Source: Bacteroidota bacterium
Lineage (GTDB): Bacteria; Bacteroidota; Bacteroidia; Bacteroidales; P3
Direction: 5' to 3'
Assembly (NCBI GenBank): GCA_017860275.1
Contig: JAFNAQ010000002.1
Span: forward strand, 25,089-57,088
DNA length: 32,000 nucleotides
Shown: one piece after another, positions 1 through 32,000 of the stretch
Layout of the letters: every line of letters starts with the position of its first letter
Numbering within the stretch: position 1 is the stretch's first letter
Translations under genes and position numbers: made by a program
The notes under the pieces: generated by a model
What the model was told of the DNA's origin: nothing
Seen by the model: the letters and a program-made list of their open reading frames with translations, nothing else
The model's database searches: none

Positions 1-53
1 AATTCTAAAAATATAAATATCAGCAATGATACAAATAGAATTTTTATTTTTCG

Positions 54-88
54 AAAAGCGACTAATTTATTAGTCGCTTTTTTTTTGT
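54..88 (+). terminator. Rho-independent terminator of a gene ending upstream of the window
   Basis: Inverted repeat aaaagcgactaa / ttagtcgctttt (54-81, 4-nt loop) runs into a T-run. Confidence 0.6.
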
Positions 89-132
89 TTAAATTCTAAA
101 GAATGTAGAAAAAACCTTAAATAATATACAAA

Positions 133-1050
133 ATGGCAAATTTAAAAGGAAGAAATTTAATTTCAATTACAGACTACACTAAACAAGAGTATATGCAAAT
201 ACTTGAATTAGCTGCGGAGTTTGAAGCAAATCCACGTCAAGAGTTGCTAAAAGACAAAGTTATTGCTTCAATATTTTTTGAACCATCGACACGTACCCGT
301 TTAAGTTTCGAAAGTGCAGCATCACTTTTAGGAGCTAAGGTTATAGGTTTTTCTAATCCTGCCGCAACATCTCAGTCAAAAGGAGAAAGTCTTCATGATA
401 CAATTAAAATGCTTTCAGCGTATTCAGACCTAATTGTAATGAGACATAACAAAGAAGGAGCAGCACGATATGCAGCAGAAGTATCTGATGTGCCATTAAT
501 CAATGCAGGTGATGGAGCAAACCAACATCCAACACAATGTATGCTAGATCTCTATTCAATACTTAAAACACAAGGGAAACTAGATAATTTACATATTACG
601 TTAGTAGGAGACTTAAAATACGGACGAACTGTTCATTCTTTAGTGCAAGCAATGTGTAATTTTAATGCAACCTTTCACTTAGTATCGCCAGTAGAACTAA
701 AATTACCATCTTCAGTAAAAATGCATATAAAGAGAGCTAAACTAGATTACTACCAATACACAAATATAAAAGATGCCGTTGCTGTATCAGATATAATATA
801 TATGACAAGAGTACAAAGAGAAAGATTCTCAGATCCATTAGAATATGAAAAAGTAAAAGACTCATGTATTTTGGATTTAGCAACTCTTGAAGGATGCCAA
901 GAATCAATGAGAATACTTCACCCACTACCAAGAGTAAATGAAATCACAACCGATGTTGATAAAACTCAGAATGCATATTATTTTCAACAAGCAAAGAATG
1001 GAGTATACGTACGTCAAGCATTAATGGCAGCAATCCTTGGTATAAAATAA
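133..1050 (+). CDS. pyrB: Aspartate carbamoyltransferase catalytic subunit
   Basis: 305-aa ORF with the ATCase hallmarks STRTR, HPTQ and HPLPR. It is followed directly by the regulatory chain gene. Confidence 0.95.
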   Translation: MANLKGRNLISITDYTKQEYMQILELAAEFEANPRQELLKDKVIASIFFEPSTRTRLSFESAASLLGAKVIGFSNPAATSQSKGESLHDTIKMLSAYSDLIVMRHNKEGAARYAAEVSDVPLINAGDGANQHPTQCMLDLYSILKTQGKLDNLHITLVGDLKYGRTVHSLVQAMCNFNATFHLVSPVELKLPSSVKMHIKRAKLDYYQYTNIKDAVAVSDIIYMTRVQRERFSDPLEYEKVKDSCILDLATLEGCQESMRILHPLPRVNEITTDVDKTQNAYYFQQAKNGVYVRQALMAAILGIK

Positions 1051-1060
1051 ATATTGTAGG

Positions 1061-1077
1061 GGCGAATAATATTCGCC
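1061..1077. other. GC-rich palindromic hairpin after the pyrB stop, with no U-tract
   Basis: ggcgaata-a-tattcgcc is a perfect palindrome lying 10 nt after the stop. It is followed by an A-run rather than a T-run. Confidence 0.4.
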
Positions 1078-1099
1078 AAAAAATAAAAAAATAAAAAAC

Positions 1100-1561
1100 A
1101 TGACAACAAAAAATAAAAAAGAATTAATAGTTTCTGCAATTGAAAATGGCACTGTAATAGACCATATCCCAGTAAATGCAGTATTGAAGGTAATAAAGAT
1201 ATTAGGAATTGATGCCCATCAAGACGAAGTTCTAATTGGTATGAATCTTGAAAGTAAGAAATATGGAAGAAAAGGGATTATCAAAGTAAGAAATAAATAC
1301 TTTGAGAAATCAGACCTTAATAAGATAGCACTAGCAGCACCCCATGCAACATTAATAGTTATCAAAGATTATGAAGTTGCTGAAAAAATAGCAGTTCAGA
1401 TTCCAAATACAATTGAAAAAATAGTAAAATGTATAAATCCGAATTGTATAACAAACAATGAGGAAATGGACACAAAATTCAGTGTGATTGAAAAAGAACC
1501 GCTTAAGATTCAATGCCATTACTGCGAAAAAACTATGACTAATATAAGATTCACAGAATAA
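1100..1561 (+). CDS. pyrI: Aspartate carbamoyltransferase regulatory subunit
   Basis: 153-aa ORF 49 nt after pyrB. It carries the C-terminal zinc-finger cysteines CINPNC...CHYC typical of PyrI. Confidence 0.9.
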   Translation: MTTKNKKELIVSAIENGTVIDHIPVNAVLKVIKILGIDAHQDEVLIGMNLESKKYGRKGIIKVRNKYFEKSDLNKIALAAPHATLIVIKDYEVAEKIAVQIPNTIEKIVKCINPNCITNNEEMDTKFSVIEKEPLKIQCHYCEKTMTNIRFTE

Positions 1562-1578
1562 GCAGTAAAACTTACCAA

Positions 1579-2451
1579 ATGCTATACCTTTTATTAAGTA
1601 TTCTTTCAAGCCTAGCTATACTCATTATATTTAAAGTGAGTGGTAAATACAATATAAAGGTAATACACCCTATTATTATCAACTATTTTGTGGCTTCAGC
1701 TCTAGGATATTTCAATTCTGGACTTAGTCCTCAAAGGCTAATGACAATTCCCATAAACTGGATATGGTCGGCTGCTGTTATTGGAAGTGTTTATGTGTTC
1801 ACATTTTTCCTTATAGGTTATTCTACTCGTAAAGCAGGGATGGCACTAACAACAATAGCATCAAAAATGTCGTTTGTTTTCCCCATGTTTTTCTCCATTC
1901 TTATTGATGCTAATGATAATTATTCTCACACAAAACTCATTTTACTGATAATGGCAATTATTGCTGTATTTTTATCAGTTTATAAAAAACGAACCAAATC
2001 GACAGAATCATTATTGATAATATCACTTCCATTAATACTATTCGTCTTTATGGGATTAGCCGATTCATTTGTGAAGTTTGCTCAAAACTCTTTTGTAAAA
2101 AATGAAAGCCATTCTTCACAATTTTCGTTCATTATTTTCACATTTGCAGCAATTTGGGGTATAGTTTTAATAGCACTACAAAAAAACAAAAAAGAAATAT
2201 TGCAGCCCAAAGTTTTGATTACAGGAATATTACTTGGAATATGCAATTTTGGCTCGCTATATTTCTTAATAAACGCACTAAATGACCTTACATTCAATAA
2301 CTCGTTAGTATTTGCACTAAACAATATGGCTATAGTGCTATTCTCAATAATAATTGCCCTTAGCTTTTTTAAAGAAAAAGTAACAAAACTCAATAGAGTG
2401 GGTATATTATTATCGATAATAACATTTGTAACAATTATGGTGTTTATTTAA
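1579..2451 (+). CDS. Multi-pass membrane protein, EamA/DMT-like permease
   Basis: 290 aa with about ten hydrophobic helices in two halves. The call rests on architecture only. Confidence 0.5.
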   Translation: MLYLLLSILSSLAILIIFKVSGKYNIKVIHPIIINYFVASALGYFNSGLSPQRLMTIPINWIWSAAVIGSVYVFTFFLIGYSTRKAGMALTTIASKMSFVFPMFFSILIDANDNYSHTKLILLIMAIIAVFLSVYKKRTKSTESLLIISLPLILFVFMGLADSFVKFAQNSFVKNESHSSQFSFIIFTFAAIWGIVLIALQKNKKEILQPKVLITGILLGICNFGSLYFLINALNDLTFNNSLVFALNNMAIVLFSIIIALSFFKEKVTKLNRVGILLSIITFVTIMVFI

Positions 2452-2481
2452 AAAGTGAAGAGTTATAAGTGAAAAGATAGC

Positions 2482-2516
2482 AAAGAGGAGCAATATATTG
2501 CTCCTCTTTTTGTTTA
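2482..2516 (+). terminator. Rho-independent terminator after the permease gene
   Basis: Perfect palindrome aaagaggagcaata/tattgctcctcttt (2482-2509) followed by ttttgttt. Confidence 0.65.
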
Positions 2517-2531
2517 GATTGAAAATTTCCT

Positions 2532-2539
2532 TACTTTTG
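2532..2539 (+). promoter_or_regulatory. Bacteroidetes-type -7 box (TAnnTTTG) upstream of rmlA
   Basis: TACTTTTG lies ~100 nt upstream of the rmlA ATG and just downstream of the terminator. Confidence 0.35.
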
Positions 2540-2640
2540 TGAAATAATTTTAATGAACTAATTATTAAATGAGATAAAAGGCGGAAAACTATGATCTACT
2601 AATCATAAACTTTTCACTTTTCACTTTAAACTTTAAACTT

Positions 2641-3516
2641 ATGAAAGGTATAGTATTAGCAGGAGGTTCAGGCACGAGACTCTATCCAATAACAAGAGGT
2701 GTAAGCAAACAATTACTTCCAATTTTCGACAAACCAATGATATTTTATCCAATCTCAGCACTTATGTTAGCAGGGATAAGGGATATTCTAATAATATCAA
2801 CACCAGAAGATTTACCAGGATTTAGAAGACTCTTAGGTTCAGGTGAAGACTTTGGAGTTAGATTTGAATATGCAGAACAACCATCACCAGACGGATTAGC
2901 GCAGGCATTTATCATAGGAGAAAAATTTATTGGTAATGACTCTGCATGTCTTGTTTTAGGAGATAATATCTTCTATGGTCAAGGATTTAGTAATACCTTA
3001 GAAGAAGCATTGAAAGATGCAGAAAAAAATAATATGGCAACAGTATTCGGATACTATGTCAATGACCCAGAACGCTATGGAGTAGCAGAATTTGATTCAA
3101 ATGGTAAGGTGTTGTCAATAGAAGAAAAACCAAAAGAACCAAAATCAAATTATGCAGTAGTGGGACTATATTTCTATCCAAACAAGGTTGTAGAAGTAGC
3201 AAAAAATATCAAACCATCAGCAAGGGGAGAGTTAGAGATAACAACAGTAAACCAAGAATTTCTAAAGCAAGAAGAACTAAAGGTTCAACTACTAGGAAGA
3301 GGTTTTGCATGGCTTGACACGGGCACACACGAATCACTATCCGAAGCCTCAACTTTTATAGAAGTAATAGAAAAACGACAAGGACTAAAAGTAGCATGCC
3401 TTGAGGAGATAGCTTTTACCAAAGGTTGGATAACCAAGGAAAAACTTATACAAGTAGCGACTCCAATGCTCAAAAATCAATACGGACAATACCTTTTGGG
3501 ACTAGTTAAAAACTAA
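2641..3516 (+). CDS. rmlA: Glucose-1-phosphate thymidylyltransferase
   Basis: 291 aa with N-terminal [18 protein letters not shown] and RmlA-like sequence throughout. Confidence 0.95.
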
Positions 3517-3638
3517 AAGGTAAAAACTAAGAACTAAAAGTAGAAAGTGAAAAGTGAAAAACCCACGATTTGCTTTTAGATAATAAAAATAGTCGCATTG
3601 CGAACTTTTCACTTTTAATTTTAAACTTTTCACTTTAT
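3517..3638. repeat. Intercistronic spacer bracketed by inverted GTGAAAAG/CTTTTCAC word repeats
   Basis: aaagtgaaaagtgaaaaa (3544-3561) is matched by aacttttcacttttaattttaaacttttcacttt (3603-3636). A small palindrome tcgca-t-tgcga sits at 3593-3603. Confidence 0.7.
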
Positions 3639-4715
3639 ATGAAGAACATATTAATAACAGGAGGAGCAGGATTTATAGGCTCCCATGTAGTCAGATTATT
3701 TGTAAACAAATATCCTGAATATAACATAATAAACCTCGACAAGCTAACCTATGCAGGAAATCTTGCAAATCTAAAAGATATTGAAGATAAGCCAAACTAT
3801 AAGTTTGTGAAGGCAGATATATGTGATTTTGAATTAATGCTGAAGATATTCTCAGAAAATAATATCGATGGAGTCCTTCATCTTGCAGCAGAAAGCCACG
3901 TTGATAGAAGTATCAAAGACCCATTCACCTTTGCACAAACCAATGTAATGGGAACACTCTCACTACTTCAAGCAGCAAAACATCAATGGAATGGAGATTA
4001 TAAAGGTAAGTTGTTCTATCATATCTCAACCGATGAAGTATATGGAGCATTGGAATTAACAAAACCTGATGGTGATGCACCGTTTGGAGATGATTTCTTT
4101 ACAGAAAAAACCTCTTATGATCCACATTCACCATACTCAGCCTCAAAAGCCTCATCAGACCATTTTGTAAGAGCCTTTCATGATACTTATGGAATGCCTG
4201 TAGTAATCACAAATTGCTCAAATAATTATGGACCATATCAATTTCCAGAAAAACTAATCCCATTATTTTTAAATAATATAAGAAACAATAAACCACTTCC
4301 AGTATATGGAAAGGGGGAAAATGTAAGAGATTGGTTATTTGTGGAAGACCATGCAAGAGCCATAGATATTATCTTTCATAAATGCAAGATAGGCGACACC
4401 TACAATATTGGAGGCTTTAACGAATGGAAAAATATTGACCTAATAAGAGTAATGATACGCACAGCCGATAGACTACTTGGAAGAAAAGAAGGAGAAAGCG
4501 AAAAACTAATAACCTACGTAACCGACCGTGCAGGGCATGACCTTCGTTATGCCATAGACTCAACCAAACTTAAAACAGAATTAGGATGGGAACCGAGTCT
4601 ACAATTCGAAGAAGGAATAGAAAAAACCATTAAATGGTATTTAGAAAATCAAGAATGGGTGGATAACATAACCTCAGGAGAATATGAAAAATATTATAAT
4701 GAAATGTACTCGTAA
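3639..4715 (+). CDS. rmlB: dTDP-glucose 4,6-dehydratase
   Basis: ILITGGAGFIGSH Rossmann motif and YSASKASSDH catalytic YxxxK. I start the gene at ATG 3639, because the track start (TTG 3570) reads through the repeat spacer. Confidence 0.93.
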   Translation: MKNILITGGAGFIGSHVVRLFVNKYPEYNIINLDKLTYAGNLANLKDIEDKPNYKFVKADICDFELMLKIFSENNIDGVLHLAAESHVDRSIKDPFTFAQTNVMGTLSLLQAAKHQWNGDYKGKLFYHISTDEVYGALELTKPDGDAPFGDDFFTEKTSYDPHSPYSASKASSDHFVRAFHDTYGMPVVITNCSNNYGPYQFPEKLIPLFLNNIRNNKPLPVYGKGENVRDWLFVEDHARAIDIIFHKCKIGDTYNIGGFNEWKNIDLIRVMIRTADRLLGRKEGESEKLITYVTDRAGHDLRYAIDSTKLKTELGWEPSLQFEEGIEKTIKWYLENQEWVDNITSGEYEKYYNEMYS

Positions 4716-4737
4716 GGGCGAACCTGTGTGTTCGCCC
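4716..4737. other. GC-rich hairpin immediately after the rmlB stop, with no U-tract
   Basis: gggcgaac-ctgtgt-gttcgccc forms an 8-bp stem starting 1 nt after the stop and is followed by aaaac. Confidence 0.4.
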
Positions 4738-4751
4738 AAAACTATTTATAA

Positions 4752-6182
4752 ATGAGTATAAAGCATAAAACAATTTATGGATTATTTTGGAGTAGTATAG
4801 AACGTTTCTCCTCACAGATAATTCAATTTGTAATTGGAATAATAATTGCACGCCTATTAGCACCAACAGACTATGGGCTAATAGGTATGCTTGCAATTTT
4901 CCTTGCTATATCTCAATCATTTATCGATAGTGGTTTCTCAAATGCACTAATCATTAAAAAAAACAGAACAGAGGCAGACTTTTCTACAGTATTTTATTTT
5001 AATATATTTGTAGGACTATTCTTCTATATAGTATTATTTTTCACCTCTGGCTTAATAGCCGATTTTTATAATTCCCCAATATTAGAGAACCTCACAAAGG
5101 TAGTAGGGATAACATTGTTTATTAACTCCCTAACCGTTGTTCAAAGGGCAAAGCTAACAATAGTTGTAGACTTCAAGACTCAAGCAAAGGCATCAATCAT
5201 TTCAGTAATAATATCTGGAATTATTGGAATATGGATGGCGTACTCCGGCTATGGAGTATGGGCATTGGCATATCAATCTGTTGCAAATGGCTTAGTAAAT
5301 ATGATAATGATTTGGGCATATTCAAAATGGAAACCTAAAAGAATATTCTCATGGACATCATTTAGGGAACTTTTCTCCTTTGGCTCAAAACTTTTATTAT
5401 CAGGGCTTATAGATACAATTTATAAAAATATTTATACTATAGTAATTGGGAAAAAGTTTTCTGCACATGATTTAGGATTTTATACACGTTCCGACCAATT
5501 GGCACAATTCCCCTCATCCAATATTTCAAATATATTCTCAAGAGTTATATTCCCAATCCTAAGCAGTATACAAACAGACGATGACCGCTTGCAAGATGTT
5601 TACAGAAAATACCTAAGACTTTCAGCCTTTATTATCTTTCCATTAATGGCAGGATTTGCAGCATTAGCCTCTCCATTTATTAATCTTCTACTAACACCCA
5701 AATGGGATGGAGCAGTTTTGATTCTTCAAATACTTTGTTTTGCCTATATGTGGTATCCAATACATTCCATCAATCTCAATCTTCTTCAAGTAAAAGGACG
5801 TTCCGATCTGTTTCTTCGATTAGAAATAATAAAAAAAATCATAGGTTTCACAATACTATTAATCACAATTCCAATGGGAATAATTCCAATGTGTATAGGG
5901 TTAGTAATCAACTCAATTATTTGTTTAACAATAAATACTCATTACACTGGAAAACTTATTAATGTTGGATTTGTTAAACAAATGAAAGACCTCTTACCAA
6001 CACTATTCTACTCCACAACGATGAGCGTTATAGTATGGTTAAGTATAATGTTGGTAGATAGTAATTTATTAAAATTATTACTAGGATTTGTGATAGGTAC
6101 AGTATACTATTTTGGAATAGCATATATATCAAAATCTAAAGAGATACACGAGATTCTTTCAATAATTAAACCTAAGAAATAG
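4752..6182 (+). CDS. wzx: Polysaccharide/O-unit flippase (MOP superfamily, Wzx-like)
   Basis: 476 aa with about 12-14 TM helices. Its N-terminus is typical of polysaccharide biosynthesis (PST) proteins and it sits in a sugar-nucleotide operon. Confidence 0.75.
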   Translation: MSIKHKTIYGLFWSSIERFSSQIIQFVIGIIIARLLAPTDYGLIGMLAIFLAISQSFIDSGFSNALIIKKNRTEADFSTVFYFNIFVGLFFYIVLFFTSGLIADFYNSPILENLTKVVGITLFINSLTVVQRAKLTIVVDFKTQAKASIISVIISGIIGIWMAYSGYGVWALAYQSVANGLVNMIMIWAYSKWKPKRIFSWTSFRELFSFGSKLLLSGLIDTIYKNIYTIVIGKKFSAHDLGFYTRSDQLAQFPSSNISNIFSRVIFPILSSIQTDDDRLQDVYRKYLRLSAFIIFPLMAGFAALASPFINLLLTPKWDGAVLILQILCFAYMWYPIHSINLNLLQVKGRSDLFLRLEIIKKIIGFTILLITIPMGIIPMCIGLVINSIICLTINTHYTGKLINVGFVKQMKDLLPTLFYSTTMSVIVWLSIMLVDSNLLKLLLGFVIGTVYYFGIAYISKSKEIHEILSIIKPKK

Positions 6183-6194
6183 ATAAAGAAGGCT

Positions 6195-7307
6195 ATGGAA
6201 GAAAAAAAAGTAATAACAGTAACTAGTCCATTATTTCCAAAACTAGAAGAATTTATACCCTATTTAGAAGAAATTTGGACGAATAAGTGGTTAACAAATA
6301 ATGGAGATTTTCATCAAAGATTAGAAAAAGAGTTGGCAGAATATTTAGGAGTAAAACATCTATCATTATTCTCAAATGGAACACTCGCTCTTATTACAGC
6401 ACTTCAAGCCCTAAGAATAACAGGAGAGGTAATAACAACACCCTATAGTTTTGTAGCAACAACACATTCCCTTTGGTGGAATGGAATAAAGCCAGTCTTT
6501 GTCGATGTAGAACCAAATACATTCAATATTGACCCAGAGAAAATTGAGGCAGCCATAACTCCAAAAACTACTGCAATTATGCCAGTACATGTCTATGGCA
6601 ACCCATGCAATATTGAAAGAATTCAACAAATTGCCGACTCATATAATCTAAAAATCATCTATGACGCAGCCCATGCCTTTGGGGTAAAGAAAAACGGAGT
6701 ATCCGTTTTAGAATATGGAGACTTATCAACACTAAGTTTTCATGCCACAAAAGTATTCTCCACAATAGAAGGAGGAGCAATTATTTGTCACGATGAGAAA
6801 ATGAAACGTCATATCGATGACCTTAAAAACTTTGGATTTAGAGATGAAACAACCGTTGTTGCGCCAGGAATAAATGCAAAACTCAACGAAGTTCAAGCAG
6901 CCTTTGGACTAGCAACACTATCTAAGGTCGATGATGCAATAGCTCATAGAAAGTTAATAGCCGATACCTATAGAGAAGGTCTTAGAGAAACAAAAGGAAT
7001 CTCTTTTATCGACGATTTAGAAGGAGTAAGGCATAATTATGCATACTTTCCAATATTTGTAGACCAAAAGCTATATGGAAAAACAAGAGACGAGCTCTAT
7101 TTCGCAATGCAAAAAGAAAATATATATGGAAGAAGATACTTCTATCCACTAATCTCTGAATTCTCAACCTATAGAGGATTACCCTCATCAAAAAAATCTC
7201 ATCTTCCAACAGCCAATAAAGTAGCAGAACAAGTTATCTGCCTTCCAATCTATGCCGATTTAGAAATCCAAGATGTAAAAAGAGTAATTGACTTTATTAA
7301 CAAATAA
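6195..7307 (+). CDS. DegT/DnrJ/EryC1/StrS-family PLP aminotransferase (dTDP-4-keto-6-deoxyhexose 4-aminotransferase type)
   Basis: 370 aa with the family motifs DAAHAFG and SFHATK (PLP lysine). It lies downstream of rmlAB. Confidence 0.85.
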   Translation: MEEKKVITVTSPLFPKLEEFIPYLEEIWTNKWLTNNGDFHQRLEKELAEYLGVKHLSLFSNGTLALITALQALRITGEVITTPYSFVATTHSLWWNGIKPVFVDVEPNTFNIDPEKIEAAITPKTTAIMPVHVYGNPCNIERIQQIADSYNLKIIYDAAHAFGVKKNGVSVLEYGDLSTLSFHATKVFSTIEGGAIICHDEKMKRHIDDLKNFGFRDETTVVAPGINAKLNEVQAAFGLATLSKVDDAIAHRKLIADTYREGLRETKGISFIDDLEGVRHNYAYFPIFVDQKLYGKTRDELYFAMQKENIYGRRYFYPLISEFSTYRGLPSSKKSHLPTANKVAEQVICLPIYADLEIQDVKRVIDFINK

Positions 7308-7311
7308 ACCA

Positions 7312-8001
7312 ATGAAACTCGGAATAATGCAACCATACTTCATGCCATACATAGGCTATTTTCAACTGATGAAAGTAGTCGATAAATATGTAATATATGA
7401 CGATGTAAACTATATAAAAGGAGGTTGGATTAATAGAAACAATATACTTATCAACTCAGAAAAAAGATTATTCACTATAGCATTAGATGGGGCAAGTCCA
7501 AATAAGAAAATAAATGAAATTCTTATCAAAGATGATTTCACAAAATTTCTTCGAAGCCTAGAATTATCATACCATAAAGCACCCTATTTTGAACAAGGCA
7601 TATCATTAATGAGAGATATATTAAAGTTCGAAGATAAGAATCTATCCCTTTTTATTGGTAATAGTTTTAGAGCTATATCTAATTACTTGGATTTCAATAC
7701 CGAGTTTCTATACTCCTCAAAAATAGAAAAAGATAATGAACTAAGAGCAGAAAAAAAGGTTATATCAATATGCAAGAGCCTTGGAGCAAGTGAGTATTAT
7801 AATGCAATAGGAGGTAAGGAGCTATACTCGAAAGAGAATTTTGAAACAAATGGATTAAAGCTTCACTTCCTAAAAACAAACCAAATTGAGTATAAACAAT
7901 TTGGTAATGTGTTCGTACCCAATTTATCGATAATCGATATATTAATGTTTAACTCCAAGGCTGAAATAAACCAGTTTTTAGACAATTATACATTAGAATA
8001 A
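7312..8001 (+). CDS. WbqC-like family protein (biochemical function unknown)
   Basis: N-terminal MKLGIMQPYFMPYIGYFQLM resembles the WbqC family. ATG 7312 is preferred over track start 7288, which overlaps the previous gene. Confidence 0.6.
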   Translation: MKLGIMQPYFMPYIGYFQLMKVVDKYVIYDDVNYIKGGWINRNNILINSEKRLFTIALDGASPNKKINEILIKDDFTKFLRSLELSYHKAPYFEQGISLMRDILKFEDKNLSLFIGNSFRAISNYLDFNTEFLYSSKIEKDNELRAEKKVISICKSLGASEYYNAIGGKELYSKENFETNGLKLHFLKTNQIEYKQFGNVFVPNLSIIDILMFNSKAEINQFLDNYTLE

Positions 8002-8029
8002 GAATCAACTAAACCTAAAGAATCCTATT

Positions 8030-9163
8030 ATGAATGTACATATTTTACCAGAAGATAAGTTTACCCAATATGCACGTAAGTTATTCGAAAAATACTATCC
8101 AAAAGAAAACCTCTATGTAGTAAACACCTCAGATATTAACAATCTAAAATATCTTTCGCTAACAGACGATTTTTTGTTCCTCGACCTAATGAACGAAAAC
8201 TCTTTATCTATAATAGAAGAGAAAGCAAACCATCAAATAGAAAATATATTTGTACACTACCTAAATAAACCCCATGGAGACGCAGCATTAATACTTAAGC
8301 ATAAATACAATTCAAAACTATACTGGATACCCTTTGGAGTAGACCTATACCCAATCTTAAAAGATAAGAAAAAGTACATACTCAATGACTACCCAATAAA
8401 GCCATGTAAAGAAAGGTTTACATGTAAACTAATACGCCAAAGAATAAAAGATTGCATAAAAAAAATAATAGGAATAGACTATACATATTTCTATCGATTT
8501 GTAGAACATTGCGATTATTTCTGTTTCTGGGACATATACGACTACGAGCTATTAGTTAATAATTTCCATACAAAATGCAAATTCAAGTTCTTTGCATATA
8601 ACGAAGAAGTATTGATACCAATAATAGAAAACGCCCAAAAGACCAACACAATAATAATCAATAATAGTGCATCACCCTCAGGCAACCACCTAAGCGTAAT
8701 GCGCAAACTCTTGCATATAGATAAAGAAAAACAATTCGATATAATCCTTCCACTAAGCTATGGAGACGATTGCGTAGTAAAACAAGTAACCGAATATGCC
8801 AACAAATACTATGGCAATAAAACAACCATCCTCAAAGACTTTATACCACTAGAGCAGTACAACGAAATATTATCAAAAACCTCAGTAGCTATATTTGGAA
8901 ACCGTAGGCAAGAAGCAGCAGGCAATATATTTATGCACATGCGCTTAGGCAATAAAGTCTTTCTAAGAAAAGAAAACAATATCTATCGCTTAGTAAAAGA
9001 GTGGGGAGGATACGTCTATTGTTTCGAAAAAGAACTCAACACAATAGAAGACCTACTAACCCCATTAACCCAAGAACAAATACAAAAAAACCGTCAAGTA
9101 GTAGAACAAAAATTTTCCATTCAAAGTGAAAAGAAATATATGCAAGAATTGTTTGCAGATTGA
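8030..9163 (+). CDS. WecF-like (GT56) 4-amino-4,6-dideoxyhexose transferase
   Basis: 377 aa. The stretches NNSASPSGNHLSVMRKL...PLSYGDD...FGNRRQEAAGNI resemble E. coli WecF GNSGDRSNEHIAALRAV...PMGYP...FARQQGIG from memory. The context matches an ECA-like module. Confidence 0.55.
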   Translation: MNVHILPEDKFTQYARKLFEKYYPKENLYVVNTSDINNLKYLSLTDDFLFLDLMNENSLSIIEEKANHQIENIFVHYLNKPHGDAALILKHKYNSKLYWIPFGVDLYPILKDKKKYILNDYPIKPCKERFTCKLIRQRIKDCIKKIIGIDYTYFYRFVEHCDYFCFWDIYDYELLVNNFHTKCKFKFFAYNEEVLIPIIENAQKTNTIIINNSASPSGNHLSVMRKLLHIDKEKQFDIILPLSYGDDCVVKQVTEYANKYYGNKTTILKDFIPLEQYNEILSKTSVAIFGNRRQEAAGNIFMHMRLGNKVFLRKENNIYRLVKEWGGYVYCFEKELNTIEDLLTPLTQEQIQKNRQVVEQKFSIQSEKKYMQELFAD

Positions 9164-9298
9164 TAAAACATAAAGTTCTAGTGTTAAAAATAATCCTGAT
9201 TAACCATAAAAATAGGAGTATATTATAATAATACTTCGAAAAAAAAATAAAAATAGAAGAAAAAAGGTTAATCAAGTTAATATTATTAATTATTTCCC

Positions 9299-9306
9299 TA
9301 CATTTG
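9299..9306 (+). promoter_or_regulatory. TAnnTTTG -7 box upstream of the AlbA_2 gene
   Basis: TACATTTG lies 80 nt upstream of ATG 9386. Confidence 0.35.
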
Positions 9307-9318
9307 CAATACCAAAAA

Positions 9319-9356
9319 CCACGCCAGTAACATAAAATTACATGTAACTGACGTGG
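9319..9356. promoter_or_regulatory. Imperfect 15-bp inverted repeat (operator or 5'-UTR hairpin)
   Basis: ccacgccagtaacat ... atgtaactgacgtgg pairs at 13 of 15 positions with an 8-nt loop. It lies between the putative promoter and the start codon. Confidence 0.4.
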
Positions 9357-9385
9357 CTTTGCCATTAGAGAAAACAAAATAATCA

Positions 9386-10765
9386 ATGGAAACCTCATTG
9401 TTTGCAATTCCAAAATCAGAAGGATTAAATGTAGAATTCAAATCCTCGTTCAATATTTCTGTAATAGAAACATTGGTTGCTTTTGCAAATAGTAAAGGAG
9501 GGAAAGTATATATAGGAATAAAAGACGACTTAAAAGCAAAAGGAGTCATTATATCTCAAGAAAGTGTACAAAATTGGATAAATGAAATAAAGTCTAAAAC
9601 AGAACCGTCATTAATCCCAGATGTTGAAATACTAGAAAAAGAAGATAAGAAAATAGTTGTATTAAGTGTTTCTGAATATCCAATAAAACCAATTTCTCTA
9701 CAAAATAGGTTTTATAAAAGAATAGGGAACTCAAACCATTTGATGAATGTTAGCGAGATTGCAGATGAACATCTAAAAACATTAAACACAAGCTGGGATT
9801 ATTACATAGACCCAAATCATAAAATTGAAAGCATATCCCTAACAAAAATAGAAAACTTCATTAATAAGATAGAAAAGAAAAATGGTATAGAGATAAAACT
9901 ATCACCAATTGACTTTCTTAAAAAACTAGAATTAATTCGAGAAGAAAAATTGACATTTGGAGCTTATTTAATGTTTTGTGAAGATAATAATCTGATAACA
10001 GATATTCAAATAGGACGATTCAAAAGTGAAATAACAATAATAGACAACTTATCCATATCAACAGATATATTTTCAGAGGTAGATGAATTGATTTCTTTTA
10101 TCAAAAAACATCTGATGATAGAATATATAATAACTGGAAACCCTCAAAGAACAGAGAGATTTGACTATCCATTAGAAGCAATAAGAGAAATAGTAATTAA
10201 CATGATAGTCCATAGAGATTATAGAAGTACATCATCATCAATAATAAAAATTTATGACGATAGAATAGAATTTTATAATCCAGGTAAAATATACGGAGAT
10301 ATAAATATTAGTGATATAATTTCAGGGAATTATATATCACAAACAAGAAATAAACTAATAGCAAAATGCTTTAAGGAAGTAGGGTTAATAGAAAAATATG
10401 GATCAGGAATAAAAAGAGTAATAGAACTCTGCAGAGATCATGGAATAAAAGACCCAGTTTTTGAAGAACAATCAAATGGATTTGTAGTAAAACTATACAA
10501 AAATATAATATCAGAAAAGAGTACGGAAAAGAGTACGGAAAAGAGTACGGAAAAGAGTACGGAAAAGAGTACGGAAAAGAGTACGGAAAAGATCTTGGAA
10601 TTAATAAAAGCAAACCCTAAGATAACAACAATAGAATTAATGCAAGAGACAGGACTATCTCAAAAGGGAATAGAAAAAAATATTTCAAAACTAAAAGAAG
10701 AAAACCAAATCAAAAGAGAAGGTGGAAGGAAAACAGGACATTGGAAGCTAAAAGCTAAAAACTAA
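9386..10765 (+). CDS. AlbA_2 (Schlafen-like) + HATPase_c_4 + C-terminal wHTH protein, the family often mis-annotated as 'RecG-like' or 'transcriptional regulator'
   Basis: N-terminal EGLNVEFKSSF...LVAFANSKGGKVYIGIKDD is the AlbA_2 signature and REIVINMIVHRDY...IEFYNPG is HATPase_c_4-like. The C-terminal ILELIKANPKITTIELMQETGLSQKGIEKNISKLK looks like a wHTH. Confidence 0.7.
   Translation: METSLFAIPKSEGLNVEFKSSFNISVIETLVAFANSKGGKVYIGIKDDLKAKGVIISQESVQNWINEIKSKTEPSLIPDVEILEKEDKKIVVLSVSEYPIKPISLQNRFYKRIGNSNHLMNVSEIADEHLKTLNTSWDYYIDPNHKIESISLTKIENFINKIEKKNGIEIKLSPIDFLKKLELIREEKLTFGAYLMFCEDNNLITDIQIGRFKSEITIIDNLSISTDIFSEVDELISFIKKHLMIEYIITGNPQRTERFDYPLEAIREIVINMIVHRDYRSTSSSIIKIYDDRIEFYNPGKIYGDINISDIISGNYISQTRNKLIAKCFKEVGLIEKYGSGIKRVIELCRDHGIKDPVFEEQSNGFVVKLYKNIISEKSTEKSTEKSTEKSTEKSTEKSTEKILELIKANPKITTIELMQETGLSQKGIEKNISKLKEENQIKREGGRKTGHWKLKAKN
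10514..10592 (+). repeat. 12-bp tandem repeat x6.5, in frame (EKST)n
   Basis: gaaaagagtacg occurs six times without a mismatch (10514-10585), plus a partial seventh unit. It encodes EKSTEKSTEKST... between the HATPase-like and wHTH regions. Confidence 0.95.
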
Positions 10766-10774
10766 AAGTGAAAA

Positions 10775-10968
10775 ACGGTATCGCCAAACTTTTCACTATT
10801 AACTATTAACTTTTCACTTAATATGGCATCGCCCAAACTTTTAACTTTTAACTTTTAACTATTCACTACCCTGCTTTTACCTTTTTACTTGCTTTTCACT
10901 GCTTTTCACTCATCACTCTTAACTTTTCACTTAATACGGTCTTGATTTTTGCAACTTTGTATCAAGAC
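10775..10968. repeat. Full-length mosaic intergenic repeat (left copy), inverted relative to copies at 27723-27823 and 28891-29027
   Basis: 10852-10946 is the exact reverse complement of 28914-29008 (95/95 by hand alignment). 10775-10874 matches the reverse complement of 27723-27823 with 3 differences. The copy contains GGCGAT(G/A)CC cores and the hairpin gtcttgat-N14-atcaagac (10939-10968). Confidence 0.9.
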
Positions 10969-11043
10969 ACCCGAAGACCAAAGGTCGAGAGCCACGAAGT
11001 GAAAGTTGATAACAAAACGGAATAAAATAAAAAAATAAAAAAA

Positions 11044-12309
11044 ATGGATATAAAGATAGCAGTGATCGGTTTAGGTTATGTAGGCCTACCGCTTGCAAGG
11101 TTGTTCTCAACCAAATACTCAACCATAGGTTACGACATAAATAAAGCAAGAGTAGAGCGCCTAATGCAAGGCGTAGACGAAACCTTAGAAGTAGAAGACT
11201 CATTGCTTCAAGAAGCAATAGAAAAGCATAACTTTATCTGCACAACCAATCTTGATGCAATAAAAGAATGTAACTTCTTTGTAGTAACAGTTCCAACTCC
11301 AGTCGATAAACATAATAACCCAGACCTAACACCACTATACAAGGCATCCGAAACAGTAGGAAAGGTAATCAAAAAGGGAGATATAGTAGTGTATGAATCT
11401 ACCGTTTATCCAGGAGTAACAGAAGAAGAATGCTTGCCAGTAGTAGAAAGAATCTCAGGATTGAAATACAACCAAGACTTTTTCGCAGGCTACTCACCAG
11501 AAAGAATAAACCCAGGCGACAAAGAACACACAGTAGAAAAAATCCGCAAAGTAACTTCAGGCTCAACACCTGAAATAGCTACGATAGTAGACGATGTATA
11601 TAACTCAGTACTAATAAACGGAACACATCTAGCATCATCAATCCGAGTAGCAGAAGCATCGAAGATAATAGAAAACTCACAAAGAGACGTAAACATAGCC
11701 TTTATGAACGAGTTAGCAAAGATATTCAACGCAATGGGTATAGACACTAACGACGTAATAGAAGCAGCAGCATCGAAATGGAACTTCATTAAGCTAAAAC
11801 CAGGCTTAGTAGGAGGACACTGCATAAGCGTAGACCCATACTATCTAATCCAAAAAGCACAGATATATGGAGTCCTTCCAAGAATAATGTCCGATGCAAG
11901 ACGCCTCAACGACAATATGGGAGAATACGTAGCAAACCGTGTAATAAAACTAATGAACAAAAAAGGAGTAGTTGTAAAAGATGCAAATATCCTAATCTTA
12001 GGAATAACATTCAAAGAAAACTGCCCAGACATACGCAACACAAAGATAGTAGATATACACTCAACCCTAAGCGAGTACACAAGCAATATCACAATCTTCG
12101 ACCCATGGGCAAACAAAGAAGAAGTAAAACACGAATATAACGTAGAAATTACCAACATCCTACCAAAAGAAAGATTTGATGCTATTATTCTTGCAGTAGC
12201 ACACAATGAATTCTTAGAATTAAACCTAACAACTTTAAGAAAAGATAATAGTGTATTGTATGATGTAAAGAACATCTTACCAAAAGAAATGGTAGACGGA
12301 AGATTGTAA
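11044..12309 (+). CDS. Nucleotide-sugar dehydrogenase, TviB/WbpO/Cap5O-type (UDP-N-acetylhexosamine 6-dehydrogenase-like)
   Basis: 421 aa with the N-terminal Rossmann motif IAVIGLGYVGLPLA and the catalytic region GGHCISVDPYYL typical of this subfamily. Confidence 0.85.
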   Translation: MDIKIAVIGLGYVGLPLARLFSTKYSTIGYDINKARVERLMQGVDETLEVEDSLLQEAIEKHNFICTTNLDAIKECNFFVVTVPTPVDKHNNPDLTPLYKASETVGKVIKKGDIVVYESTVYPGVTEEECLPVVERISGLKYNQDFFAGYSPERINPGDKEHTVEKIRKVTSGSTPEIATIVDDVYNSVLINGTHLASSIRVAEASKIIENSQRDVNIAFMNELAKIFNAMGIDTNDVIEAAASKWNFIKLKPGLVGGHCISVDPYYLIQKAQIYGVLPRIMSDARRLNDNMGEYVANRVIKLMNKKGVVVKDANILILGITFKENCPDIRNTKIVDIHSTLSEYTSNITIFDPWANKEEVKHEYNVEITNILPKERFDAIILAVAHNEFLELNLTTLRKDNSVLYDVKNILPKEMVDGRL

Positions 12310-12347
12310 TTTAAAATTTATAATTTACAATTTAAAAGTTGAAGAAA

Positions 12348-12470
12348 ATCTTAGCCGTAGCCCATAACGAGTTCCTAGAACTAGACCTACGCTCAATGCT
12401 AAAATGTAGTGGAGTACTATACGACGTAAAAAACATCTTACCAAAAGAAATGGTTGATGGAAGATTGTAA
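12348..12470 (+). pseudogene. 3'-terminal remnant of a divergent dehydrogenase allele (40 codons + stop)
   Basis: Translates ILAVAHNEFLELDLRSMLKCSGVLYDVKNILPKEMVDGRL*. It differs from the intact gene end at 23 of 40 codons, 15 of them synonymous. Confidence 0.9.
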
Positions 12471-12508
12471 TTAAAAATTTATAATTTACAATTTAAAAGT
12501 TGAAGAAA

Positions 12509-12631
12509 ATCCTAGCCGTAGCCCATAACGAGTTTCTAGAACTAGACCTTCGCTCAATGCTAAAAGAAAACGGAGTATTATATGATGTAAAAAACATCTT
12601 ACCAAAAGAAATGGTTGACGGAAGATTGTAA
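12509..12631 (+). pseudogene. Second 3'-terminal dehydrogenase remnant
   Basis: Translates ILAVAHNEFLELDLRSMLKENGVLYDVKNILPKEMVDGRL* and is close to the first remnant. Confidence 0.9.
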
Positions 12632-12668
12632 TTTAAAATTTAAAACTTACAATTTAAAAGTTGAAGAA

Positions 12669-12686
12669 GGCGGAAGATTGGAATTT
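12669..12686 (+). pseudogene. Micro-remnant of the dehydrogenase stop region
   Basis: ggcggaagattggaattt matches gacggaagattgtaattt, with the stop mutated. It is flanked by the same spacer words. Confidence 0.5.
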
Positions 12687-12721
12687 AAACTTTTAAACTT
12701 AAAATTTAAAAGTTGAAGAAA

Positions 12722-12862
12722 ATTCTAGCAGTAGCACATAATGAATTAAAATCTTTAAACCTTAAAGAACATCAAAAACAATTATCAGTATTGTATGATG
12801 TAAAATCAGTAACGCTAAAGGAATTAATTGTCGAAATACATAAAACTAAATACTATAAATAA
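12722..12862 (+). pseudogene. Fourth, strongly divergent dehydrogenase 3' remnant
   Basis: Translates ILAVAHNELKSLNLKEHQKQLSVLYDVKSVTLKELIVEIHKTKYYK*. Its stop overlaps the ATG of the next ORF (TAATG). Confidence 0.8.
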
Positions 12863-13551
12863 TGAAGTTTGACGAATATAATATTAAAGCAAGAATTTTA
12901 CCTTCAATTATAATTTTGATACCTATATTGCTTTTTTTTAATAATTGCAAAATTGATAATATTCAAGTTGTTTTTAATAATCTATTAAGTGTAAAAATAA
13001 TTGGAAATGTTACTCTGTCTATTGCTCTACTATTTTTATTAGTGCAAGTTAATAGATATATTGGTAAGTATATTTTTGAAAAGAGAATGTATAAAAAAGA
13101 GCTGGACATGCCTACAACAATTTTTTTATTATATAGTAATTCCGAATTTTCTAAGGAATATAAAAACCGATTGAGAAAACAAATAGAAAATGATTTTTTT
13201 ATCATTTTACCAGATGAACAATTAGAAAATACAAACTTATTAGAAACAAAAAAAAGAATAATAGAAGCTGTTGGATTAATAAGACATAAAGTAAAAAATG
13301 GAAGGCTACTTTTACAGCATAATATCGAGTATGGTTTTTTTAGAAATTTTATAGGCGGTTCTATAATAGGTTTATTAATTTCTGCATTTAATATTTTTTA
13401 TTTTTACATTATCAATGACAAGTTAATATTTGGCATCAATATTGGATTATCTAGTCTATTTGCTTTACTTTTTATATTTCATCGTCCAATAATTATTAAT
13501 TTAGGTAATCAATATGCAAAAAGATTATTTCAAGAGTACTTAGCAAAATAA
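12862..13551 (+). CDS. Hypothetical 4-TM membrane protein with a ~100-aa charged central domain
   Basis: 229 aa with two N-terminal and two C-terminal hydrophobic helices. I recognise no family. The start is coupled to the preceding remnant. Confidence 0.6.
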   Translation: MKFDEYNIKARILPSIIILIPILLFFNNCKIDNIQVVFNNLLSVKIIGNVTLSIALLFLLVQVNRYIGKYIFEKRMYKKELDMPTTIFLLYSNSEFSKEYKNRLRKQIENDFFIILPDEQLENTNLLETKKRIIEAVGLIRHKVKNGRLLLQHNIEYGFFRNFIGGSIIGLLISAFNIFYFYIINDKLIFGINIGLSSLFALLFIFHRPIIINLGNQYAKRLFQEYLAK

Positions 13552-13567
13552 TTAAACATAAGTAATA

Positions 13568-14512
13568 ATGATTAAAATACATTTTATAAATGTTGGACAT
13601 GGAGACTGCATTGTAATTGAGTTTTGTGATAAATCTAGAATAGCAGTTGTAGATATAAATATGTCAAAAGAGATGGATAATGATTCGCAAAGTGAAGTAT
13701 TAAATGAATTAAATTCTTATGATAAGAATCATTATCAATCCCTCAATTTTTCAAATAGTCAAATATTTGAAAAAGCGGGTTATAATATCAATCTAACCAA
13801 CCCAATTGATTACATTAAGCAATTGACTAATGGTTCCATATTTAGATTTATTTCAACTCATCCACACCTAGACCATTTATCGGGATTAAGTGAATTAAAA
13901 TCGAGAGTTGGAATATTAAATTATTGGGTTGTTAATAATAAATTATTAGTAAATAGTTCCAATTTAAGCAATAGTCAAAATGAAGATTGGACTTTATATA
14001 AGAAGCTTAGAGATACGACAGAGCGAATACAAGATGGAATTACTATTGTAAAACCAAAGGAAGGTTCTAAAAATCAATATTGGATTGAAGATAATATTAC
14101 AATTTTATCACCAAATAATAAATTAGTAAAATTGGCTGAAGAAACGAATAGGCCGAATATAATGAGCTACGTGTTATTAATTAATTATGCTGGTCATAAA
14201 ATAATTTTAGGAGGTGATGCAGAAGATGAAACTTGGGAATATATATATAAAAATCATTCAGATTTAATAAAAGATGTTACTATTTTAAAAGCATCTCATC
14301 ATGGTAGAAACAGTGGGTATTATCAATCTGCAATTGAACTTATGAAACCTAAATACACGATTGTTTCAGTAGGAAAAAAGCCAGATACTGATGCTTCTAA
14401 CAAATATAGAAATTATTGTGAAAATGTATTGTCAACAAGGTGGATGGGAAATATTGTATTTGAAATTCATTCAAAAGGAGAGATAAAGTATTATTGTGAA
14501 CATAATCGTTAG
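13568..14512 (+). CDS. Stand-alone metallo-beta-lactamase-fold hydrolase, ComEC/Rec2 C-terminal-domain type (predicted nuclease)
   Basis: 314 aa with NVGHGD near the N-terminus, THPHLDH (HxHxDH), GGDAED and KASHHGR. This is the motif set of ComEC-like MBL domains. Confidence 0.75.
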   Translation: MIKIHFINVGHGDCIVIEFCDKSRIAVVDINMSKEMDNDSQSEVLNELNSYDKNHYQSLNFSNSQIFEKAGYNINLTNPIDYIKQLTNGSIFRFISTHPHLDHLSGLSELKSRVGILNYWVVNNKLLVNSSNLSNSQNEDWTLYKKLRDTTERIQDGITIVKPKEGSKNQYWIEDNITILSPNNKLVKLAEETNRPNIMSYVLLINYAGHKIILGGDAEDETWEYIYKNHSDLIKDVTILKASHHGRNSGYYQSAIELMKPKYTIVSVGKKPDTDASNKYRNYCENVLSTRWMGNIVFEIHSKGEIKYYCEHNR

Positions 14513-14808
14513 ATGTCAATTTCAATAATTATAATATATCATTTTGTAATATTATATAGAAATATTTCTAAGTAAAGTTTAATGAATTGGTAGTAGATTC
14601 ACATTCAAAGTTATCATTTGGAGTATATTATTTAAATAATCAATTTGTTCTAAAGAATCATTGGAAATTGAAATAATATACAATGATAGAAATTAAAAAC
14701 TTTCAGCAATAAACAAATACTGAATGAATCCAAAGCTAACTATCATATTTTATCTATACATATTAAAATATCAGAAAAAGACTGATATTATTAAATTAAT
14801 AATGCTTA

Positions 14809-16050
14809 ATGTCTATTCGAAAAAAACTCTCATATAATCTTTTAATTCAGGCAATAGGTCCTATTCTATCTTTTCTTACTATTTTTTTAATTGCAAGGAT
14901 TGGTGGACCCAAAACACAAGGTTATTATGCTAGTATATCTGCATGGATTAATTTTGCTGTAGTTGTTGGGATATTTGGGTTTCCCCAAAGCTTCATCTAT
15001 TTAATCAATAAGATGAATACCTCTCCTAAAATTTTGATTAAGGGGTCATATTTTTATTCTATTTTATTTTTATTACTATTTATACCTGTTATTTTTGTAT
15101 TAATAAGTAATAATCTTATTAATAGTATTGTAATTAGTACTAATATTCAAGTTTTTATTTTAGGTGTACCAATAGCAATACTAATCCTTCATGGTTTATT
15201 AAGAGGAATATATTTAACTTATAATCAAAGTATTTTATTTGCTATTTTTTCAATTTTGCCAGCTTGTATTCTTTTCTTATTTGTGTTTATTGGTTTGATT
15301 TTTAAATATCTTAATTTTCAATTGATATACCTCATTTCATCTATTCCATTATTAGTCATTATTATTTTAATGATGAGACCTCTGGTGAATGATAATAAAA
15401 ATAATGATTATATTAAAAAAATATCTTGGAAAATATTATTTAATCATGGAATAAATACATTTTTACAGGCTTTGTTTTTAGCATCACAACCGATAATAGC
15501 GTATTGGATAATCAATAAATATATTGGGGGAACTATTGAAATTGGTTATTTTAATTTAGGATTATTTTTAGTACAAGGATTATTAGTTCCAATAAGTATG
15601 ATTGCACCATTACTATTTGAACATTGGACAAAAAATAGTAATTATAGATCAATAGTAAAAATAAATAAATTCAAATTTTTTATTTTAGAGTTCATTTTGG
15701 GTTGTTTATTAGCCCTCTCTTTACAATATATAATTCCAATAATTTTTGGATTTGAGTACATAAAATCAATAAGAGTTGCTCAAATTCTAATAATAGCTAC
15801 TCCAATAATTTTTCATACTAGAATACTAATACCAGCAATTCATTCTAAAGGTCATCCTATTATTAATACTTATACTGGCTTCTTAAGATTAATTCTATTC
15901 GTTATTATATCTTATACATGGTTGAAATTAGTTGATCATGGATTAACTGGTTTAGCAATAGCTTGGTCATTGTCTGAGCTTATTGTTGCTGTAATATCAA
16001 TTATTTTATTTAATAAATTATTTAAAGATGAATATTTATATATTACTTAA
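14809..16050 (+). CDS. wzx: Second oligosaccharide flippase (Wzx-like, MOP superfamily)
   Basis: 413 aa with about 12 TM helices, very AT-rich, and followed by acetyltransferase and polymerase genes. Confidence 0.65.
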
Positions 16051-16600
16051 GAATATTTTGTCACTAATTATTTCATATACATATTATTTAATAGGGAATA
16101 TTAGAGCTAGTTTGCTTGGTGTTAAATTAGGAAGAGGAGCTAAAGTAAGCCCAAAATCTAAAATAAAAAATGCTTACTATATAGGAAATGCAACAATAGG
16201 TTCATCAGTCATTCTTGGTAATGGAAGTTATATTAATTCAGGTACGATTATGACAGGTGTAATTGGAAACTATTGTTCAATTGGTTATAATGTTATTATT
16301 GGACCTACAGAACATAATGTTGAATTTATTACAACTTCTCCTAGTCATGCTATAAGTCTTGGTTATAAATCCTCTATTGTAGAAAAATTTAAAAATCCAC
16401 CAAATATAGAAGATGAGGTTTGGATTGGAGCAAATGTAGTAATTTTAAAGGGTGTCAATATAGGTAATGGTGCTATTATTGCGGCTGGTGCTGTTGTAAC
16501 TAAAGATGTACCTAGTATGGAGATATGGGGTGGTGTACCAGCAAAATTTATAAAGAAGAGAGGGATTAAATATAACAATTATGCAGATGGATGTTTATAA
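16028..16600 (+). CDS. Left-handed beta-helix (hexapeptide-repeat) O-acetyltransferase
   Basis: [49 protein letters not shown] is a typical LbH acetyltransferase C-terminus. The ORF overlaps the previous gene by 23 nt. Confidence 0.85.
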
Positions 16601-17960
16601 TCAATTTTTTTCACTTATAGGATTAATCTTTTATATATTTAGCATATTTATATCTATCTTACTTGTTTCATCAAGTAAAAAGGATAAATACTCATTTAAA
16701 AATTTAACACCGATTTTTTTTATTTTAATTGTTGCACTATATGTATTGCCACTGTCACTTTTTAATTTTTCTCAATCCAATCCAATAGGAGATATTAGTC
16801 CTCAATTTTTCTCTTTTTCTCAATATATTCCTTATGCAAATATTTTATGTGCTGTTTTTAACATTACTTTTGTGTTCTTTTATAAAAAATTCACATTGTT
16901 TAAATGTTATTCAATGACTGTAAATACACAAAATAGAATAAAAAGATATGAATATTATATTATTTTTCTATTATTAATAATTTCTATCTTTATGCTTTTT
17001 CAATTAAGTAGAGAAGTTGGTGGTTTTCTTAACTTAATATTGTCTGGTTATGGAGTTACTAATCTATTTGTTGGTAAAAATCATTATGCAGTAGGTTTTG
17101 AATGGATAGTTTCATTAAGTATTATTTTATGGGGTAATGTATTATCAATAAAAAATAAAAAATATATATACATATACATGGTATTAATACTTATACTTTC
17201 TATTATTTTCTTTATCATGGGTAGAAGAGCTGTGTTGGTAATACTGATAGGAACTTCGGTGCTTTTATATTATCAACTGTACAAACGAATAAGTATTTTT
17301 AAATTATTATCTTTGTTTTCTCTTTGTTTCTATCTTTTAACTCTTAATGGTTTTTTAAGAGGCGACTCGTATGAAAACTTTTCATCATTATCTACTACCT
17401 TATATGAAAAGAAACAAAATATTGATAATGAGTCTTTGAATTATTTCTATACTTTGACTAGCGGAAATTTTGCAGTGCCCTATGAAACATTACCTCAAAT
17501 TGTTAAATCATTGGGTGTAGACTATAATTTAGGATTGGGTAAATATAGTTTTGGCCCTATTTCTGCTATTATTCCTAATGTCTTGTGGCCAGATAGACCT
17601 TTACCTCTCTCAAATTGGTATATGGCCACTTTTTATGATGTTAAGCGATTAAATGAAGGTCGTCAGTTTTTTTTATTAACTGCACCTTATATGGATTTTG
17701 GTCCAGCAGGAGTAATTTTGATTGGAATATTTTTTGCTTATTTCTGGGCAAATATTGTTAAAAGAGGTATTAAATACCACGATGATGTATTAGTAACTAT
17801 ATTAATAGCATTAGTTTTCTCAAATACTTTGAATATGGTATCTAATGATTTTTTAGGATGGGCAGTCGCTTTTTTTAAAGGTTATGGATTTCCTGTGATT
17901 ATTTTATTATTAATTAGAAAGATCAAATCAAATATTAAATATTATTTAAAGCTACGTTGA
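16581..17960 (+). CDS. wzy: O-antigen/capsule repeat-unit polymerase (Wzy-like)
   Basis: 459 aa with more than 10 TM helices and a large loop in the C-terminal half. It is extremely AT-rich, overlaps the acetyltransferase by 20 nt, and sits next to wzx. Confidence 0.6.
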
Positions 17961-18069
17961 TATAATTAATCGTTAGGTTTGGGAAAAAGGAATAAGTTAA
18001 TTAATATGTGTGATATATTTTGAATTAGTCTTTTGTTACCAATAAATTAAACCATAAAACCATACAATT

Positions 18070-18342
18070 ATGACCGACAAAGAAAAAATTGAAAAATTAG
18101 TCTCTATGGAAGTAGAGGATAAGATTAATGATCATTCTGCTGTTACTGTTAATATTTCTATCAGAGAGATTATGGCGGCTAAAGGTTTTTCAGAAGATAG
18201 GATTGAAGAGTTTATTCAAATATTTCAAGAGGAGATAGCAAGACTAATTGTTACAGATAGGGAAAAGTTTGACGATTTTATTAGGGAACTTAGTGGTATG
18301 GATAAAGATTGTAGGGTAGATATTGTTAAGGATGATTGCTAA
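18070..18342 (+). CDS. Hypothetical small acidic protein (90 aa)
   Basis: The ORF has G/T-skewed codon usage like the neighbouring real genes and is helical and acidic. I recognise no family. Confidence 0.45.
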   Translation: MTDKEKIEKLVSMEVEDKINDHSAVTVNISIREIMAAKGFSEDRIEEFIQIFQEEIARLIVTDREKFDDFIRELSGMDKDCRVDIVKDDC

Positions 18343-18668
18343 GATGAATTTCTAATTTTAAATTACAACTTTTAAATTACTCATTATCAACCTAAATATA
18401 TATTTATTTCTAGAAATTTAAAAGCGGTGTTGTTAAGATTATCAGGTATTTAATATTTAGATTAAAAAAAATATTAGAATAAAATTTTCGAATTAAATAA
18501 TAAATTAATTTATTCTCACGTTATATACTAAAATTTAGCGAAATTACCTGCATTTTTAATTATAAATTCAAGCAAAAATATAATTTGAGCAAGAGTTTAT
18601 AGATAAAAACTAAGGAAAAATAAAAATTAACCTTGAATTTTTGAATTAATACTTGATCTAAATACCTC

Positions 18669-18749
18669 AAAAATGGCACTTTTATATGCGAAAAATGGCA
18701 TTTTTGAATATTAAAAGTGGCACTTTTAAACCATGAAAATGGCACTTTT
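18669..18749. promoter_or_regulatory. Array of four 15-bp palindromic sites AAAA(A/G)TG-G-CA(C/T)TTTT at exact 22-bp spacing
   Basis: The sites lie at 18669-18683, 18691-18705, 18713-18727 and 18735-18749, with centres at 18676, 18698, 18720 and 18742. The array ends 54 nt upstream of the HU-like gene. Confidence 0.7.
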
Positions 18750-18802
18750 AGGGTAAAAAGACTTGATGTAAATGCAAAAATGCTTGATTAAATTTTGAAG
18801 AT

Positions 18803-19219
18803 ATGGCAATTAAATACTTTAGACTCAAGAGAAAAATTACAACCAATAGTATTCCAGAGGATAAATACATTGCTGTTATTCAACAAGAAGCTAGAGTTGG
18901 GTTTGAAGAACTTGCGGAAATGATTGAAAAGAAAAGCACCTTGAGTAGGGGAGATATCTTAGGAGTATTTGCTGAAATGGAGACAACGGCTCTTTGGATG
19001 TTGGAAAATGGTCACCCATTAATTTTGAGGCTTTTTGGTTCATATTTTCCTGCAATTGAAGCAACGGCGGTCGATACTCCAGAGGAAGTGACGGTCAAAA
19101 CTATCAAGAGATTTAAATGTATTTATAAGCCTTCGGTTTATATGAAGAAAAGGTTTAAAAAAGTTGAATTTGTGTTAGGAGATAATAGAGTTAGGGAGGT
19201 GCATTATAAAAAAGATTGA
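18803..19219 (+). CDS. Bacteroidetes HU-like (histone-like) DNA-binding protein, long form
   Basis: 138 aa. It shares KY(I/L)A...F(E/K)...MIEK(K)ST(L/V)SRGD(I/T)L...E(M/-)TA...GH...PEEVT..TI with the next ORF, which resembles the HU-fold 'putative DNA-binding protein' family common in Bacteroidales. Confidence 0.65.
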   Translation: MAIKYFRLKRKITTNSIPEDKYIAVIQQEARVGFEELAEMIEKKSTLSRGDILGVFAEMETTALWMLENGHPLILRLFGSYFPAIEATAVDTPEEVTVKTIKRFKCIYKPSVYMKKRFKKVEFVLGDNRVREVHYKKD

Positions 19220-19286
19220 ATAAAAATGCTACATAAATAAGGTGGCAGCTTAATTAAATATAATAATCAACTTAAAATTTCTGCTT

Positions 19287-19694
19287 ATGAAATTTAGAAA
19301 AGTTAAAAAGAATATCCATGTTGGCTATTCTCCTGGTGAAAAGTATTTAGCTCAACCTGTTAAAGGCGAAACAATCGACTTTAAGGCTATGGCTGCAATG
19401 ATTGAGAAATCAACCACTGTTAGTAGAGGGGACACCCTCAATGTGCTTGATGCAATGGCTACTGCTGCAGTAACCATGATAAAAGCAGGTCATAACGTAA
19501 AATTCGATGGTCTTGGAATCTTTGATCTAAAGACTAAGGTTAAGGCAATGAATACCCCAGAGGAGGTAACTGCTGATACCATCGAAAGAATTACAATTGG
19601 ATTTATTCCAACTGTAGAGTTAAAAGACCAAATGAAGTCTGTTTCTATAAGTATTGACCCATACGAAACAGAACCAACACCTCCAACTCCGTAA
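19287..19694 (+). CDS. HU-like DNA-binding protein, tandem paralogue with a Pro/Thr-rich tail
   Basis: 135 aa and clearly a paralogue of 18803-19219. The C-terminus is ETEPTPPTP. Confidence 0.65.
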   Translation: MKFRKVKKNIHVGYSPGEKYLAQPVKGETIDFKAMAAMIEKSTTVSRGDTLNVLDAMATAAVTMIKAGHNVKFDGLGIFDLKTKVKAMNTPEEVTADTIERITIGFIPTVELKDQMKSVSISIDPYETEPTPPTP

Positions 19695-19818
19695 TTCTTT
19701 TTGAGAGTTAAAAGCTAAAAACTAAAAGTGAAAAGCTTATAGTTGCGAGGTGAAAACCTAAAGACTAAAGTTAAAAGTCTAAGTTGAGAAATCAACAAGT
19801 AAGAAATCAAATAATACT

Positions 19819-19856
19819 AAGAGAAGCTCAAGGAAAGGGCTTCTCTTTGAGTTTAT
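19819..19856 (+). terminator. Stem-loop terminator after the HU-like pair
   Basis: aagagaagc (19819-19827) pairs with gcttctctt (19839-19847) around an 11-nt loop and is followed by tgagttt. Confidence 0.5.
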
Positions 19857-20129
19857 AGGAAGATAAATGACATTTAAATAAATTTGATACTCAATAAATT
19901 TATATATAATTGTTATTAATGTGATTATACTTTAATTGTATTGATAGAAGAATGGTTTCTATTGTAAAACTCTAAAATGTGATACTATATTATTTTATAA
20001 TTATATAAGCAGATTTTTATACATATCAGATATTTAATTATAAGTAGAATATTTATTTTAAAAGAATATACTAGTAAATAAGTGTCGTATATAGTGAGTT
20101 TTTAAGTTAAGGCAAAAAATAATTGTTCT

Positions 20130-21164
20130 ATGATGGAAAAAAAAATATTAGTTGTTGGATATTTTGGATATAAAACTAATCAATTAGATGGTCAAACTGT
20201 AAAGACTAGAAATATATATGAATTATTTTTAAGACAAAATCAAAGAGTTAATTATATAGATACTCAAACTTTAAGATCTGAGGGTTTTATATCATTATTT
20301 AATTCTTTAAAGAAAATAATTACTTGTAATATATTTATTTATTTACCAGCTCATAATAATTTAAAATACTTATTTCCTCTTTTTTTTATATTATCTAAAT
20401 GTTTTAGATTTAAAATTATATATATTGTTGTTGGAGGCTGGTTGGTTGAGTTCATTTCAAATAAACCATTGCATAGATTTTTTTTAAAGAATATTTTTCA
20501 AATTTTTACGGAAAATCAATTAATGAACAGACAATTATCAGAGAAATATAAAATATTTAATTCAACCAAAATACCAAATTTTAGATATGGGGATTTTATT
20601 CCTAAAATAAAAATATTAAACGAGCATAAATTAAAAATAGTTTTTATGGCTCGAATAAATAAAAAGAAAGGTTTAGATATTGTATTTTCAATTGCAGATT
20701 TGATATTAAAAAATAAATACCATAATCAAATAAGTATTGATTTTTATGGGCCTATTAATCAAGAAGATAATGAATATTTTAAATCTAATCTAAATAAATA
20801 TGATTTTATTTGTTATAATGGAGTTATTCAGCCAGATACAATTCCTAATACACTAAATAATTATGATATTTTACTTTTCCCTACTCACTATTATACTGAA
20901 GGTTTTCCTGGTTCTATTTTAGATTCTTATCGCGCTGGTATACCTGTTATAGTTTCAAAATGGAAGCATGCAGATGAATTTGTTATTGATGGTGAAACAG
21001 GTTTTATTGTCCCTTTTGATAATAATGTGGATTATATTTGGTCAAAAATTATATTTATATATAATAATCCAAGAGTTTTATTTGAAATGAAGAATAAAGC
21101 ATATATTGAAAGTTTAAAATATACTTCTGAAGTAGCTTGGGAGATAATAAGTAGTCGATTTTGA
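20130..21164 (+). CDS. Glycosyltransferase family 4 (GT-B, GT1-type fold)
   Basis: 344 aa with the C-terminal EGFPGSILDSYRAGIPVIVSKWKHADEFVIDGETGFIV (EX7E-type motif). It is very AT-rich. Confidence 0.8.
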   Translation: MMEKKILVVGYFGYKTNQLDGQTVKTRNIYELFLRQNQRVNYIDTQTLRSEGFISLFNSLKKIITCNIFIYLPAHNNLKYLFPLFFILSKCFRFKIIYIVVGGWLVEFISNKPLHRFFLKNIFQIFTENQLMNRQLSEKYKIFNSTKIPNFRYGDFIPKIKILNEHKLKIVFMARINKKKGLDIVFSIADLILKNKYHNQISIDFYGPINQEDNEYFKSNLNKYDFICYNGVIQPDTIPNTLNNYDILLFPTHYYTEGFPGSILDSYRAGIPVIVSKWKHADEFVIDGETGFIVPFDNNVDYIWSKIIFIYNNPRVLFEMKNKAYIESLKYTSEVAWEIISSRF

Positions 21165-21290
21165 AATAATTAAAAAATATTTTAGTGGATAACTTTTGAA
21201 TTTTAAAAAGAAATATAGAATTGTCTACTTTATTATTATAAAAATAGCAGTTAAGGTTAATGTAAATTAAAAGAAAAAAATAATAAATAT

Positions 21291-22601
21291 ATGAATATAG
21301 CAATTGTAGGTACAGGATATGTTGGATTAGTTTCTGGAACTTGTTTTGCAGAAATGGGAATCAATGTTACATGTGTAGATATTGATGAGGATAAGATTTC
21401 AAAACTTAAATTAGGATATATGCCTATTTTTGAGCCAGGCTTAGACGATATGGTTGTAAGGAACCATAAAGCTGGACGACTTAATTTTACAACTAATTTG
21501 ACTTCAGTATTGGATGATGTTGATGTTGTATTTAGTGCTGTTGGAACTCCACCCGACGAGGATGGTAGTGCTGATTTGCGATATGTTTTGGATGTAGCAA
21601 GAACTGTTGGAAAGAATATGAATAAGTATTTGGTATTCGTAACTAAAAGTACTGTGCCAGTTGGAACTGCAATAAAGGTTAAGGCTGCAATTCAAAAAGA
21701 GTTGGATAAACGAGGTTTAGATATTGAATTTGATGTTGCAAGTAATCCTGAATTTTTAAAAGAAGGGGCGGCAGTTCAAGACTTTTTACGACCAGACAGG
21801 GTTGTTGTAGGCGTTGAAACTGAAAGAGCTAAAGAAATACTAACAAGACTTTATAAGCCTTTTATGTTACAGAATAACCTAATGATATTTACAGATATTC
21901 CTTCTGCTGAAATGATTAAATATGCAGCAAATTCCATGTTAGCTACTCGTATTTCTTTTATGAATGATATTGCGAATCTTTGCGAACTTGTTGGTGCAGA
22001 CGTTAATATGGTTAGAAAAGGAATTGGTTCCGATACCAGAATTGGACAGAAATTCCTATATCCAGGTTGTGGATATGGTGGTTCTTGTTTCCCGAAGGAT
22101 GTAAAAGCATTAATTAAAACTGCACAGCATAATGGTTATGAAATGGAGGTGTTGCAAGCAGTTGAAAGAGTAAACGATAAACAAAAATCAATCCTTTTCA
22201 ATAAATTACATAAACACTTTCAAGGTGTATTAAAAGGAAAAACCATATCAATTTGGGGTCTTAGTTTTAAGCCTGAAACAGATGATATGAGAGAAGCACC
22301 TTCATTGGTATTAATTGATTTACTTCTTCAAGCAGGTTGCAAAGTAAAAGTCTATGATCCAATCTCAATGGAAGAATGCAAAAGAAAAATTGGAGATAAA
22401 GTAATTTATTCCAAGGATATGTATGAAGCAACAGTAGATTCAGATGCTTTAATGTTAGTTACAGAATGGAAAGAATTCCGAGTACCAAGCTGGGATGTAT
22501 TAAAGAAATCAATGAATAACTATTTTGTATTTGATGGAAGGAATATATATGATTCTAAGGAATTAATTGAAAAAGGATTTGTTTATTATAAGATTGGATA
22601 A
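21291..22601 (+). CDS. ugd: UDP-glucose 6-dehydrogenase
   Basis: 436 aa with the N-terminal IAIVGTGYVGLVSG motif and the catalytic GYGGSCFPKD motif. Confidence 0.92.
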   Translation: MNIAIVGTGYVGLVSGTCFAEMGINVTCVDIDEDKISKLKLGYMPIFEPGLDDMVVRNHKAGRLNFTTNLTSVLDDVDVVFSAVGTPPDEDGSADLRYVLDVARTVGKNMNKYLVFVTKSTVPVGTAIKVKAAIQKELDKRGLDIEFDVASNPEFLKEGAAVQDFLRPDRVVVGVETERAKEILTRLYKPFMLQNNLMIFTDIPSAEMIKYAANSMLATRISFMNDIANLCELVGADVNMVRKGIGSDTRIGQKFLYPGCGYGGSCFPKDVKALIKTAQHNGYEMEVLQAVERVNDKQKSILFNKLHKHFQGVLKGKTISIWGLSFKPETDDMREAPSLVLIDLLLQAGCKVKVYDPISMEECKRKIGDKVIYSKDMYEATVDSDALMLVTEWKEFRVPSWDVLKKSMNNYFVFDGRNIYDSKELIEKGFVYYKIG

Positions 22602-22607
22602 ATAATT

Positions 22608-23363
22608 ATGGAAGATTATGGTTTAGTTTCTATTATAATGCCTTCTTATAATTCATCAAGATTTATTGATGAATCTATTGATTCCGTTCTATCACAAACT
22701 TATCAAAATTGGGAATTATTAATTACTGATGATTGTTCAACAGATAATACTATTGAAATAATAAATGAATATATTCAAAAAGACAATAGAATAAAAATAT
22801 TTAAACATAATATCAATTCTGGTGCAGCTATTGCTAGAAATAATTCAATTGAAAAGGCAAATGGAAAATTTCTAGCTTTTTTAGATAGTGATGATTTATG
22901 GTACCCAAATAAATTAGAATTACAATTAGAATTTATGAATAAAAATAAAATTGCCTTTTCATGTTCTAATTATGATCAAATTTATGAAAATGGAGAGTTT
23001 AATAATATAATAATAAAAGTACCTAATATCATTTCATATTATGAATATCTTAAAAATACTATAATTGGTTGTTTAACCGTAATCATTGATAAATCTATTG
23101 TAGGTGATTTTAGAATGCCAAATATTAAAAGTAGCCATGATATGGCCTTATGGTTATTGATTCTTAAAAAAGGATATAACTGTTTTGGCTTAAATAAAAC
23201 CCTAGGGACTTATAGATTGGTTTCAAATTCTAATACTGCAAAAAAAGGAAAGGCAGCAAAGGATGTGTGGAAAGTCTATAGAGAGATAGAAAACTTAAAT
23301 ATTATTTTTTCTTCATATTGTTTTATGTTTTATGTAATTAATGCCATTAAAAAAAGGATATAA
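22608..23363 (+). CDS. Glycosyltransferase family 2
   Basis: VSIIMPSYNSSRFIDESIDSVLSQTYQNWELLITDDCSTDNT and the FLDSDD motif. Confidence 0.88.
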   Translation: MEDYGLVSIIMPSYNSSRFIDESIDSVLSQTYQNWELLITDDCSTDNTIEIINEYIQKDNRIKIFKHNINSGAAIARNNSIEKANGKFLAFLDSDDLWYPNKLELQLEFMNKNKIAFSCSNYDQIYENGEFNNIIIKVPNIISYYEYLKNTIIGCLTVIIDKSIVGDFRMPNIKSSHDMALWLLILKKGYNCFGLNKTLGTYRLVSNSNTAKKGKAAKDVWKVYREIENLNIIFSSYCFMFYVINAIKKRI

Positions 23364-23407
23364 TTGTAATTTATTTTGTCTTTAAATTATTAAAAAATTA
23401 ATCTATT

Positions 23408-24598
23408 ATGAATTACGCAGATTTTGTTGGTTTCGTTCGCGAGACTTTTGATGATAGGGATGGTTATATTATACTTCATGATCCTCGTTTTGTTGGGAAT
23501 GAGAGGAAGTATATTATGGATGCTATGGATTCAAATTTTGTTTCCAGTGTAGGTGAATATGTGAATAAGTTTGAGAAGGCTGTTGCTGACTTCACAGGTA
23601 GTAAATATGCAGTGGCTGCTGTTAATGGTACTTCGGCTTTGCATATTTGTATGCTTTTGGCAGGTGTACGTCCTGGTGAGGAAGTTATTACTCAACCTAT
23701 ATCTTTTATAGCTACCTGCAATGCCATCACTTATACTGGTGCAAATCCAGTTTTTGTAGATGTTTCTCGTTCAACTATGGGTATGTGCCCAATTAAGCTT
23801 GAAGAGTTTCTAAAGGAAAATGTACGCAAAGGTGCTGATGGGAATTCATATAATAATAAAACAGGAAAACGTTTTGCTGCTGTTGTTCCTATGCATACCT
23901 TCGGTCATCCTTGTGAGATTGATGCAATTGCTGATATTTGCCAGAGGTATAATATTCCTTTGGTTGAAGATGCTGCTGAAAGTATTGGCTCCTATTATAA
24001 AGGAAAGCATACTGGTTTATTTGGTAAACTTAGTGCCTTAAGTTTTAATGGTAATAAGGTTATTACTACTGGTGGTGGTGGAATGATTTTGACTGATGAT
24101 GAAGAACTTGCTAAAAGAGCTAAACATATTACAACAACTGCTAAGGTTCCTCATAAGTGGGAGTATAATCATGATTATACTGGTTATAATTATCGTCTAA
24201 CAAATCTTGCTGCTGCTTTGGGTCTTGGTCAGATTGAACAATGTGAGTTCTTTATTGGCGAAAAACGTAAGCTAACGGATAAGTATATTACTTTCTTTAA
24301 GGATAATAAAGATATTGAGTTTTTTGTTGAATCTAATGATTCCCGTTCTAATTATTGGCTTAATGCTGTTATTCTAAAGGACAGGGCTTCAAGAGACGAG
24401 TTTCTTACCTATACTAATGATAATGGAATTATGACTCGTCCTATTTGGGTATTAAATAATAAACTTGATATGTATAAGGGCTGCCAATGTGGTGACCTTT
24501 CAAATTCTCAGTGGCTTGAAGATAGGGTTGTGAATATTCCTAGTACAGTTATTATTCCAAATTACTACGAAAATATTCAAAAAGGAGTTTATAGGTAA
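23408..24598 (+). CDS. DegT/EpsN/PglE-type PLP aminotransferase (UDP-4-keto-6-deoxy-HexNAc 4-aminotransferase type)
   Basis: 396 aa with VEDAAESIG and LSFNGNKVITTGGGGMI (PLP lysine). It is adjacent to the CapD-like dehydratase and the initiating transferase. Confidence 0.85.
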   Translation: MNYADFVGFVRETFDDRDGYIILHDPRFVGNERKYIMDAMDSNFVSSVGEYVNKFEKAVADFTGSKYAVAAVNGTSALHICMLLAGVRPGEEVITQPISFIATCNAITYTGANPVFVDVSRSTMGMCPIKLEEFLKENVRKGADGNSYNNKTGKRFAAVVPMHTFGHPCEIDAIADICQRYNIPLVEDAAESIGSYYKGKHTGLFGKLSALSFNGNKVITTGGGGMILTDDEELAKRAKHITTTAKVPHKWEYNHDYTGYNYRLTNLAAALGLGQIEQCEFFIGEKRKLTDKYITFFKDNKDIEFFVESNDSRSNYWLNAVILKDRASRDEFLTYTNDNGIMTRPIWVLNNKLDMYKGCQCGDLSNSQWLEDRVVNIPSTVIIPNYYENIQKGVYR

Positions 24599-24609
24599 AA
24601 ATCATTTTT

Positions 24610-25818
24610 ATGTTGAATGTAAATAATTTTATATCAAAACATATTACCCATAGGGTGGAGAGTATGTTTTTGAAAGATATTGAGAAAAATAGAGAGGCAT
24701 TAACTCAGGAGATTCAAGGTAAATCTGTTTTGGTTATTGGTGGGGCTGGTACTATTGGCTCTTCTTATATTCGTGCGATTTTGCCTTTTAAGCCAAGTAA
24801 ATTGGTTGTTGTTGATATTTCTGAGAATGGTTTAACAGAGCTTACTCGTGATCTTCGTTCTACTTATGGTATGTTTGTTCCGGAGGATTATAGAACTTAT
24901 CCACTTAGTTTTGCTGATCCTATTTTTGAAAAGATTTTTAGAAATGAGGGTGGTTTTGATATTGTGGCTAATTTTTCTGCTCATAAACATGTTAGAAGTG
25001 AGAAGGATCAGTATTCTGTGGCTGCATTGATAGAAAACAATGTTCTTAAAGCGAGAAAACTTTTAGACCTTTTGTCAGAGATTCCTCCTAAGCATTTTTT
25101 CTGTGTTTCGACCGATAAGGCTGCTAATCCTGTAAATATTATGGGTTGTAGTAAGAAAGTTATGGAGGAGATGATTATGTCTTATTCTAATAAGTTTAAG
25201 GTTACTACTGCTCGTTTTGCTAATGTTGCTTTCTCTAATGGCTCTTTGCTTGCAGGTTTTATTGAGAGATTAATGAAGCATCAGCCACTAAGTGCTCCTT
25301 GTGATGTGAAGCGTTATTTTGTTTCTCCTGATGAGAGTGGTCAGATTTGTATGCTGGCTTGTGTATTGGGGAAGAGTGGTGAAATATTCTTTCCAAAATT
25401 GGGTGAGGAAGATATGATGACATTTTCTTCTATTGCCGATAAGTTCTTAGGTGAGCTTGGTTATGAGATTAAATATTGCTCATTGGAAGAAGAAGCTAGG
25501 GAGTTTGCATATAAGATGCCAGAGAATACGGATACTTATCCTGTATATTATTTCGGTTCTGATACTACTGGAGAAAAGGGCTTTGAGGAATTCTTTATTA
25601 AGGGTGAGTCATTAAATATGGAGAGGTTTTCTTCTCTTGGTGTGATTGAGGAGTATCCTGCACGACCTATTTCTGATATTGATATATTCTTTACAAAGAT
25701 GAGTGAGCTTCTTTCTCGTAGTGATATGACTAAGGGCGATATTGTTATTCTTTTAAAAGATTTTATCCCTAACTTTGAACATGAGGAAAAAGGGAAAAAC
25801 CTAGACTCAAAAATGTGA
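24610..25818 (+). CDS. CapD/PglF/EpsC-like NDP-sugar 4,6-dehydratase, short soluble form
   Basis: VLVIGGAGTIGSS Rossmann motif and VSTDKAANPVNIMGCSKKVME active-site region. It lacks the N-terminal TM region of the long forms. Confidence 0.8.
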   Translation: MLNVNNFISKHITHRVESMFLKDIEKNREALTQEIQGKSVLVIGGAGTIGSSYIRAILPFKPSKLVVVDISENGLTELTRDLRSTYGMFVPEDYRTYPLSFADPIFEKIFRNEGGFDIVANFSAHKHVRSEKDQYSVAALIENNVLKARKLLDLLSEIPPKHFFCVSTDKAANPVNIMGCSKKVMEEMIMSYSNKFKVTTARFANVAFSNGSLLAGFIERLMKHQPLSAPCDVKRYFVSPDESGQICMLACVLGKSGEIFFPKLGEEDMMTFSSIADKFLGELGYEIKYCSLEEEAREFAYKMPENTDTYPVYYFGSDTTGEKGFEEFFIKGESLNMERFSSLGVIEEYPARPISDIDIFFTKMSELLSRSDMTKGDIVILLKDFIPNFEHEEKGKNLDSKM

Positions 25819-25822
25819 TCTT

Positions 25823-26512
25823 ATGTATAAGTTAATTAAAAGAATTTTTGATATTACAATGTCTTTATTGGCATTATTGGTGTTTTCTCCTTTATTGGTT
25901 CCTATTGTTATTGGCTTGCTTTTGACTGGGGAACATTATGTTTTCTATTTTCAAGAACGTATTGGTAAGGGAGGAAAGAGTTTTAATGTATGGAAGTTTG
26001 CTACCATGCTTAAAAATAGTCCTAATATGGGTACGGGGAGTATTACTACACGAAAAGATCCACGAGTGCTACCAATGGGTAGGTTTCTTCGTAAAACTAA
26101 AATCAATGAAATACCTCAGTTAATTAATATATTAATTGGTAATATGTCATTTGTTGGTCCTAGACCATTAATGCAATGTGATTATAATACATATAATCAA
26201 TATGTAAAAGATAGAGTTATTAAGTCTAAACCTGGACTCTCTGGAATAGGTTCAATTGTGTTTAGAGATGAAGAGTACCATGTGTCTTTAGCTAAAGATT
26301 CAGTTTTGTTTTATCAAAATTATATTCAACCTCATAAGGGAGAACTAGAGGTTTGGTATTTTAATAATCGTAATCTATGGGTAGACTTTATGATTATTTT
26401 CCTAACGGTTTGGGTCATTCTTTTTCCTAAAAGTGATTTAGTATATAAGGTTTTTCCCACGTTACCAAGAATGGATTTTGAAAAAGCTGTAGTGGAATTT
26501 AATAAAAAGTAA
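25823..26512 (+). CDS. Small monotopic phosphoglycosyl (bacterial sugar) transferase, PglC/WcfS/EpsL-like initiating enzyme
   Basis: 229 aa with an N-terminal re-entrant helix, then KFATM and RFLRKTKINEIPQLINILIGNMSFVGPRP. Confidence 0.88.
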   Translation: MYKLIKRIFDITMSLLALLVFSPLLVPIVIGLLLTGEHYVFYFQERIGKGGKSFNVWKFATMLKNSPNMGTGSITTRKDPRVLPMGRFLRKTKINEIPQLINILIGNMSFVGPRPLMQCDYNTYNQYVKDRVIKSKPGLSGIGSIVFRDEEYHVSLAKDSVLFYQNYIQPHKGELEVWYFNNRNLWVDFMIIFLTVWVILFPKSDLVYKVFPTLPRMDFEKAVVEFNKK

Positions 26513-26532
26513 AAAATCAATTTAAATATATA

Positions 26533-27585
26533 ATGACAAATAATATTTGTGTTTTGATTATGGCTGGAGGTTCTGGGGAGAGGTTCTGGCCATTATCTAC
26601 TAAAAAGAGACCTAAGCAGTTATTGCGTTTGATTGATTCTGAGAGGAGTTTGATTCGTATGACTGTGGATAGGGTTTTGGATATTGTGAGCCAGGATAGG
26701 ATTTTTGTTGGAACTAATGCTCTTCAGGATGAGGGTGTGTTGGAGGAGTTGCCTATGTTGAGTGTGGAGAATATTATTATTGAACCTGCTTTTAGGGATA
26801 CTGCTGCTGCTATTGGTTTTGGTTCTTTGGTTATTAATAACAGGTTTAAGGATGCTTCTTTAATTGTTTTGGCTTCTGATCATTTGATTAAGGACGAAGA
26901 AAACTTTAGAGAAATTTTACTTAAGGCTGTGGATATTGCTTCTAAGGTTGATTCTATTATTACCTTGGGTATTAAACCTAATAGAGCTGAGACTGGTTAT
27001 GGTTATTTGGAGACGGATTCTTTTGAGGTGGGTAAAGAGAGTAGGGTTATTCGTTTTTGTGAGAAGCCTAATGCTGATTTAGCAAAGCAATATGTTGATT
27101 CGGGTAGATTTTTATGGAATAGTGGAATGTTTGTTTTTAATATTAATACTATTTTTTCTGCCTTCAAGGATTTAATGCCTAATCATTATAGGATTTTGAA
27201 TCAGATTAAGCTTTTGGGCTCAGAGATAAGGAATCCTGAGAATGAGGTTTTGATGAAATGGTTTATGGAGTTTGAGAAGGTTTCTATCGATTATGGGATT
27301 ATGGAAAAATACCATAATACTATGGTTATTCCTACCGATTTTGGTTGGAATGATATTGGTTCTTATCCTGCCTTGGAAGAGGTGTTTGAGGGTGATGAGA
27401 ATGGGAATATTGTTAAGGGAACTTCTCTTAAACAATTCGACTCTAAAAATAATATAATAATAAGTGCTAATGGTAAGAATATTTCTATTGTAGGCGTTGA
27501 GGGTTTGATTATTGTAGAGGGCGAGAATGATATTTTGATTTGCTCTAAAAAATCTGCTCAAGAGATTAAAAAAGTTATTTCTTAG
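26533..27585 (+). CDS. manC: Mannose-1-phosphate guanylyltransferase (no isomerase domain)
   Basis: 350 aa with VLIMAGGSGERFWPLS and GYGY, giving NTP-transferase architecture. Confidence 0.85.
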   Translation: MTNNICVLIMAGGSGERFWPLSTKKRPKQLLRLIDSERSLIRMTVDRVLDIVSQDRIFVGTNALQDEGVLEELPMLSVENIIIEPAFRDTAAAIGFGSLVINNRFKDASLIVLASDHLIKDEENFREILLKAVDIASKVDSIITLGIKPNRAETGYGYLETDSFEVGKESRVIRFCEKPNADLAKQYVDSGRFLWNSGMFVFNINTIFSAFKDLMPNHYRILNQIKLLGSEIRNPENEVLMKWFMEFEKVSIDYGIMEKYHNTMVIPTDFGWNDIGSYPALEEVFEGDENGNIVKGTSLKQFDSKNNIIISANGKNISIVGVEGLIIVEGENDILICSKKSAQEIKKVIS

Positions 27586-27668
27586 GTTTCATCCACTGAT
27601 TATTTTCTTTTTGCCCACAGATTTACACAAATTTGCCCGGATATTTTTTTATTTGTCCACGTATTTTT

Positions 27669-27823
27669 CTACTTATTTTTACCTTGATGCAAAAGCAATG
27701 CTTCGCAAGTTAAAAGGTAATAGCAGGGTAGTGAATAGTTAAAAGTTAAAAGGTAAAAGTTTGGGCGATGCCATATTAAGTGAAAAGTTAATAGTTAATA
27801 GTGAAAAGTTTGGGCGATGCCGT
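27669..27823. repeat. Mosaic intergenic repeat, right copy A (inverted relative to 10775-10874)
   Basis: gcagggtagtgaatagttaaaag...tttgggcgatgccatattaagtgaaaag...tttgggcgatgccgt matches the left copy with 3 differences in ~100 bp. It is preceded by the module ctacttatttttaccttgatgcaaaag, which is shared with 28879-28905. Confidence 0.9.
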
Positions 27824-27897
27824 ATGTTTTTTAGTTTGATACTTTTTACTTTTAGTTTGCAATTTAAAATTTAAAACTTACAATTAGAAAAAAAGTT

Positions 27898-27905
27898 TAT
27901 CTTTG
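27898..27905 (+). promoter_or_regulatory. TAnnTTTG -7 box for the two-gene cassette
   Basis: TATCTTTG lies 22 nt upstream of ATG 27927. Confidence 0.4.
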
Positions 27906-27926
27906 CAAAATCAAAATATTAATGTT

Positions 27927-28169
27927 ATGGGACAATTTAGATTAAATGAAAAAAGTAGGAGGTCTATTGAAAAAAAGACTGGACTTACATTTGATGAATT
28001 GATTTCTAAAGATGCAGAGACTATTGATTCTATTATTGAGGATAAGATAGGTAAAAAATTGAAAAATAGATATAAGATTGGTGATTTTGTGGCTCGTGGT
28101 TCTGTTTATATTTTTCTTAAAAGATTAATTAGTAAAAGGGATATTGATTCTGTTTTATCTAAAATATAG
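27927..28169 (+). CDS. Hypothetical small basic protein (80 aa)
   Basis: I prefer ATG 27927 because the track's TTG start at 27903 lies inside the promoter box. The ORF is 5 nt from the next ORF. I recognise no family. Confidence 0.45.
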   Translation: MGQFRLNEKSRRSIEKKTGLTFDELISKDAETIDSIIEDKIGKKLKNRYKIGDFVARGSVYIFLKRLISKRDIDSVLSKI

Positions 28170-28174
28170 ATGTT

Positions 28175-28813
28175 TTGAATAGTCTTCATTCTGATAAAAT
28201 TTCTGATTTATATAATACTTACAATGAGGTTATAAAACCTCTTATTGCGTTGTATGAGGCAAGGGAAGAGGTGTTCCCCATTCCTTTGTTTAATGAGATT
28301 CGGGCTTTTAATGATCATATTGCTCGATGTTTTATACCTAGTTCTTCTGATTATCAAATTGAAAACGAGCTTTTTCGTGCTGAAAGGCATATTAATAGAA
28401 TAGTCTTGGATTGTTATAAGTATCTAAATGTTTCGTTTTATGTGGAGGTTAAGTCTTTTGAAAGTAGAACTAAACATGTGGATTTAACTGTTTTGGATAA
28501 TGGCTTATTTTATCCAAAGTTTTTGGAGCTTAAAAATAATGCTGTCAAATTAATTAGAAGGGCAAAGAAGAATGAATCACTTAAGCTTGATGAATCATTT
28601 AATGATTATCAAAATGCGTATAATGTTTATTCTGAACTTTCTGATTTGATAAATAGTAGGAGTAGTGAGGTTAATTGGGCTCGTGTTAGATTTTCTGTGT
28701 TCACTCTTTTAAAGGTGATGGCTTGGGTTGTTGGTGCTGTTCTTTCTGGTTTAATATCATTGTTTCTTACTTGTGAAGAAGTAAAATCTATTATCATAAA
28801 GATTTTTTATTAG
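28175..28813 (+). CDS. Hypothetical helical protein with a single C-terminal TM anchor (212 aa)
   Basis: TTG start 5 nt after the upstream stop. The C-terminus FSVFTLLKVMAWVVGAVLSGLISLFLT is hydrophobic, and one Rx4H string (RAFNDH) is present. I recognise no family. Confidence 0.5.
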   Translation: MNSLHSDKISDLYNTYNEVIKPLIALYEAREEVFPIPLFNEIRAFNDHIARCFIPSSSDYQIENELFRAERHINRIVLDCYKYLNVSFYVEVKSFESRTKHVDLTVLDNGLFYPKFLELKNNAVKLIRRAKKNESLKLDESFNDYQNAYNVYSELSDLINSRSSEVNWARVRFSVFTLLKVMAWVVGAVLSGLISLFLTCEEVKSIIIKIFY

Positions 28814-28842
28814 TTTTTCTCTAAACTTTTTATTTTGTGTCT

Positions 28843-29027
28843 CTTGATAGAAAAGTAACAAAATATCAAAACTTTTTCTACTTACTTTTACCTTGATGCA
28901 AAAGTAACAAAATATCAAGACCGTATTAAGTGAAAAGTTAAGAGTGATGAGTGAAAAGCAGTGAAAAGCAAGTAAAAAGGTAAAAGCAGGGTAGTGAATA
29001 GTTAAAAGGTAAAAGGTAAAAGTTTTT
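28843..29027. repeat. Mosaic intergenic repeat, right copy B (inverted relative to 10835-10968)
   Basis: It contains two cttgat..atcaag hairpin modules (28844-28869 and 28892-28919). These are followed by 95 bp identical to the reverse complement of 10852-10946. Confidence 0.92.
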
Positions 29028-29083
29028 TTTGAGGATTTACCCTTATTTTTCACTTTTATTTTTTAGTTTTTCACTCTTTAATT

Positions 29084-29254
29084 AAACTCGCCTTTGGCTC
29101 AGACAGTATAAACTTTCTTAACGGTTTTAAGTCTCTTCCTCTTTACGGTAATTTCAAAATGTCATTCTTGGCGATGCCGTGTTTGTTTGTTTATTTGTGT
29201 AATCTGTGAAAATCTGTGGGCAAAAATAAGTTGCGAAGTAACTTCAAACTTTAT
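29084..29254. repeat. Direct repeat L flanking the KilA-N cassette
   Basis: The first 80 bp (aaactcgcctttggctcagacagtataaactttcttaacgg...) match 30418-30497 at 76/80. A looser tail follows with ggcgatgcc, gtaatctgtg..atctgtgggcaaaaa and gttgcgaagtaacttcaaactttat. Confidence 0.9.
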
Positions 29255-29277
29255 TATTATTTACAATTGATTGTTTG

Positions 29278-29346
29278 AAATTTGCACAATGAAATGCCTT
29301 AAATCTGCACAATGAAATATCTAAATTGTGCACAATAGAGTAGATA
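29278..29346. promoter_or_regulatory. Three 23-bp direct repeats with a TGCACAAT core; the third forms the palindrome ATTGTGCACAAT
   Basis: The units are aaatttgcacaatgaaatgcctt, aaatctgcacaatgaaatatcta and aattgtgcacaatagagtagata. The array lies ~130 nt upstream of the KilA-N start. Confidence 0.65.
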
Positions 29347-29441
29347 AAATAAATACATCTTTTCACCAAGTCACTTATTGGTGATATTATAGTAGGAAAT
29401 CATAAAATCAGATAAATCATTGTTCAAGACAAAATAATTAT

Positions 29442-29449
29442 TAGTTTTG
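29442..29449 (+). promoter_or_regulatory. TAnnTTTG -7 box upstream of the KilA-N gene
   Basis: TAGTTTTG lies 25 nt upstream of ATG 29474. Confidence 0.35.
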
Positions 29450-29473
29450 TAGTCTTATTAGAAATTGATTATT

Positions 29474-30289
29474 ATGATGAAAAATAATAAAATAGAAATT
29501 GCAGGATATGAAATTACAATTATTAATCAGAATGACGATGATTTTATTTCGCTTACTGATATGGCAAAAAGCCAAATGCAGGAAGCTATAATTATTAAAT
29601 GGTTAAGTTTAAAGAGCACTATCGAATATATTGGGGAGTGGGAAGCATTATATAATCCTAATTTTAATTATACCGATTTCGGTACAATTAAAAATTATGC
29701 AGGGAGTAATAATTTTGTACTTTCTGTTAAACAATGGATTGAAGGAACAAATGCTATTGGAATTATTGCAAAAGCTGGTAGATATGGAGGAACTTATGCA
29801 CATAAGGATATTGCATTTCATTTTGGAATGTGGATAAGTCCAAAGTTTCAACTGCTTTTAGTAAAAGAATATCAGAGGCTTAAGGCTGATGAAGATGATC
29901 GTCTTAAAATAGAATGGAATTTACAAAGAACACTTTCTAAAGTAAATTATCATATACATACTGATGCTATTAAGGAAAACCTAATTCCTAAAGAAATTAC
30001 TAGTTTTCAAGCAAGTTTTGTTTATGCAAATGAAGCTGATTTGTTAAATGTTGCATTATTTGGTGTTACTGCAAAGCAGTGGCGAGATCAAAATCCAGAC
30101 AAAAATGGTAATATTCGAGATTATGCCTCTTTAGAGAATCTAATAGTACTGAGTAATATGGAAAGTATAAATGCACTGCTTATTCGACAAGGATTGACAC
30201 AAAAAGAAAGACTTATACAACTTAATAAGGTAGCTATTTCTCAGATGAAATCGCTATTAGATAGCAATATAGTCAAGAAATTGAAATAA
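29474..30289 (+). CDS. KilA-N domain-containing DNA-binding protein
   Basis: ISLTDMAK...KWL...GRYGGTYAHKDIAFHFGMWISPKFQLLLVKEYQRLK matches the Bacteroidales KilA-N family. I prefer ATG 29474 over the track's TTG start at 29465. Confidence 0.85.
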   Translation: MMKNNKIEIAGYEITIINQNDDDFISLTDMAKSQMQEAIIIKWLSLKSTIEYIGEWEALYNPNFNYTDFGTIKNYAGSNNFVLSVKQWIEGTNAIGIIAKAGRYGGTYAHKDIAFHFGMWISPKFQLLLVKEYQRLKADEDDRLKIEWNLQRTLSKVNYHIHTDAIKENLIPKEITSFQASFVYANEADLLNVALFGVTAKQWRDQNPDKNGNIRDYASLENLIVLSNMESINALLIRQGLTQKERLIQLNKVAISQMKSLLDSNIVKKLK

Positions 30290-30417
30290 TTTTGCTATCA
30301 CAGAAATTTTAAAATTAAACGTTTCTTCAGCATAACTTTTTTCTTGATAAAAAAGTTACAAAAAATCAAGACTGTTCAAAATTACCTATTCCAGAGTCTG
30401 AAACCCAAAAAGTTTAT

Positions 30418-30600
30418 AAACTCGCCTTTGGCTCAAACAGTATAAACTTTCTTAACGGTTTTAAGCCTCTTCCACTTTACGGTAATTTTAAAATGTCGGT
30501 TTGGGCGATGCCGGGTTTAATTTTAATTTGTTACTTTTAATTTATGTAATTTGTGGAAATCTGGGGGAAAATAAACGTTGTAAGCAACTTCAAACTTTAT
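30418..30600. repeat. Direct repeat R flanking the KilA-N cassette
   Basis: See 29084-29254. The module order is the same, with indels in the tail. Confidence 0.9.
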
Positions 30601-30775
30601 AGGTATCCCTGTATTTGAAACAAAAAATAGTGTTTTTTGCCCTGTAATTGTAACAAATTTTTATATTTGCTTAGATTTTAAATTGTAATTTAAAACTTAC
30701 AATTTACAATTTATAAAAACTTTGCAACGCAAAATCAACTTCATAAAATGAAATCCAACATTTAAAAAAAATATC

Positions 30776-30783
30776 TAACTTTG
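30776..30783 (+). promoter_or_regulatory. TAnnTTTG -7 box upstream of the fucP-like gene
   Basis: TAACTTTG lies 53 nt upstream of ATG 30836. A second box, TATATTTG, is at 30662-30669. Confidence 0.35.
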
Positions 30784-30835
30784 CGAAGCAAAACCCAACG
30801 TTGCTAAGCAACATCAAACTAAATAAAAAAAATCA

Positions 30836-32000
30836 ATGAAAAAATTTACTTTTCCTTTAGTTCTTTTTGTTTTTCTTTTCTTCCTATGGGGGTTTGCTCA
30901 TAGTATTTTGGATGTTTTGAATAAACATTTTCAGGATGTTTTGGTTATTTCTAAGTCTCATTCTGCTTTGGTTCAGGTTGCTGTTTATGGTGGATATTTC
31001 CTTATGGCTATTCCTGCTGGAAGGTTTATTAAGAGATTTTCTTATAAGAGGAGTGTGATTTTTGGACTTATGCTTTTTGCTATCGGTGCTTTTATGTTTG
31101 TTCCTGCTGAAAGGATAATGTCTTTTCCTTATTTTATTGTTTCTTTGTTTGTTATTGGTTGTGGTTTGACTTTTCTTGAGACTGCTTCTAATCCCTATAT
31201 TGTTGCCTTGGGCGATAAGGCTACTGGTGCTAGCAGATTAAGTTTTGCTCAGTCTTTTAATGGTCTTGGTTGGATTTTTGGTCCTATGATTGGTGGACTT
31301 ATGATTTTTAATGCAGATGGTTCTAATGGTAGTGTTGCTTTGCCTTATACTATTATTGGACTTATTGTTTTGATTGTTGCTTTGGTGTTTATGTTTATTA
31401 AATTGCCTAAGATTGAAAGGAATGATATTGATGTTAAGAAAAATGGAGGGATGAGGGTTTTGCTTAAAAATAAACTTTTTGTTTTTGGTGTTATTGCTCA
31501 GTTCTTTTATGTTGGTGCTCAGACTGGCATTAATAGTTTCTTTATCAATTACGTTATCGAATTTGAACCCTCTATTCTTCCTCGTTATGCTGCTCTTATT
31601 CTTTCTTTGGGAGGTATGGGTTTGTTTATGATAGGTAGGATGGTTGGTAGTTTTATTATGAAAAAATATTCTCCTGTTAAACTTCTTAGGTTGGTTGCTA
31701 TTCTTGCTGCTTGTTCAATGATTCTAGTTATTTTCTCTTTTGGATTTGTGTCCATGGTTGCTCTACTGCTTACTTATTTGTTTATGTCTATTATGTTTCC
31801 AACTATTTTTGCATTGTCGATTGGTAATTTGGGTGATAATACTGAGGAGGGTTCTTCTTTACTTGTTATGTCAATTGTTGGAGGTGCTATTGTTCCTCCT
31901 TTGATGGGTGCAATTGGTGAAAATAGTATCGCTCTAGGTTTTATTTTCCCGCTAATAGGGTTTATTGTGGTCTTCTTCTTTGCACGTTTTATGGAAAAAG
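30836..32000 (+). CDS. fucP: L-fucose:H+ symporter-family MFS sugar transporter (3' end off-window)
   Basis: The frame is open from ATG 30836 to the window edge and is absent from the ORF track because it is truncated. FLWGFAHSILDVLNKHFQ...LETASNPY...AQFFYVGAQT resembles the FucP/GluP family. Confidence 0.8.
   Translation, partial: MKKFTFPLVLFVFLFFLWGFAHSILDVLNKHFQDVLVISKSHSALVQVAVYGGYFLMAIPAGRFIKRFSYKRSVIFGLMLFAIGAFMFVPAERIMSFPYFIVSLFVIGCGLTFLETASNPYIVALGDKATGASRLSFAQSFNGLGWIFGPMIGGLMIFNADGSNGSVALPYTIIGLIVLIVALVFMFIKLPKIERNDIDVKKNGGMRVLLKNKLFVFGVIAQFFYVGAQTGINSFFINYVIEFEPSILPRYAALILSLGGMGLFMIGRMVGSFIMKKYSPVKLLRLVAILAACSMILVIFSFGFVSMVALLLTYLFMSIMFPTIFALSIGNLGDNTEEGSSLLVMSIVGGAIVPPLMGAIGENSIALGFIFPLIGFIVVFFFARFMEK

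Follow-up and report, generated by a model that had tools for sequence, protein, structure and literature searches.

Inverted repeats around a polysaccharide locus of an uncultured Bacteroidales genome as probable variants of a structured intergenic unit conserved between genomes

Introduction

Near-identical inverted repeats at both ends of a polysaccharide locus raise the question of whether they delimit an invertible segment, are copies of a mobile element or belong to something conserved between genomes. The repeats considered here lie up to 18 kb apart in a stretch of 32,000 nucleotides (the window), which was taken from a 319,678-bp contig of a metagenome-assembled genome (MAG). In the following it is argued, with a probability of roughly 0.55, that each of the three repeats is a lineage-specific variant of a structured intergenic unit that is conserved and serves as punctuation in the pyrBI-rml-dehydrogenase polysaccharide region of a single small clade of uncultured Bacteroidales. 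If this is true, the reported repeats are derivatives of a ~185-nt unit placed at module junctions of this region.

Results

Both inverted pairs described in an initial annotation of the window were recovered with the same coordinates. The tract 10852-10946 and the reverse complement of 28914-29008 agree at every position (95/95), an identity that extends by 0 further bases on either side; with mismatches allowed, the pair grows to 10835-10950 and 28910-29025 (116 nt, 97%). The three differences reported between 10775-10874 and the reverse complement of 27723-27823 are two mismatches and a single one-base indel, and a wider form of this pair spans 10784-10906 and 27691-27813 (123 nt, 93%). The long inverted repeats are spaced by 16.8 and 18.0 kb. 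The core GCAGGGTAGTGAATAGTTAAAAG occurs in exactly three copies in the window (10852-10874 on the minus, 27723-27745 and 28986-29008 on the plus strand), and dinucleotide shuffles yielded 0 matches even with up to 3 mismatches allowed. Alignments agree with the annotated view that the right-hand copies, R1 and R2, are direct repeats of one another, flanking 27927-28813, and distinct deletion variants relative to the left copy. A 7-nt periodicity was found by TRF, and the repeats proved to be degenerate 7-nt minisatellite blocks, each flanked by a GGCATCGCC mini-hairpin on one side and a GTCTTGAT...ATCAAG hairpin on the other. Each of the three copies begins after GGYATCGCCCAAAC and stops at CGGTCTTGAT, both of which are anchors that flank the long hairpin of the canonical units treated below.

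On the left, an A-rich 7-nt run (10741-10774, plus strand; TRF period 7) overlaps the stop codon of a Schlafen/AlbA_2 ORF, has a 91% copy at 19701-19734 and forms, in the MFE fold, the 5' arm of a local imperfect hairpin with a T-rich block by pairing with 10836-10870 (z = -3.4). The 7-nt block of the left copy follows at 10775-10938 (plus strand; AACTTTT/CACTATT/...) and includes two GGYATCGCC mini-hairpin motifs and the 23-nt core. It is succeeded by a variant form of a hairpin module at 10939-11007 (plus strand), composed of GTCTTGAT-N14-ATCAAGAC at 10939-10968 and the tail ACCCGAAGACCAAAGGTCGAGAGCCACGAAGTGAAAG, and placed 36 nt before the start codon of the dehydrogenase (ATG at 11044). 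The 8-bp arms enclose just 14 nt and the loop bears CAACTTTG, in keeping with the hairpin and TTTG-type loop box that had been annotated as facing the dehydrogenase; this hairpin is part of a conserved module, which in relatives bears a full Bacteroidetes-type TTTG-N19-TAnnTTTG match directed at the dehydrogenase. The module is 90% identical to L005 9087-9153, its tail 95% identical to L020 8126-8166, and its match to the covariance model is weak (11.5 bits). As a whole the left copy is a mosaic, with 97/100 positions shared with R1 over 10775-10874 and 95/95 with R2 over 10852-10946, a hairpin loop of the L004c/L084 type and a tail of the L005b type. Since the 95/95 identity stops abruptly on both sides, recent gene conversion or copying, as already suggested in the annotation, is its most economical reading, and the tract points to such a probable conversion or duplication between copies.

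At the right end, R1 comprises the 3' half of a hairpin module termed H1 (27657-27715, minus strand; covariance model 14.7 bits), the 5' half of which is deleted between two CTTTT microhomologies, and a 7-nt block (27691-27825, minus strand) with a 49-nt higher-order duplication and a 93% match to 10784-10906. Between R1 and R2 lies a two-gene cassette (27927-28813, plus strand; 80 aa and 212 aa) for which Pfam, PADLOC and PHROG gave no family match, and which in relatives is found at the 3' end of polysaccharide loci. In R2 the tandem hairpin modules H2 and H1 (28843-28925, minus strand; 43.5 bits) face the 3' end of this cassette, followed by the 95-nt tract (28914-29008, minus strand), which is also an exact 31-mer repeat interval, and by the rest of the 7-nt block with a complementary T-rich run (29009-29082), which together form a local hairpin. 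Next to it, a truncated canonical unit (29067-29184, minus strand; nhmmer E = 3e-22, model positions 2-96; covariance model 21.4 bits) retains the GGCATCGCC motif, the 5' arm and the apex of the long hairpin, the 3' arm being replaced by the 7-nt block; the same interval is a 91% direct repeat of 30417-30518. A KilA-N/PDC-S22 cassette (29477-30289, plus strand; Pfam KilA-N; PADLOC PDC-S22, E = 7e-130; 69% identity to L020 8654-9472) lies between two minus-strand units, the second of which, R3 (30317-30505, minus strand), is the only complete canonical ~185-nt unit within the window, with GGCATCGCC motif, long imperfect hairpin and ATCAAG-loop hairpin (195.9 bits, E = 4e-40; 94% identity to L020 9540-9726). 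Related modules occupy every right-end junction (27.6, 28.8-29.2 and 30.3-30.5 kb), the proposed specific bracketing of one locus is not upheld, and the apparent bracketing reflects units placed at module junctions.

For a short-read metagenome it must be asked whether assembly could have produced the perfect identity or the linkage across the repeats as an artefact, through a node traversed twice, merged variants or mis-joined contigs. The source is a MAG contig, a de Bruijn node crossed both ways necessarily gives a perfect inverted repeat, and an independent Logan assembly of the same run, SRR10861756, has contig breaks within R1 and around the 95-nt tract of R2. This assembly nevertheless agrees at 100% over 22277-27751, 27784-28903 and 28979-32000, a confirmation that is confined to these three intervals and so extends neither to the interior of the right-hand 95-nt tract nor to any part of the left copy. 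Within it, the unique sequence next to R1, R2 and R3 is recovered on either side of each. Outside the exact tracts the repeats differ from each other in a structured way. Relatives have counterparts both of the left junction, where a hairpin module precedes the dehydrogenase, and of the module that follows the cassette, and the latter layout recurs in L099, which stems from another sample. An artefact is regarded as very unlikely. One Logan contig stops at 28903, 40 nt sooner than the window's own repeats predict, which hints at extra hairpin-module copies or strain variants.

The slot of the 7-nt block is filled in related Bacteroidales MAGs by a ~125-nt imperfect hairpin. There it belongs to a canonical unit of ~185 nt, consisting of the GGCATCGCC mini-hairpin, the imperfect hairpin with a subsequent U-rich stretch, and a second hairpin, whose loop is invariably ATCAAG and which in most copies overlaps a TTTG-N19-TAnnTTTG promoter match. 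Profile searches retrieved the unit from L004, L005, L020, L084, L088, L089, L091 and L095-L098, with scores up to 223 bits, and none from L003 and L007-L009. Contrary to the annotation of the repeats as neutral DNA, they are variant copies of a unit that is better conserved between genomes than its neighbouring genes, with 90-94% identity between the window and L004/L020 compared to 72-81% for adjacent genes and 57-64% for third codon positions. In the structure alignment of the unit 98.2% of cells were paired, and pairs changed on both sides numbered 16, as opposed to 4.7 +/- 1.5 in shuffles (a count of 16 was attained by 0/500) and 2-6 in slid controls; one divergent copy (L004 11313-11492) accounts for much of the covariation in helix 2. 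The forward strand folded better than the reverse by 6.5-18 kcal/mol in 10/10 copies; thermodynamic z-scores were weak (-0.05 to -3.4). Rfam 15 gave no match at E <= 1 for 10.7-11.1 kb and 27.6-30.6 kb except a chance-level mir-335 at 10733-10821. A transcription start within the second hairpin is hard to reconcile with the covariation seen there.

Complete units in relatives are situated between rmlB, KilA-N and dehydrogenase and co-oriented with the adjacent genes, whereas R1-R3 are anti-oriented, in line with the annotated right-hand modules that face back into the locus. In L020, L089 and L098 the KilA-N gene is flanked by units and located upstream of the dehydrogenase; in the window it is found 18 kb downstream. 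These minus-strand modules could be working antisense promoters or leaders that silence or tune the two-gene cassette and the KilA-N/PDC-S22 gene, an explanation held to be doubtful. It would accord with the better-folding strand, which for R1-R3 is the minus strand, with TACTTTTG in H1 at 28899-28906 (minus strand), with a conserved motif (ATAAAGTTTGAAGTT...) that precedes R2 as well as R3 on the minus strand, and with an anti-oriented module or remnant after the same two-gene cassette in L099, L100 and L101. However, R2 lacks a -33 element because the 7-nt block has displaced it, the -7 box of R3 is TAACTTTT and not TAnnTTTG, and matches to the promoter consensus occur in the AT-rich window at chance frequency, without enrichment.

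Among 241 million metagenome records scanned with a 19-mer of the unit, just eight true unit contigs were found, all in rmlB/KilA-N/dehydrogenase context. The 23-nt core, present three times in the window, had 0 matches in three public collections (genome, metagenome and viral), and the searches made for the 7-nt block gave no homologue beyond the window. This distribution bears on the idea that the block might be a MITE- or REP/BIME-like mobile element, small and non-autonomous, that reached its three sites by recent transposition. Near-identical copies in both orientations in non-coding DNA, the 17-nt terminal inverted arms GACATTTTAAAATTACC and GACTGTTCAAAATTACC of the canonical unit (14/17 positions matching) and a mosaic modular build such as that known from BIMEs and BOX elements would suit it, yet no copy shows a target-site duplication, the flanks being the conserved GGCATCGCC and GTCTTGAT anchors, the 7-nt block has no inverted termini of its own, and the window holds no transposase gene. 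Moreover, all three copies fill the same slot between conserved anchors, which is in keeping with conversion between homologous units and not with insertion into new targets, and the core had no matches in the collections named above. Orthologous copies resemble one another more (L004a-L005a, 94.5%) than copies within one genome do (L004a-L004b, 90.1%), and so the unit copies are old and stable. Recent transposition is judged quite unlikely; of the MITE and REP alternatives raised in the annotation neither classical form applies, as target-site duplication was not detected in the window, nor dispersal in the collections searched.

Two established element classes were rejected. REP/BIME elements are ~35-nt GC-rich palindromes of high copy number associated with a RAYT transposase; the elements here, with a length of 100-190 nt and a GC of about 0.3, are AT-rich and few in number, and the window has no transposase gene. 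For an integron attC array the window has no integrase, and by inspection the termini GACATTTT... and ...GAACAGTC misfit the RYYYAAC / GTTRRRY core sites.

The remaining question is whether the 95-nt pair is a working substrate of a reversible inversion of ~18 kb, homologous or site-specific, with phase variation by exchange of the region in front of the dehydrogenase operon. DNA inversion is a well-known means of controlling polysaccharide loci in Bacteroides, as also set out in PMC11685472. Perfectly identical inverted arms of 95 nt are long enough for RecA-dependent recombination, and an inversion would bring the truncated unit and its upstream motifs (29067-29254, minus strand) before the dehydrogenase, similar to the unit-then-dehydrogenase layout of relatives. 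Against this, none of the 30 window ORFs scanned with Pfam encodes a serine or tyrosine recombinase, a result that applies to the window and not to the rest of the genome; pyrBI, rmlB and dehydrogenase keep one strand and the same order in 6/6 relatives with this synteny, with the HU pair following on the same strand in three of the six, and no inverted state was seen among them. The codon-position skew boundary lies after the dehydrogenase and not at the repeats, and there is no unique inverted pair because like modules also occur at 27.7 kb and 30.4 kb. The 18-kb inversion put forward in the annotation is physically possible but unsupported, and as the actual role of the repeats it is considered unlikely. 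Their inverted relationship follows from the position of the right-hand copies on the opposite strand and is not evidence of an invertible segment. A Bacteroides-type invertible promoter was likewise rejected: the repeats are 16.8 and 18.0 kb apart, the hairpin arms enclose 14 nt, and the window ORFs include no recombinase.

Discussion

With the repeats regarded as variant copies of the conserved unit, their history may be outlined as follows. In this genome a degenerate 7-nt minisatellite would have taken the place of the long hairpin between the same two anchors, and this variant now stands at three junctions, one ahead of the dehydrogenase and one at each end of the two-gene cassette. Judging from the three copies, recombination or gene conversion anchored on the conserved flanks may have spread it, whereby conversion would have rendered one 95-nt tract identical and left a mosaic left copy, R1-like on its 5' and R2-like on its 3' side. 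The units may act as intergenic punctuation, combining a terminator-like hairpin with a start signal for the next module, and their shared homology could allow accessory cassettes to be shuffled. The anti-orientation of R1-R3 in the window is left unexplained by the punctuation model.

A more far-reaching proposal is offered tentatively, as one possibility that we hold to be well short of probable: the ~185-nt unit might be an undescribed structured RNA (or single-strand DNA) element of this uncultured Bacteroidales clade, controlling read-through or initiation between polysaccharide modules and defence-like cassettes and providing homology for cassette movement, and the 95-nt pair could occasionally invert 18 kb and thereby exchange the control region before the dehydrogenase operon.

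BIME/REP elements of Enterobacteria and BOX elements of pneumococci are mosaic intergenic repeats. The unit resembles them in being modular, intergenic and hairpin-forming, in its occurrence in both orientations at gene or operon ends, and in modules gained, lost and recombined between copies (for a general review of such repeats see PMC3184786). Unlike them, it is AT-rich, far longer than the 35-nt REP, low in copy number and confined to one chromosomal region in the data searched; its variant copies contain a 7-nt minisatellite, no RAYT-type transposase was seen and sequence similarity is lacking. ERIC and the Correia elements of Neisseria number tens to hundreds of dispersed copies, flanked by TA target duplications. 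The unit shares with these an imperfect palindrome (~125-155 nt) bounded by inverted termini and a hairpin, in the unit putatively transcribed, that can carry promoter elements directed at the adjacent gene, but it has an extra conserved second hairpin and neither duplication nor detected dispersal.

In the Mpi/Tsr switches of Bacteroides, a few hundred bp are flipped between ~15-30-bp repeats by a dedicated recombinase, according to PMC11685472 and PMC8748976. Common features are the Bacteroidales host, inverted repeats beside polysaccharide loci and a promoter-like box between short inverted arms; the long repeats here differ in lying 18 kb apart, with no recombinase found in the window. The EAR RNA is a leader element of the eps operons of Bacillales. 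Conserved non-coding ops/opsX leader elements, which work with UpxY (NusG paralogues), lie upstream of polysaccharide genes, as PMC11685472 describes. Like both, the unit is conserved, contains hairpins and immediately precedes polysaccharide genes; in relatives it shares the orientation of the operon, and in the window R1-R3 are anti-oriented. Unlike ops/UpxY it has no gene with a NusG or KOW domain in the window, and unlike EAR its regions match no Rfam family, EAR included. The motif YGCGNAGCR has two sites in the window (27699-27707, minus strand; 30782-30790, plus strand) against 0.35 expected; two sites are reached in 7/100 shuffles, so that the count hardly exceeds chance.

BrickBuilt of Porphyromonas gingivalis is a minisatellite-containing MITE of ~1.3 kb with 23-nt GC-rich repeats, dispersed genome-wide and with reported promoter activity. 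Repeats of this species are discussed in PMC5771137. By description, and with a repeat unit of 7 nt, the element presented here resembles BrickBuilt as a Bacteroidales intergenic element in which a short tandem-repeat array is combined with flanking inverted structure.

Gene content and position of the repeats

All genes of the window are encoded on the + strand. The window starts with pyrB, pyrI, an EamA transporter gene, rmlA and rmlB, followed by genes for a flippase, an aminotransferase, WbqC, a GT56-like transferase and a Schlafen/AlbA_2-HATPase-HTH protein, and then by the left repeat (10775-11007, +) and a UDP-sugar dehydrogenase gene (11044-12309, +). Downstream of the latter, polysaccharide genes extend over about 15 kb, with an HU-like gene pair interrupting them, and the right end consists, in this order, of the repeat R1 (27657-27825, -), a two-gene cassette (27927-28813, +), the repeat R2 (28843-29082, -), a KilA-N gene (29477-30289, +), the repeat R3 (30317-30505, -) and an MFS transporter gene. 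The closest matches of the dehydrogenase were MAGs with 84-91% identity, and judged from this gene the source organism can be identified as an uncultured member of the Bacteroidales.

Defence-like genes were found interspersed with the polysaccharide genes (9386-10765, 12862-14512 and 29477-30289). The KilA-N gene matched the PADLOC candidate defence family PDC-S22 (E = 7e-130), a metallo-beta-lactamase-fold protein (13568-14512) matched PDC-M48B (E = 2e-24), and the Schlafen/AlbA_2 protein gave weak matches to Argonaute-associated and CARF models. The open reading frame of the latter harbours at 10514-10592 a perfect 12-nt tandem repeat, GAAAAGAGTACG in 6.6 copies, encoding (EKST)n, a candidate length-variable linker. 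Iteron-like direct repeats, possibly operator arrays, were present just 5' of the first HU-like gene (18669-18750, 22-nt AAAAATGGCACTTTTAAATAAT in 3.7 copies) and just 5' of the KilA-N gene (29278-29336, 23-nt AAATTTGCACAATGAAATACCT in 2.6 copies).

Structure and composition of the repeats

Repeat search and direct comparison agreed that 10852-10946 is the exact reverse complement of 28914-29008 (95/95), with identity ending on both sides, and direct comparison of 10775-10874 with the reverse complement of 27723-27823 yielded two mismatches and one single-base indel. As the initial annotation had described, R1 and R2 are two distinct deletion variants relative to the left copy, form direct repeats on either side of the cassette genes, and the hairpin GTCTTGAT-N14-ATCAAGAC is present at 10939-10968. 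A 23-nt core common to the three copies was present at three sites of the window and in none of the shuffles. The initial description was borne out almost to the base; its interpretation as a neutral, possibly invertible repeat bracketing the locus holds only in part. The repeats proved to be derivatives of a conserved structured unit.

Tandem Repeats Finder revealed that the left copy, R1 and R2 are all built of degenerate 7-nt repeats (AACTTTT, CACTATT, AACTATT etc.), arranged in R1 with a higher-order period of 49 nt. Spacers of this genome habitually contain such 7-nt runs: with a non-coding share of 15% of the window, 8 of 10 occurrences of GTGAAAAG were intergenic, on the side just 3' of a stop codon, and all 10 occurrences of its complement CTTTTCAC were intergenic, in the half preceding the next gene start. 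The spacers of relatives contain them as well, and the related contig L072 begins with a pure (CACTATT)n array. As the three long copies have one order of variant repeats, they were copied from one another and did not arise by independent expansions.

When related loci were searched with the spacer sequences, a larger conserved unit of about 185 nt was found, to which the repeats are homologous in their flanks but not in their 7-nt cores. It combines three parts: the motif ACGGCATCGCCC, which forms a mini-hairpin of GGC/GCC, a long, imperfect hairpin (about 125 nt), and a second hairpin that is preceded by GAACAGTCTTGAT and whose loop, ATCAAG, is invariant. One complete unit is present in the window, at 30317-30505 (-) with 195.9 bits, and a truncated one at 29067-29184 (-). 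In the canonical unit the long hairpin is anchored by ...GGCATCGCCCAAAC(C) and GTCTTGAT. Precisely the same anchors enclose the 7-nt block of the left copy, R1 and R2, so that the repeats are unit variants with a minisatellite substituted for the long hairpin. The pattern TTTG-N19-TAnnTTTG was matched perfectly in most canonical copies, where it covers the long hairpin's foot together with the 5' arm of hairpin two, 22-60 nt upstream of the next gene.

Conservation and possible function of the unit

Four results argue that the conserved unit is functional. Its identity between the window and the related loci L004 or L020 was 90-94%, the adjacent dehydrogenase, rmlB and KilA-N genes being 72-91% identical, with 57-78% at third codon positions. 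Among 14 unit copies 98.2% of the pair cells were standard pairs, and 16 pairs had changed on both sides as opposed to 4.7 ± 1.5 in shuffles (0/500) and 2-6 in slid controls; the second hairpin occurred in at least seven compensated versions. The forward strand folded better than the reverse by 6.5-18 kcal/mol in 10 of 10 copies, as would be expected if G-U pairs matter. Unit copies at orthologous positions were closer across genomes than copies within one genome, which indicates that they are old and stable.

RNA folds of whole spacers singled out only the left spacer (z = -3.4; R1, R2 and R3 -0.05 to -2.1), and scans for sigma-70 promoters, terminators and the Bacteroidetes -33/-7 pattern displayed no enrichment over shuffles and are therefore not discriminating in this AT-rich DNA. 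A coding potential of the long hairpin was rejected because of frame-shifting indels between copies. No Rfam family matched the unit, which appears to be undescribed. We infer that it may serve as a terminator-like hairpin combined with a start signal, as a regulatory RNA or as recombination homology; with the first of these, transcripts would be expected to end 3' of the long hairpin of the canonical unit and to start about 7 nt past TACTTTTG. The conserved structured parent unit is a more interesting object than the repeats first reported.

Distribution and orientation in related loci

For a scan of the metagenome collection a 19-mer was used that is invariant in five seed copies and present in 12 of the 14 copies later aligned. 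It retrieved 16 contigs, eight of which were unrelated coding matches, while the other eight all carried rmlB, KilA-N or dehydrogenase genes. A covariance model detected two to seven unit copies or fragments per locus in eleven related loci (L004, L005, L020, L084, L088, L089, L091, L095-L098) and none in L003 or L007-L009. The 23-mer core had no matches in the genome, metagenome and viral contig collections, and a viral origin of the unit was dismissed after two patterns gave no matches. As far as these tools show, the unit does not belong to the repeats that are dispersed in high copy number.

In relatives, complete units have the same orientation as the neighbouring genes; in the window the left copy shares this orientation and R1, R2 and R3 are anti-oriented. 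A minus-strand hairpin module also lies 3' of the two-gene cassette in L099, a contig of a different sample, and tail remnants of the module lie there on the minus strand in L100 and L101, so the reversed placement is not peculiar to the assembly of the window. Between the units upstream of the dehydrogenase gene, relatives possess a GC-rich palindromic repeat, GTTAACCCCTAAATCCCCTAAAGGGGACTT ... CCCTTTAGGGGTCAGGGGTA, which is absent from the window (L004 9560-9700; L005 9390-9530 and 9830-9920; L020 8230-8300 and 9780-9890).

Origin of the identical tracts

The left copy has a mosaic structure: on the 5' side it is closest to R1 (97/100), and on the 3' side it is identical to R2 (95/95). In its hairpin the loop belongs to one subtype and the tail to a different one; the pairing typical of the second hairpin is lost, and the score was 11.5 bits only. 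Identical tracts with sharp edges, embedded in homologues that have diverged elsewhere, are usually left by gene conversion or repeat recombination. For the 95/95 identity, ascribed initially to very recent copying, gene conversion or mobility, our preferred reading is gene conversion or recombination between the repeats, as inferred from three copies.

The source is a MAG, and long perfect inverted repeats of this kind are the sites where metagenome assembly is least reliable. The Logan assembly of run SRR10861756 is interrupted within R1 and around the 95-nt tract of R2, with all contig breaks but one at positions predicted by the exact 31-mers of the window itself. The exception, L001, ends at 28903, 40 nt earlier than the exact repeats of the window predict, so that another sequence in this run must share the 30-mer TTTTCTACTTACTTTTACCTTGATGCAAAA; this suggests a further copy of the hairpin module elsewhere or a strain variant. 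Neither the exact dehydrogenase nor the exact Schlafen protein is on record, and hence the left junction is without an independent assembly. The local arrangement at the KilA-N gene was confirmed by an independent contig covering 28979-32000.

Cassette movement

In L020, L089 and L098 a KilA-N homologue with 69% identity is situated immediately 5' of the dehydrogenase gene, with a co-oriented unit on either side; in the window the gene is found 18 kb downstream, flanked by two units of opposite orientation. This difference in position indicates that the units mark junctions where accessory cassettes occur and across which they moved. Neither one or two homologous inversions nor excision as a circle with re-integration offers a simple path for this move from an L020-like arrangement, as by reasoning both fail to reproduce the orientation of the gene relative to the flanking units.

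The gene pair of 80 aa and 212 aa (27927-28813) received no family assignment, yet is conserved as a pair (229 homologues, E <= 1e-3). It recurs directly 3' of the last gene of the polysaccharide locus in several Bacteroidales (L099-L105), and many homologues are found on contigs of about 1 kb, as if flanked by repeats.

Inversion and skew switch

In principle, two identical 95-nt inverted repeats could recombine, and the inversion would swap the upstream region of the dehydrogenase operon. The proposal that they form an 18-kb inversion switch is not favoured: there is no recombinase gene in the window, the repeats are not a unique pair, and pyrBI, rmlB and the dehydrogenase gene are on one strand in six syntenic relatives, in three of them together with the HU pair. 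Inversion of the segment at low frequency is possible. Long perfect inverted repeats around such a locus may stem from conversion among junction elements and need not mark a switch.

The skew at third codon positions was extreme and gene-specific in the window and in L003-L007. From rmlB to the dehydrogenase gene C exceeded G and A exceeded T in most genes, the Schlafen gene excepted, with GC3 skew down to -0.5; from 12.9 kb on G exceeded C and T exceeded A, with GC3 skew up to +0.7 in full-length genes and +1.0 in the 80-codon cassette ORF. The boundary of this codon-position skew is located 3' of the dehydrogenase gene, not at the repeats, which likewise speaks against an inversion switch, and it recurs in relatives at the same place. 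As remarked initially, the repeat pair does not by itself explain the change of skew. A replication origin was discarded as cause: in L003 and L006 the reversal mainly concerns the dehydrogenase and a few genes with both flanks normal, which points to gene origin or codon usage.

The region 12190-12862, which coincides with the composition switch, contains the last ~39 codons of the dehydrogenase four times in tandem, namely the functional end (12190-12309) and remnants at 12354-12470, 12515-12631 and 12728-12862. Each of the first three ends is followed by an AT-rich palindrome, TTGTAA-N16-TACAAT; a fourth palindrome (12675-12714) precedes the last remnant, which is divergent and adjoins the start of the next gene at 12862. 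The remnants look as if the downstream gene block had repeatedly been replaced or integrated at the 3' end of the dehydrogenase gene, each event leaving a residue behind.

Comparison with known systems

If functional, the unit would be a new cis-acting element of surface-polysaccharide and defence-cassette regions, in a poorly known branch of uncultured Bacteroidales without the UpxY and invertible-promoter logic of gut Bacteroides, and would account for the changing position of KilA-N/PDC-S22-type accessory cassettes in these loci. Compared with the ops/UpxY leaders (PMC11685472), the window lacks a NusG paralogue and the consensus YGCGNAGCR is at chance level, its two matches against 0.35 expected (27699-27707, -, and 30782-30790, +) being a weak signal. 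The sequence TGCGAAGCA fits this Bacteroides opsX non-template hairpin consensus and is identical to the B. fragilis PSE ops core (CTGCGAAGCATA). The first match is part of R1, at a position occupied by CTTTTCACT in the other two copies, and the second lies directly 3' of a TAACTTTG box in the MFS leader.

The elements differ from Bacteroides invertible promoters in spacing and recombinase, and from MITEs in target duplication, with no dispersal detected; they also fail the defining tests of REPs. An integron attC-like array was rejected, as neither an integrase nor core sites were found. In behaviour they come closest to the mosaic intergenic repeats BIME, BOX, ERIC and Correia, from which they are set apart in being AT-rich, partly built of a 7-nt minisatellite and, as far as the searches show, low-copy and confined to one locus.

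Follow-up and report, generated by a model that had tools for sequence, protein, structure and literature searches.

Tandem remnants of a nucleotide-sugar dehydrogenase gene end as a probable scar of DNA exchange at the edge of a surface-polysaccharide gene cluster

Why should an intact enzyme gene be followed by a string of its own 3′ ends, and what kind of DNA exchange would such a string record? The question is raised by a locus in a 32-kb stretch of DNA (the window), taken from a single short-read metagenome-assembled genome (MAG) at NCBI that belongs to an uncultured Bacteroidales lineage (locus tag H6Q15). The gene encodes a cytoplasmic sugar-nucleotide enzyme with the N-terminal, central and C-terminal UDPG_MGDP_dh domains (Pfam), which scores 384 bits against TIGR03026 and 533 bits, under the cutoff of 592, against the TviB model PRK15182 (both NCBIfam). 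Few parts of bacterial genomes change as fast as surface-polysaccharide loci, whose history of exchange is normally inferred only by comparing strains. The features of the locus are collected in Table 1.

Table 1. Features of the dehydrogenase locus and its array of gene ends, in window coordinates
Feature	Position	Strand	Remarks
Nucleotide-sugar dehydrogenase, intact, 421 aa	11044..12309	+	TviB/WbpO-like UDP-N-acetylhexosamine 6-dehydrogenase; conserved left anchor of the slot
Tail A (last 40 codons + stop of the intact gene)	12187..12309	+	Allele type of the closest relatives
Spacer S1 (native 3′ flank of the gene)	12310..12347	+	Same flank follows the intact gene in L002 and L083
Remnant B (full tail copy, DLRSML allele type)	12348..12470	+	Last 45 nt of resident type
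Spacer S2	12471..12508	+	37/38 to S1
Remnant C (full tail copy)	12509..12631	+	Head nearest the intact allele of L131
Spacer S3 (37 nt)	12632..12668	+	Copy nearest the native flank of L002 (35/37); in Logan L162
Micro-remnant d	12669..12683	+	Tail positions 109-123, last five codons, stop TAA mutated to GAA
Spacer S4	12684..12721	+	Most diverged copy, 33/38 to S1; in Logan L162
Remnant E (KE(F/Y)ESLNLKEYQK-type allele)	12722..12829	+	Tail positions 1-108; most decayed, 3′-truncated
Stretch without detectable homology to the dehydrogenase tail	12830..12862	+	Between E and the 4TM start; holds the TAA that overlaps the next ATG
4-TM protein (229 aa) and MBL-fold protein (314 aa)	12862..14512	+	Mobile, defense-like two-gene module at the array end
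Wzx-like flippase, hexapeptide acyltransferase, oligosaccharide repeat-unit polymerase	14809..17960	+	Pfam; TIGR04370 at 3.6e-15
HU-HIG gene pair	18803..19694	+	Pfam PF18291; conserved right anchor of the slot

The 3′ end of the dehydrogenase gene is the left border of a replaceable, hypervariable slot in a surface-polysaccharide locus. Homologs of the HU-HIG genes lie 2.6-9.4 kb 3′ of the dehydrogenase in seven related loci (L002, L004, L005, L082, L085, L086 and L131), and the slot between the two anchors has 25-28% GC and contains a Wzx-like flippase and a Wzy-type polymerase; the serotype-type genes of the window have 23-27% GC. The window shares none of its slot content (0%) with any of these seven relatives, and among the eight genomes most pairs share 0-16% and one pair 35%. 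The dehydrogenase gene body is itself a recombination mosaic, in which a sliding identity scan detected blocks of 96-99% identity to L001, L004 and L083 beside blocks of 60-75%. Both marks of cassette exchange are found here, namely conserved anchors around a low-GC variable region and a mosaic anchor gene with internal junctions. A replication origin at a skew switch was considered and rejected, as the block of odd composition in L001 and L004 is short and has normal DNA on both sides.

The array that follows the gene has a unit of 161 bp, composed of the last 40 codons with the stop and then the gene's own 38-nt flank. Tandem Repeats Finder (TRF) reports 2.5 copies with this period and 92% matches, in agreement with the preliminary description of the locus, which had placed three tail copies at the positions of A, B and C with stop codons 161 bp apart. 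The spacer of about 40 bp that it had noted after each copy measures 38, 38, 37 and 38 nt for S1 to S4, and identity to S1 declines from S2 (37/38) through S3 (35/37) to S4 (33/38). The copies all have the same orientation, as direct repeats. Remnants B, C and E lie 3′ of the intact gene and start in the conserved ILAVAH block, and all three spacer-tail junctions fall at the identical nucleotide (GAAGAAA/AT). Between the remnants there is only the 38-nt flank and no cargo.

The distal part of the array is damaged, and here the earlier picture had to be redrawn. An 18-bp micro-remnant had been proposed; the remnant is present but spans 15 nt, the other 3 nt being the start of the next spacer. 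It reads GGCGGAAGATTGGAA as compared to GACGGAAGATTGTAA and is also found in the Logan assembly L162. The last, divergent end had been taken to extend from 12722 to 12862, with its own stop overlapping the ATG of the 4TM gene. Homology is present in remnant E, but the last 32 nt before the TAATG are unrelated to the tail: beyond tail position 108 the region matches L085 at 5 of 15 positions by manual count, and the conserved D-x-R-L-stop end is missing. Because homology ends at position 108, the stop overlapping the ATG is not the gene's own, and a remnant cut at that position is not a native, translationally coupled partner of the 4TM/MBL genes. Together, the micro-remnant, S4 and positions 1-108 of E make up exactly one circularly permuted 161-nt unit. 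TRF also finds a 52-bp period at 12619-12720, spanning the micro-remnant. More than one breakpoint falls at the spacer end, and more than one at tail position 108/109, a recurrence that the explanation proposed below leaves unaccounted for.

The spacers themselves offer few clues. S1 carries a weak palindrome, TTGTAA..TTACAA, that overlaps the stop codon, and this motif occurs four times in the window as compared to 0.19 expected. The spacer hairpins are no more stable than those of shuffled sequences (-3 to -6 kcal/mol; z of -0.3 to -1.4 for S1 to S3). The stretch from the micro-remnant through S4 gives a folding z of -2.2, with a predicted stem that is a different pairing. No Rfam family, tRNA or terminator-like site was found, and sigma-70-like matches were dismissed as a mere reflection of the AT-rich palindrome.

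The exact period and the near-identical spacers, together with the 52/53-bp slippage-like duplication inside the array, would be consistent with a simple local 161-bp duplication followed by neutral divergence. The divergence between the copies makes this almost certainly wrong as a complete account. A and B differ at 23 of 40 codons, 15 of them synonymous, and the eight replacements cluster in one segment (NLTTLRKDNS vs DLRSMLKCSG), exactly as counted before. The dN/dS ratio is 0.044 for A-C and 0.10 for B-C, and in simulations of random mutation as few replacements were obtained in 0 of 4570 runs for A-B, 0 of 5266 for A-C and 2 of 10857 for B-C, where the A-B and A-C runs were counted only if free of stops. 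B and C contain no stop codon, frameshift or indel despite pS values of 0.31-0.75. Ratios of 0.04-0.10 exclude simple slippage followed by neutral drift, and the earlier view that the copies diverged under purifying selection is upheld. Decay of the remnants grows with distance from the gene: pN/pS relative to the nearest functional allele is 0.06-0.11 for A, 0.19 for B, 0.17 for C and 0.31-0.41 for E, the last to be compared with a baseline of 0.11-0.14 among functional alleles.

The copies are moreover mosaics, with foreign heads and resident ends. A and B differ at 29 of the first 78 nt but at only 4 of the remaining 83 positions of the unit, and the maximum chi-square for a breakpoint at tail position 78 (25.8) was reached in none of 2000 permutations. 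The head of A (nt 1-78) is 87% identical to L001 and 82-85% to L002, L082 and L083. For C, identity in the head is 87.2% to L131 and 85.9% to B, whereas in the last 45 nt it is 97.8% to B, 95.6% to A and only 86.7% to L131. For remnant E, nt 30-78 match L085 at 42 of 48 positions, and in BLAST the remnant is 85.6% identical to L085 over 90 nt and 78% identical to L004 over 109 nt. The first 30 nt of the heads are conserved and do not discriminate, since in a comparison of hybrid starts every allele scores 20-27 of 30. The nearest intact alleles, in other Bacteroidales genomes, thus differ from head to head (A to L001, C to L131, E to L085, at 85-87%), and the search that the preliminary description had called for finds that the variable parts are closer to intact foreign alleles, a different one in each case, than to the resident gene. 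Unrelated 3′ flanks follow the L131 and L085 alleles. In the array, by contrast, the last 45 nt and the flank of every copy are of resident type, near-identical between B and C, and they form a ladder of similarity in which adjacent copies close to the gene resemble each other most, which points to local copying. Slippage is therefore refuted for the heads and is retained, within the best explanation, for the last 45 nt and the spacer.

Foreign heads at the border of an exchangeable slot may suggest serial import of cassettes, which was the reading first given to the array: the tail and spacer would act as the left homologous arm for incoming DNA, each import would strand the previous end, and E would have arrived with the 4TM/MBL pair. 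Wholesale replacement of the slot between related genomes, the signature of past purifying selection in the foreign heads and the distal increase in decay would all fit. However, successive remnants have no cargo between them, a homologous left crossover would replace the old end and not strand it, and local copying (S1 and S2 at 37/38), not donor-type sequence, accounts for the spacers and the last 45 nt. The seven relatives with wholly different slot contents carry no remnant. As to E, its truncation at tail position 108 stands against joint arrival, as does the distribution of the module. The 4TM/MBL pair is kept together in unrelated, defense-island-like contexts, adjoining TIR, HNH and helicase genes, and its MBL protein matches PADLOC PDC-M48B at 2e-24. 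The pair is widespread, but homologs are found in none of 160 related loci, and no dehydrogenase was seen next to them elsewhere. No common sequence that would mark the left end of the module occurs upstream of the 4TM homologs, nor do these upstream regions share anything with 12830-12862. We consider serial cassette import improbable: the conserved 3′ end does mark the left border of the slot, as proposed, but the stack is probably not a record of imports.

In view of the above, we suggest that the array is a recombination scar, produced by repeated local duplication of the gene end combined with allelic overwriting by homologous recombination, an explanation to which we give about an even chance. 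It would begin with a single illegitimate tandem duplication of the gene end and its flank, which would create the spacer/tail-start junction common to all copies. The gene-proximal copy would then be duplicated again and again through slippage or unequal exchange in short homology, and the functional copy would be overwritten by homologous recombination with the DNA of diverged relatives, with the left crossover in the mosaic gene body and the right one in the conserved last 15-45 nt or the flank. In every round the ousted end would stay behind as a silent remnant. Later damage may have removed the first 108 nt of one unit, leaving the micro-remnant, and may have truncated remnant E at tail position 108, the point from which the mobile 4TM/MBL module now extends. 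The stack would then log how the end of the gene itself was turned over at a recombination hotspot, and not a series of cassette imports, and the array itself probably has no function. This mechanism has a weakness, in that no route through homologous recombination alone would leave a spacer on the left side of a head that was once functional. It needs either repeated slippage in a 23-nt conserved block or an illegitimate event that recurs at identical nucleotides. Tail A is of the type found in all closest relatives, so either the native type was regained last or B, C and E never formed the functional end here.

The latter possibility leads to a scenario of silent capture, in which A has always been functional and the foreign ends B, C and E were inserted 3′ of it without ever being attached to the gene. 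It would agree with the presence of tail A and its spacer in all closest relatives. A single crossover in the 83-bp conserved part would put new units directly after A and would give the same gradient with older units more distal, and a model with circular intermediates has been published for Rhs (PMC2935791). We nevertheless regard silent capture as unlikely, and hold the same opinion of its presumed route, by unequal recombination or a small circle from array-bearing donors with later gene conversion of the last 45 nt and spacer. Donors already possessing arrays with the same junction would be required, and 161 loci yielded none. A circle cut out of an array holds internal heads and not functional ones, so that the selection signature of B and C would still be unexplained, and the spacer ladder fits serial local copying better than uniform homogenization.

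A further option is a directed process that appends a new gene end with each allelic exchange and shunts the old one downstream. Breaks or template switches would be favored where the 38-nt flank ends and at tail positions 1 and 108/109, the flank end belonging to a dispersed palindromic repeat. If this doubtful proposal were true, C-terminal displacement would act on a housekeeping gene of a glycan pathway and would leave a time-ordered, readable log of recombination at a locus of surface-polysaccharide diversity.

All of these scenarios presuppose that the array is correctly assembled. Since it comes from a short-read MAG and its units have identical stretches of 31-38 nt in common, gene-end alleles of co-occurring strains might have been threaded into a false array, or the number or order of units misjudged. 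The independent Logan assembly (L162) breaks within the array, and the left half was not recovered from a second assembly. The break occurs at a 32-nt stretch common to B and C, as is expected of a real repeat, and the assembly reproduces 12589-12900 exactly, so that the S3-d, S4-E and E-4TM junctions are confirmed base for base. Furthermore, unit-specific diagnostic SNPs lie no more than 40 nt from the junctions of every unit. The junction k-mers of the array are GTTGAAGAAAATCTTAGCCGTAGCC, GTTGAAGAAAATCCTAGCCGTAGCC, GAAGAAGGCGGAAGATTGG and GTTGAAGAAAATTCTAGCAGTAGCAC. K-mers that join spacer to tail are impossible from simple allelic variation, which places at least one tandem junction in the reads. 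An artefact is thus quite improbable; confirmation by the second assembly covers the right half, and the left half, A-S1-B-S2-C, comes from the short-read MAG alone.

The array has no known counterpart among the relatives searched. Scans of genomes and metagenomes returned no conspecific genome, the best relatives being 91-92% identical at the amino acid level, and no second record was found of the exact dehydrogenase, the ORFs of B and C or the Schlafen-like neighbor. No other stack was detected in 161 other loci with tblastn and an nhmmer profile of the tail, and not even one extra tail was present in any of about 145 assessable related loci. A set of 5.8 billion proteins contained 134 matches to short tail-like ORFs, most of them on short contigs. 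Two such matches on long contigs were inspected and proved to be frameshift fragments of full genes (L171-L174). Among the short-ORF matches inspected, the only apparent true orphan tail, in an unrelated context, was L081.

We conclude that the array, of which a second assembly reproduces only the right half, is genuine: an unusual scar left by repeated exchange of DNA on the border of a rapidly changing surface-sugar cluster. It is probably a neutral by-product, seen once in one MAG. Its interest lies in the fact that one genome appears to retain at least three ousted versions of the end of a border gene, in which decay follows a gradient and locally copied sequence is clearly set apart from imported sequence. 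If their order is chronological, they would provide a within-genome record of how often and from what distance alleles were imported at the border of a slot for glycan diversity. The locus also suggests that an ordinary enzyme gene can undergo C-terminal displacement, a process described until now for polymorphic toxins.

Comparison with known systems helps to delimit the phenomenon. An integron cassette array was rejected in view of the lack of an integrase in the ORFs scanned, the weak spacer hairpins and the absence of Rfam matches. Programmed switching of the C-terminus, as in shufflons, was rejected likewise: there is direct orientation only, no recombinase, and the gene encodes a cytoplasmic enzyme with a Rossmann fold. 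Accretion of integrative and conjugative elements (ICE) and CIMEs is known to stack att repeats at the 3′ ends of genes. These and tRNA-linked islands resemble the array in their direct repeats of gene 3′ ends, fixed left boundary and serial record. A phage, ICE or IME that targets the 3′ end of the dehydrogenase gene and carries a copy of that end could, by accretion followed by element loss, leave a pile of attL and attR sites, and the same left boundary in all remnants, the spacer-end breakpoint common to two junction types and the orphan tail of L081 in its unrelated context could be seen in that light. Yet an integrase or recombinase domain was detected in none of 27 ORFs scanned with Pfam, which cover nearly every ORF of 100 aa or longer in the window, the repeats enclose no cargo and contain no identifiable att core, and excision between att sites leaves one site and no stack. 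Differences of 37% in the variable part next to near-identical flanks are the opposite of the att-site pattern. The junction pattern and the tail peptides are absent from the viral contigs of IMG/VR, save for one 45%-identical match. At L081 the tail boundary lies about 8-20 nt upstream of that in the window and is therefore not the same site, and the adjacent ORFs have no phage-family matches. Stacking of att sites is very improbable as the origin of the array.

Merodiploid tandem duplications are triggered by incoming DNA at repeats (Johnston et al. 2013, PMC3784515) and show that recombination with exogenous DNA can keep an old and a new segment in tandem, as appears to be the case here. 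Those duplications, however, are unstable and span 100-900 kb between IS-like repeats, as compared to a unit of 161 bp, and no repeat spaced to yield such a unit flanks it. Only one internal direct repeat exists, at positions 12154 and 12271; it predicts a unit of 117 bp and was rejected as the source, since the observed period is 161 bp.

The C-terminal displacement of Rhs and CdiA leaves orphan tips 3′ of the intact gene (Jackson et al. 2009, PMC2935791; Poole et al. 2011, PMC3150448). There, too, detached 3′ ends lie in a row behind an intact gene, each starting in a conserved block, and these are read as ends displaced by laterally acquired alternatives, the older ones more distal. The ends described here are homologous alleles of one enzyme end and not different toxin domains, and no immunity gene or other gene travels with them. 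Whereas the core pieces of Rhs and CdiA vary in length, the present fragments start at an identical nucleotide, and their units include the gene's flank and keep an exact period. Since the dehydrogenase is a cytoplasmic sugar-nucleotide enzyme, there is no obvious selective reason for spare ends.

The genomic setting is that of O-antigen and capsule clusters, which are replaced by recombination in conserved flanking genes, for example rml in Salmonella (Reeves et al. 2013, PMC3715488). In both cases a nucleotide-sugar gene borders a low-GC variable region with wzx and wzy, the conserved gene is mosaic with the junction inside it, and remnants mark past events. The remnants in O-antigen clusters are irregular pieces that occur singly and derive from displaced genes or IS elements, whereas those behind the dehydrogenase gene form a head-to-tail stack of different alleles with a fixed period.

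The window covers a stretch of a surface-polysaccharide locus whose genes are all encoded on the + strand. The gene in front of the repeat array is predicted to encode a TviB/WbpO-like nucleotide-sugar dehydrogenase (TIGR03026, 384 bits); because its PRK15182 score of 533 bits stays under the model cutoff of 592, the assignment is made at class level and the exact substrate is left unassigned. Its closest relatives are from uncultured Bacteroidales (83–92% protein identity). The order pyrBI–EamA–rmlA–rmlB–dehydrogenase is kept in the related loci L002, L003, L005, L082, L084 and L085; only in the window are rmlB and the dehydrogenase separated by an additional 6 kb. This block includes a second flippase; in L004, homologues of its flippase and DegT genes sit downstream of the dehydrogenase instead. 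A HU-HIG gene pair follows 2.6–9.4 kb downstream of the dehydrogenase in seven relatives. The DNA between them has 25–28% GC; the window has none of it in common with the others, and most other pairs share 0–16% (tblastx), the single higher pair being L085–L131 (35%, tblastx). Since this DNA is unshared between conserved flanks, it occupies a replaceable slot, of which the 3′ end of the dehydrogenase gene is the left border. Within the gene, recombination has left a mosaic of blocks 96–99% identical to L001, L004 or L083 beside blocks of 60–75%.

Positions of genes, repeats and remnants in the window
Feature	Position	Strand	Remark
pyrB, pyrI, EamA-like gene, rmlA, rmlB		+	
Extra 6-kb block	4752-10765		
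Flippase, DegT aminotransferase, WbqC, GT56-like transferase, Schlafen/AlbA_2-HATPase		+	in the 6-kb block
12-bp tandem repeat	10514-10592		in the Schlafen-like gene
130–160-bp repeat	10745-10966		inverted copies 27691-27851, 28892-29025
Dehydrogenase	11044-12309	+	
Internal direct repeat	12154-12181, 12271-12298		
Tail A	12187-12309	+	last 40 codons and stop
Tail B	12348-12470		
Tail C	12509-12631		
Micro-remnant	12669-12683		
Remnant E	12722-12829		tail positions 1-108
4-TM and MBL-fold proteins	12862-14512	+	
Wzx-like flippase, acyltransferase, Wzy-type polymerase		+	
Small ORF	18071-18343	+	
22-bp repeat	18669-18750		just upstream of HU-HIG pair
Two HU-HIG genes		+	
Further glycosyltransferase and sugar-nucleotide genes		+	
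Dispersed element	29083-29254, 30335-30600		
KilA-N-domain protein	29465-30289	+	
Further spacer-type palindrome	30683		

Tail A of the intact gene recurs as B and C where the preliminary description had placed them, with the stops 161 bp apart and a spacer of 37–38 nt after each copy (S1 to S3 behind A to C, S4 behind the micro-remnant). Its codon comparison of A with B was reproduced exactly (23 of 40 differ, 15 synonymously and 8 by replacement); of the 9 codon differences between B and C, 7 are synonymous. The micro-remnant is present but measures 15 nt, not 18 (12669-12686), and corresponds to the five terminal codons, in which the stop TAA has become GAA. Remnant E is likewise real, although its tail homology does not extend to 12862: the 32 nt preceding the ATG of the next gene are unrelated to dehydrogenase tails. 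The 15 nt of the micro-remnant, the 38 nt of spacer 4 and the 108 nt of E together make exactly one circularly permuted unit; read otherwise, the last 15 nt and spacer are duplicated with a period of 52–53 bp. The spacer/tail junction GAAGAAA/AT is common to three units, and breakpoints fall repeatedly on two sites: the end of the spacer, which two junction types have in common, and tail position 108/109, where the micro-remnant starts and E ends. The spacer holds a weak palindrome, TTGTAA..TTACAA, which occurs four times in the window against 0.19 expected; its folding was not significant. Inside the intact gene, a direct repeat of 28-nt stretches (79% identical, 117 nt apart, 19-nt core AACATCYTACCAAAAGAAA, encoding NILPKE twice) brackets the start of the tail region; it is a possible slippage substrate and does not fit the 161-bp period.

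Nei–Gojobori dN/dS, which the preliminary description had proposed to compute, was 0.044 for A–C and 0.10 for B–C (dS 0.40); for A–B dS was saturated and pN was 0.13. When the same number of substitutions was placed at random and stop-free runs were counted, as few replacements were obtained in 0 of 4570 (A–B), 0 of 5266 (A–C) and 2 of 10857 (B–C) runs. B and C contain neither a stop nor an indel and retain all positions whose conservation among 88 distinct tails is 90% or more. Silent copies decay roughly at the synonymous rate, so this conservation rules out that B and C are old snapshots of a single slowly evolving resident gene; the differences between them must have accumulated side by side in functional genes belonging to different lineages. 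The proposed divergence under purifying selection thus stands, and pure slippage followed by drift is refuted for the variable part of the units. Against the nearest functional allele pN/pS is 0.06–0.11 for A, 0.17 for C, 0.19 for B and 0.31–0.41 for E, where functional alleles compared with each other give 0.05–0.24 overall and 0.11–0.14 within the E type. Since decay rises to E, which also has lost the conserved D-x-R-L end, the distal unit appears to be the oldest, a ranking of low statistical power with 36–40 codons.

A maximum chi-square scan places a breakpoint between A and B after unit position 78, with 29 differences in 78 nt before it and 4 in 83 after it, a value matched in 0 of 2000 permutations. 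Over the first 78 nt, where the allele signal lies mostly in nt 30–78, the nearest intact alleles are L001 and L083 for A (85–87%), L131 for C (87.2%, nearer than B) and L085 for E (84.6%). In their final 45 nt, A, B and C match one another best (93–98%), with L131 further off (84–87%). The search for donor alleles therefore found foreign relatives for the first part of C and E, but not for the local last 45 nt; the variable part of the units derives from diverged alleles. The spacer is the native 3′ flank, found behind the intact gene in L002 and L083 and absent there in L131 and L085, where the flanks are unrelated. Its copies form a ladder (S1–S2 37/38, S1–S3 35/37, S1–S4 33/38), with S3 most like the L002 flank (35/37). 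Native flank and ladder show that the 3′ portion of every unit arose by local copying, the gene-proximal copies being the youngest. Alternatively, A could always have been the attached end, with foreign ends inserted behind it as in the circular-intermediate model of Rhs loci (PMC2935791). A is indeed the allele type of all close relatives, but this scheme, which we consider improbable, would require array-bearing donors and none was found among 161 loci.

The 4-TM protein next to E (229 aa) is identical to MBP1629391.1 (H6Q15_284) and has more than 100 homologues. In 3 of 3 examined contexts, which are mutually unrelated and from other phyla, with TIR, HNH and helicase genes adjoining, a partner of 301–314 aa follows. 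For the MBL protein, PADLOC gives PDC-M48B, a candidate defence family, at 2e-24. The two genes form a widespread module (also in L163–L168), the TM partner having no Pfam family, and are probably an uncharacterised anti-phage module inserted in the polysaccharide locus. Homologues were never found near a dehydrogenase, nor within 160 related loci, and those of the 4-TM gene have no upstream sequence in common, which argues that E was truncated beside an inserted mobile module and is not its native upstream partner; the joint arrival of E and this pair suggested earlier is not borne out. The wider proposal, serial import of foreign cassettes with the 3′ end and spacer as crossover arm, fails as well, because there is no cargo, the flanks are of local origin and the 4-TM/MBL evidence is contrary. 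Stacking of att sites at the gene 3′ end would have to do without integrase, cargo or any carrier element and is very hard to credit.

When the junction was compared across related genomes, as had been proposed, no second tail was found in 150 other loci with a detectable tail, 145 of which extend 500 nt or more downstream, so that replacement of a cassette does not normally leave a remnant behind. An assembly artefact is unlikely. The Logan assembly of SRR10861756 (contig L162) equals 12589-12900 base for base, covering the junctions of S3 with the micro-remnant, S4 with E, and E with the 4-TM gene. It begins within a 32-nt stretch common to B and C, which fits two real copies because a k=31 graph must branch there, and allelic bubbles alone cannot produce spacer/tail junctions. 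The left half was not recovered from any second assembly, and its unit number and order come from one short-read MAG. An orphan dehydrogenase tail (46-aa ORF) is present at 831-971 of L081, a 1082-bp contig (ENA ERZ15184890) of very low coverage (0.68x) that may be chimeric. It is 92% identical to tail A over 38 aa, has its left boundary some 8–20 nt upstream of the window's, and lies in unrelated context with no dehydrogenase body upstream.

Other repeats occur nearby. The perfect 12-bp tandem repeat GAAAAGAGTACG (6.6 copies, encoding (STEK)n) is the place where Logan contig L170 breaks off. A repeat that immediately precedes the dehydrogenase, with many AACTTTT/AAAAGTT heptamers and with GGGCGATGCC hairpins, has inverted copies (87–95% identity) about 17 kb downstream, so placed that they bracket the dehydrogenase and the whole variable block. 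A dispersed intergenic element of about 170–230 bp, present twice in the window (81% identity), has one to four copies beside the dehydrogenase in L002, L003, L082, L085 and L131, mostly just upstream, and looks like a clade-specific MITE- or REP-like family. The partly palindromic 22-bp repeat (about 3.7 copies, with TGGCAC(T/A)TTT) could be a regulator or sigma-54-like binding array. The KilA-N-domain protein matches PADLOC candidate defence family PDC-S22 (7.5e-130) and has homologues of about 69% identity upstream of the dehydrogenase in L018, L085 and L131. Third-codon-position skews flip exactly at the array (about 12310-12860) despite the uniform gene orientation. In the 11 genes on the left, AT-skew3 ranges from +0.09 to +0.56 and GC-skew3 does not exceed +0.11, with the dehydrogenase as the extreme (−0.47 GC, +0.56 AT); on the right, GC-skew3 is positive except in the last gene (−0.09) and AT-skew3 negative except in the small ORF. 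The switch is also seen behind the dehydrogenase in close relatives (L001–L005, L082 and L085 compared) and is absent at Bacteroides and Parabacteroides loci. The odd block of L001 and L004 is short and has normal DNA on both sides, which disfavours a replication origin; it looks like block-specific composition, from an old inversion or repeated import.

The sequences establish that the last 45 nt and flank were copied locally, that the variable part holds foreign alleles, that three units share the GAAGAAA/AT junction, that the slot is hypervariable and that its anchor gene is a mosaic. We suggest that the array was founded by a single illegitimate duplication of tail and flank. The proximal unit would then be re-duplicated via slippage or unequal exchange, and homologous recombination with diverged DNA would overwrite the functional copy, with a right crossover in the conserved last 15–45 nt or the flank. 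Rounds of duplication and overwriting would account for the mosaic, the ladder and the gradient. The weak point is that a head that was once functional cannot gain a spacer on its left by homologous recombination alone, so that the model needs exchange in a conserved block of 23 nt or an event that struck the same nucleotides repeatedly.

The array is a real, statistically robust and unusual scar. In its working, the nearest analogue is the C-terminal displacement of Rhs/CDI loci (PMC2935791, PMC3150448), where an intact gene is likewise accompanied by dissociated ends that each start in a conserved block. Unlike in those loci, the tips are not non-homologous toxin domains, immunity genes are absent and the core fragments are of constant length; lacking these defining features, the array falls outside that family. 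No stack of allelic ends at a regular period was found described for polysaccharide-cluster exchange in the literature searched. By its context the array belongs with such exchange, whose junctions lie within conserved sugar-pathway genes (PMC3715488).

Follow-up and report, generated by a model that had tools for sequence, protein, structure and literature searches.

Between 12.3 and 23.4 kb of the window (the whole 32,000-nt stretch of DNA analyzed here) the strand asymmetry of synonymous sites reverses, with AT skew at 4-fold sites (AT4), GC skew at third codon positions (GC3) and a measure based on 2-fold sites all switching sign. Our preferred reading, to which we give a probability of about 55%, is that the reversal is a seam of recombination, rearrangement or transfer that joins modules with opposite replication-strand histories. 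The composite would run, in order, from pyrBI and the 5′ module of locus A through low-GC cassettes and a HU-HIG pair to the 3′ module of locus B and its GDP-fucose supply. The left block may carry a lagging-strand signature that agrees with its own flank and the right block the mirror-image leading-strand signature, with younger, probably imported and signature-free DNA between them. The conserved modules would have acquired these signatures in opposite orientations relative to replication, and recombination in an exchange-prone region may then have set them side by side and co-oriented. The locus-B block could have been translocated, inverted or brought in by horizontal transfer, and a stack of gene remnants may be a scar at the border of the left module.

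Gene Content and Mosaic Polysaccharide Loci

The window lies in a surface-polysaccharide region with two loci (A and B) in an uncultured low-GC Bacteroidota MAG, and the statement of the initial annotation that every gene is on the + strand holds for all Pfam-supported genes. Pfam matches identify the core genes pyrB, pyrI and an EamA-like transporter (133–2451, +; the same proteins as MAG entries MBP1629380-82), followed by the conserved 5′ module of locus A (2641–12309, +), which is strongly A/C-rich at synonymous sites. This module comprises genes for rmlA, an rmlB-like dehydratase, a Wzx-type flippase, a DegT aminotransferase, WbqC, a GT56-like protein, a Schlafen/AlbA_2 protein and a UDP-sugar dehydrogenase. 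The variable, serotype-type cassette of locus A (12862–17960, +; Pfam; 22–30% GC, AT4 unskewed) encodes a hypothetical membrane protein, an MBL-fold protein, a second flippase, a hexapeptide acyltransferase and a putative Wzy-like polymerase (16581–17960), the last assigned from topology and position alone in a product that has no Pfam match.

Locus B is headed by a 90-aa ORF and two HU-HIG DNA-binding proteins (18070–19694, +; PF18291), a mildly G/T-rich segment. Its variable part (20130–23363, +; GT1, UDP-glucose dehydrogenase and GT2 by Pfam) is neutral at 4-fold sites, and its conserved 3′ module (23408–27585, +; Pfam) consists of a DegT aminotransferase, a CapD-like dehydratase, an initiating sugar transferase and manC. 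Beyond these are two strongly G/T-rich hypothetical genes of 80 and 212 aa (27927–28813, +; H6Q15_299 and H6Q15_300 in the MAG annotation), a KilA-N domain protein (29474–30289, +; PF04383) and the L-fucose permease gene fucP (30836–32000, +), of which 388 of 393 aa are in the window. The genes expected of a Wzx/Wzy-type polysaccharide locus (sugar-nucleotide, flippase, polymerase-like, glycosyltransferase and initiating transferase genes) are all present in one orientation, with polysaccharide Pfam matches to NTP_transferase, GDP_Man_Dehyd, Polysacc_synt_3, DegT, UDPG_MGDP_dh, Glycos_transf_1 and _2, Bac_transf and ManC. Rfam and tRNA scans gave no matches.

Wzx/Wzy-dependent O-antigen and capsule loci are built from conserved flanking modules and low-GC serotype-specific cassettes that are exchanged by recombination. 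The region studied here resembles these mosaic loci in that nucleotide-sugar modules flank strain-variable low-GC wzx/wzy/glycosyltransferase cassettes, gene remnants lie at the conserved/variable junction and diversity is above that of the core. It differs in that both conserved modules carry strong mirror-image strand asymmetries; in a search that was not exhaustive, we know of no description of such asymmetry in polysaccharide loci.

Synonymous-Site Skew Changes in Two Steps

The initial annotation had described an abrupt single flip in strand composition, illustrated with four hand-counted 60-mers for which our recount gives identical figures. The reversal stands, but it is made in two steps. 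Raw AT and GC skews are +0.19 and 0.00 on the left (133–12309), +0.01 and +0.19 in the middle (12862–23363) and −0.11 and +0.25 on the right (23408–32000). The left + strand, which had been called A/C-rich, is indeed A-rich on raw counts, but it is C-rich at third codon positions only, where 8 of 11 genes have a negative GC3 skew and pyrB and pyrI one of about zero.

The sign change that the annotation had proposed to look for at synonymous sites is clear at both 4-fold and 2-fold positions. AT4 skew lies between +0.20 and +0.74 in all 11 left genes and between −0.21 and −0.79 in seven of the eight right genes (left vs. right, Mann-Whitney p=3e-4). The 2-fold measure, which is independent of the 4-fold sites and is defined as T/(T+C) in NNY codons minus A/(A+G) in NNR codons, is below zero in 11/11 left genes and above zero in all 19 others. 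Since the switch persists at both kinds of synonymous site, an amino-acid effect is ruled out. A three-segment fit of the 4-fold sites places the breaks at 12,294/12,300 and 23,431/23,437, with segment means of +0.49 (A/C-rich, to 12,294), −0.06 (12,300–23,431) and −0.50 (G/T-rich, from 23,437). The stretch 21291–32000 had been taken as G/T-rich throughout, which is correct from 23,437 onward, but 21291–23363 is neutral at 4-fold sites. Both breaks coincide with module borders, namely the stop codon of the UDP-sugar dehydrogenase and the start of the DegT aminotransferase, and this step-like skew at gene and module borders, with a neutral spacer of ~11 kb, argues for a seam.

The neutral zone contains the variable parts of both loci: ln(A4/T4) is −0.11 ± 0.09 in the locus A cassette and −0.08 ± 0.12 in the variable part of locus B, and the locus A cassette is swapped for different genes in a sister strain (L104) and in a syntenic relative (L119). 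The HU-HIG segment is 91% identical in nucleotides to that of the sister strain, and the equivalent locus of the relative is also headed by a HU-HIG gene. The GC skew of the middle is near zero at 4-fold sites, and its excess of G over C at third positions is likely in part an effect of ATG and TGG codons in low-GC DNA. Intergenic DNA is weakly skewed, with a G+T minus A+C fraction of −0.11 on the left and +0.02 on the right.

The change-over had also been said to coincide with a remnant stack, and the first of the two steps does fall beside it. Repeat searches and alignment resolve this stack (12240–12862, +) into three tandem 161-nt units (12240–12722), in each of which the final ~126 nt of the dehydrogenase ORF are joined to a ~35-nt AT-rich quasi-palindromic motif, with remnant ORFs of 43 aa and 49 aa at 12339–12470, 12500–12631 and 12713–12862. 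The three dehydrogenase 3′ remnants derive from at least two alleles and lie exactly at the first skew step, as would a recombination scar at a block border.

A Strand Effect on the Left

In the left block, AT4 is +0.39, +0.32 and +0.20 in pyrB, pyrI and the EamA-like gene, with GC4 skew near zero, and the pooled 4-fold frequencies of the locus A 5′ module are A.63, C.15, G.05 and T.17. Upstream of pyrB in the sister strain, ln(A4/T4) of the core genes is +0.77 on the + strand and −0.80 on the − strand (z=9.2). NNY and NNR 2-fold sites agree with this strand effect, and the skew in both gene orientations continues for 4.8 kb past the window. On the left flank at least, therefore, synonymous composition tracks the DNA strand independently of gene direction, and because genes on both strands keep the same + strand bias the left signature is of replication type.

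A rearrangement endpoint at the junction, as the initial annotation had suggested, is compatible with these data, with the qualifications that relatives are collinear in pieces, that the left block agrees with its own flank and that any piece that moved is more likely the right block. The annotation's own version, an inversion or translocation of the left block (17 kb or more, continuing past the left edge) that ended at the remnant stack, we regard as very unlikely. In its favor, the stack sits on that block's edge, and a move would have taken block and flank along as a single coherent unit of at least 17 kb. However, the sister strain is collinear, and the + strand of pyrB is A-rich in several relatives. 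A metagenome scan with pyrB returned 80 loci, the informative ones being five at 30–32% GC. In relatives L034 and L037 the pyrB neighborhoods are also A-rich on the + strand at 4-fold sites (z=4–5), so the orientation of the left block is long-standing. The pyrB of the window has also moved further towards A/C than that of L034 (47:27), which fits ongoing pressure in place better than relaxation. Among high-GC rumen relatives, polarity around pyrB varies.

The modules are mobile. Compared with L034 the 5′ module is 80–90% identical in nucleotides, with 88% in the dehydrogenase and 90% in the rmlB-like gene, whereas pyrBI reaches 75%; the left module is thus more similar across species than the core is. 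In L034 and L037 a module with the same strong A/C signature adjoins weakly skewed core genes.

The Right Block and Its Fucose Supply

The locus B 3′ module, whose start is the second skew step, has 4-fold frequencies of A.19, C.06, G.08 and T.66. Two features of this usage speak for a seam: it is a near mirror image of that of the left module in A and T, and it resembles the usage found in − strand core genes of the same species (T.61, A.27). In the two hypothetical genes that follow, ln(A4/T4) is −1.59. The KilA-N gene, with an AT4 of 0.00, is the sole unskewed gene of the right block and probably a recent insertion; a KilA-N gene also precedes gmd in strain L116 of the relative. The strongly G/T-rich fucP (AT4 −0.73) opens a fucose-supply block that continues beyond the window with a cytidylyltransferase/kinase, rhaM and gmd (ln(A4/T4) −1.45 in L109), and the G/T-rich block of this species extends at least to gmd, ~35 kb.

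The initial annotation had argued from the opposite signatures of pyrBI and fucP, taken as core genes on the two flanks, that no foreign island was involved. This argument fails because fucP is not conserved core: among GTDB species representatives it has no close homologue (64% at best, with homologues in Sphingobacterium and Bacteroidales MAGs), it is missing from the corresponding place in the syntenic relative and it lies inside a GDP-fucose supply block.

That relative (GCA_002399025.1) is collinear from the variable cassettes to gmd/fcl and has 94%, 80% and 91% nucleotide identity to the locus B 3′ module. Its G/T-rich block runs from DegT to fcl and ends abruptly at the fcl/OmpA border, beyond which ten core genes in both orientations are all unskewed. 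Unrelated defence-type genes inserted in the block carry its G/T skew too. Strain differences within the relative are ~10 times more frequent in the block than in the core. Block signatures are thus retained whatever the host flank, the left type in L034 and L037 and the right type beside the unskewed flank of GCA_002399025.1. A DUF4917/defence insertion is met leftward in the relative (L119, L121).

Synonymous differences in the right module show A/C in the window where the relative has G/T in 122 cases and the reverse in 81 (p=0.005), which suggests that the window's copy is relaxing towards the left-type bias. The same drift test in the left module is balanced (87:97), and this weakens the logic of the relaxation evidence.

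Seam or Skew Maintained in Place

Discordance between skew and neighborhood caused by rearrangement or horizontal gene transfer has been described, and the present case is similar in having a block opposite to its neighbors, stepwise borders and a signature kept in other genomes (Merrikh and Merrikh, 2018, PMC6220195). It differs in that gene direction is constant across the seam, collinearity is unbroken at the junction (the sister strain is collinear from pyrB to the HU-HIG pair) and the discordant block shows no decay. The approach has been criticized, and it is contested whether per-gene skew can serve to record orientation or inversion history (Liu and Zhang, 2022, PMC9098844, against PMC6220195).

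Several observations stand against the seam. The skew of the right block is as strong as that of the left module, with no visible decay, so that any relocation must be recent or the skew must be maintained in place. The co-oriented order of variable A, HU-HIG and locus B is shared with a relative whose shared genes differ by 6–20%, and the juxtaposition is therefore not very recent. Among the polymorphisms of the relative's block, changes from G/T to A/C (69) and in reverse (62) are in balance, as expected at equilibrium. Furthermore, intergenic repeats are inverted between the blocks and genes are not, which a polarity switch in place would also explain, and the flip has the sign of an origin.

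We hold it to be unlikely that several species keep up opposite skews in place in neighboring, co-oriented modules. Such maintenance would need either a conserved origin between the loci that lacks a canonical DnaA-box cluster or a local mutation or selection process of opposite sign in the two modules, and the orientation-flipped intergenic repeats would then be a second polarity marker.

Rather unlikely, in our estimate, is a locus-specific process unrelated to fork direction that made and keeps the skews in place, such as asymmetric damage or repair tied to sense vs. antisense transcription of the modules, or module-specific codon selection. Such a process would account for the relatives' modules being far more skewed than neighboring core genes, for the G/T skew of the unrelated defence-type genes and for promoter-like palindromes and repeat arrays being oppositely oriented in the two blocks; the dispute over skew as an inversion record also counts in its favor. 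Yet transcription-linked deamination predicts a G/T-rich coding strand, whereas the left module is the opposite and an antisense promoter only hypothetical, so that transcription as the sole explanation gives the wrong sign there. Neutral variable cassettes lie within the same operons, and the left-flank core genes show a plain strand effect in both orientations. The highly expressed OmpA is not G/T-rich, and translational selection is rejected because OmpA is unskewed and module usage is mirror-symmetric. It also counts against this process that we know of no codon-selection regime that gives mirror-image A/C and G/T preferences.

If the reversal is a seam, the region would be a clean case in which synonymous-site strand asymmetry dates and delimits mosaic polysaccharide modules, and the locus would display its long-term residents, recent cassettes and exchange sites. 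It would also call for care when origins are inferred from skew in fragmented MAGs, as an exchange-prone gene cluster can mimic an origin flip. If the skews are instead maintained in place, an unrecognized type of origin or a local mutational asymmetry would be of wider interest.

The Replication Origin Reading

The flip had been compared to that of a replication origin, and the polarity switch and its origin-type sign (lagging to leading along one strand) are present; the origin itself is doubtful, as there is no DnaA-box cluster and the edges lie on module borders. A chromosomal origin within 12.3–23.4 kb, from which forks run both ways so that the + strand is the lagging strand to the left and the leading strand to the right, appears distinctly unlikely. 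Both modules would then be at equilibrium in place and young variable cassettes would mask the exact switch point. Besides the sign of the polarity, this reading would fit the true strand effect of the left flank in both gene orientations, the equal and mirror-image magnitudes of the two sides, the arrangement common to sister strain and relative, the balanced polymorphism in the relative's block and two repeat families (E1 and E3) that flip together with the skew.

The oriC of Prevotella intermedia OMA14 has a DnaA-box cluster at a GC-skew transition, with a switch from C/A-rich to G/T-rich on one strand as here, and lies far from dnaA (PMC4755523). The lack of dnaA in our window is no objection, because in Bacteroidetes oriC is commonly distant from that gene (PMC4755523). 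The differences are more telling. P. intermedia oriC has several DnaA boxes, whereas no intergenic region of the window has two or more (TTATCCACA-type) at ≤1 mismatch, and the junction 12310–12861 has zero even at ≤2 mismatches. There are two sharp steps at gene borders with a neutral gap instead of a single switch, the intergenic DNA is almost unskewed, and the relative's skew stops at the end of its gene block, where the core to the right is unskewed or, if anything, shows the weak pattern that is also seen in the left flanks of L034 and L037. The drift of the window's right module to A/C relative to the relative's copy also counts against an origin, as does the stronger conservation of the modules than of pyrB between species; a location inside 30 co-oriented genes would be unusual and the prior for a 32-kb window to contain the origin is ~1%.

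An enrichment of DnaA boxes in the window (24 vs. 12 expected) is probably compositional, the boxes being single, mostly in genes and on the strand opposite the G/T-rich one; the excess 1-mismatch matches on the right side are on the − strand inside genes. All intergenic regions are 68–87% AT in a genome of ~30% GC, and AT content does not single out an unwinding element. The initial annotation had named collinear relatives with the same pattern as evidence against its proposals; relatives are collinear piecewise, and because they share the pattern the origin and a recent inversion are both weakened.

Contig Integrity

A chimeric MAG contig, fusing two strains or species at polysaccharide or repeat sequences that they have in common, is a highly improbable source of the reversal. 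The source is a metagenome-assembled genome, and independent contigs from the same sample end at repeats (10.5, 22.3, 27.75, and 28.98 kb), with none crossing 10.5–22.3 kb. However, a 33.5-kb contig from another sample joins pyrBI, the left module, variable cassettes and the HU-HIG pair, and the relative's 162-kb contig joins variable cassettes, HU-HIG, locus B and the core. As these two together cover them, every junction type has been seen independently.

Inverted Intergenic Repeats

Homologous intergenic repeats are inverted between the left and right blocks. The left copy of E1 (10784–10950, +; inverted-repeat search), upstream of the dehydrogenase, is an array of ~11-nt AACTTTTCACT-type units with a CTTGAT...ATCAAG palindrome. 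One inverted copy lies downstream of manC (27691–27825, −; 123 nt, 93% complementary to 10784–10906) and a second at 28910–29025 (−; 116 nt, 97% complementary to 10835–10950). E3 is an imperfect intergenic palindrome with copies at 29083–29260 (+; direct-repeat search) and 30335–30620 (+; repeat search), and in relatives L034, L036, and L037 the A/C-rich modules contain members of this family that point the opposite way. An inversion between the E1 copies (10.8 kb vs. 27.7 or 28.9 kb) was considered and rejected, as undoing it leaves the skew flip in place.

Gene Content and Compositional Asymmetry

All supported genes, on Pfam-based calls, lie on the + strand as the initial annotation had proposed, and exact protein matches assign their products to entries MBP1629380-411 (locus tags H6Q15_27x-30x) of a metagenome-assembled genome. 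The left block carries pyrB, pyrI and an EamA-like transporter (133-2451), followed by a conserved nucleotide-sugar module of rmlA, an rmlB-like dehydratase, a flippase, a DegT aminotransferase, WbqC, a GT56-like gene, a Schlafen/AlbA_2 gene and a UDP-sugar dehydrogenase (2641-12309). Three tandem 161-nt units repeating the dehydrogenase 3' end (12240-12862) lead into low-GC cassette genes encoding a second flippase, an acyltransferase and a Wzy-like membrane protein (12862-17960), then a 90-aa ORF with two HU-HIG proteins (18070-19694), and GT1, ugd and GT2 (20130-23363). A second conserved module comprises DegT, CapD, an initiating sugar transferase and manC (23408-27585), with two hypothetical genes, a KilA-N gene and fucP (truncated by the window edge, five residues missing) 3' of manC.

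The base counts of 60-mers that first illustrated a strand skew were exact on recount, and the skew does change sign at both 4-fold and 2-fold synonymous sites. Raw base counts show an excess of A in the left block (AT skew +0.19) without the excess of C that had been stated (GC skew 0.00); in the right block, GC skew is +0.25 and AT skew -0.11. At 4-fold sites, AT skew ranges from +0.20 to +0.74 in 11 of 11 left genes, is approximately zero in the middle genes (n=11), and falls between -0.21 and -0.79 in seven of eight right genes. The exception is the KilA-N gene (29474-30289; 0.00), the sole unskewed gene within the G/T-rich block and likely a recent mobile insertion. A KilA-N gene also precedes gmd in one strain of the relative GCA_002399025.1 (L116 147-959). 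A 2-fold measure, T/(T+C) in NNY codons minus A/(A+G) in NNR codons, which is insensitive to AT content and Met/Trp codons, is below zero in each of the 11 left genes and above zero in every remaining gene. Intergenic DNA is almost without skew (-0.11 left, +0.02 right).

The initial annotation described a single change-over; a three-segment least-squares fit on 3,191 four-fold sites (A+C minus G+T) instead places two steps, at 12,294|12,300 and 23,431|23,437, with segment means of +0.49, -0.06 and -0.50. The first step falls within the remnant units (12240-12862), as had been observed, and 21291-23363, previously counted as G/T-rich, is neutral at 4-fold sites. Pooled 4-fold usage is A.63, C.15, G.05, T.17 in the left module and A.19, C.06, G.08, T.66 in the right, the latter approximating a mirror image of the former and also resembling - strand core genes of the same species.

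Strand Histories of the Two Blocks

A 33.5-kb contig from another sample (sister strain L001+L104) is 97% identical to the window and remains collinear with it from the region 5' of pyrB through the HU-HIG pair; four - strand genes lie upstream of pyrB. The coding strand of these is T-rich at 4-fold sites (ln(A4/T4) = -0.80), whereas neighbouring + strand core genes are A-rich (+0.77; z=9.2, NNY and NNR sites concordant). Given this opposite coding-strand skew, composition to the left tracks the DNA strand: the asymmetry is of the classical replication type, and the left module matches its own flank. That the left block is itself the moved piece is improbable. The rml and dehydrogenase genes of two other relatives, L034 and L037, are 88-90% identical to those of the window, with pyrBI at only 75%; 4-fold AT skew is +0.5 to +0.7 in these rml and dehydrogenase genes and weak in the core genes next to them.

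The right block extends beyond the window. In the same sample (L109) a cytidylyltransferase/kinase-like gene and rhaM lie 3' of fucP, and in a sister population (L122) gmd is the next gene; all three genes are + strand and G/T-rich, the right-side genes read being on the + strand only. The view of fucP as a flanking core gene is thus lost, since its best homologue among GTDB species representatives reaches 64%, with no closer match, and the block runs on into rhaM and gmd.

In the relative GCA_002399025.1, we read 48.7 kb of contig DHCV01000007.1 (L110, L113, L115, L119). Variable cassettes of the first polysaccharide locus are followed by small ORFs and a HU-HIG gene, the variable cassettes of the second locus, then DegT, CapD, sugar transferase, manC, inserted defence-type genes, gmd, fcl, OmpA and recG. 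The DegT-to-manC module is 94%, 80% and 91% identical to the window at the nucleotide level. Matching gene order indicates that the architecture is common to both; an assembly chimera is very improbable. The relative's variable cassettes are neutral and its DegT-to-fcl block is strongly G/T-rich, inserted genes included. This skew ends at fcl|OmpA, the ten core genes beyond (four on the - strand) giving ln(A4/T4) of +0.15 and -0.02.

Among four strains of this relative, 98.7-99.7% identical overall, singleton differences are ~10x denser in gmd-fcl than in the adjacent core (L115 5608-8350 versus 8585-20768; strains L116, L117 and L118), which indicates that recombination has brought alleles into the polysaccharide block. 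The relative's polysaccharide loci also hold defence-type insertions (L119 94-1422; L121 217-3727; L113 16698-19217; L115 2444-5426) encoding DUF4917, AAA_15/RloB, HNH plus AAA_15, and two AAA_14/DUF4143 proteins, and appear to serve also as a site where such genes settle. Between its DegT and CapD genes the relative also has a PDDEXK_3 gene surrounded by a cluster of repeats of ~110 nt, tandem or dispersed, as many overlapping BLAST self-matches (85-95%) reveal (L113 13150-14421, L110 3841-5138).

Mutation pressure was assessed from unpolarised synonymous third-position differences between window and relative, counting A/C versus G/T states. For the right module, 122 differences pair A/C in the window with G/T in the relative and 81 run the opposite way (p=0.005); the same test of pyrB against L034 gives 47:27 towards window A/C. 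These unrooted counts suggest A/C-ward pressure on the + strand across the whole window, under which the right block would be relaxing. However, the left module against L034 gives 87:97, so the logic of the test is not watertight. Polymorphism within the relative's block is balanced (69 vs 62), the pattern that an equilibrium allele pool should give.

Mosaic Join or Replication Origin

The initial annotation had raised a replication origin at the junction. The sign change is genuine and runs in the direction expected of an origin; however, it resolves into two edges on module borders and the intergenic regions of the window hold no DnaA-box cluster; an origin is therefore improbable. Zero boxes occur in 12310-12861 even allowing two mismatches. 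One-mismatch hits across the window number 24 against 12 expected, but these are single sites, mostly inside genes, the majority on the strand whose complement is G/T-rich, and the excess is probably compositional. The oriC of Prevotella intermedia, ~0.5 kb long, carries several E. coli-type boxes at a GC-skew transition and is well separated from dnaA, a common arrangement in Bacteroidetes (PMC4755523). A missing dnaA is consequently no argument here, while missing boxes count: the window shares the skew transition with P. intermedia but has no counterpart to its box cluster.

We favour, at a probability of roughly 0.55, translocation, inversion or transfer of the second-locus block, by which the junction would be a mosaic join of modules with opposite replication-strand histories. 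The sharpness of both edges, the absence of DnaA boxes, the mobile and bounded nature of strongly skewed blocks in relatives, the loss of fucP as flanking core and a recombination scar at the first edge all favour such a join over oriC. The undecayed right-block skew and collinear relatives argue against a recent event. A locus-specific process producing the opposite skews in place is improbable. Whether per-gene skew records orientation history is contested (PMC6220195 vs PMC9098844).

Remnants and Intergenic Repeats

Each 161-nt unit joins the last ~126 nt of the dehydrogenase ORF to a ~35-nt AT-rich quasi-palindromic motif (AGATTGTAATTTAAAATTTAnAAnTTACAATTTAAAAGTT), seen again at 27854 and 30673. 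Remnants 1 and 2 have common substitutions missing from the intact gene, pointing to another allele as their source. A dehydrogenase 3' remnant also occurs in a variable region of a strain of the relative (L121 4605-4633).

Two further repeats differ in orientation between blocks. E1 (10784-10950) is an intergenic array of ~11-nt AACTTTTCACT-type units closing in a CTTGAT...ATCAAG palindrome; copies at 27691-27825 and 28910-29025 are 93-97% identical, inverted, and 17-18 kb from the left copy. Shorter arrays lie directly 5' of rmlA, the rmlB-like gene and, inverted, gmd, and could be regulatory sites or mobile repeats. E3 (29083-29260 and 30335-30620) is an intergenic imperfect palindrome of ~130-170 nt forming a long imperfect hairpin. 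One divergent copy shows compensatory changes, and G·U pairing is confined to a single strand; the fold is better on the strand antisense to window genes. E3 has no match in Rfam and resembles an ERIC/MITE-like element that is specific to the polysaccharide loci treated here. Copies in the A/C-rich modules of L034 (18492-18691, 20008-20183), L036 (five, 10.9-13.4 kb) and L037 (17605-17762, 18235-18421, 6156-6319) are oriented opposite to those of the window. E1 and E3 orientation thus flips between blocks whereas gene orientation does not, a second polarity marker that is suggestive only, as such elements insert either way and copies in relatives are not independent.

Within the Schlafen/AlbA_2-HATPase_c_4 gene, ~8 tandem copies of a 12-nt unit (GAAAAGAGTACG; 10502-10609) encode (EKST)n, and a separate assembly of the window's sample is interrupted at this repeat (L002 ends at window 10543).

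Follow-up and report, generated by a model that had tools for sequence, protein, structure and literature searches.

Two adjacent genes in the window, that is, in the whole 32,000-nt stretch analysed here (contig JAFNAQ010000002.1, positions 25,089–57,088 of the forward strand; assembly GCA_017860275.1, Bacteroidota bacterium, Bacteroidales; P3), on balance appear to constitute a mobile two-gene defence-type module, in which a membrane protein of 229 residues anchors or regulates a candidate cytoplasmic DNase, a metallo-beta-lactamase-fold (MBL) protein of 314 residues. The pair is most likely not a part of polysaccharide synthesis. The membrane protein belongs to an unannotated and so far undescribed family, for which the name TM229 was coined in this analysis, and together the TM229 and MBL genes form a conserved operonic unit. 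If it is indeed defensive, the pair represents a compact addition to the defence repertoire, and one that current detectors miss, since its membrane partner lacks a PADLOC, Pfam or NCBIfam model.

According to the mechanism proposed here, TM229 would be embedded in the inner membrane, its two termini and a helical domain of ~100 residues all facing the cytoplasm, and this domain would bind, position or restrain the MBL. Infection or entry of foreign DNA would perturb TM229, upon which the MBL, acting as a metal-dependent DNase, would cut the incoming DNA or all cellular DNA, with restriction of the invader or abortion of the infection as the outcome. Observed are intact genes, a ComEC-type fold with intact catalytic motifs, operonic linkage across phyla in both gene orders, a link to 6A-MBL/Cap2-3 loci and a PNP-type fusion. 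The physical contact between the two proteins, the assignment of one as sensor and the other as killer, and the anti-phage role are inferred.

The two proteins and their linkage across genomes

The two open reading frames described in the earlier note, 16 nt apart, are borne out by the ORF list. Hydropathy places the hydrophobic helices of TM229 at residues ~12–31, 44–64, 163–186 and 190–212, and the segment of ~100 residues between the two helix pairs is charged (19 K+R and 13 D+E), in agreement with the 2+2 arrangement around a charged domain that had been read from the sequence. Lysine and arginine residues are distributed as 25 on predicted cytoplasmic segments vs one on the outer loops, and the topology predicted from sequence is N-in/C-in with a cytoplasmic helical domain. 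AlphaFold predicts an entirely helical structure with high confidence (pLDDT 88.8), and alignment of the family identifies two invariant motifs, MPTT following TM2 and LLQHNIEYGFxRN preceding TM3. No family had been recognised for this protein from its sequence, and none emerged from the searches: no Pfam, NCBIfam or PADLOC model matches it (PADLOC searched to E ≤ 10), the best PHROGs match (0.29) is non-significant, and Foldseek comparison of the model with PDB and BFVD returned nothing better than E 0.27, its list including a non-significant Zorya ZorA entry (E ~4.6). The protein itself offers no clue to any sensing mode. A family profile nevertheless collects 1,749 representative clusters at 50% identity, and a family of this size merits a model of its own, function aside.

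The fold and motifs of the second protein are unambiguously those of an MBL. All catalytic motifs are intact (VGHGD at position 9, HPHLDH at 98, GGD at 215 and SHHG at 243) and occupy invariant columns in an alignment of 27 family sequences, in agreement with the motif set originally proposed. The ComEC-type assignment is supported too: the structure model (pLDDT 88.9) finds its best PDB match by Foldseek in 9ic4, the MBL domain of ComEC (E 5.7e-16, target-normalised TM-score 0.75), followed by the teichoic-acid phosphorylcholine esterase Pce/CbpE (E ~5e-13), and the family profile run against PDB sequences likewise retrieves 9ic4 (3e-12) and full-length ComEC (2e-9). Against general family models it scores 32 bits for ComEC_Rec2 (TIGR00361), far below the cutoff of 190 and over just the C-terminal portion of that profile, and 22.3 bits for Pfam PF00753, marginally below the gathering threshold of 22.7; a PF00753 or PF12706 match is precomputed for several other family members. 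The N-terminus carries no signal peptide and leads straight into the first β-strand, and a cytoplasmic location is predicted for the protein. The analogy with ComEC, and with those defence MBLs for which assays exist, further predicts a metal-dependent DNase.

Co-occurrence of the two genes elsewhere, which had been set as a check on their forming a module, is extensive. Among the loci fetched there are 85 unique adjacent TM229/MBL pairs, with intergenic gaps that cluster between -4 and +16 nt, and across 80 species-level genomes an MBL-fold gene almost always lies within a few nt of the TM229 gene, in either order. The MBL gene precedes the TM229 gene in 34 of these 80 loci and follows it in 16, while in three TM229 is enclosed by an MBL gene on each side and in 17 it follows a 6A-MBL enzyme gene and a Cap2/3 gene; six loci were scored as having none of these, three of them owing to ORF-start artefacts and one having a confirmed divergent MBL. 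Seen from the MBL side, 33 of 51 judgeable metagenome loci seeded with the MBL have a TM229-family neighbour and most others have another small multi-TM protein; the partners of the MBL family include other small membrane proteins, PDC-M48A among them. A mirror-tree comparison of the two families was equivocal (Pearson 0.39, Mantel 0 of 999; Spearman ~0; correlation among close relatives only), and is thus not used as strong evidence of co-evolution.

The pairing recurs in many bacterial phyla with a patchy distribution, copies from Bacteroidales and Cloacimonadota being 59% identical. Such patchy cross-phylum spread of a compact operon would also suit a selfish toxin–antidote module, in which the membrane protein restrains a toxic nuclease, the MBL, and the pair stabilises its carrier while giving no protection from invaders, or else an inert hitch-hiker, and TA systems and recombinases are indeed frequent neighbours of the relatives. 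Repeated recruitment beside genes of sensors and regulators (Cap2/3, AGS-C, CapH/CapP, WYL), however, fits regulated immunity better than simple addiction, and the strong conservation of both families, with many invariant residues, argues against inertness; we consider an addictive or inert pair decidedly unlikely.

Relationship to known systems

The earlier view that the module matches no named system does not hold, since the MBL matches component B of PDC-M48 and the membrane partner recurs after 6A-MBL/Cap2-3. In PADLOC the window MBL matches the PDC-M48B models PDLC04675 (E 2e-24, 84.4 bits) and PDLC04673 (6.7e-21), placing it in the same MBL family, and it is 52% identical to an MBL from Fidelibacter whose partner is a true PDC-M48A (163 aa, matching PDC-M48A at 1.2e-61 as a positive control). 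The resemblance extends to gene organisation, PDC-M48 being a two-gene operon with the gene of a small multi-pass membrane protein immediately 5' of the MBL gene, and to surroundings, the Fidelibacter operon lying near R-M and Abi genes as do TM229 relatives. The membrane partners, in contrast, differ: that of the window is 229 aa long with a cytoplasmic domain of ~100 residues and belongs to a different family, showing no PDC-M48A match in PADLOC even at E ≤ 10. The possibility that TM229 is a longer PDC-M48A was rejected, as hhalign against the PDC-M48A alignment gave a probability of 1%. Lacking the PDC-M48A match the window locus would not be called by PADLOC models, and since the true PDC-M48A is a different protein the window pair amounts to PDC-M48 with its membrane partner exchanged. 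PDC-M48 itself is a computational candidate only; a literature search found no paper reporting an experimental test of it or of a TM–MBL pair, and experimental outcomes for other PDC candidates have been mixed.

A second connection is to 6A-MBL, the composition of which is taken here from NCBIfam model names and citing papers. These describe an MBL enzyme (NF058524) accompanied by an E2-E1-JAB protein of Cap2/3-like type, NF058523 (PMC13276650, citing Van den Berg et al. 2024), and count the system among the known anti-phage ones (bioRxiv 10.1101/2025.09.30.679545; PMC13276650; name of NF058524). Its enzyme is, like the window MBL, a ComEC-like MBL-fold protein with the same catalytic motifs, and in the 17 loci mentioned above the TM229 gene is directly 3' of Cap2/3 with gaps of -50 to +37 nt. 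In Muricauda both the enzyme and Cap2/3 score above NCBIfam cutoffs beside TM229, and on Acinetobacter plasmids an enzyme of 443 bits and a Cap2/3 of 553 bits adjoin a TM229 member (129 bits). The window differs in having no Cap2/3 gene beside the pair, Pfam finding no ThiF, E2 or JAB domain there. That the window MBL might itself be a 6A-MBL enzyme was likewise rejected, for it scores 26.8 bits on NF058524, far below the cutoff of 220, compared with 362–443 bits for true 6A-MBL enzymes, and its BLAST likeness is at motif level only; judged by sequence, it belongs to a separate MBL subfamily.

These links invite a broader and rather doubtful proposal, that TM229 is a widespread and so far unrecognised membrane subunit coupling inner-membrane events to ComEC-like nucleases, present in the window as part of a minimal two-gene ‘reverse ComEC’ that would destroy DNA upon entry, and elsewhere as an overlooked third component of the ubiquitin-like 6A-MBL system, including on Acinetobacter resistance plasmids. 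The inner-membrane events named in this proposal are phage DNA entry and envelope perturbation. The defensive reading of the window pair in turn predicts that small membrane proteins can control ComEC-like MBL nucleases, besides proteases or Cap2/3, and that the 6A-MBL operons of many Bacteroidota and of Acinetobacter plasmids have an unrecognised membrane component.

Control by a protease is known from HamM, Avs1a and trypsin-MBL, ComEC-like defence MBLs whose latent DNase activity has been demonstrated (PMC12799240, PMC12642450, bioRxiv 10.1101/2025.09.03.673762). The window pair resembles these protease-activated modules in that the MBL effector is a separate gene next to its regulator, and on a Runella plasmid one protease-MBL module adjoins a TM229 cluster. 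Near the window pair, however, no protease ORF appears in the ORF list or by Pfam, and the MBL has no Avs1a match in PADLOC (E ≤ 0.1) or NCBIfam (E ≤ 1). With no protease and a membrane protein as putative regulator, the activation mechanism, if any, must differ from that of the protease-MBL modules.

ComEC/Rec2 provides the best structural and profile match, shares the HxHxDH, GD and SHHG motifs with the window MBL, and likewise works with a membrane-embedded component. The window MBL nonetheless stands alone, lacking both the OB-fold and the competence channel domains. Its predicted location is cytoplasmic, where the MBL domain of ComEC is extracytoplasmic; it has an insertion of ~33 residues between motifs I and II, and TM229 bears no similarity to the ComEC channel. 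Kiwa (KwaA/KwaB), Zorya (ZorAB with a nuclease) and SNIPE combine a membrane component with a DNA-acting effector, presumed to operate at or close to the point where phage DNA enters. With these the window pair shares an analogy of logic only, there being no relationship in sequence or fold.

The polysaccharide junction and the surroundings of relatives

In the window the pair (Table 1) is flanked by two polysaccharide cassettes and lies on the same strand as their genes, the ORFs around it including a UDP-sugar dehydrogenase, a Wzx-like flippase, an acetyltransferase and a Wzy-like protein (ORF list and Pfam). The two genes have a GC content of 0.225 and 0.276, respectively, compared with 0.325–0.374 in the left block and 0.225–0.26 in the right-hand polysaccharide cassette. 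The pair had been described as more AT-rich than the left block and apparently imported with its own dehydrogenase fragment. The first comparison stands, but the GC content is common to pair and right cassette, and composition therefore gives no sign that the pair was imported separately. The fragment is also real; yet in the region 12310–12861 the 3' end of the upstream dehydrogenase gene recurs three times more, two of these copies being tandem duplicates in a 161-bp array whose unit comprises the final ~120 bp of the UDP-sugar dehydrogenase gene and an AT-rich spacer, so that import with an own fragment becomes only one possible reading. The divergent copy, with 56% amino-acid identity to dehydrogenase residues 384–417, abuts the TM229 gene on its upstream side and may be what cassette recombination left behind of another dehydrogenase allele. 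A sigma-70 promoter scan was uninformative at this locus, the sequence being AT-rich.

Table 1. Positions in the window of the two genes and of the repeats upstream
Feature	Position	Strand	Basis or remark
TM229 gene (229-aa inner-membrane protein, predicted)	12862..13551	+	ORF list
MBL gene (314-aa stand-alone ComEC-clade MBL-fold hydrolase)	13568..14512	+	ORF list
161-bp tandem array, 2.5 copies, 92% matches	12265..12668	+	Outside module; holds two of three extra dehydrogenase-end copies
Divergent fourth dehydrogenase 3'-end copy	12716..12861	+	tblastn, DNA alignment; outside module

This setting raises the question of whether the pair might be a true member of the right cassette, the MBL serving as a Pce-like phosphodiesterase that trims a phospho-substituent such as phosphocholine from the glycan or its lipid-linked precursor, with TM229 as its partner. 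The position between cassettes, the shared strand and GC content, a terminator search that detected none at the locus and the rank of Pce/CbpE as second-best fold match are all compatible with such a role. Still, ComEC ranks above Pce/CbpE in both fold and profile, and the likeness to Pce is at fold level only: Pce is secreted, carries choline-binding repeats and acts on teichoic-acid phosphocholine, while the window MBL has neither a signal peptide nor such repeats. No annotated neighbourhood of a close relative is a polysaccharide locus, and in the flank survey described below Glycos_transf_2 and Polysacc_deac_1 have one member each (148 proteins, among the 25 top families listed). The polysaccharide context is thus unconserved in relatives, in keeping with the initial impression that neither protein has an obvious role in sugar chemistry, and the links to 6A-MBL, R-M, AbiE, PNP and AGS-C are hard to square with glycan chemistry. 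We regard a function in the cassette as very improbable. If the defensive reading is true, polysaccharide-locus junctions, in low-GC Bacteroidota-like genomes, would be landing sites for defence cargo.

The suggestion that the neighbourhoods of relatives would be enriched for defence genes met with a divided result. Many relatives do lie in defence or mobile contexts. At least 24 contigs carry a relative embedded within an operon of type I R-M genes, and in Fidelibacter the module is directly 3' of a type I R-M system and followed by AbiE/PIN genes. One relative adjoins WYL, an R-M system, a PycTM-domain gene and a patatin gene, another adjoins TIR, relaxase, S8 protease, SNIPE and integrase genes, and a third is carried on a Rep3/ParA/ArdC element with AbiE. 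On the conjugative Runella plasmid the TM229 cluster has as neighbours an R-M system and a serine protease with an Avs1a-like MBL. Regulators resembling CapH/CapP adjoin the module in 4–5 of 37 species, and at least seven contigs carry a PNP_UDP_1–TM229 fusion with an MBL gene and an MBL-AGS_C gene downstream. One close relative, on the other hand, lies in a neutral setting. When the genes directly flanking the module (148 from 37 species) were surveyed blind, with no control set, most proved to be unannotated or housekeeping genes and a minority defence or mobile ones; having neither a clean defence-island signal nor a control, the survey is reported as mixed.

Relatives are also found on conjugative or mobilisable plasmids and on integrative elements, near relaxase, TrwB, ArdC, Rep3/ParA and recombinase genes. 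This raises the alternative that the pair is directed not at phage but at DNA arriving by conjugation or transformation, as a barrier or a processor. A ComEC-like nuclease docked at the membrane would then degrade plasmid or ICE DNA on arrival, in exclusion of or competition between mobile elements, or would be in service to the carrier. ComEC's MBL domain works at the membrane on DNA that is being taken up (Silale et al. 2021, cited in PMC12799240), and matches in phage collections are scarce (two weak loci in IMG/VR, none in INPHARED), which also leaves a phage-borne origin of the pair unsupported. Plasmids and integrative elements are, however, equally typical of anti-phage islands, and embedding in type I R-M operons fits both readings, while the predicted cytoplasmic location of the window MBL contrasts with the extracytoplasmic one of the ComEC domain, and TM229 is linked to 6A-MBL, reported as anti-phage in the sources given above. 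A role confined to such DNA entry therefore seems unlikely to us, and the defence-type module with a membrane-anchored or membrane-regulated DNase remains the preferred reading.

The pair between two polysaccharide cassettes

The 229-aa membrane protein, whose family is here termed TM229, and the 314-aa metallo-beta-lactamase-fold (MBL) protein are encoded by open reading frames 16 nt apart, flanked by two polysaccharide cassettes with every gene on the + strand. The left cassette carries RmlA-like, RmlB-like, Wzx, DegT, WbqC and GT56-like genes; beyond it stand a Schlafen/AlbA_2-ATPase-wHTH gene and a UDP-sugar dehydrogenase gene of full length. The right cassette comprises Wzx-like, hexapeptide acetyltransferase, Wzy-like, two HU-HIG, GT1, second dehydrogenase, GT2, DegT, CapD-like, initiating transferase and ManC-like genes, the HU-HIG genes and a 90-aa ORF breaking it between the Wzy-like and GT1 genes. 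The presence of two flippases, two dehydrogenases and two DegT aminotransferases indicates that the window covers two adjoining cassettes of differing GC content, with non-sugar genes at their junction. The earlier note regarded the pair as an AT-rich import; its GC (0.225/0.276) indeed lies below that of the left block (0.325–0.374), but is the same as that of the right cassette.

Features of the window, in window positions
Feature	Position	Strand	Remark
Wzx-type flippase	4752-6182	+	left cassette
Schlafen/AlbA_2 + HATPase_c_4 + wHTH protein	9386-10765	+	between left cassette and dehydrogenase
STEK-encoding repeat	10502-10609		within Schlafen/AlbA_2 gene
34-nt motif, first copy	10741-10774		AlbA_2 gene 3' end
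Complementary-type repeats	10789-10939		three related copies
UDP-sugar dehydrogenase	11044-12309	+	complete
Tandem array	12265-12668		161-bp unit, 2.5 copies, 92% matches
TM229 membrane protein	12862-13551	+	229 aa
MBL protein	13568-14512	+	314 aa
Wzx-type flippase	14809-16050	+	right cassette
ORF	18070-18342	+	90 aa
HU-HIG (PF18291) DNA-binding protein	18803-19219	+	paralogue of next
HU-HIG (PF18291) DNA-binding protein	19287-19694	+	
34-nt motif, second copy	19701-19734		just past second HU-HIG gene
UDP-sugar dehydrogenase	21291-22601	+	second copy

The 3' end of the dehydrogenase gene recurs three times in the stretch that separates its stop codon from the membrane-protein gene. The tandem array accounts for two of these copies, repeating the final ~120 bp of the gene together with a spacer of AT-rich (AATTTAA)n sequence; the third, divergent copy (56% amino-acid identity) abuts the pair. 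Together they look like the scar of repeated recombination at the cassette junction. An import of the pair with its own dehydrogenase fragment, as had been suggested, is one possible reading: the fragment is present, but in three copies, and such a scar does not show a separate arrival of the pair. An independent short-read contig (L001) begins inside the array region, at window position ~12589 by coordinate offset. The Schlafen/AlbA_2 gene, whose product has weak PADLOC matches to pAgo-associated proteins, contains several successive in-frame 12-nt copies of GAAAAGAGTACG, mostly perfect, and this STEK-encoding repeat could be length-variable. The 34-nt motif TTGGAAGCTAAAAGCTAAAAACTAAAAGTGAAAA at its 3' end recurs with 91% identity and is followed at its first site by a roughly complementary CTTTTCACT...-type repeat; both elements may be intergenic markers of cassette/insert boundaries.

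Fold and motifs of the two proteins

The earlier description of both proteins was accurate, as the reading frames, the 2+2 helices and the MBL motifs are all found. In the membrane protein four hydrophobic helices surround a charged segment of ~100 residues, and the distribution of K+R, with 25 on the N-terminus, middle domain and C-terminus vs a single one on the two short loops, leads to a predicted N-in/C-in topology in which the soluble domain is cytoplasmic. Its AlphaFold model is all-helical and confident (pLDDT 88.8); no model for it exists in Pfam, NCBIfam or PADLOC, and a fold search of PDB and BFVD returned nothing significant. The family is nonetheless well conserved, with invariant motifs including MPTT (after TM2) and LLQHNIEYGFxRN (before TM3). 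An exhaustive profile search of cluster representatives found 1,749 clusters at E<=1e-3, of which 300 reach E<=1e-30, and members are nearly all stand-alone proteins of 220–245 aa.

The MBL protein lacks a signal peptide, beginning directly with the first beta-strand, and its motifs VGHGD (9), HPHLDH (98), GGD (215) and SHHG (243) are all invariant columns in the family alignment. Pfam Lactamase_B falls marginally short (22.3 bits, threshold 22.7), and the ComEC_Rec2 and 6A-MBL enzyme matches in NCBIfam are both sub-threshold. The window protein is ruled out as an enzyme of 6A-MBL, the anti-phage system of an MBL enzyme and Cap2/3 (26.8 bits, where the cutoff is 220), the similarity being at motif level only. 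PADLOC assigns it to PDC-M48B (2e-24), with a weak match to LmuA. The confident AlphaFold model (pLDDT 88.9) best matches 9ic4, the beta-lactamase-like domain of ComEC (E 5.7e-16), relative to which it carries a ~33-residue insertion between motifs I and II. The next match is the pneumococcal phosphorylcholine esterase Pce, which would suggest a Pce-like polysaccharide phosphodiesterase; this is highly improbable, the family profile ranking 9ic4 (3e-12) and full-length ComEC (2e-9) above Pce and no polysaccharide locus occurring among the relatives' neighbourhoods described. Homologues number >650, of which the best 120 (49–63% identical, nearly all stand-alone, ~315 aa) have a patchy spread across Bacteroidota, Cloacimonadota, Fidelibacterota, Desulfobulbaceae and one archaeon.

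Linkage and neighbourhoods of relatives

Both genes are clearly linked elsewhere, contrary to the lack of co-occurrence that the earlier note named as a refutation. Profile HMMs were used to classify 80 TM229-seeded loci of species-representative genomes, which span Bacteroidota, Patescibacteria, Cloacimonadota, Gammaproteobacteria, Bdellovibrionales, Chlorobium and further groups. The order is MBL>TM in 34, the window's TM>MBL in 16, MBL>TM>MBL in three, and 6A-MBL enzyme > Cap2/3 fusion > TM in 17. Four end at a contig edge and cannot be judged. Six were scored as having none, three of these being ORF-start artefacts with the MBL present and one having a 341-aa partner whose type is confirmed by Pfam to be MBL-fold. 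Conversely, of the 51 MBL-seeded metagenome loci that could be judged, 33 have a TM229-family neighbour, almost all others having another small multi-pass membrane protein. Partner gaps cluster at -4 to +16 nt. Co-evolution is weakly supported by sequence comparison, since partner identities correlate among close relatives only (Pearson 0.39, Mantel 0/999; Spearman ~0).

Neighbourhoods of relatives (loci labelled L) are often rich in defence genes. A 309-aa MBL homologue and a 226-aa partner without detectable TM229 similarity are enclosed by a type I R-M operon (L176 6165-15872; L177, L178), in the order HsdS-HsdM-SieB-like-HsdS-[MBL-226aa]-RhuM-HsdR with an nSTAND/HD protein (nSTAND NTPase) downstream; at least 24 contigs share this arrangement. 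The Fidelibacter module directly follows a type I R-M system and precedes AbiE and PIN modules. Other loci have WYL, R-M, PycTM-domain and patatin genes alongside, or relaxase, TIR, AAA, S8 protease, SNIPE and integrase genes, or a 6A-MBL remnant and resolvase; one close relative has a neutral context. One copy resides on a Rep3/ParA/ArdC element that also carries AbiE and a further E2/E1 system. On a Runella slithyformis conjugative plasmid (L183, NC_015694.1, 27576-44124) the cluster MBL(366 aa)-SEC-C(214)-TM229(236)-MBL(343) lies between an R-M system (dcm + MvaI/BcnI) and an Avs1a-like MBL (357) with a 1363-aa serine protease, a recombinase also adjoining; three MBL-based modules thus fall within 10 kb. 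Such carriage would also suit an anti-conjugation or anti-transformation role, or one serving the mobile element, which we consider unlikely.

The two genes closest to the module on each side were surveyed blind in 37 species, without a control set; the outcome was mixed, most flanking proteins having no family. CapH/CapP-like regulators (4–5), methyltransferases, resolvase, integrase and extra MBLs recurred, as did housekeeping genes. That the pair acts as a selfish addiction module, or is an inert passenger, is decidedly improbable. The putative defence module proposed in the earlier note is the best-supported reading. With defence-rich surroundings of relatives but a mixed blind survey, the association with defence is qualitatively strong, not statistically established.

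Links to known systems and a putative mechanism

In Fidelibacter and several metagenomes the 163-aa membrane protein 5' of the MBL is PDC-M48A (PADLOC, E 1e-61), so that PDC-M48, a computational candidate system, consists of a small membrane protein and the window's MBL family. The window has the B component but a different, non-homologous membrane partner, and its pair is a partner-swapped variant of PDC-M48.

The membrane partner ties the pair to 6A-MBL as well. Genes 5' of TM229 match the NCBIfam 'anti-phage 6A-MBL system' MBL enzyme and Cap2/3 in Muricauda, the 17 species-level loci and 11 Acinetobacter plasmid records, exceeding curated cutoffs wherever scored. At the species-level loci (L010 (6505-10687), L014, L029, L030, L032, L033, L040, L062, L063, L066, L070, L071, L077, L080, L085, L088, L089) TM229 lies directly 3' of Cap2/3 with gaps of -50 to +37 nt, which suggests a putative, unrecognised extra component of 6A-MBL. 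In the Acinetobacter records (among them L184 = NZ_CP027245) a true 6A-MBL system has beside it a WYL gene and a TM229 member of 262 aa, which are divergently transcribed.

In ComEC, the MBL domain acts as a DNase that depends on metal (Silale et al. 2021, as cited in PMC12799240), and defence-associated ComEC-like MBLs (HamM, Avs1a-type) are latent DNases activated by a partner (PMC12799240, PMC12642450, bioRxiv 10.1101/2025.09.03.673762). By analogy, the cytoplasmic helical domain of TM229 would interact with the cytoplasmic MBL, anchoring or restraining it, and an infection-linked membrane change would be the trigger that releases activity on a DNA substrate, with defence as the presumed phenotype.

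PNP, AGS-C, E1/E2/JAB and MBL are recurrent conflict-system parts (bioRxiv 10.1101/2025.09.30.679545). On at least seven contigs (L180 8001-12087; also L181, L182) a PNP_UDP_1-TM229 fusion (500 aa) is followed 1 nt on by an MBL (285 aa) and then an MBL-AGS_C fusion (490 aa), adjoining a serine recombinase; L023 holds a second TM229 partner of MBL-AGS_C fusion type. A more distant MBL homologue has a 220-aa four-TM partner (L161 10996-11655) with a weak PDC-M48A match (5e-4) and weak PADLOC matches to tm_4/Csx27, membrane proteins associated with type VI-B CRISPR (E 4e-6, 5e-5).
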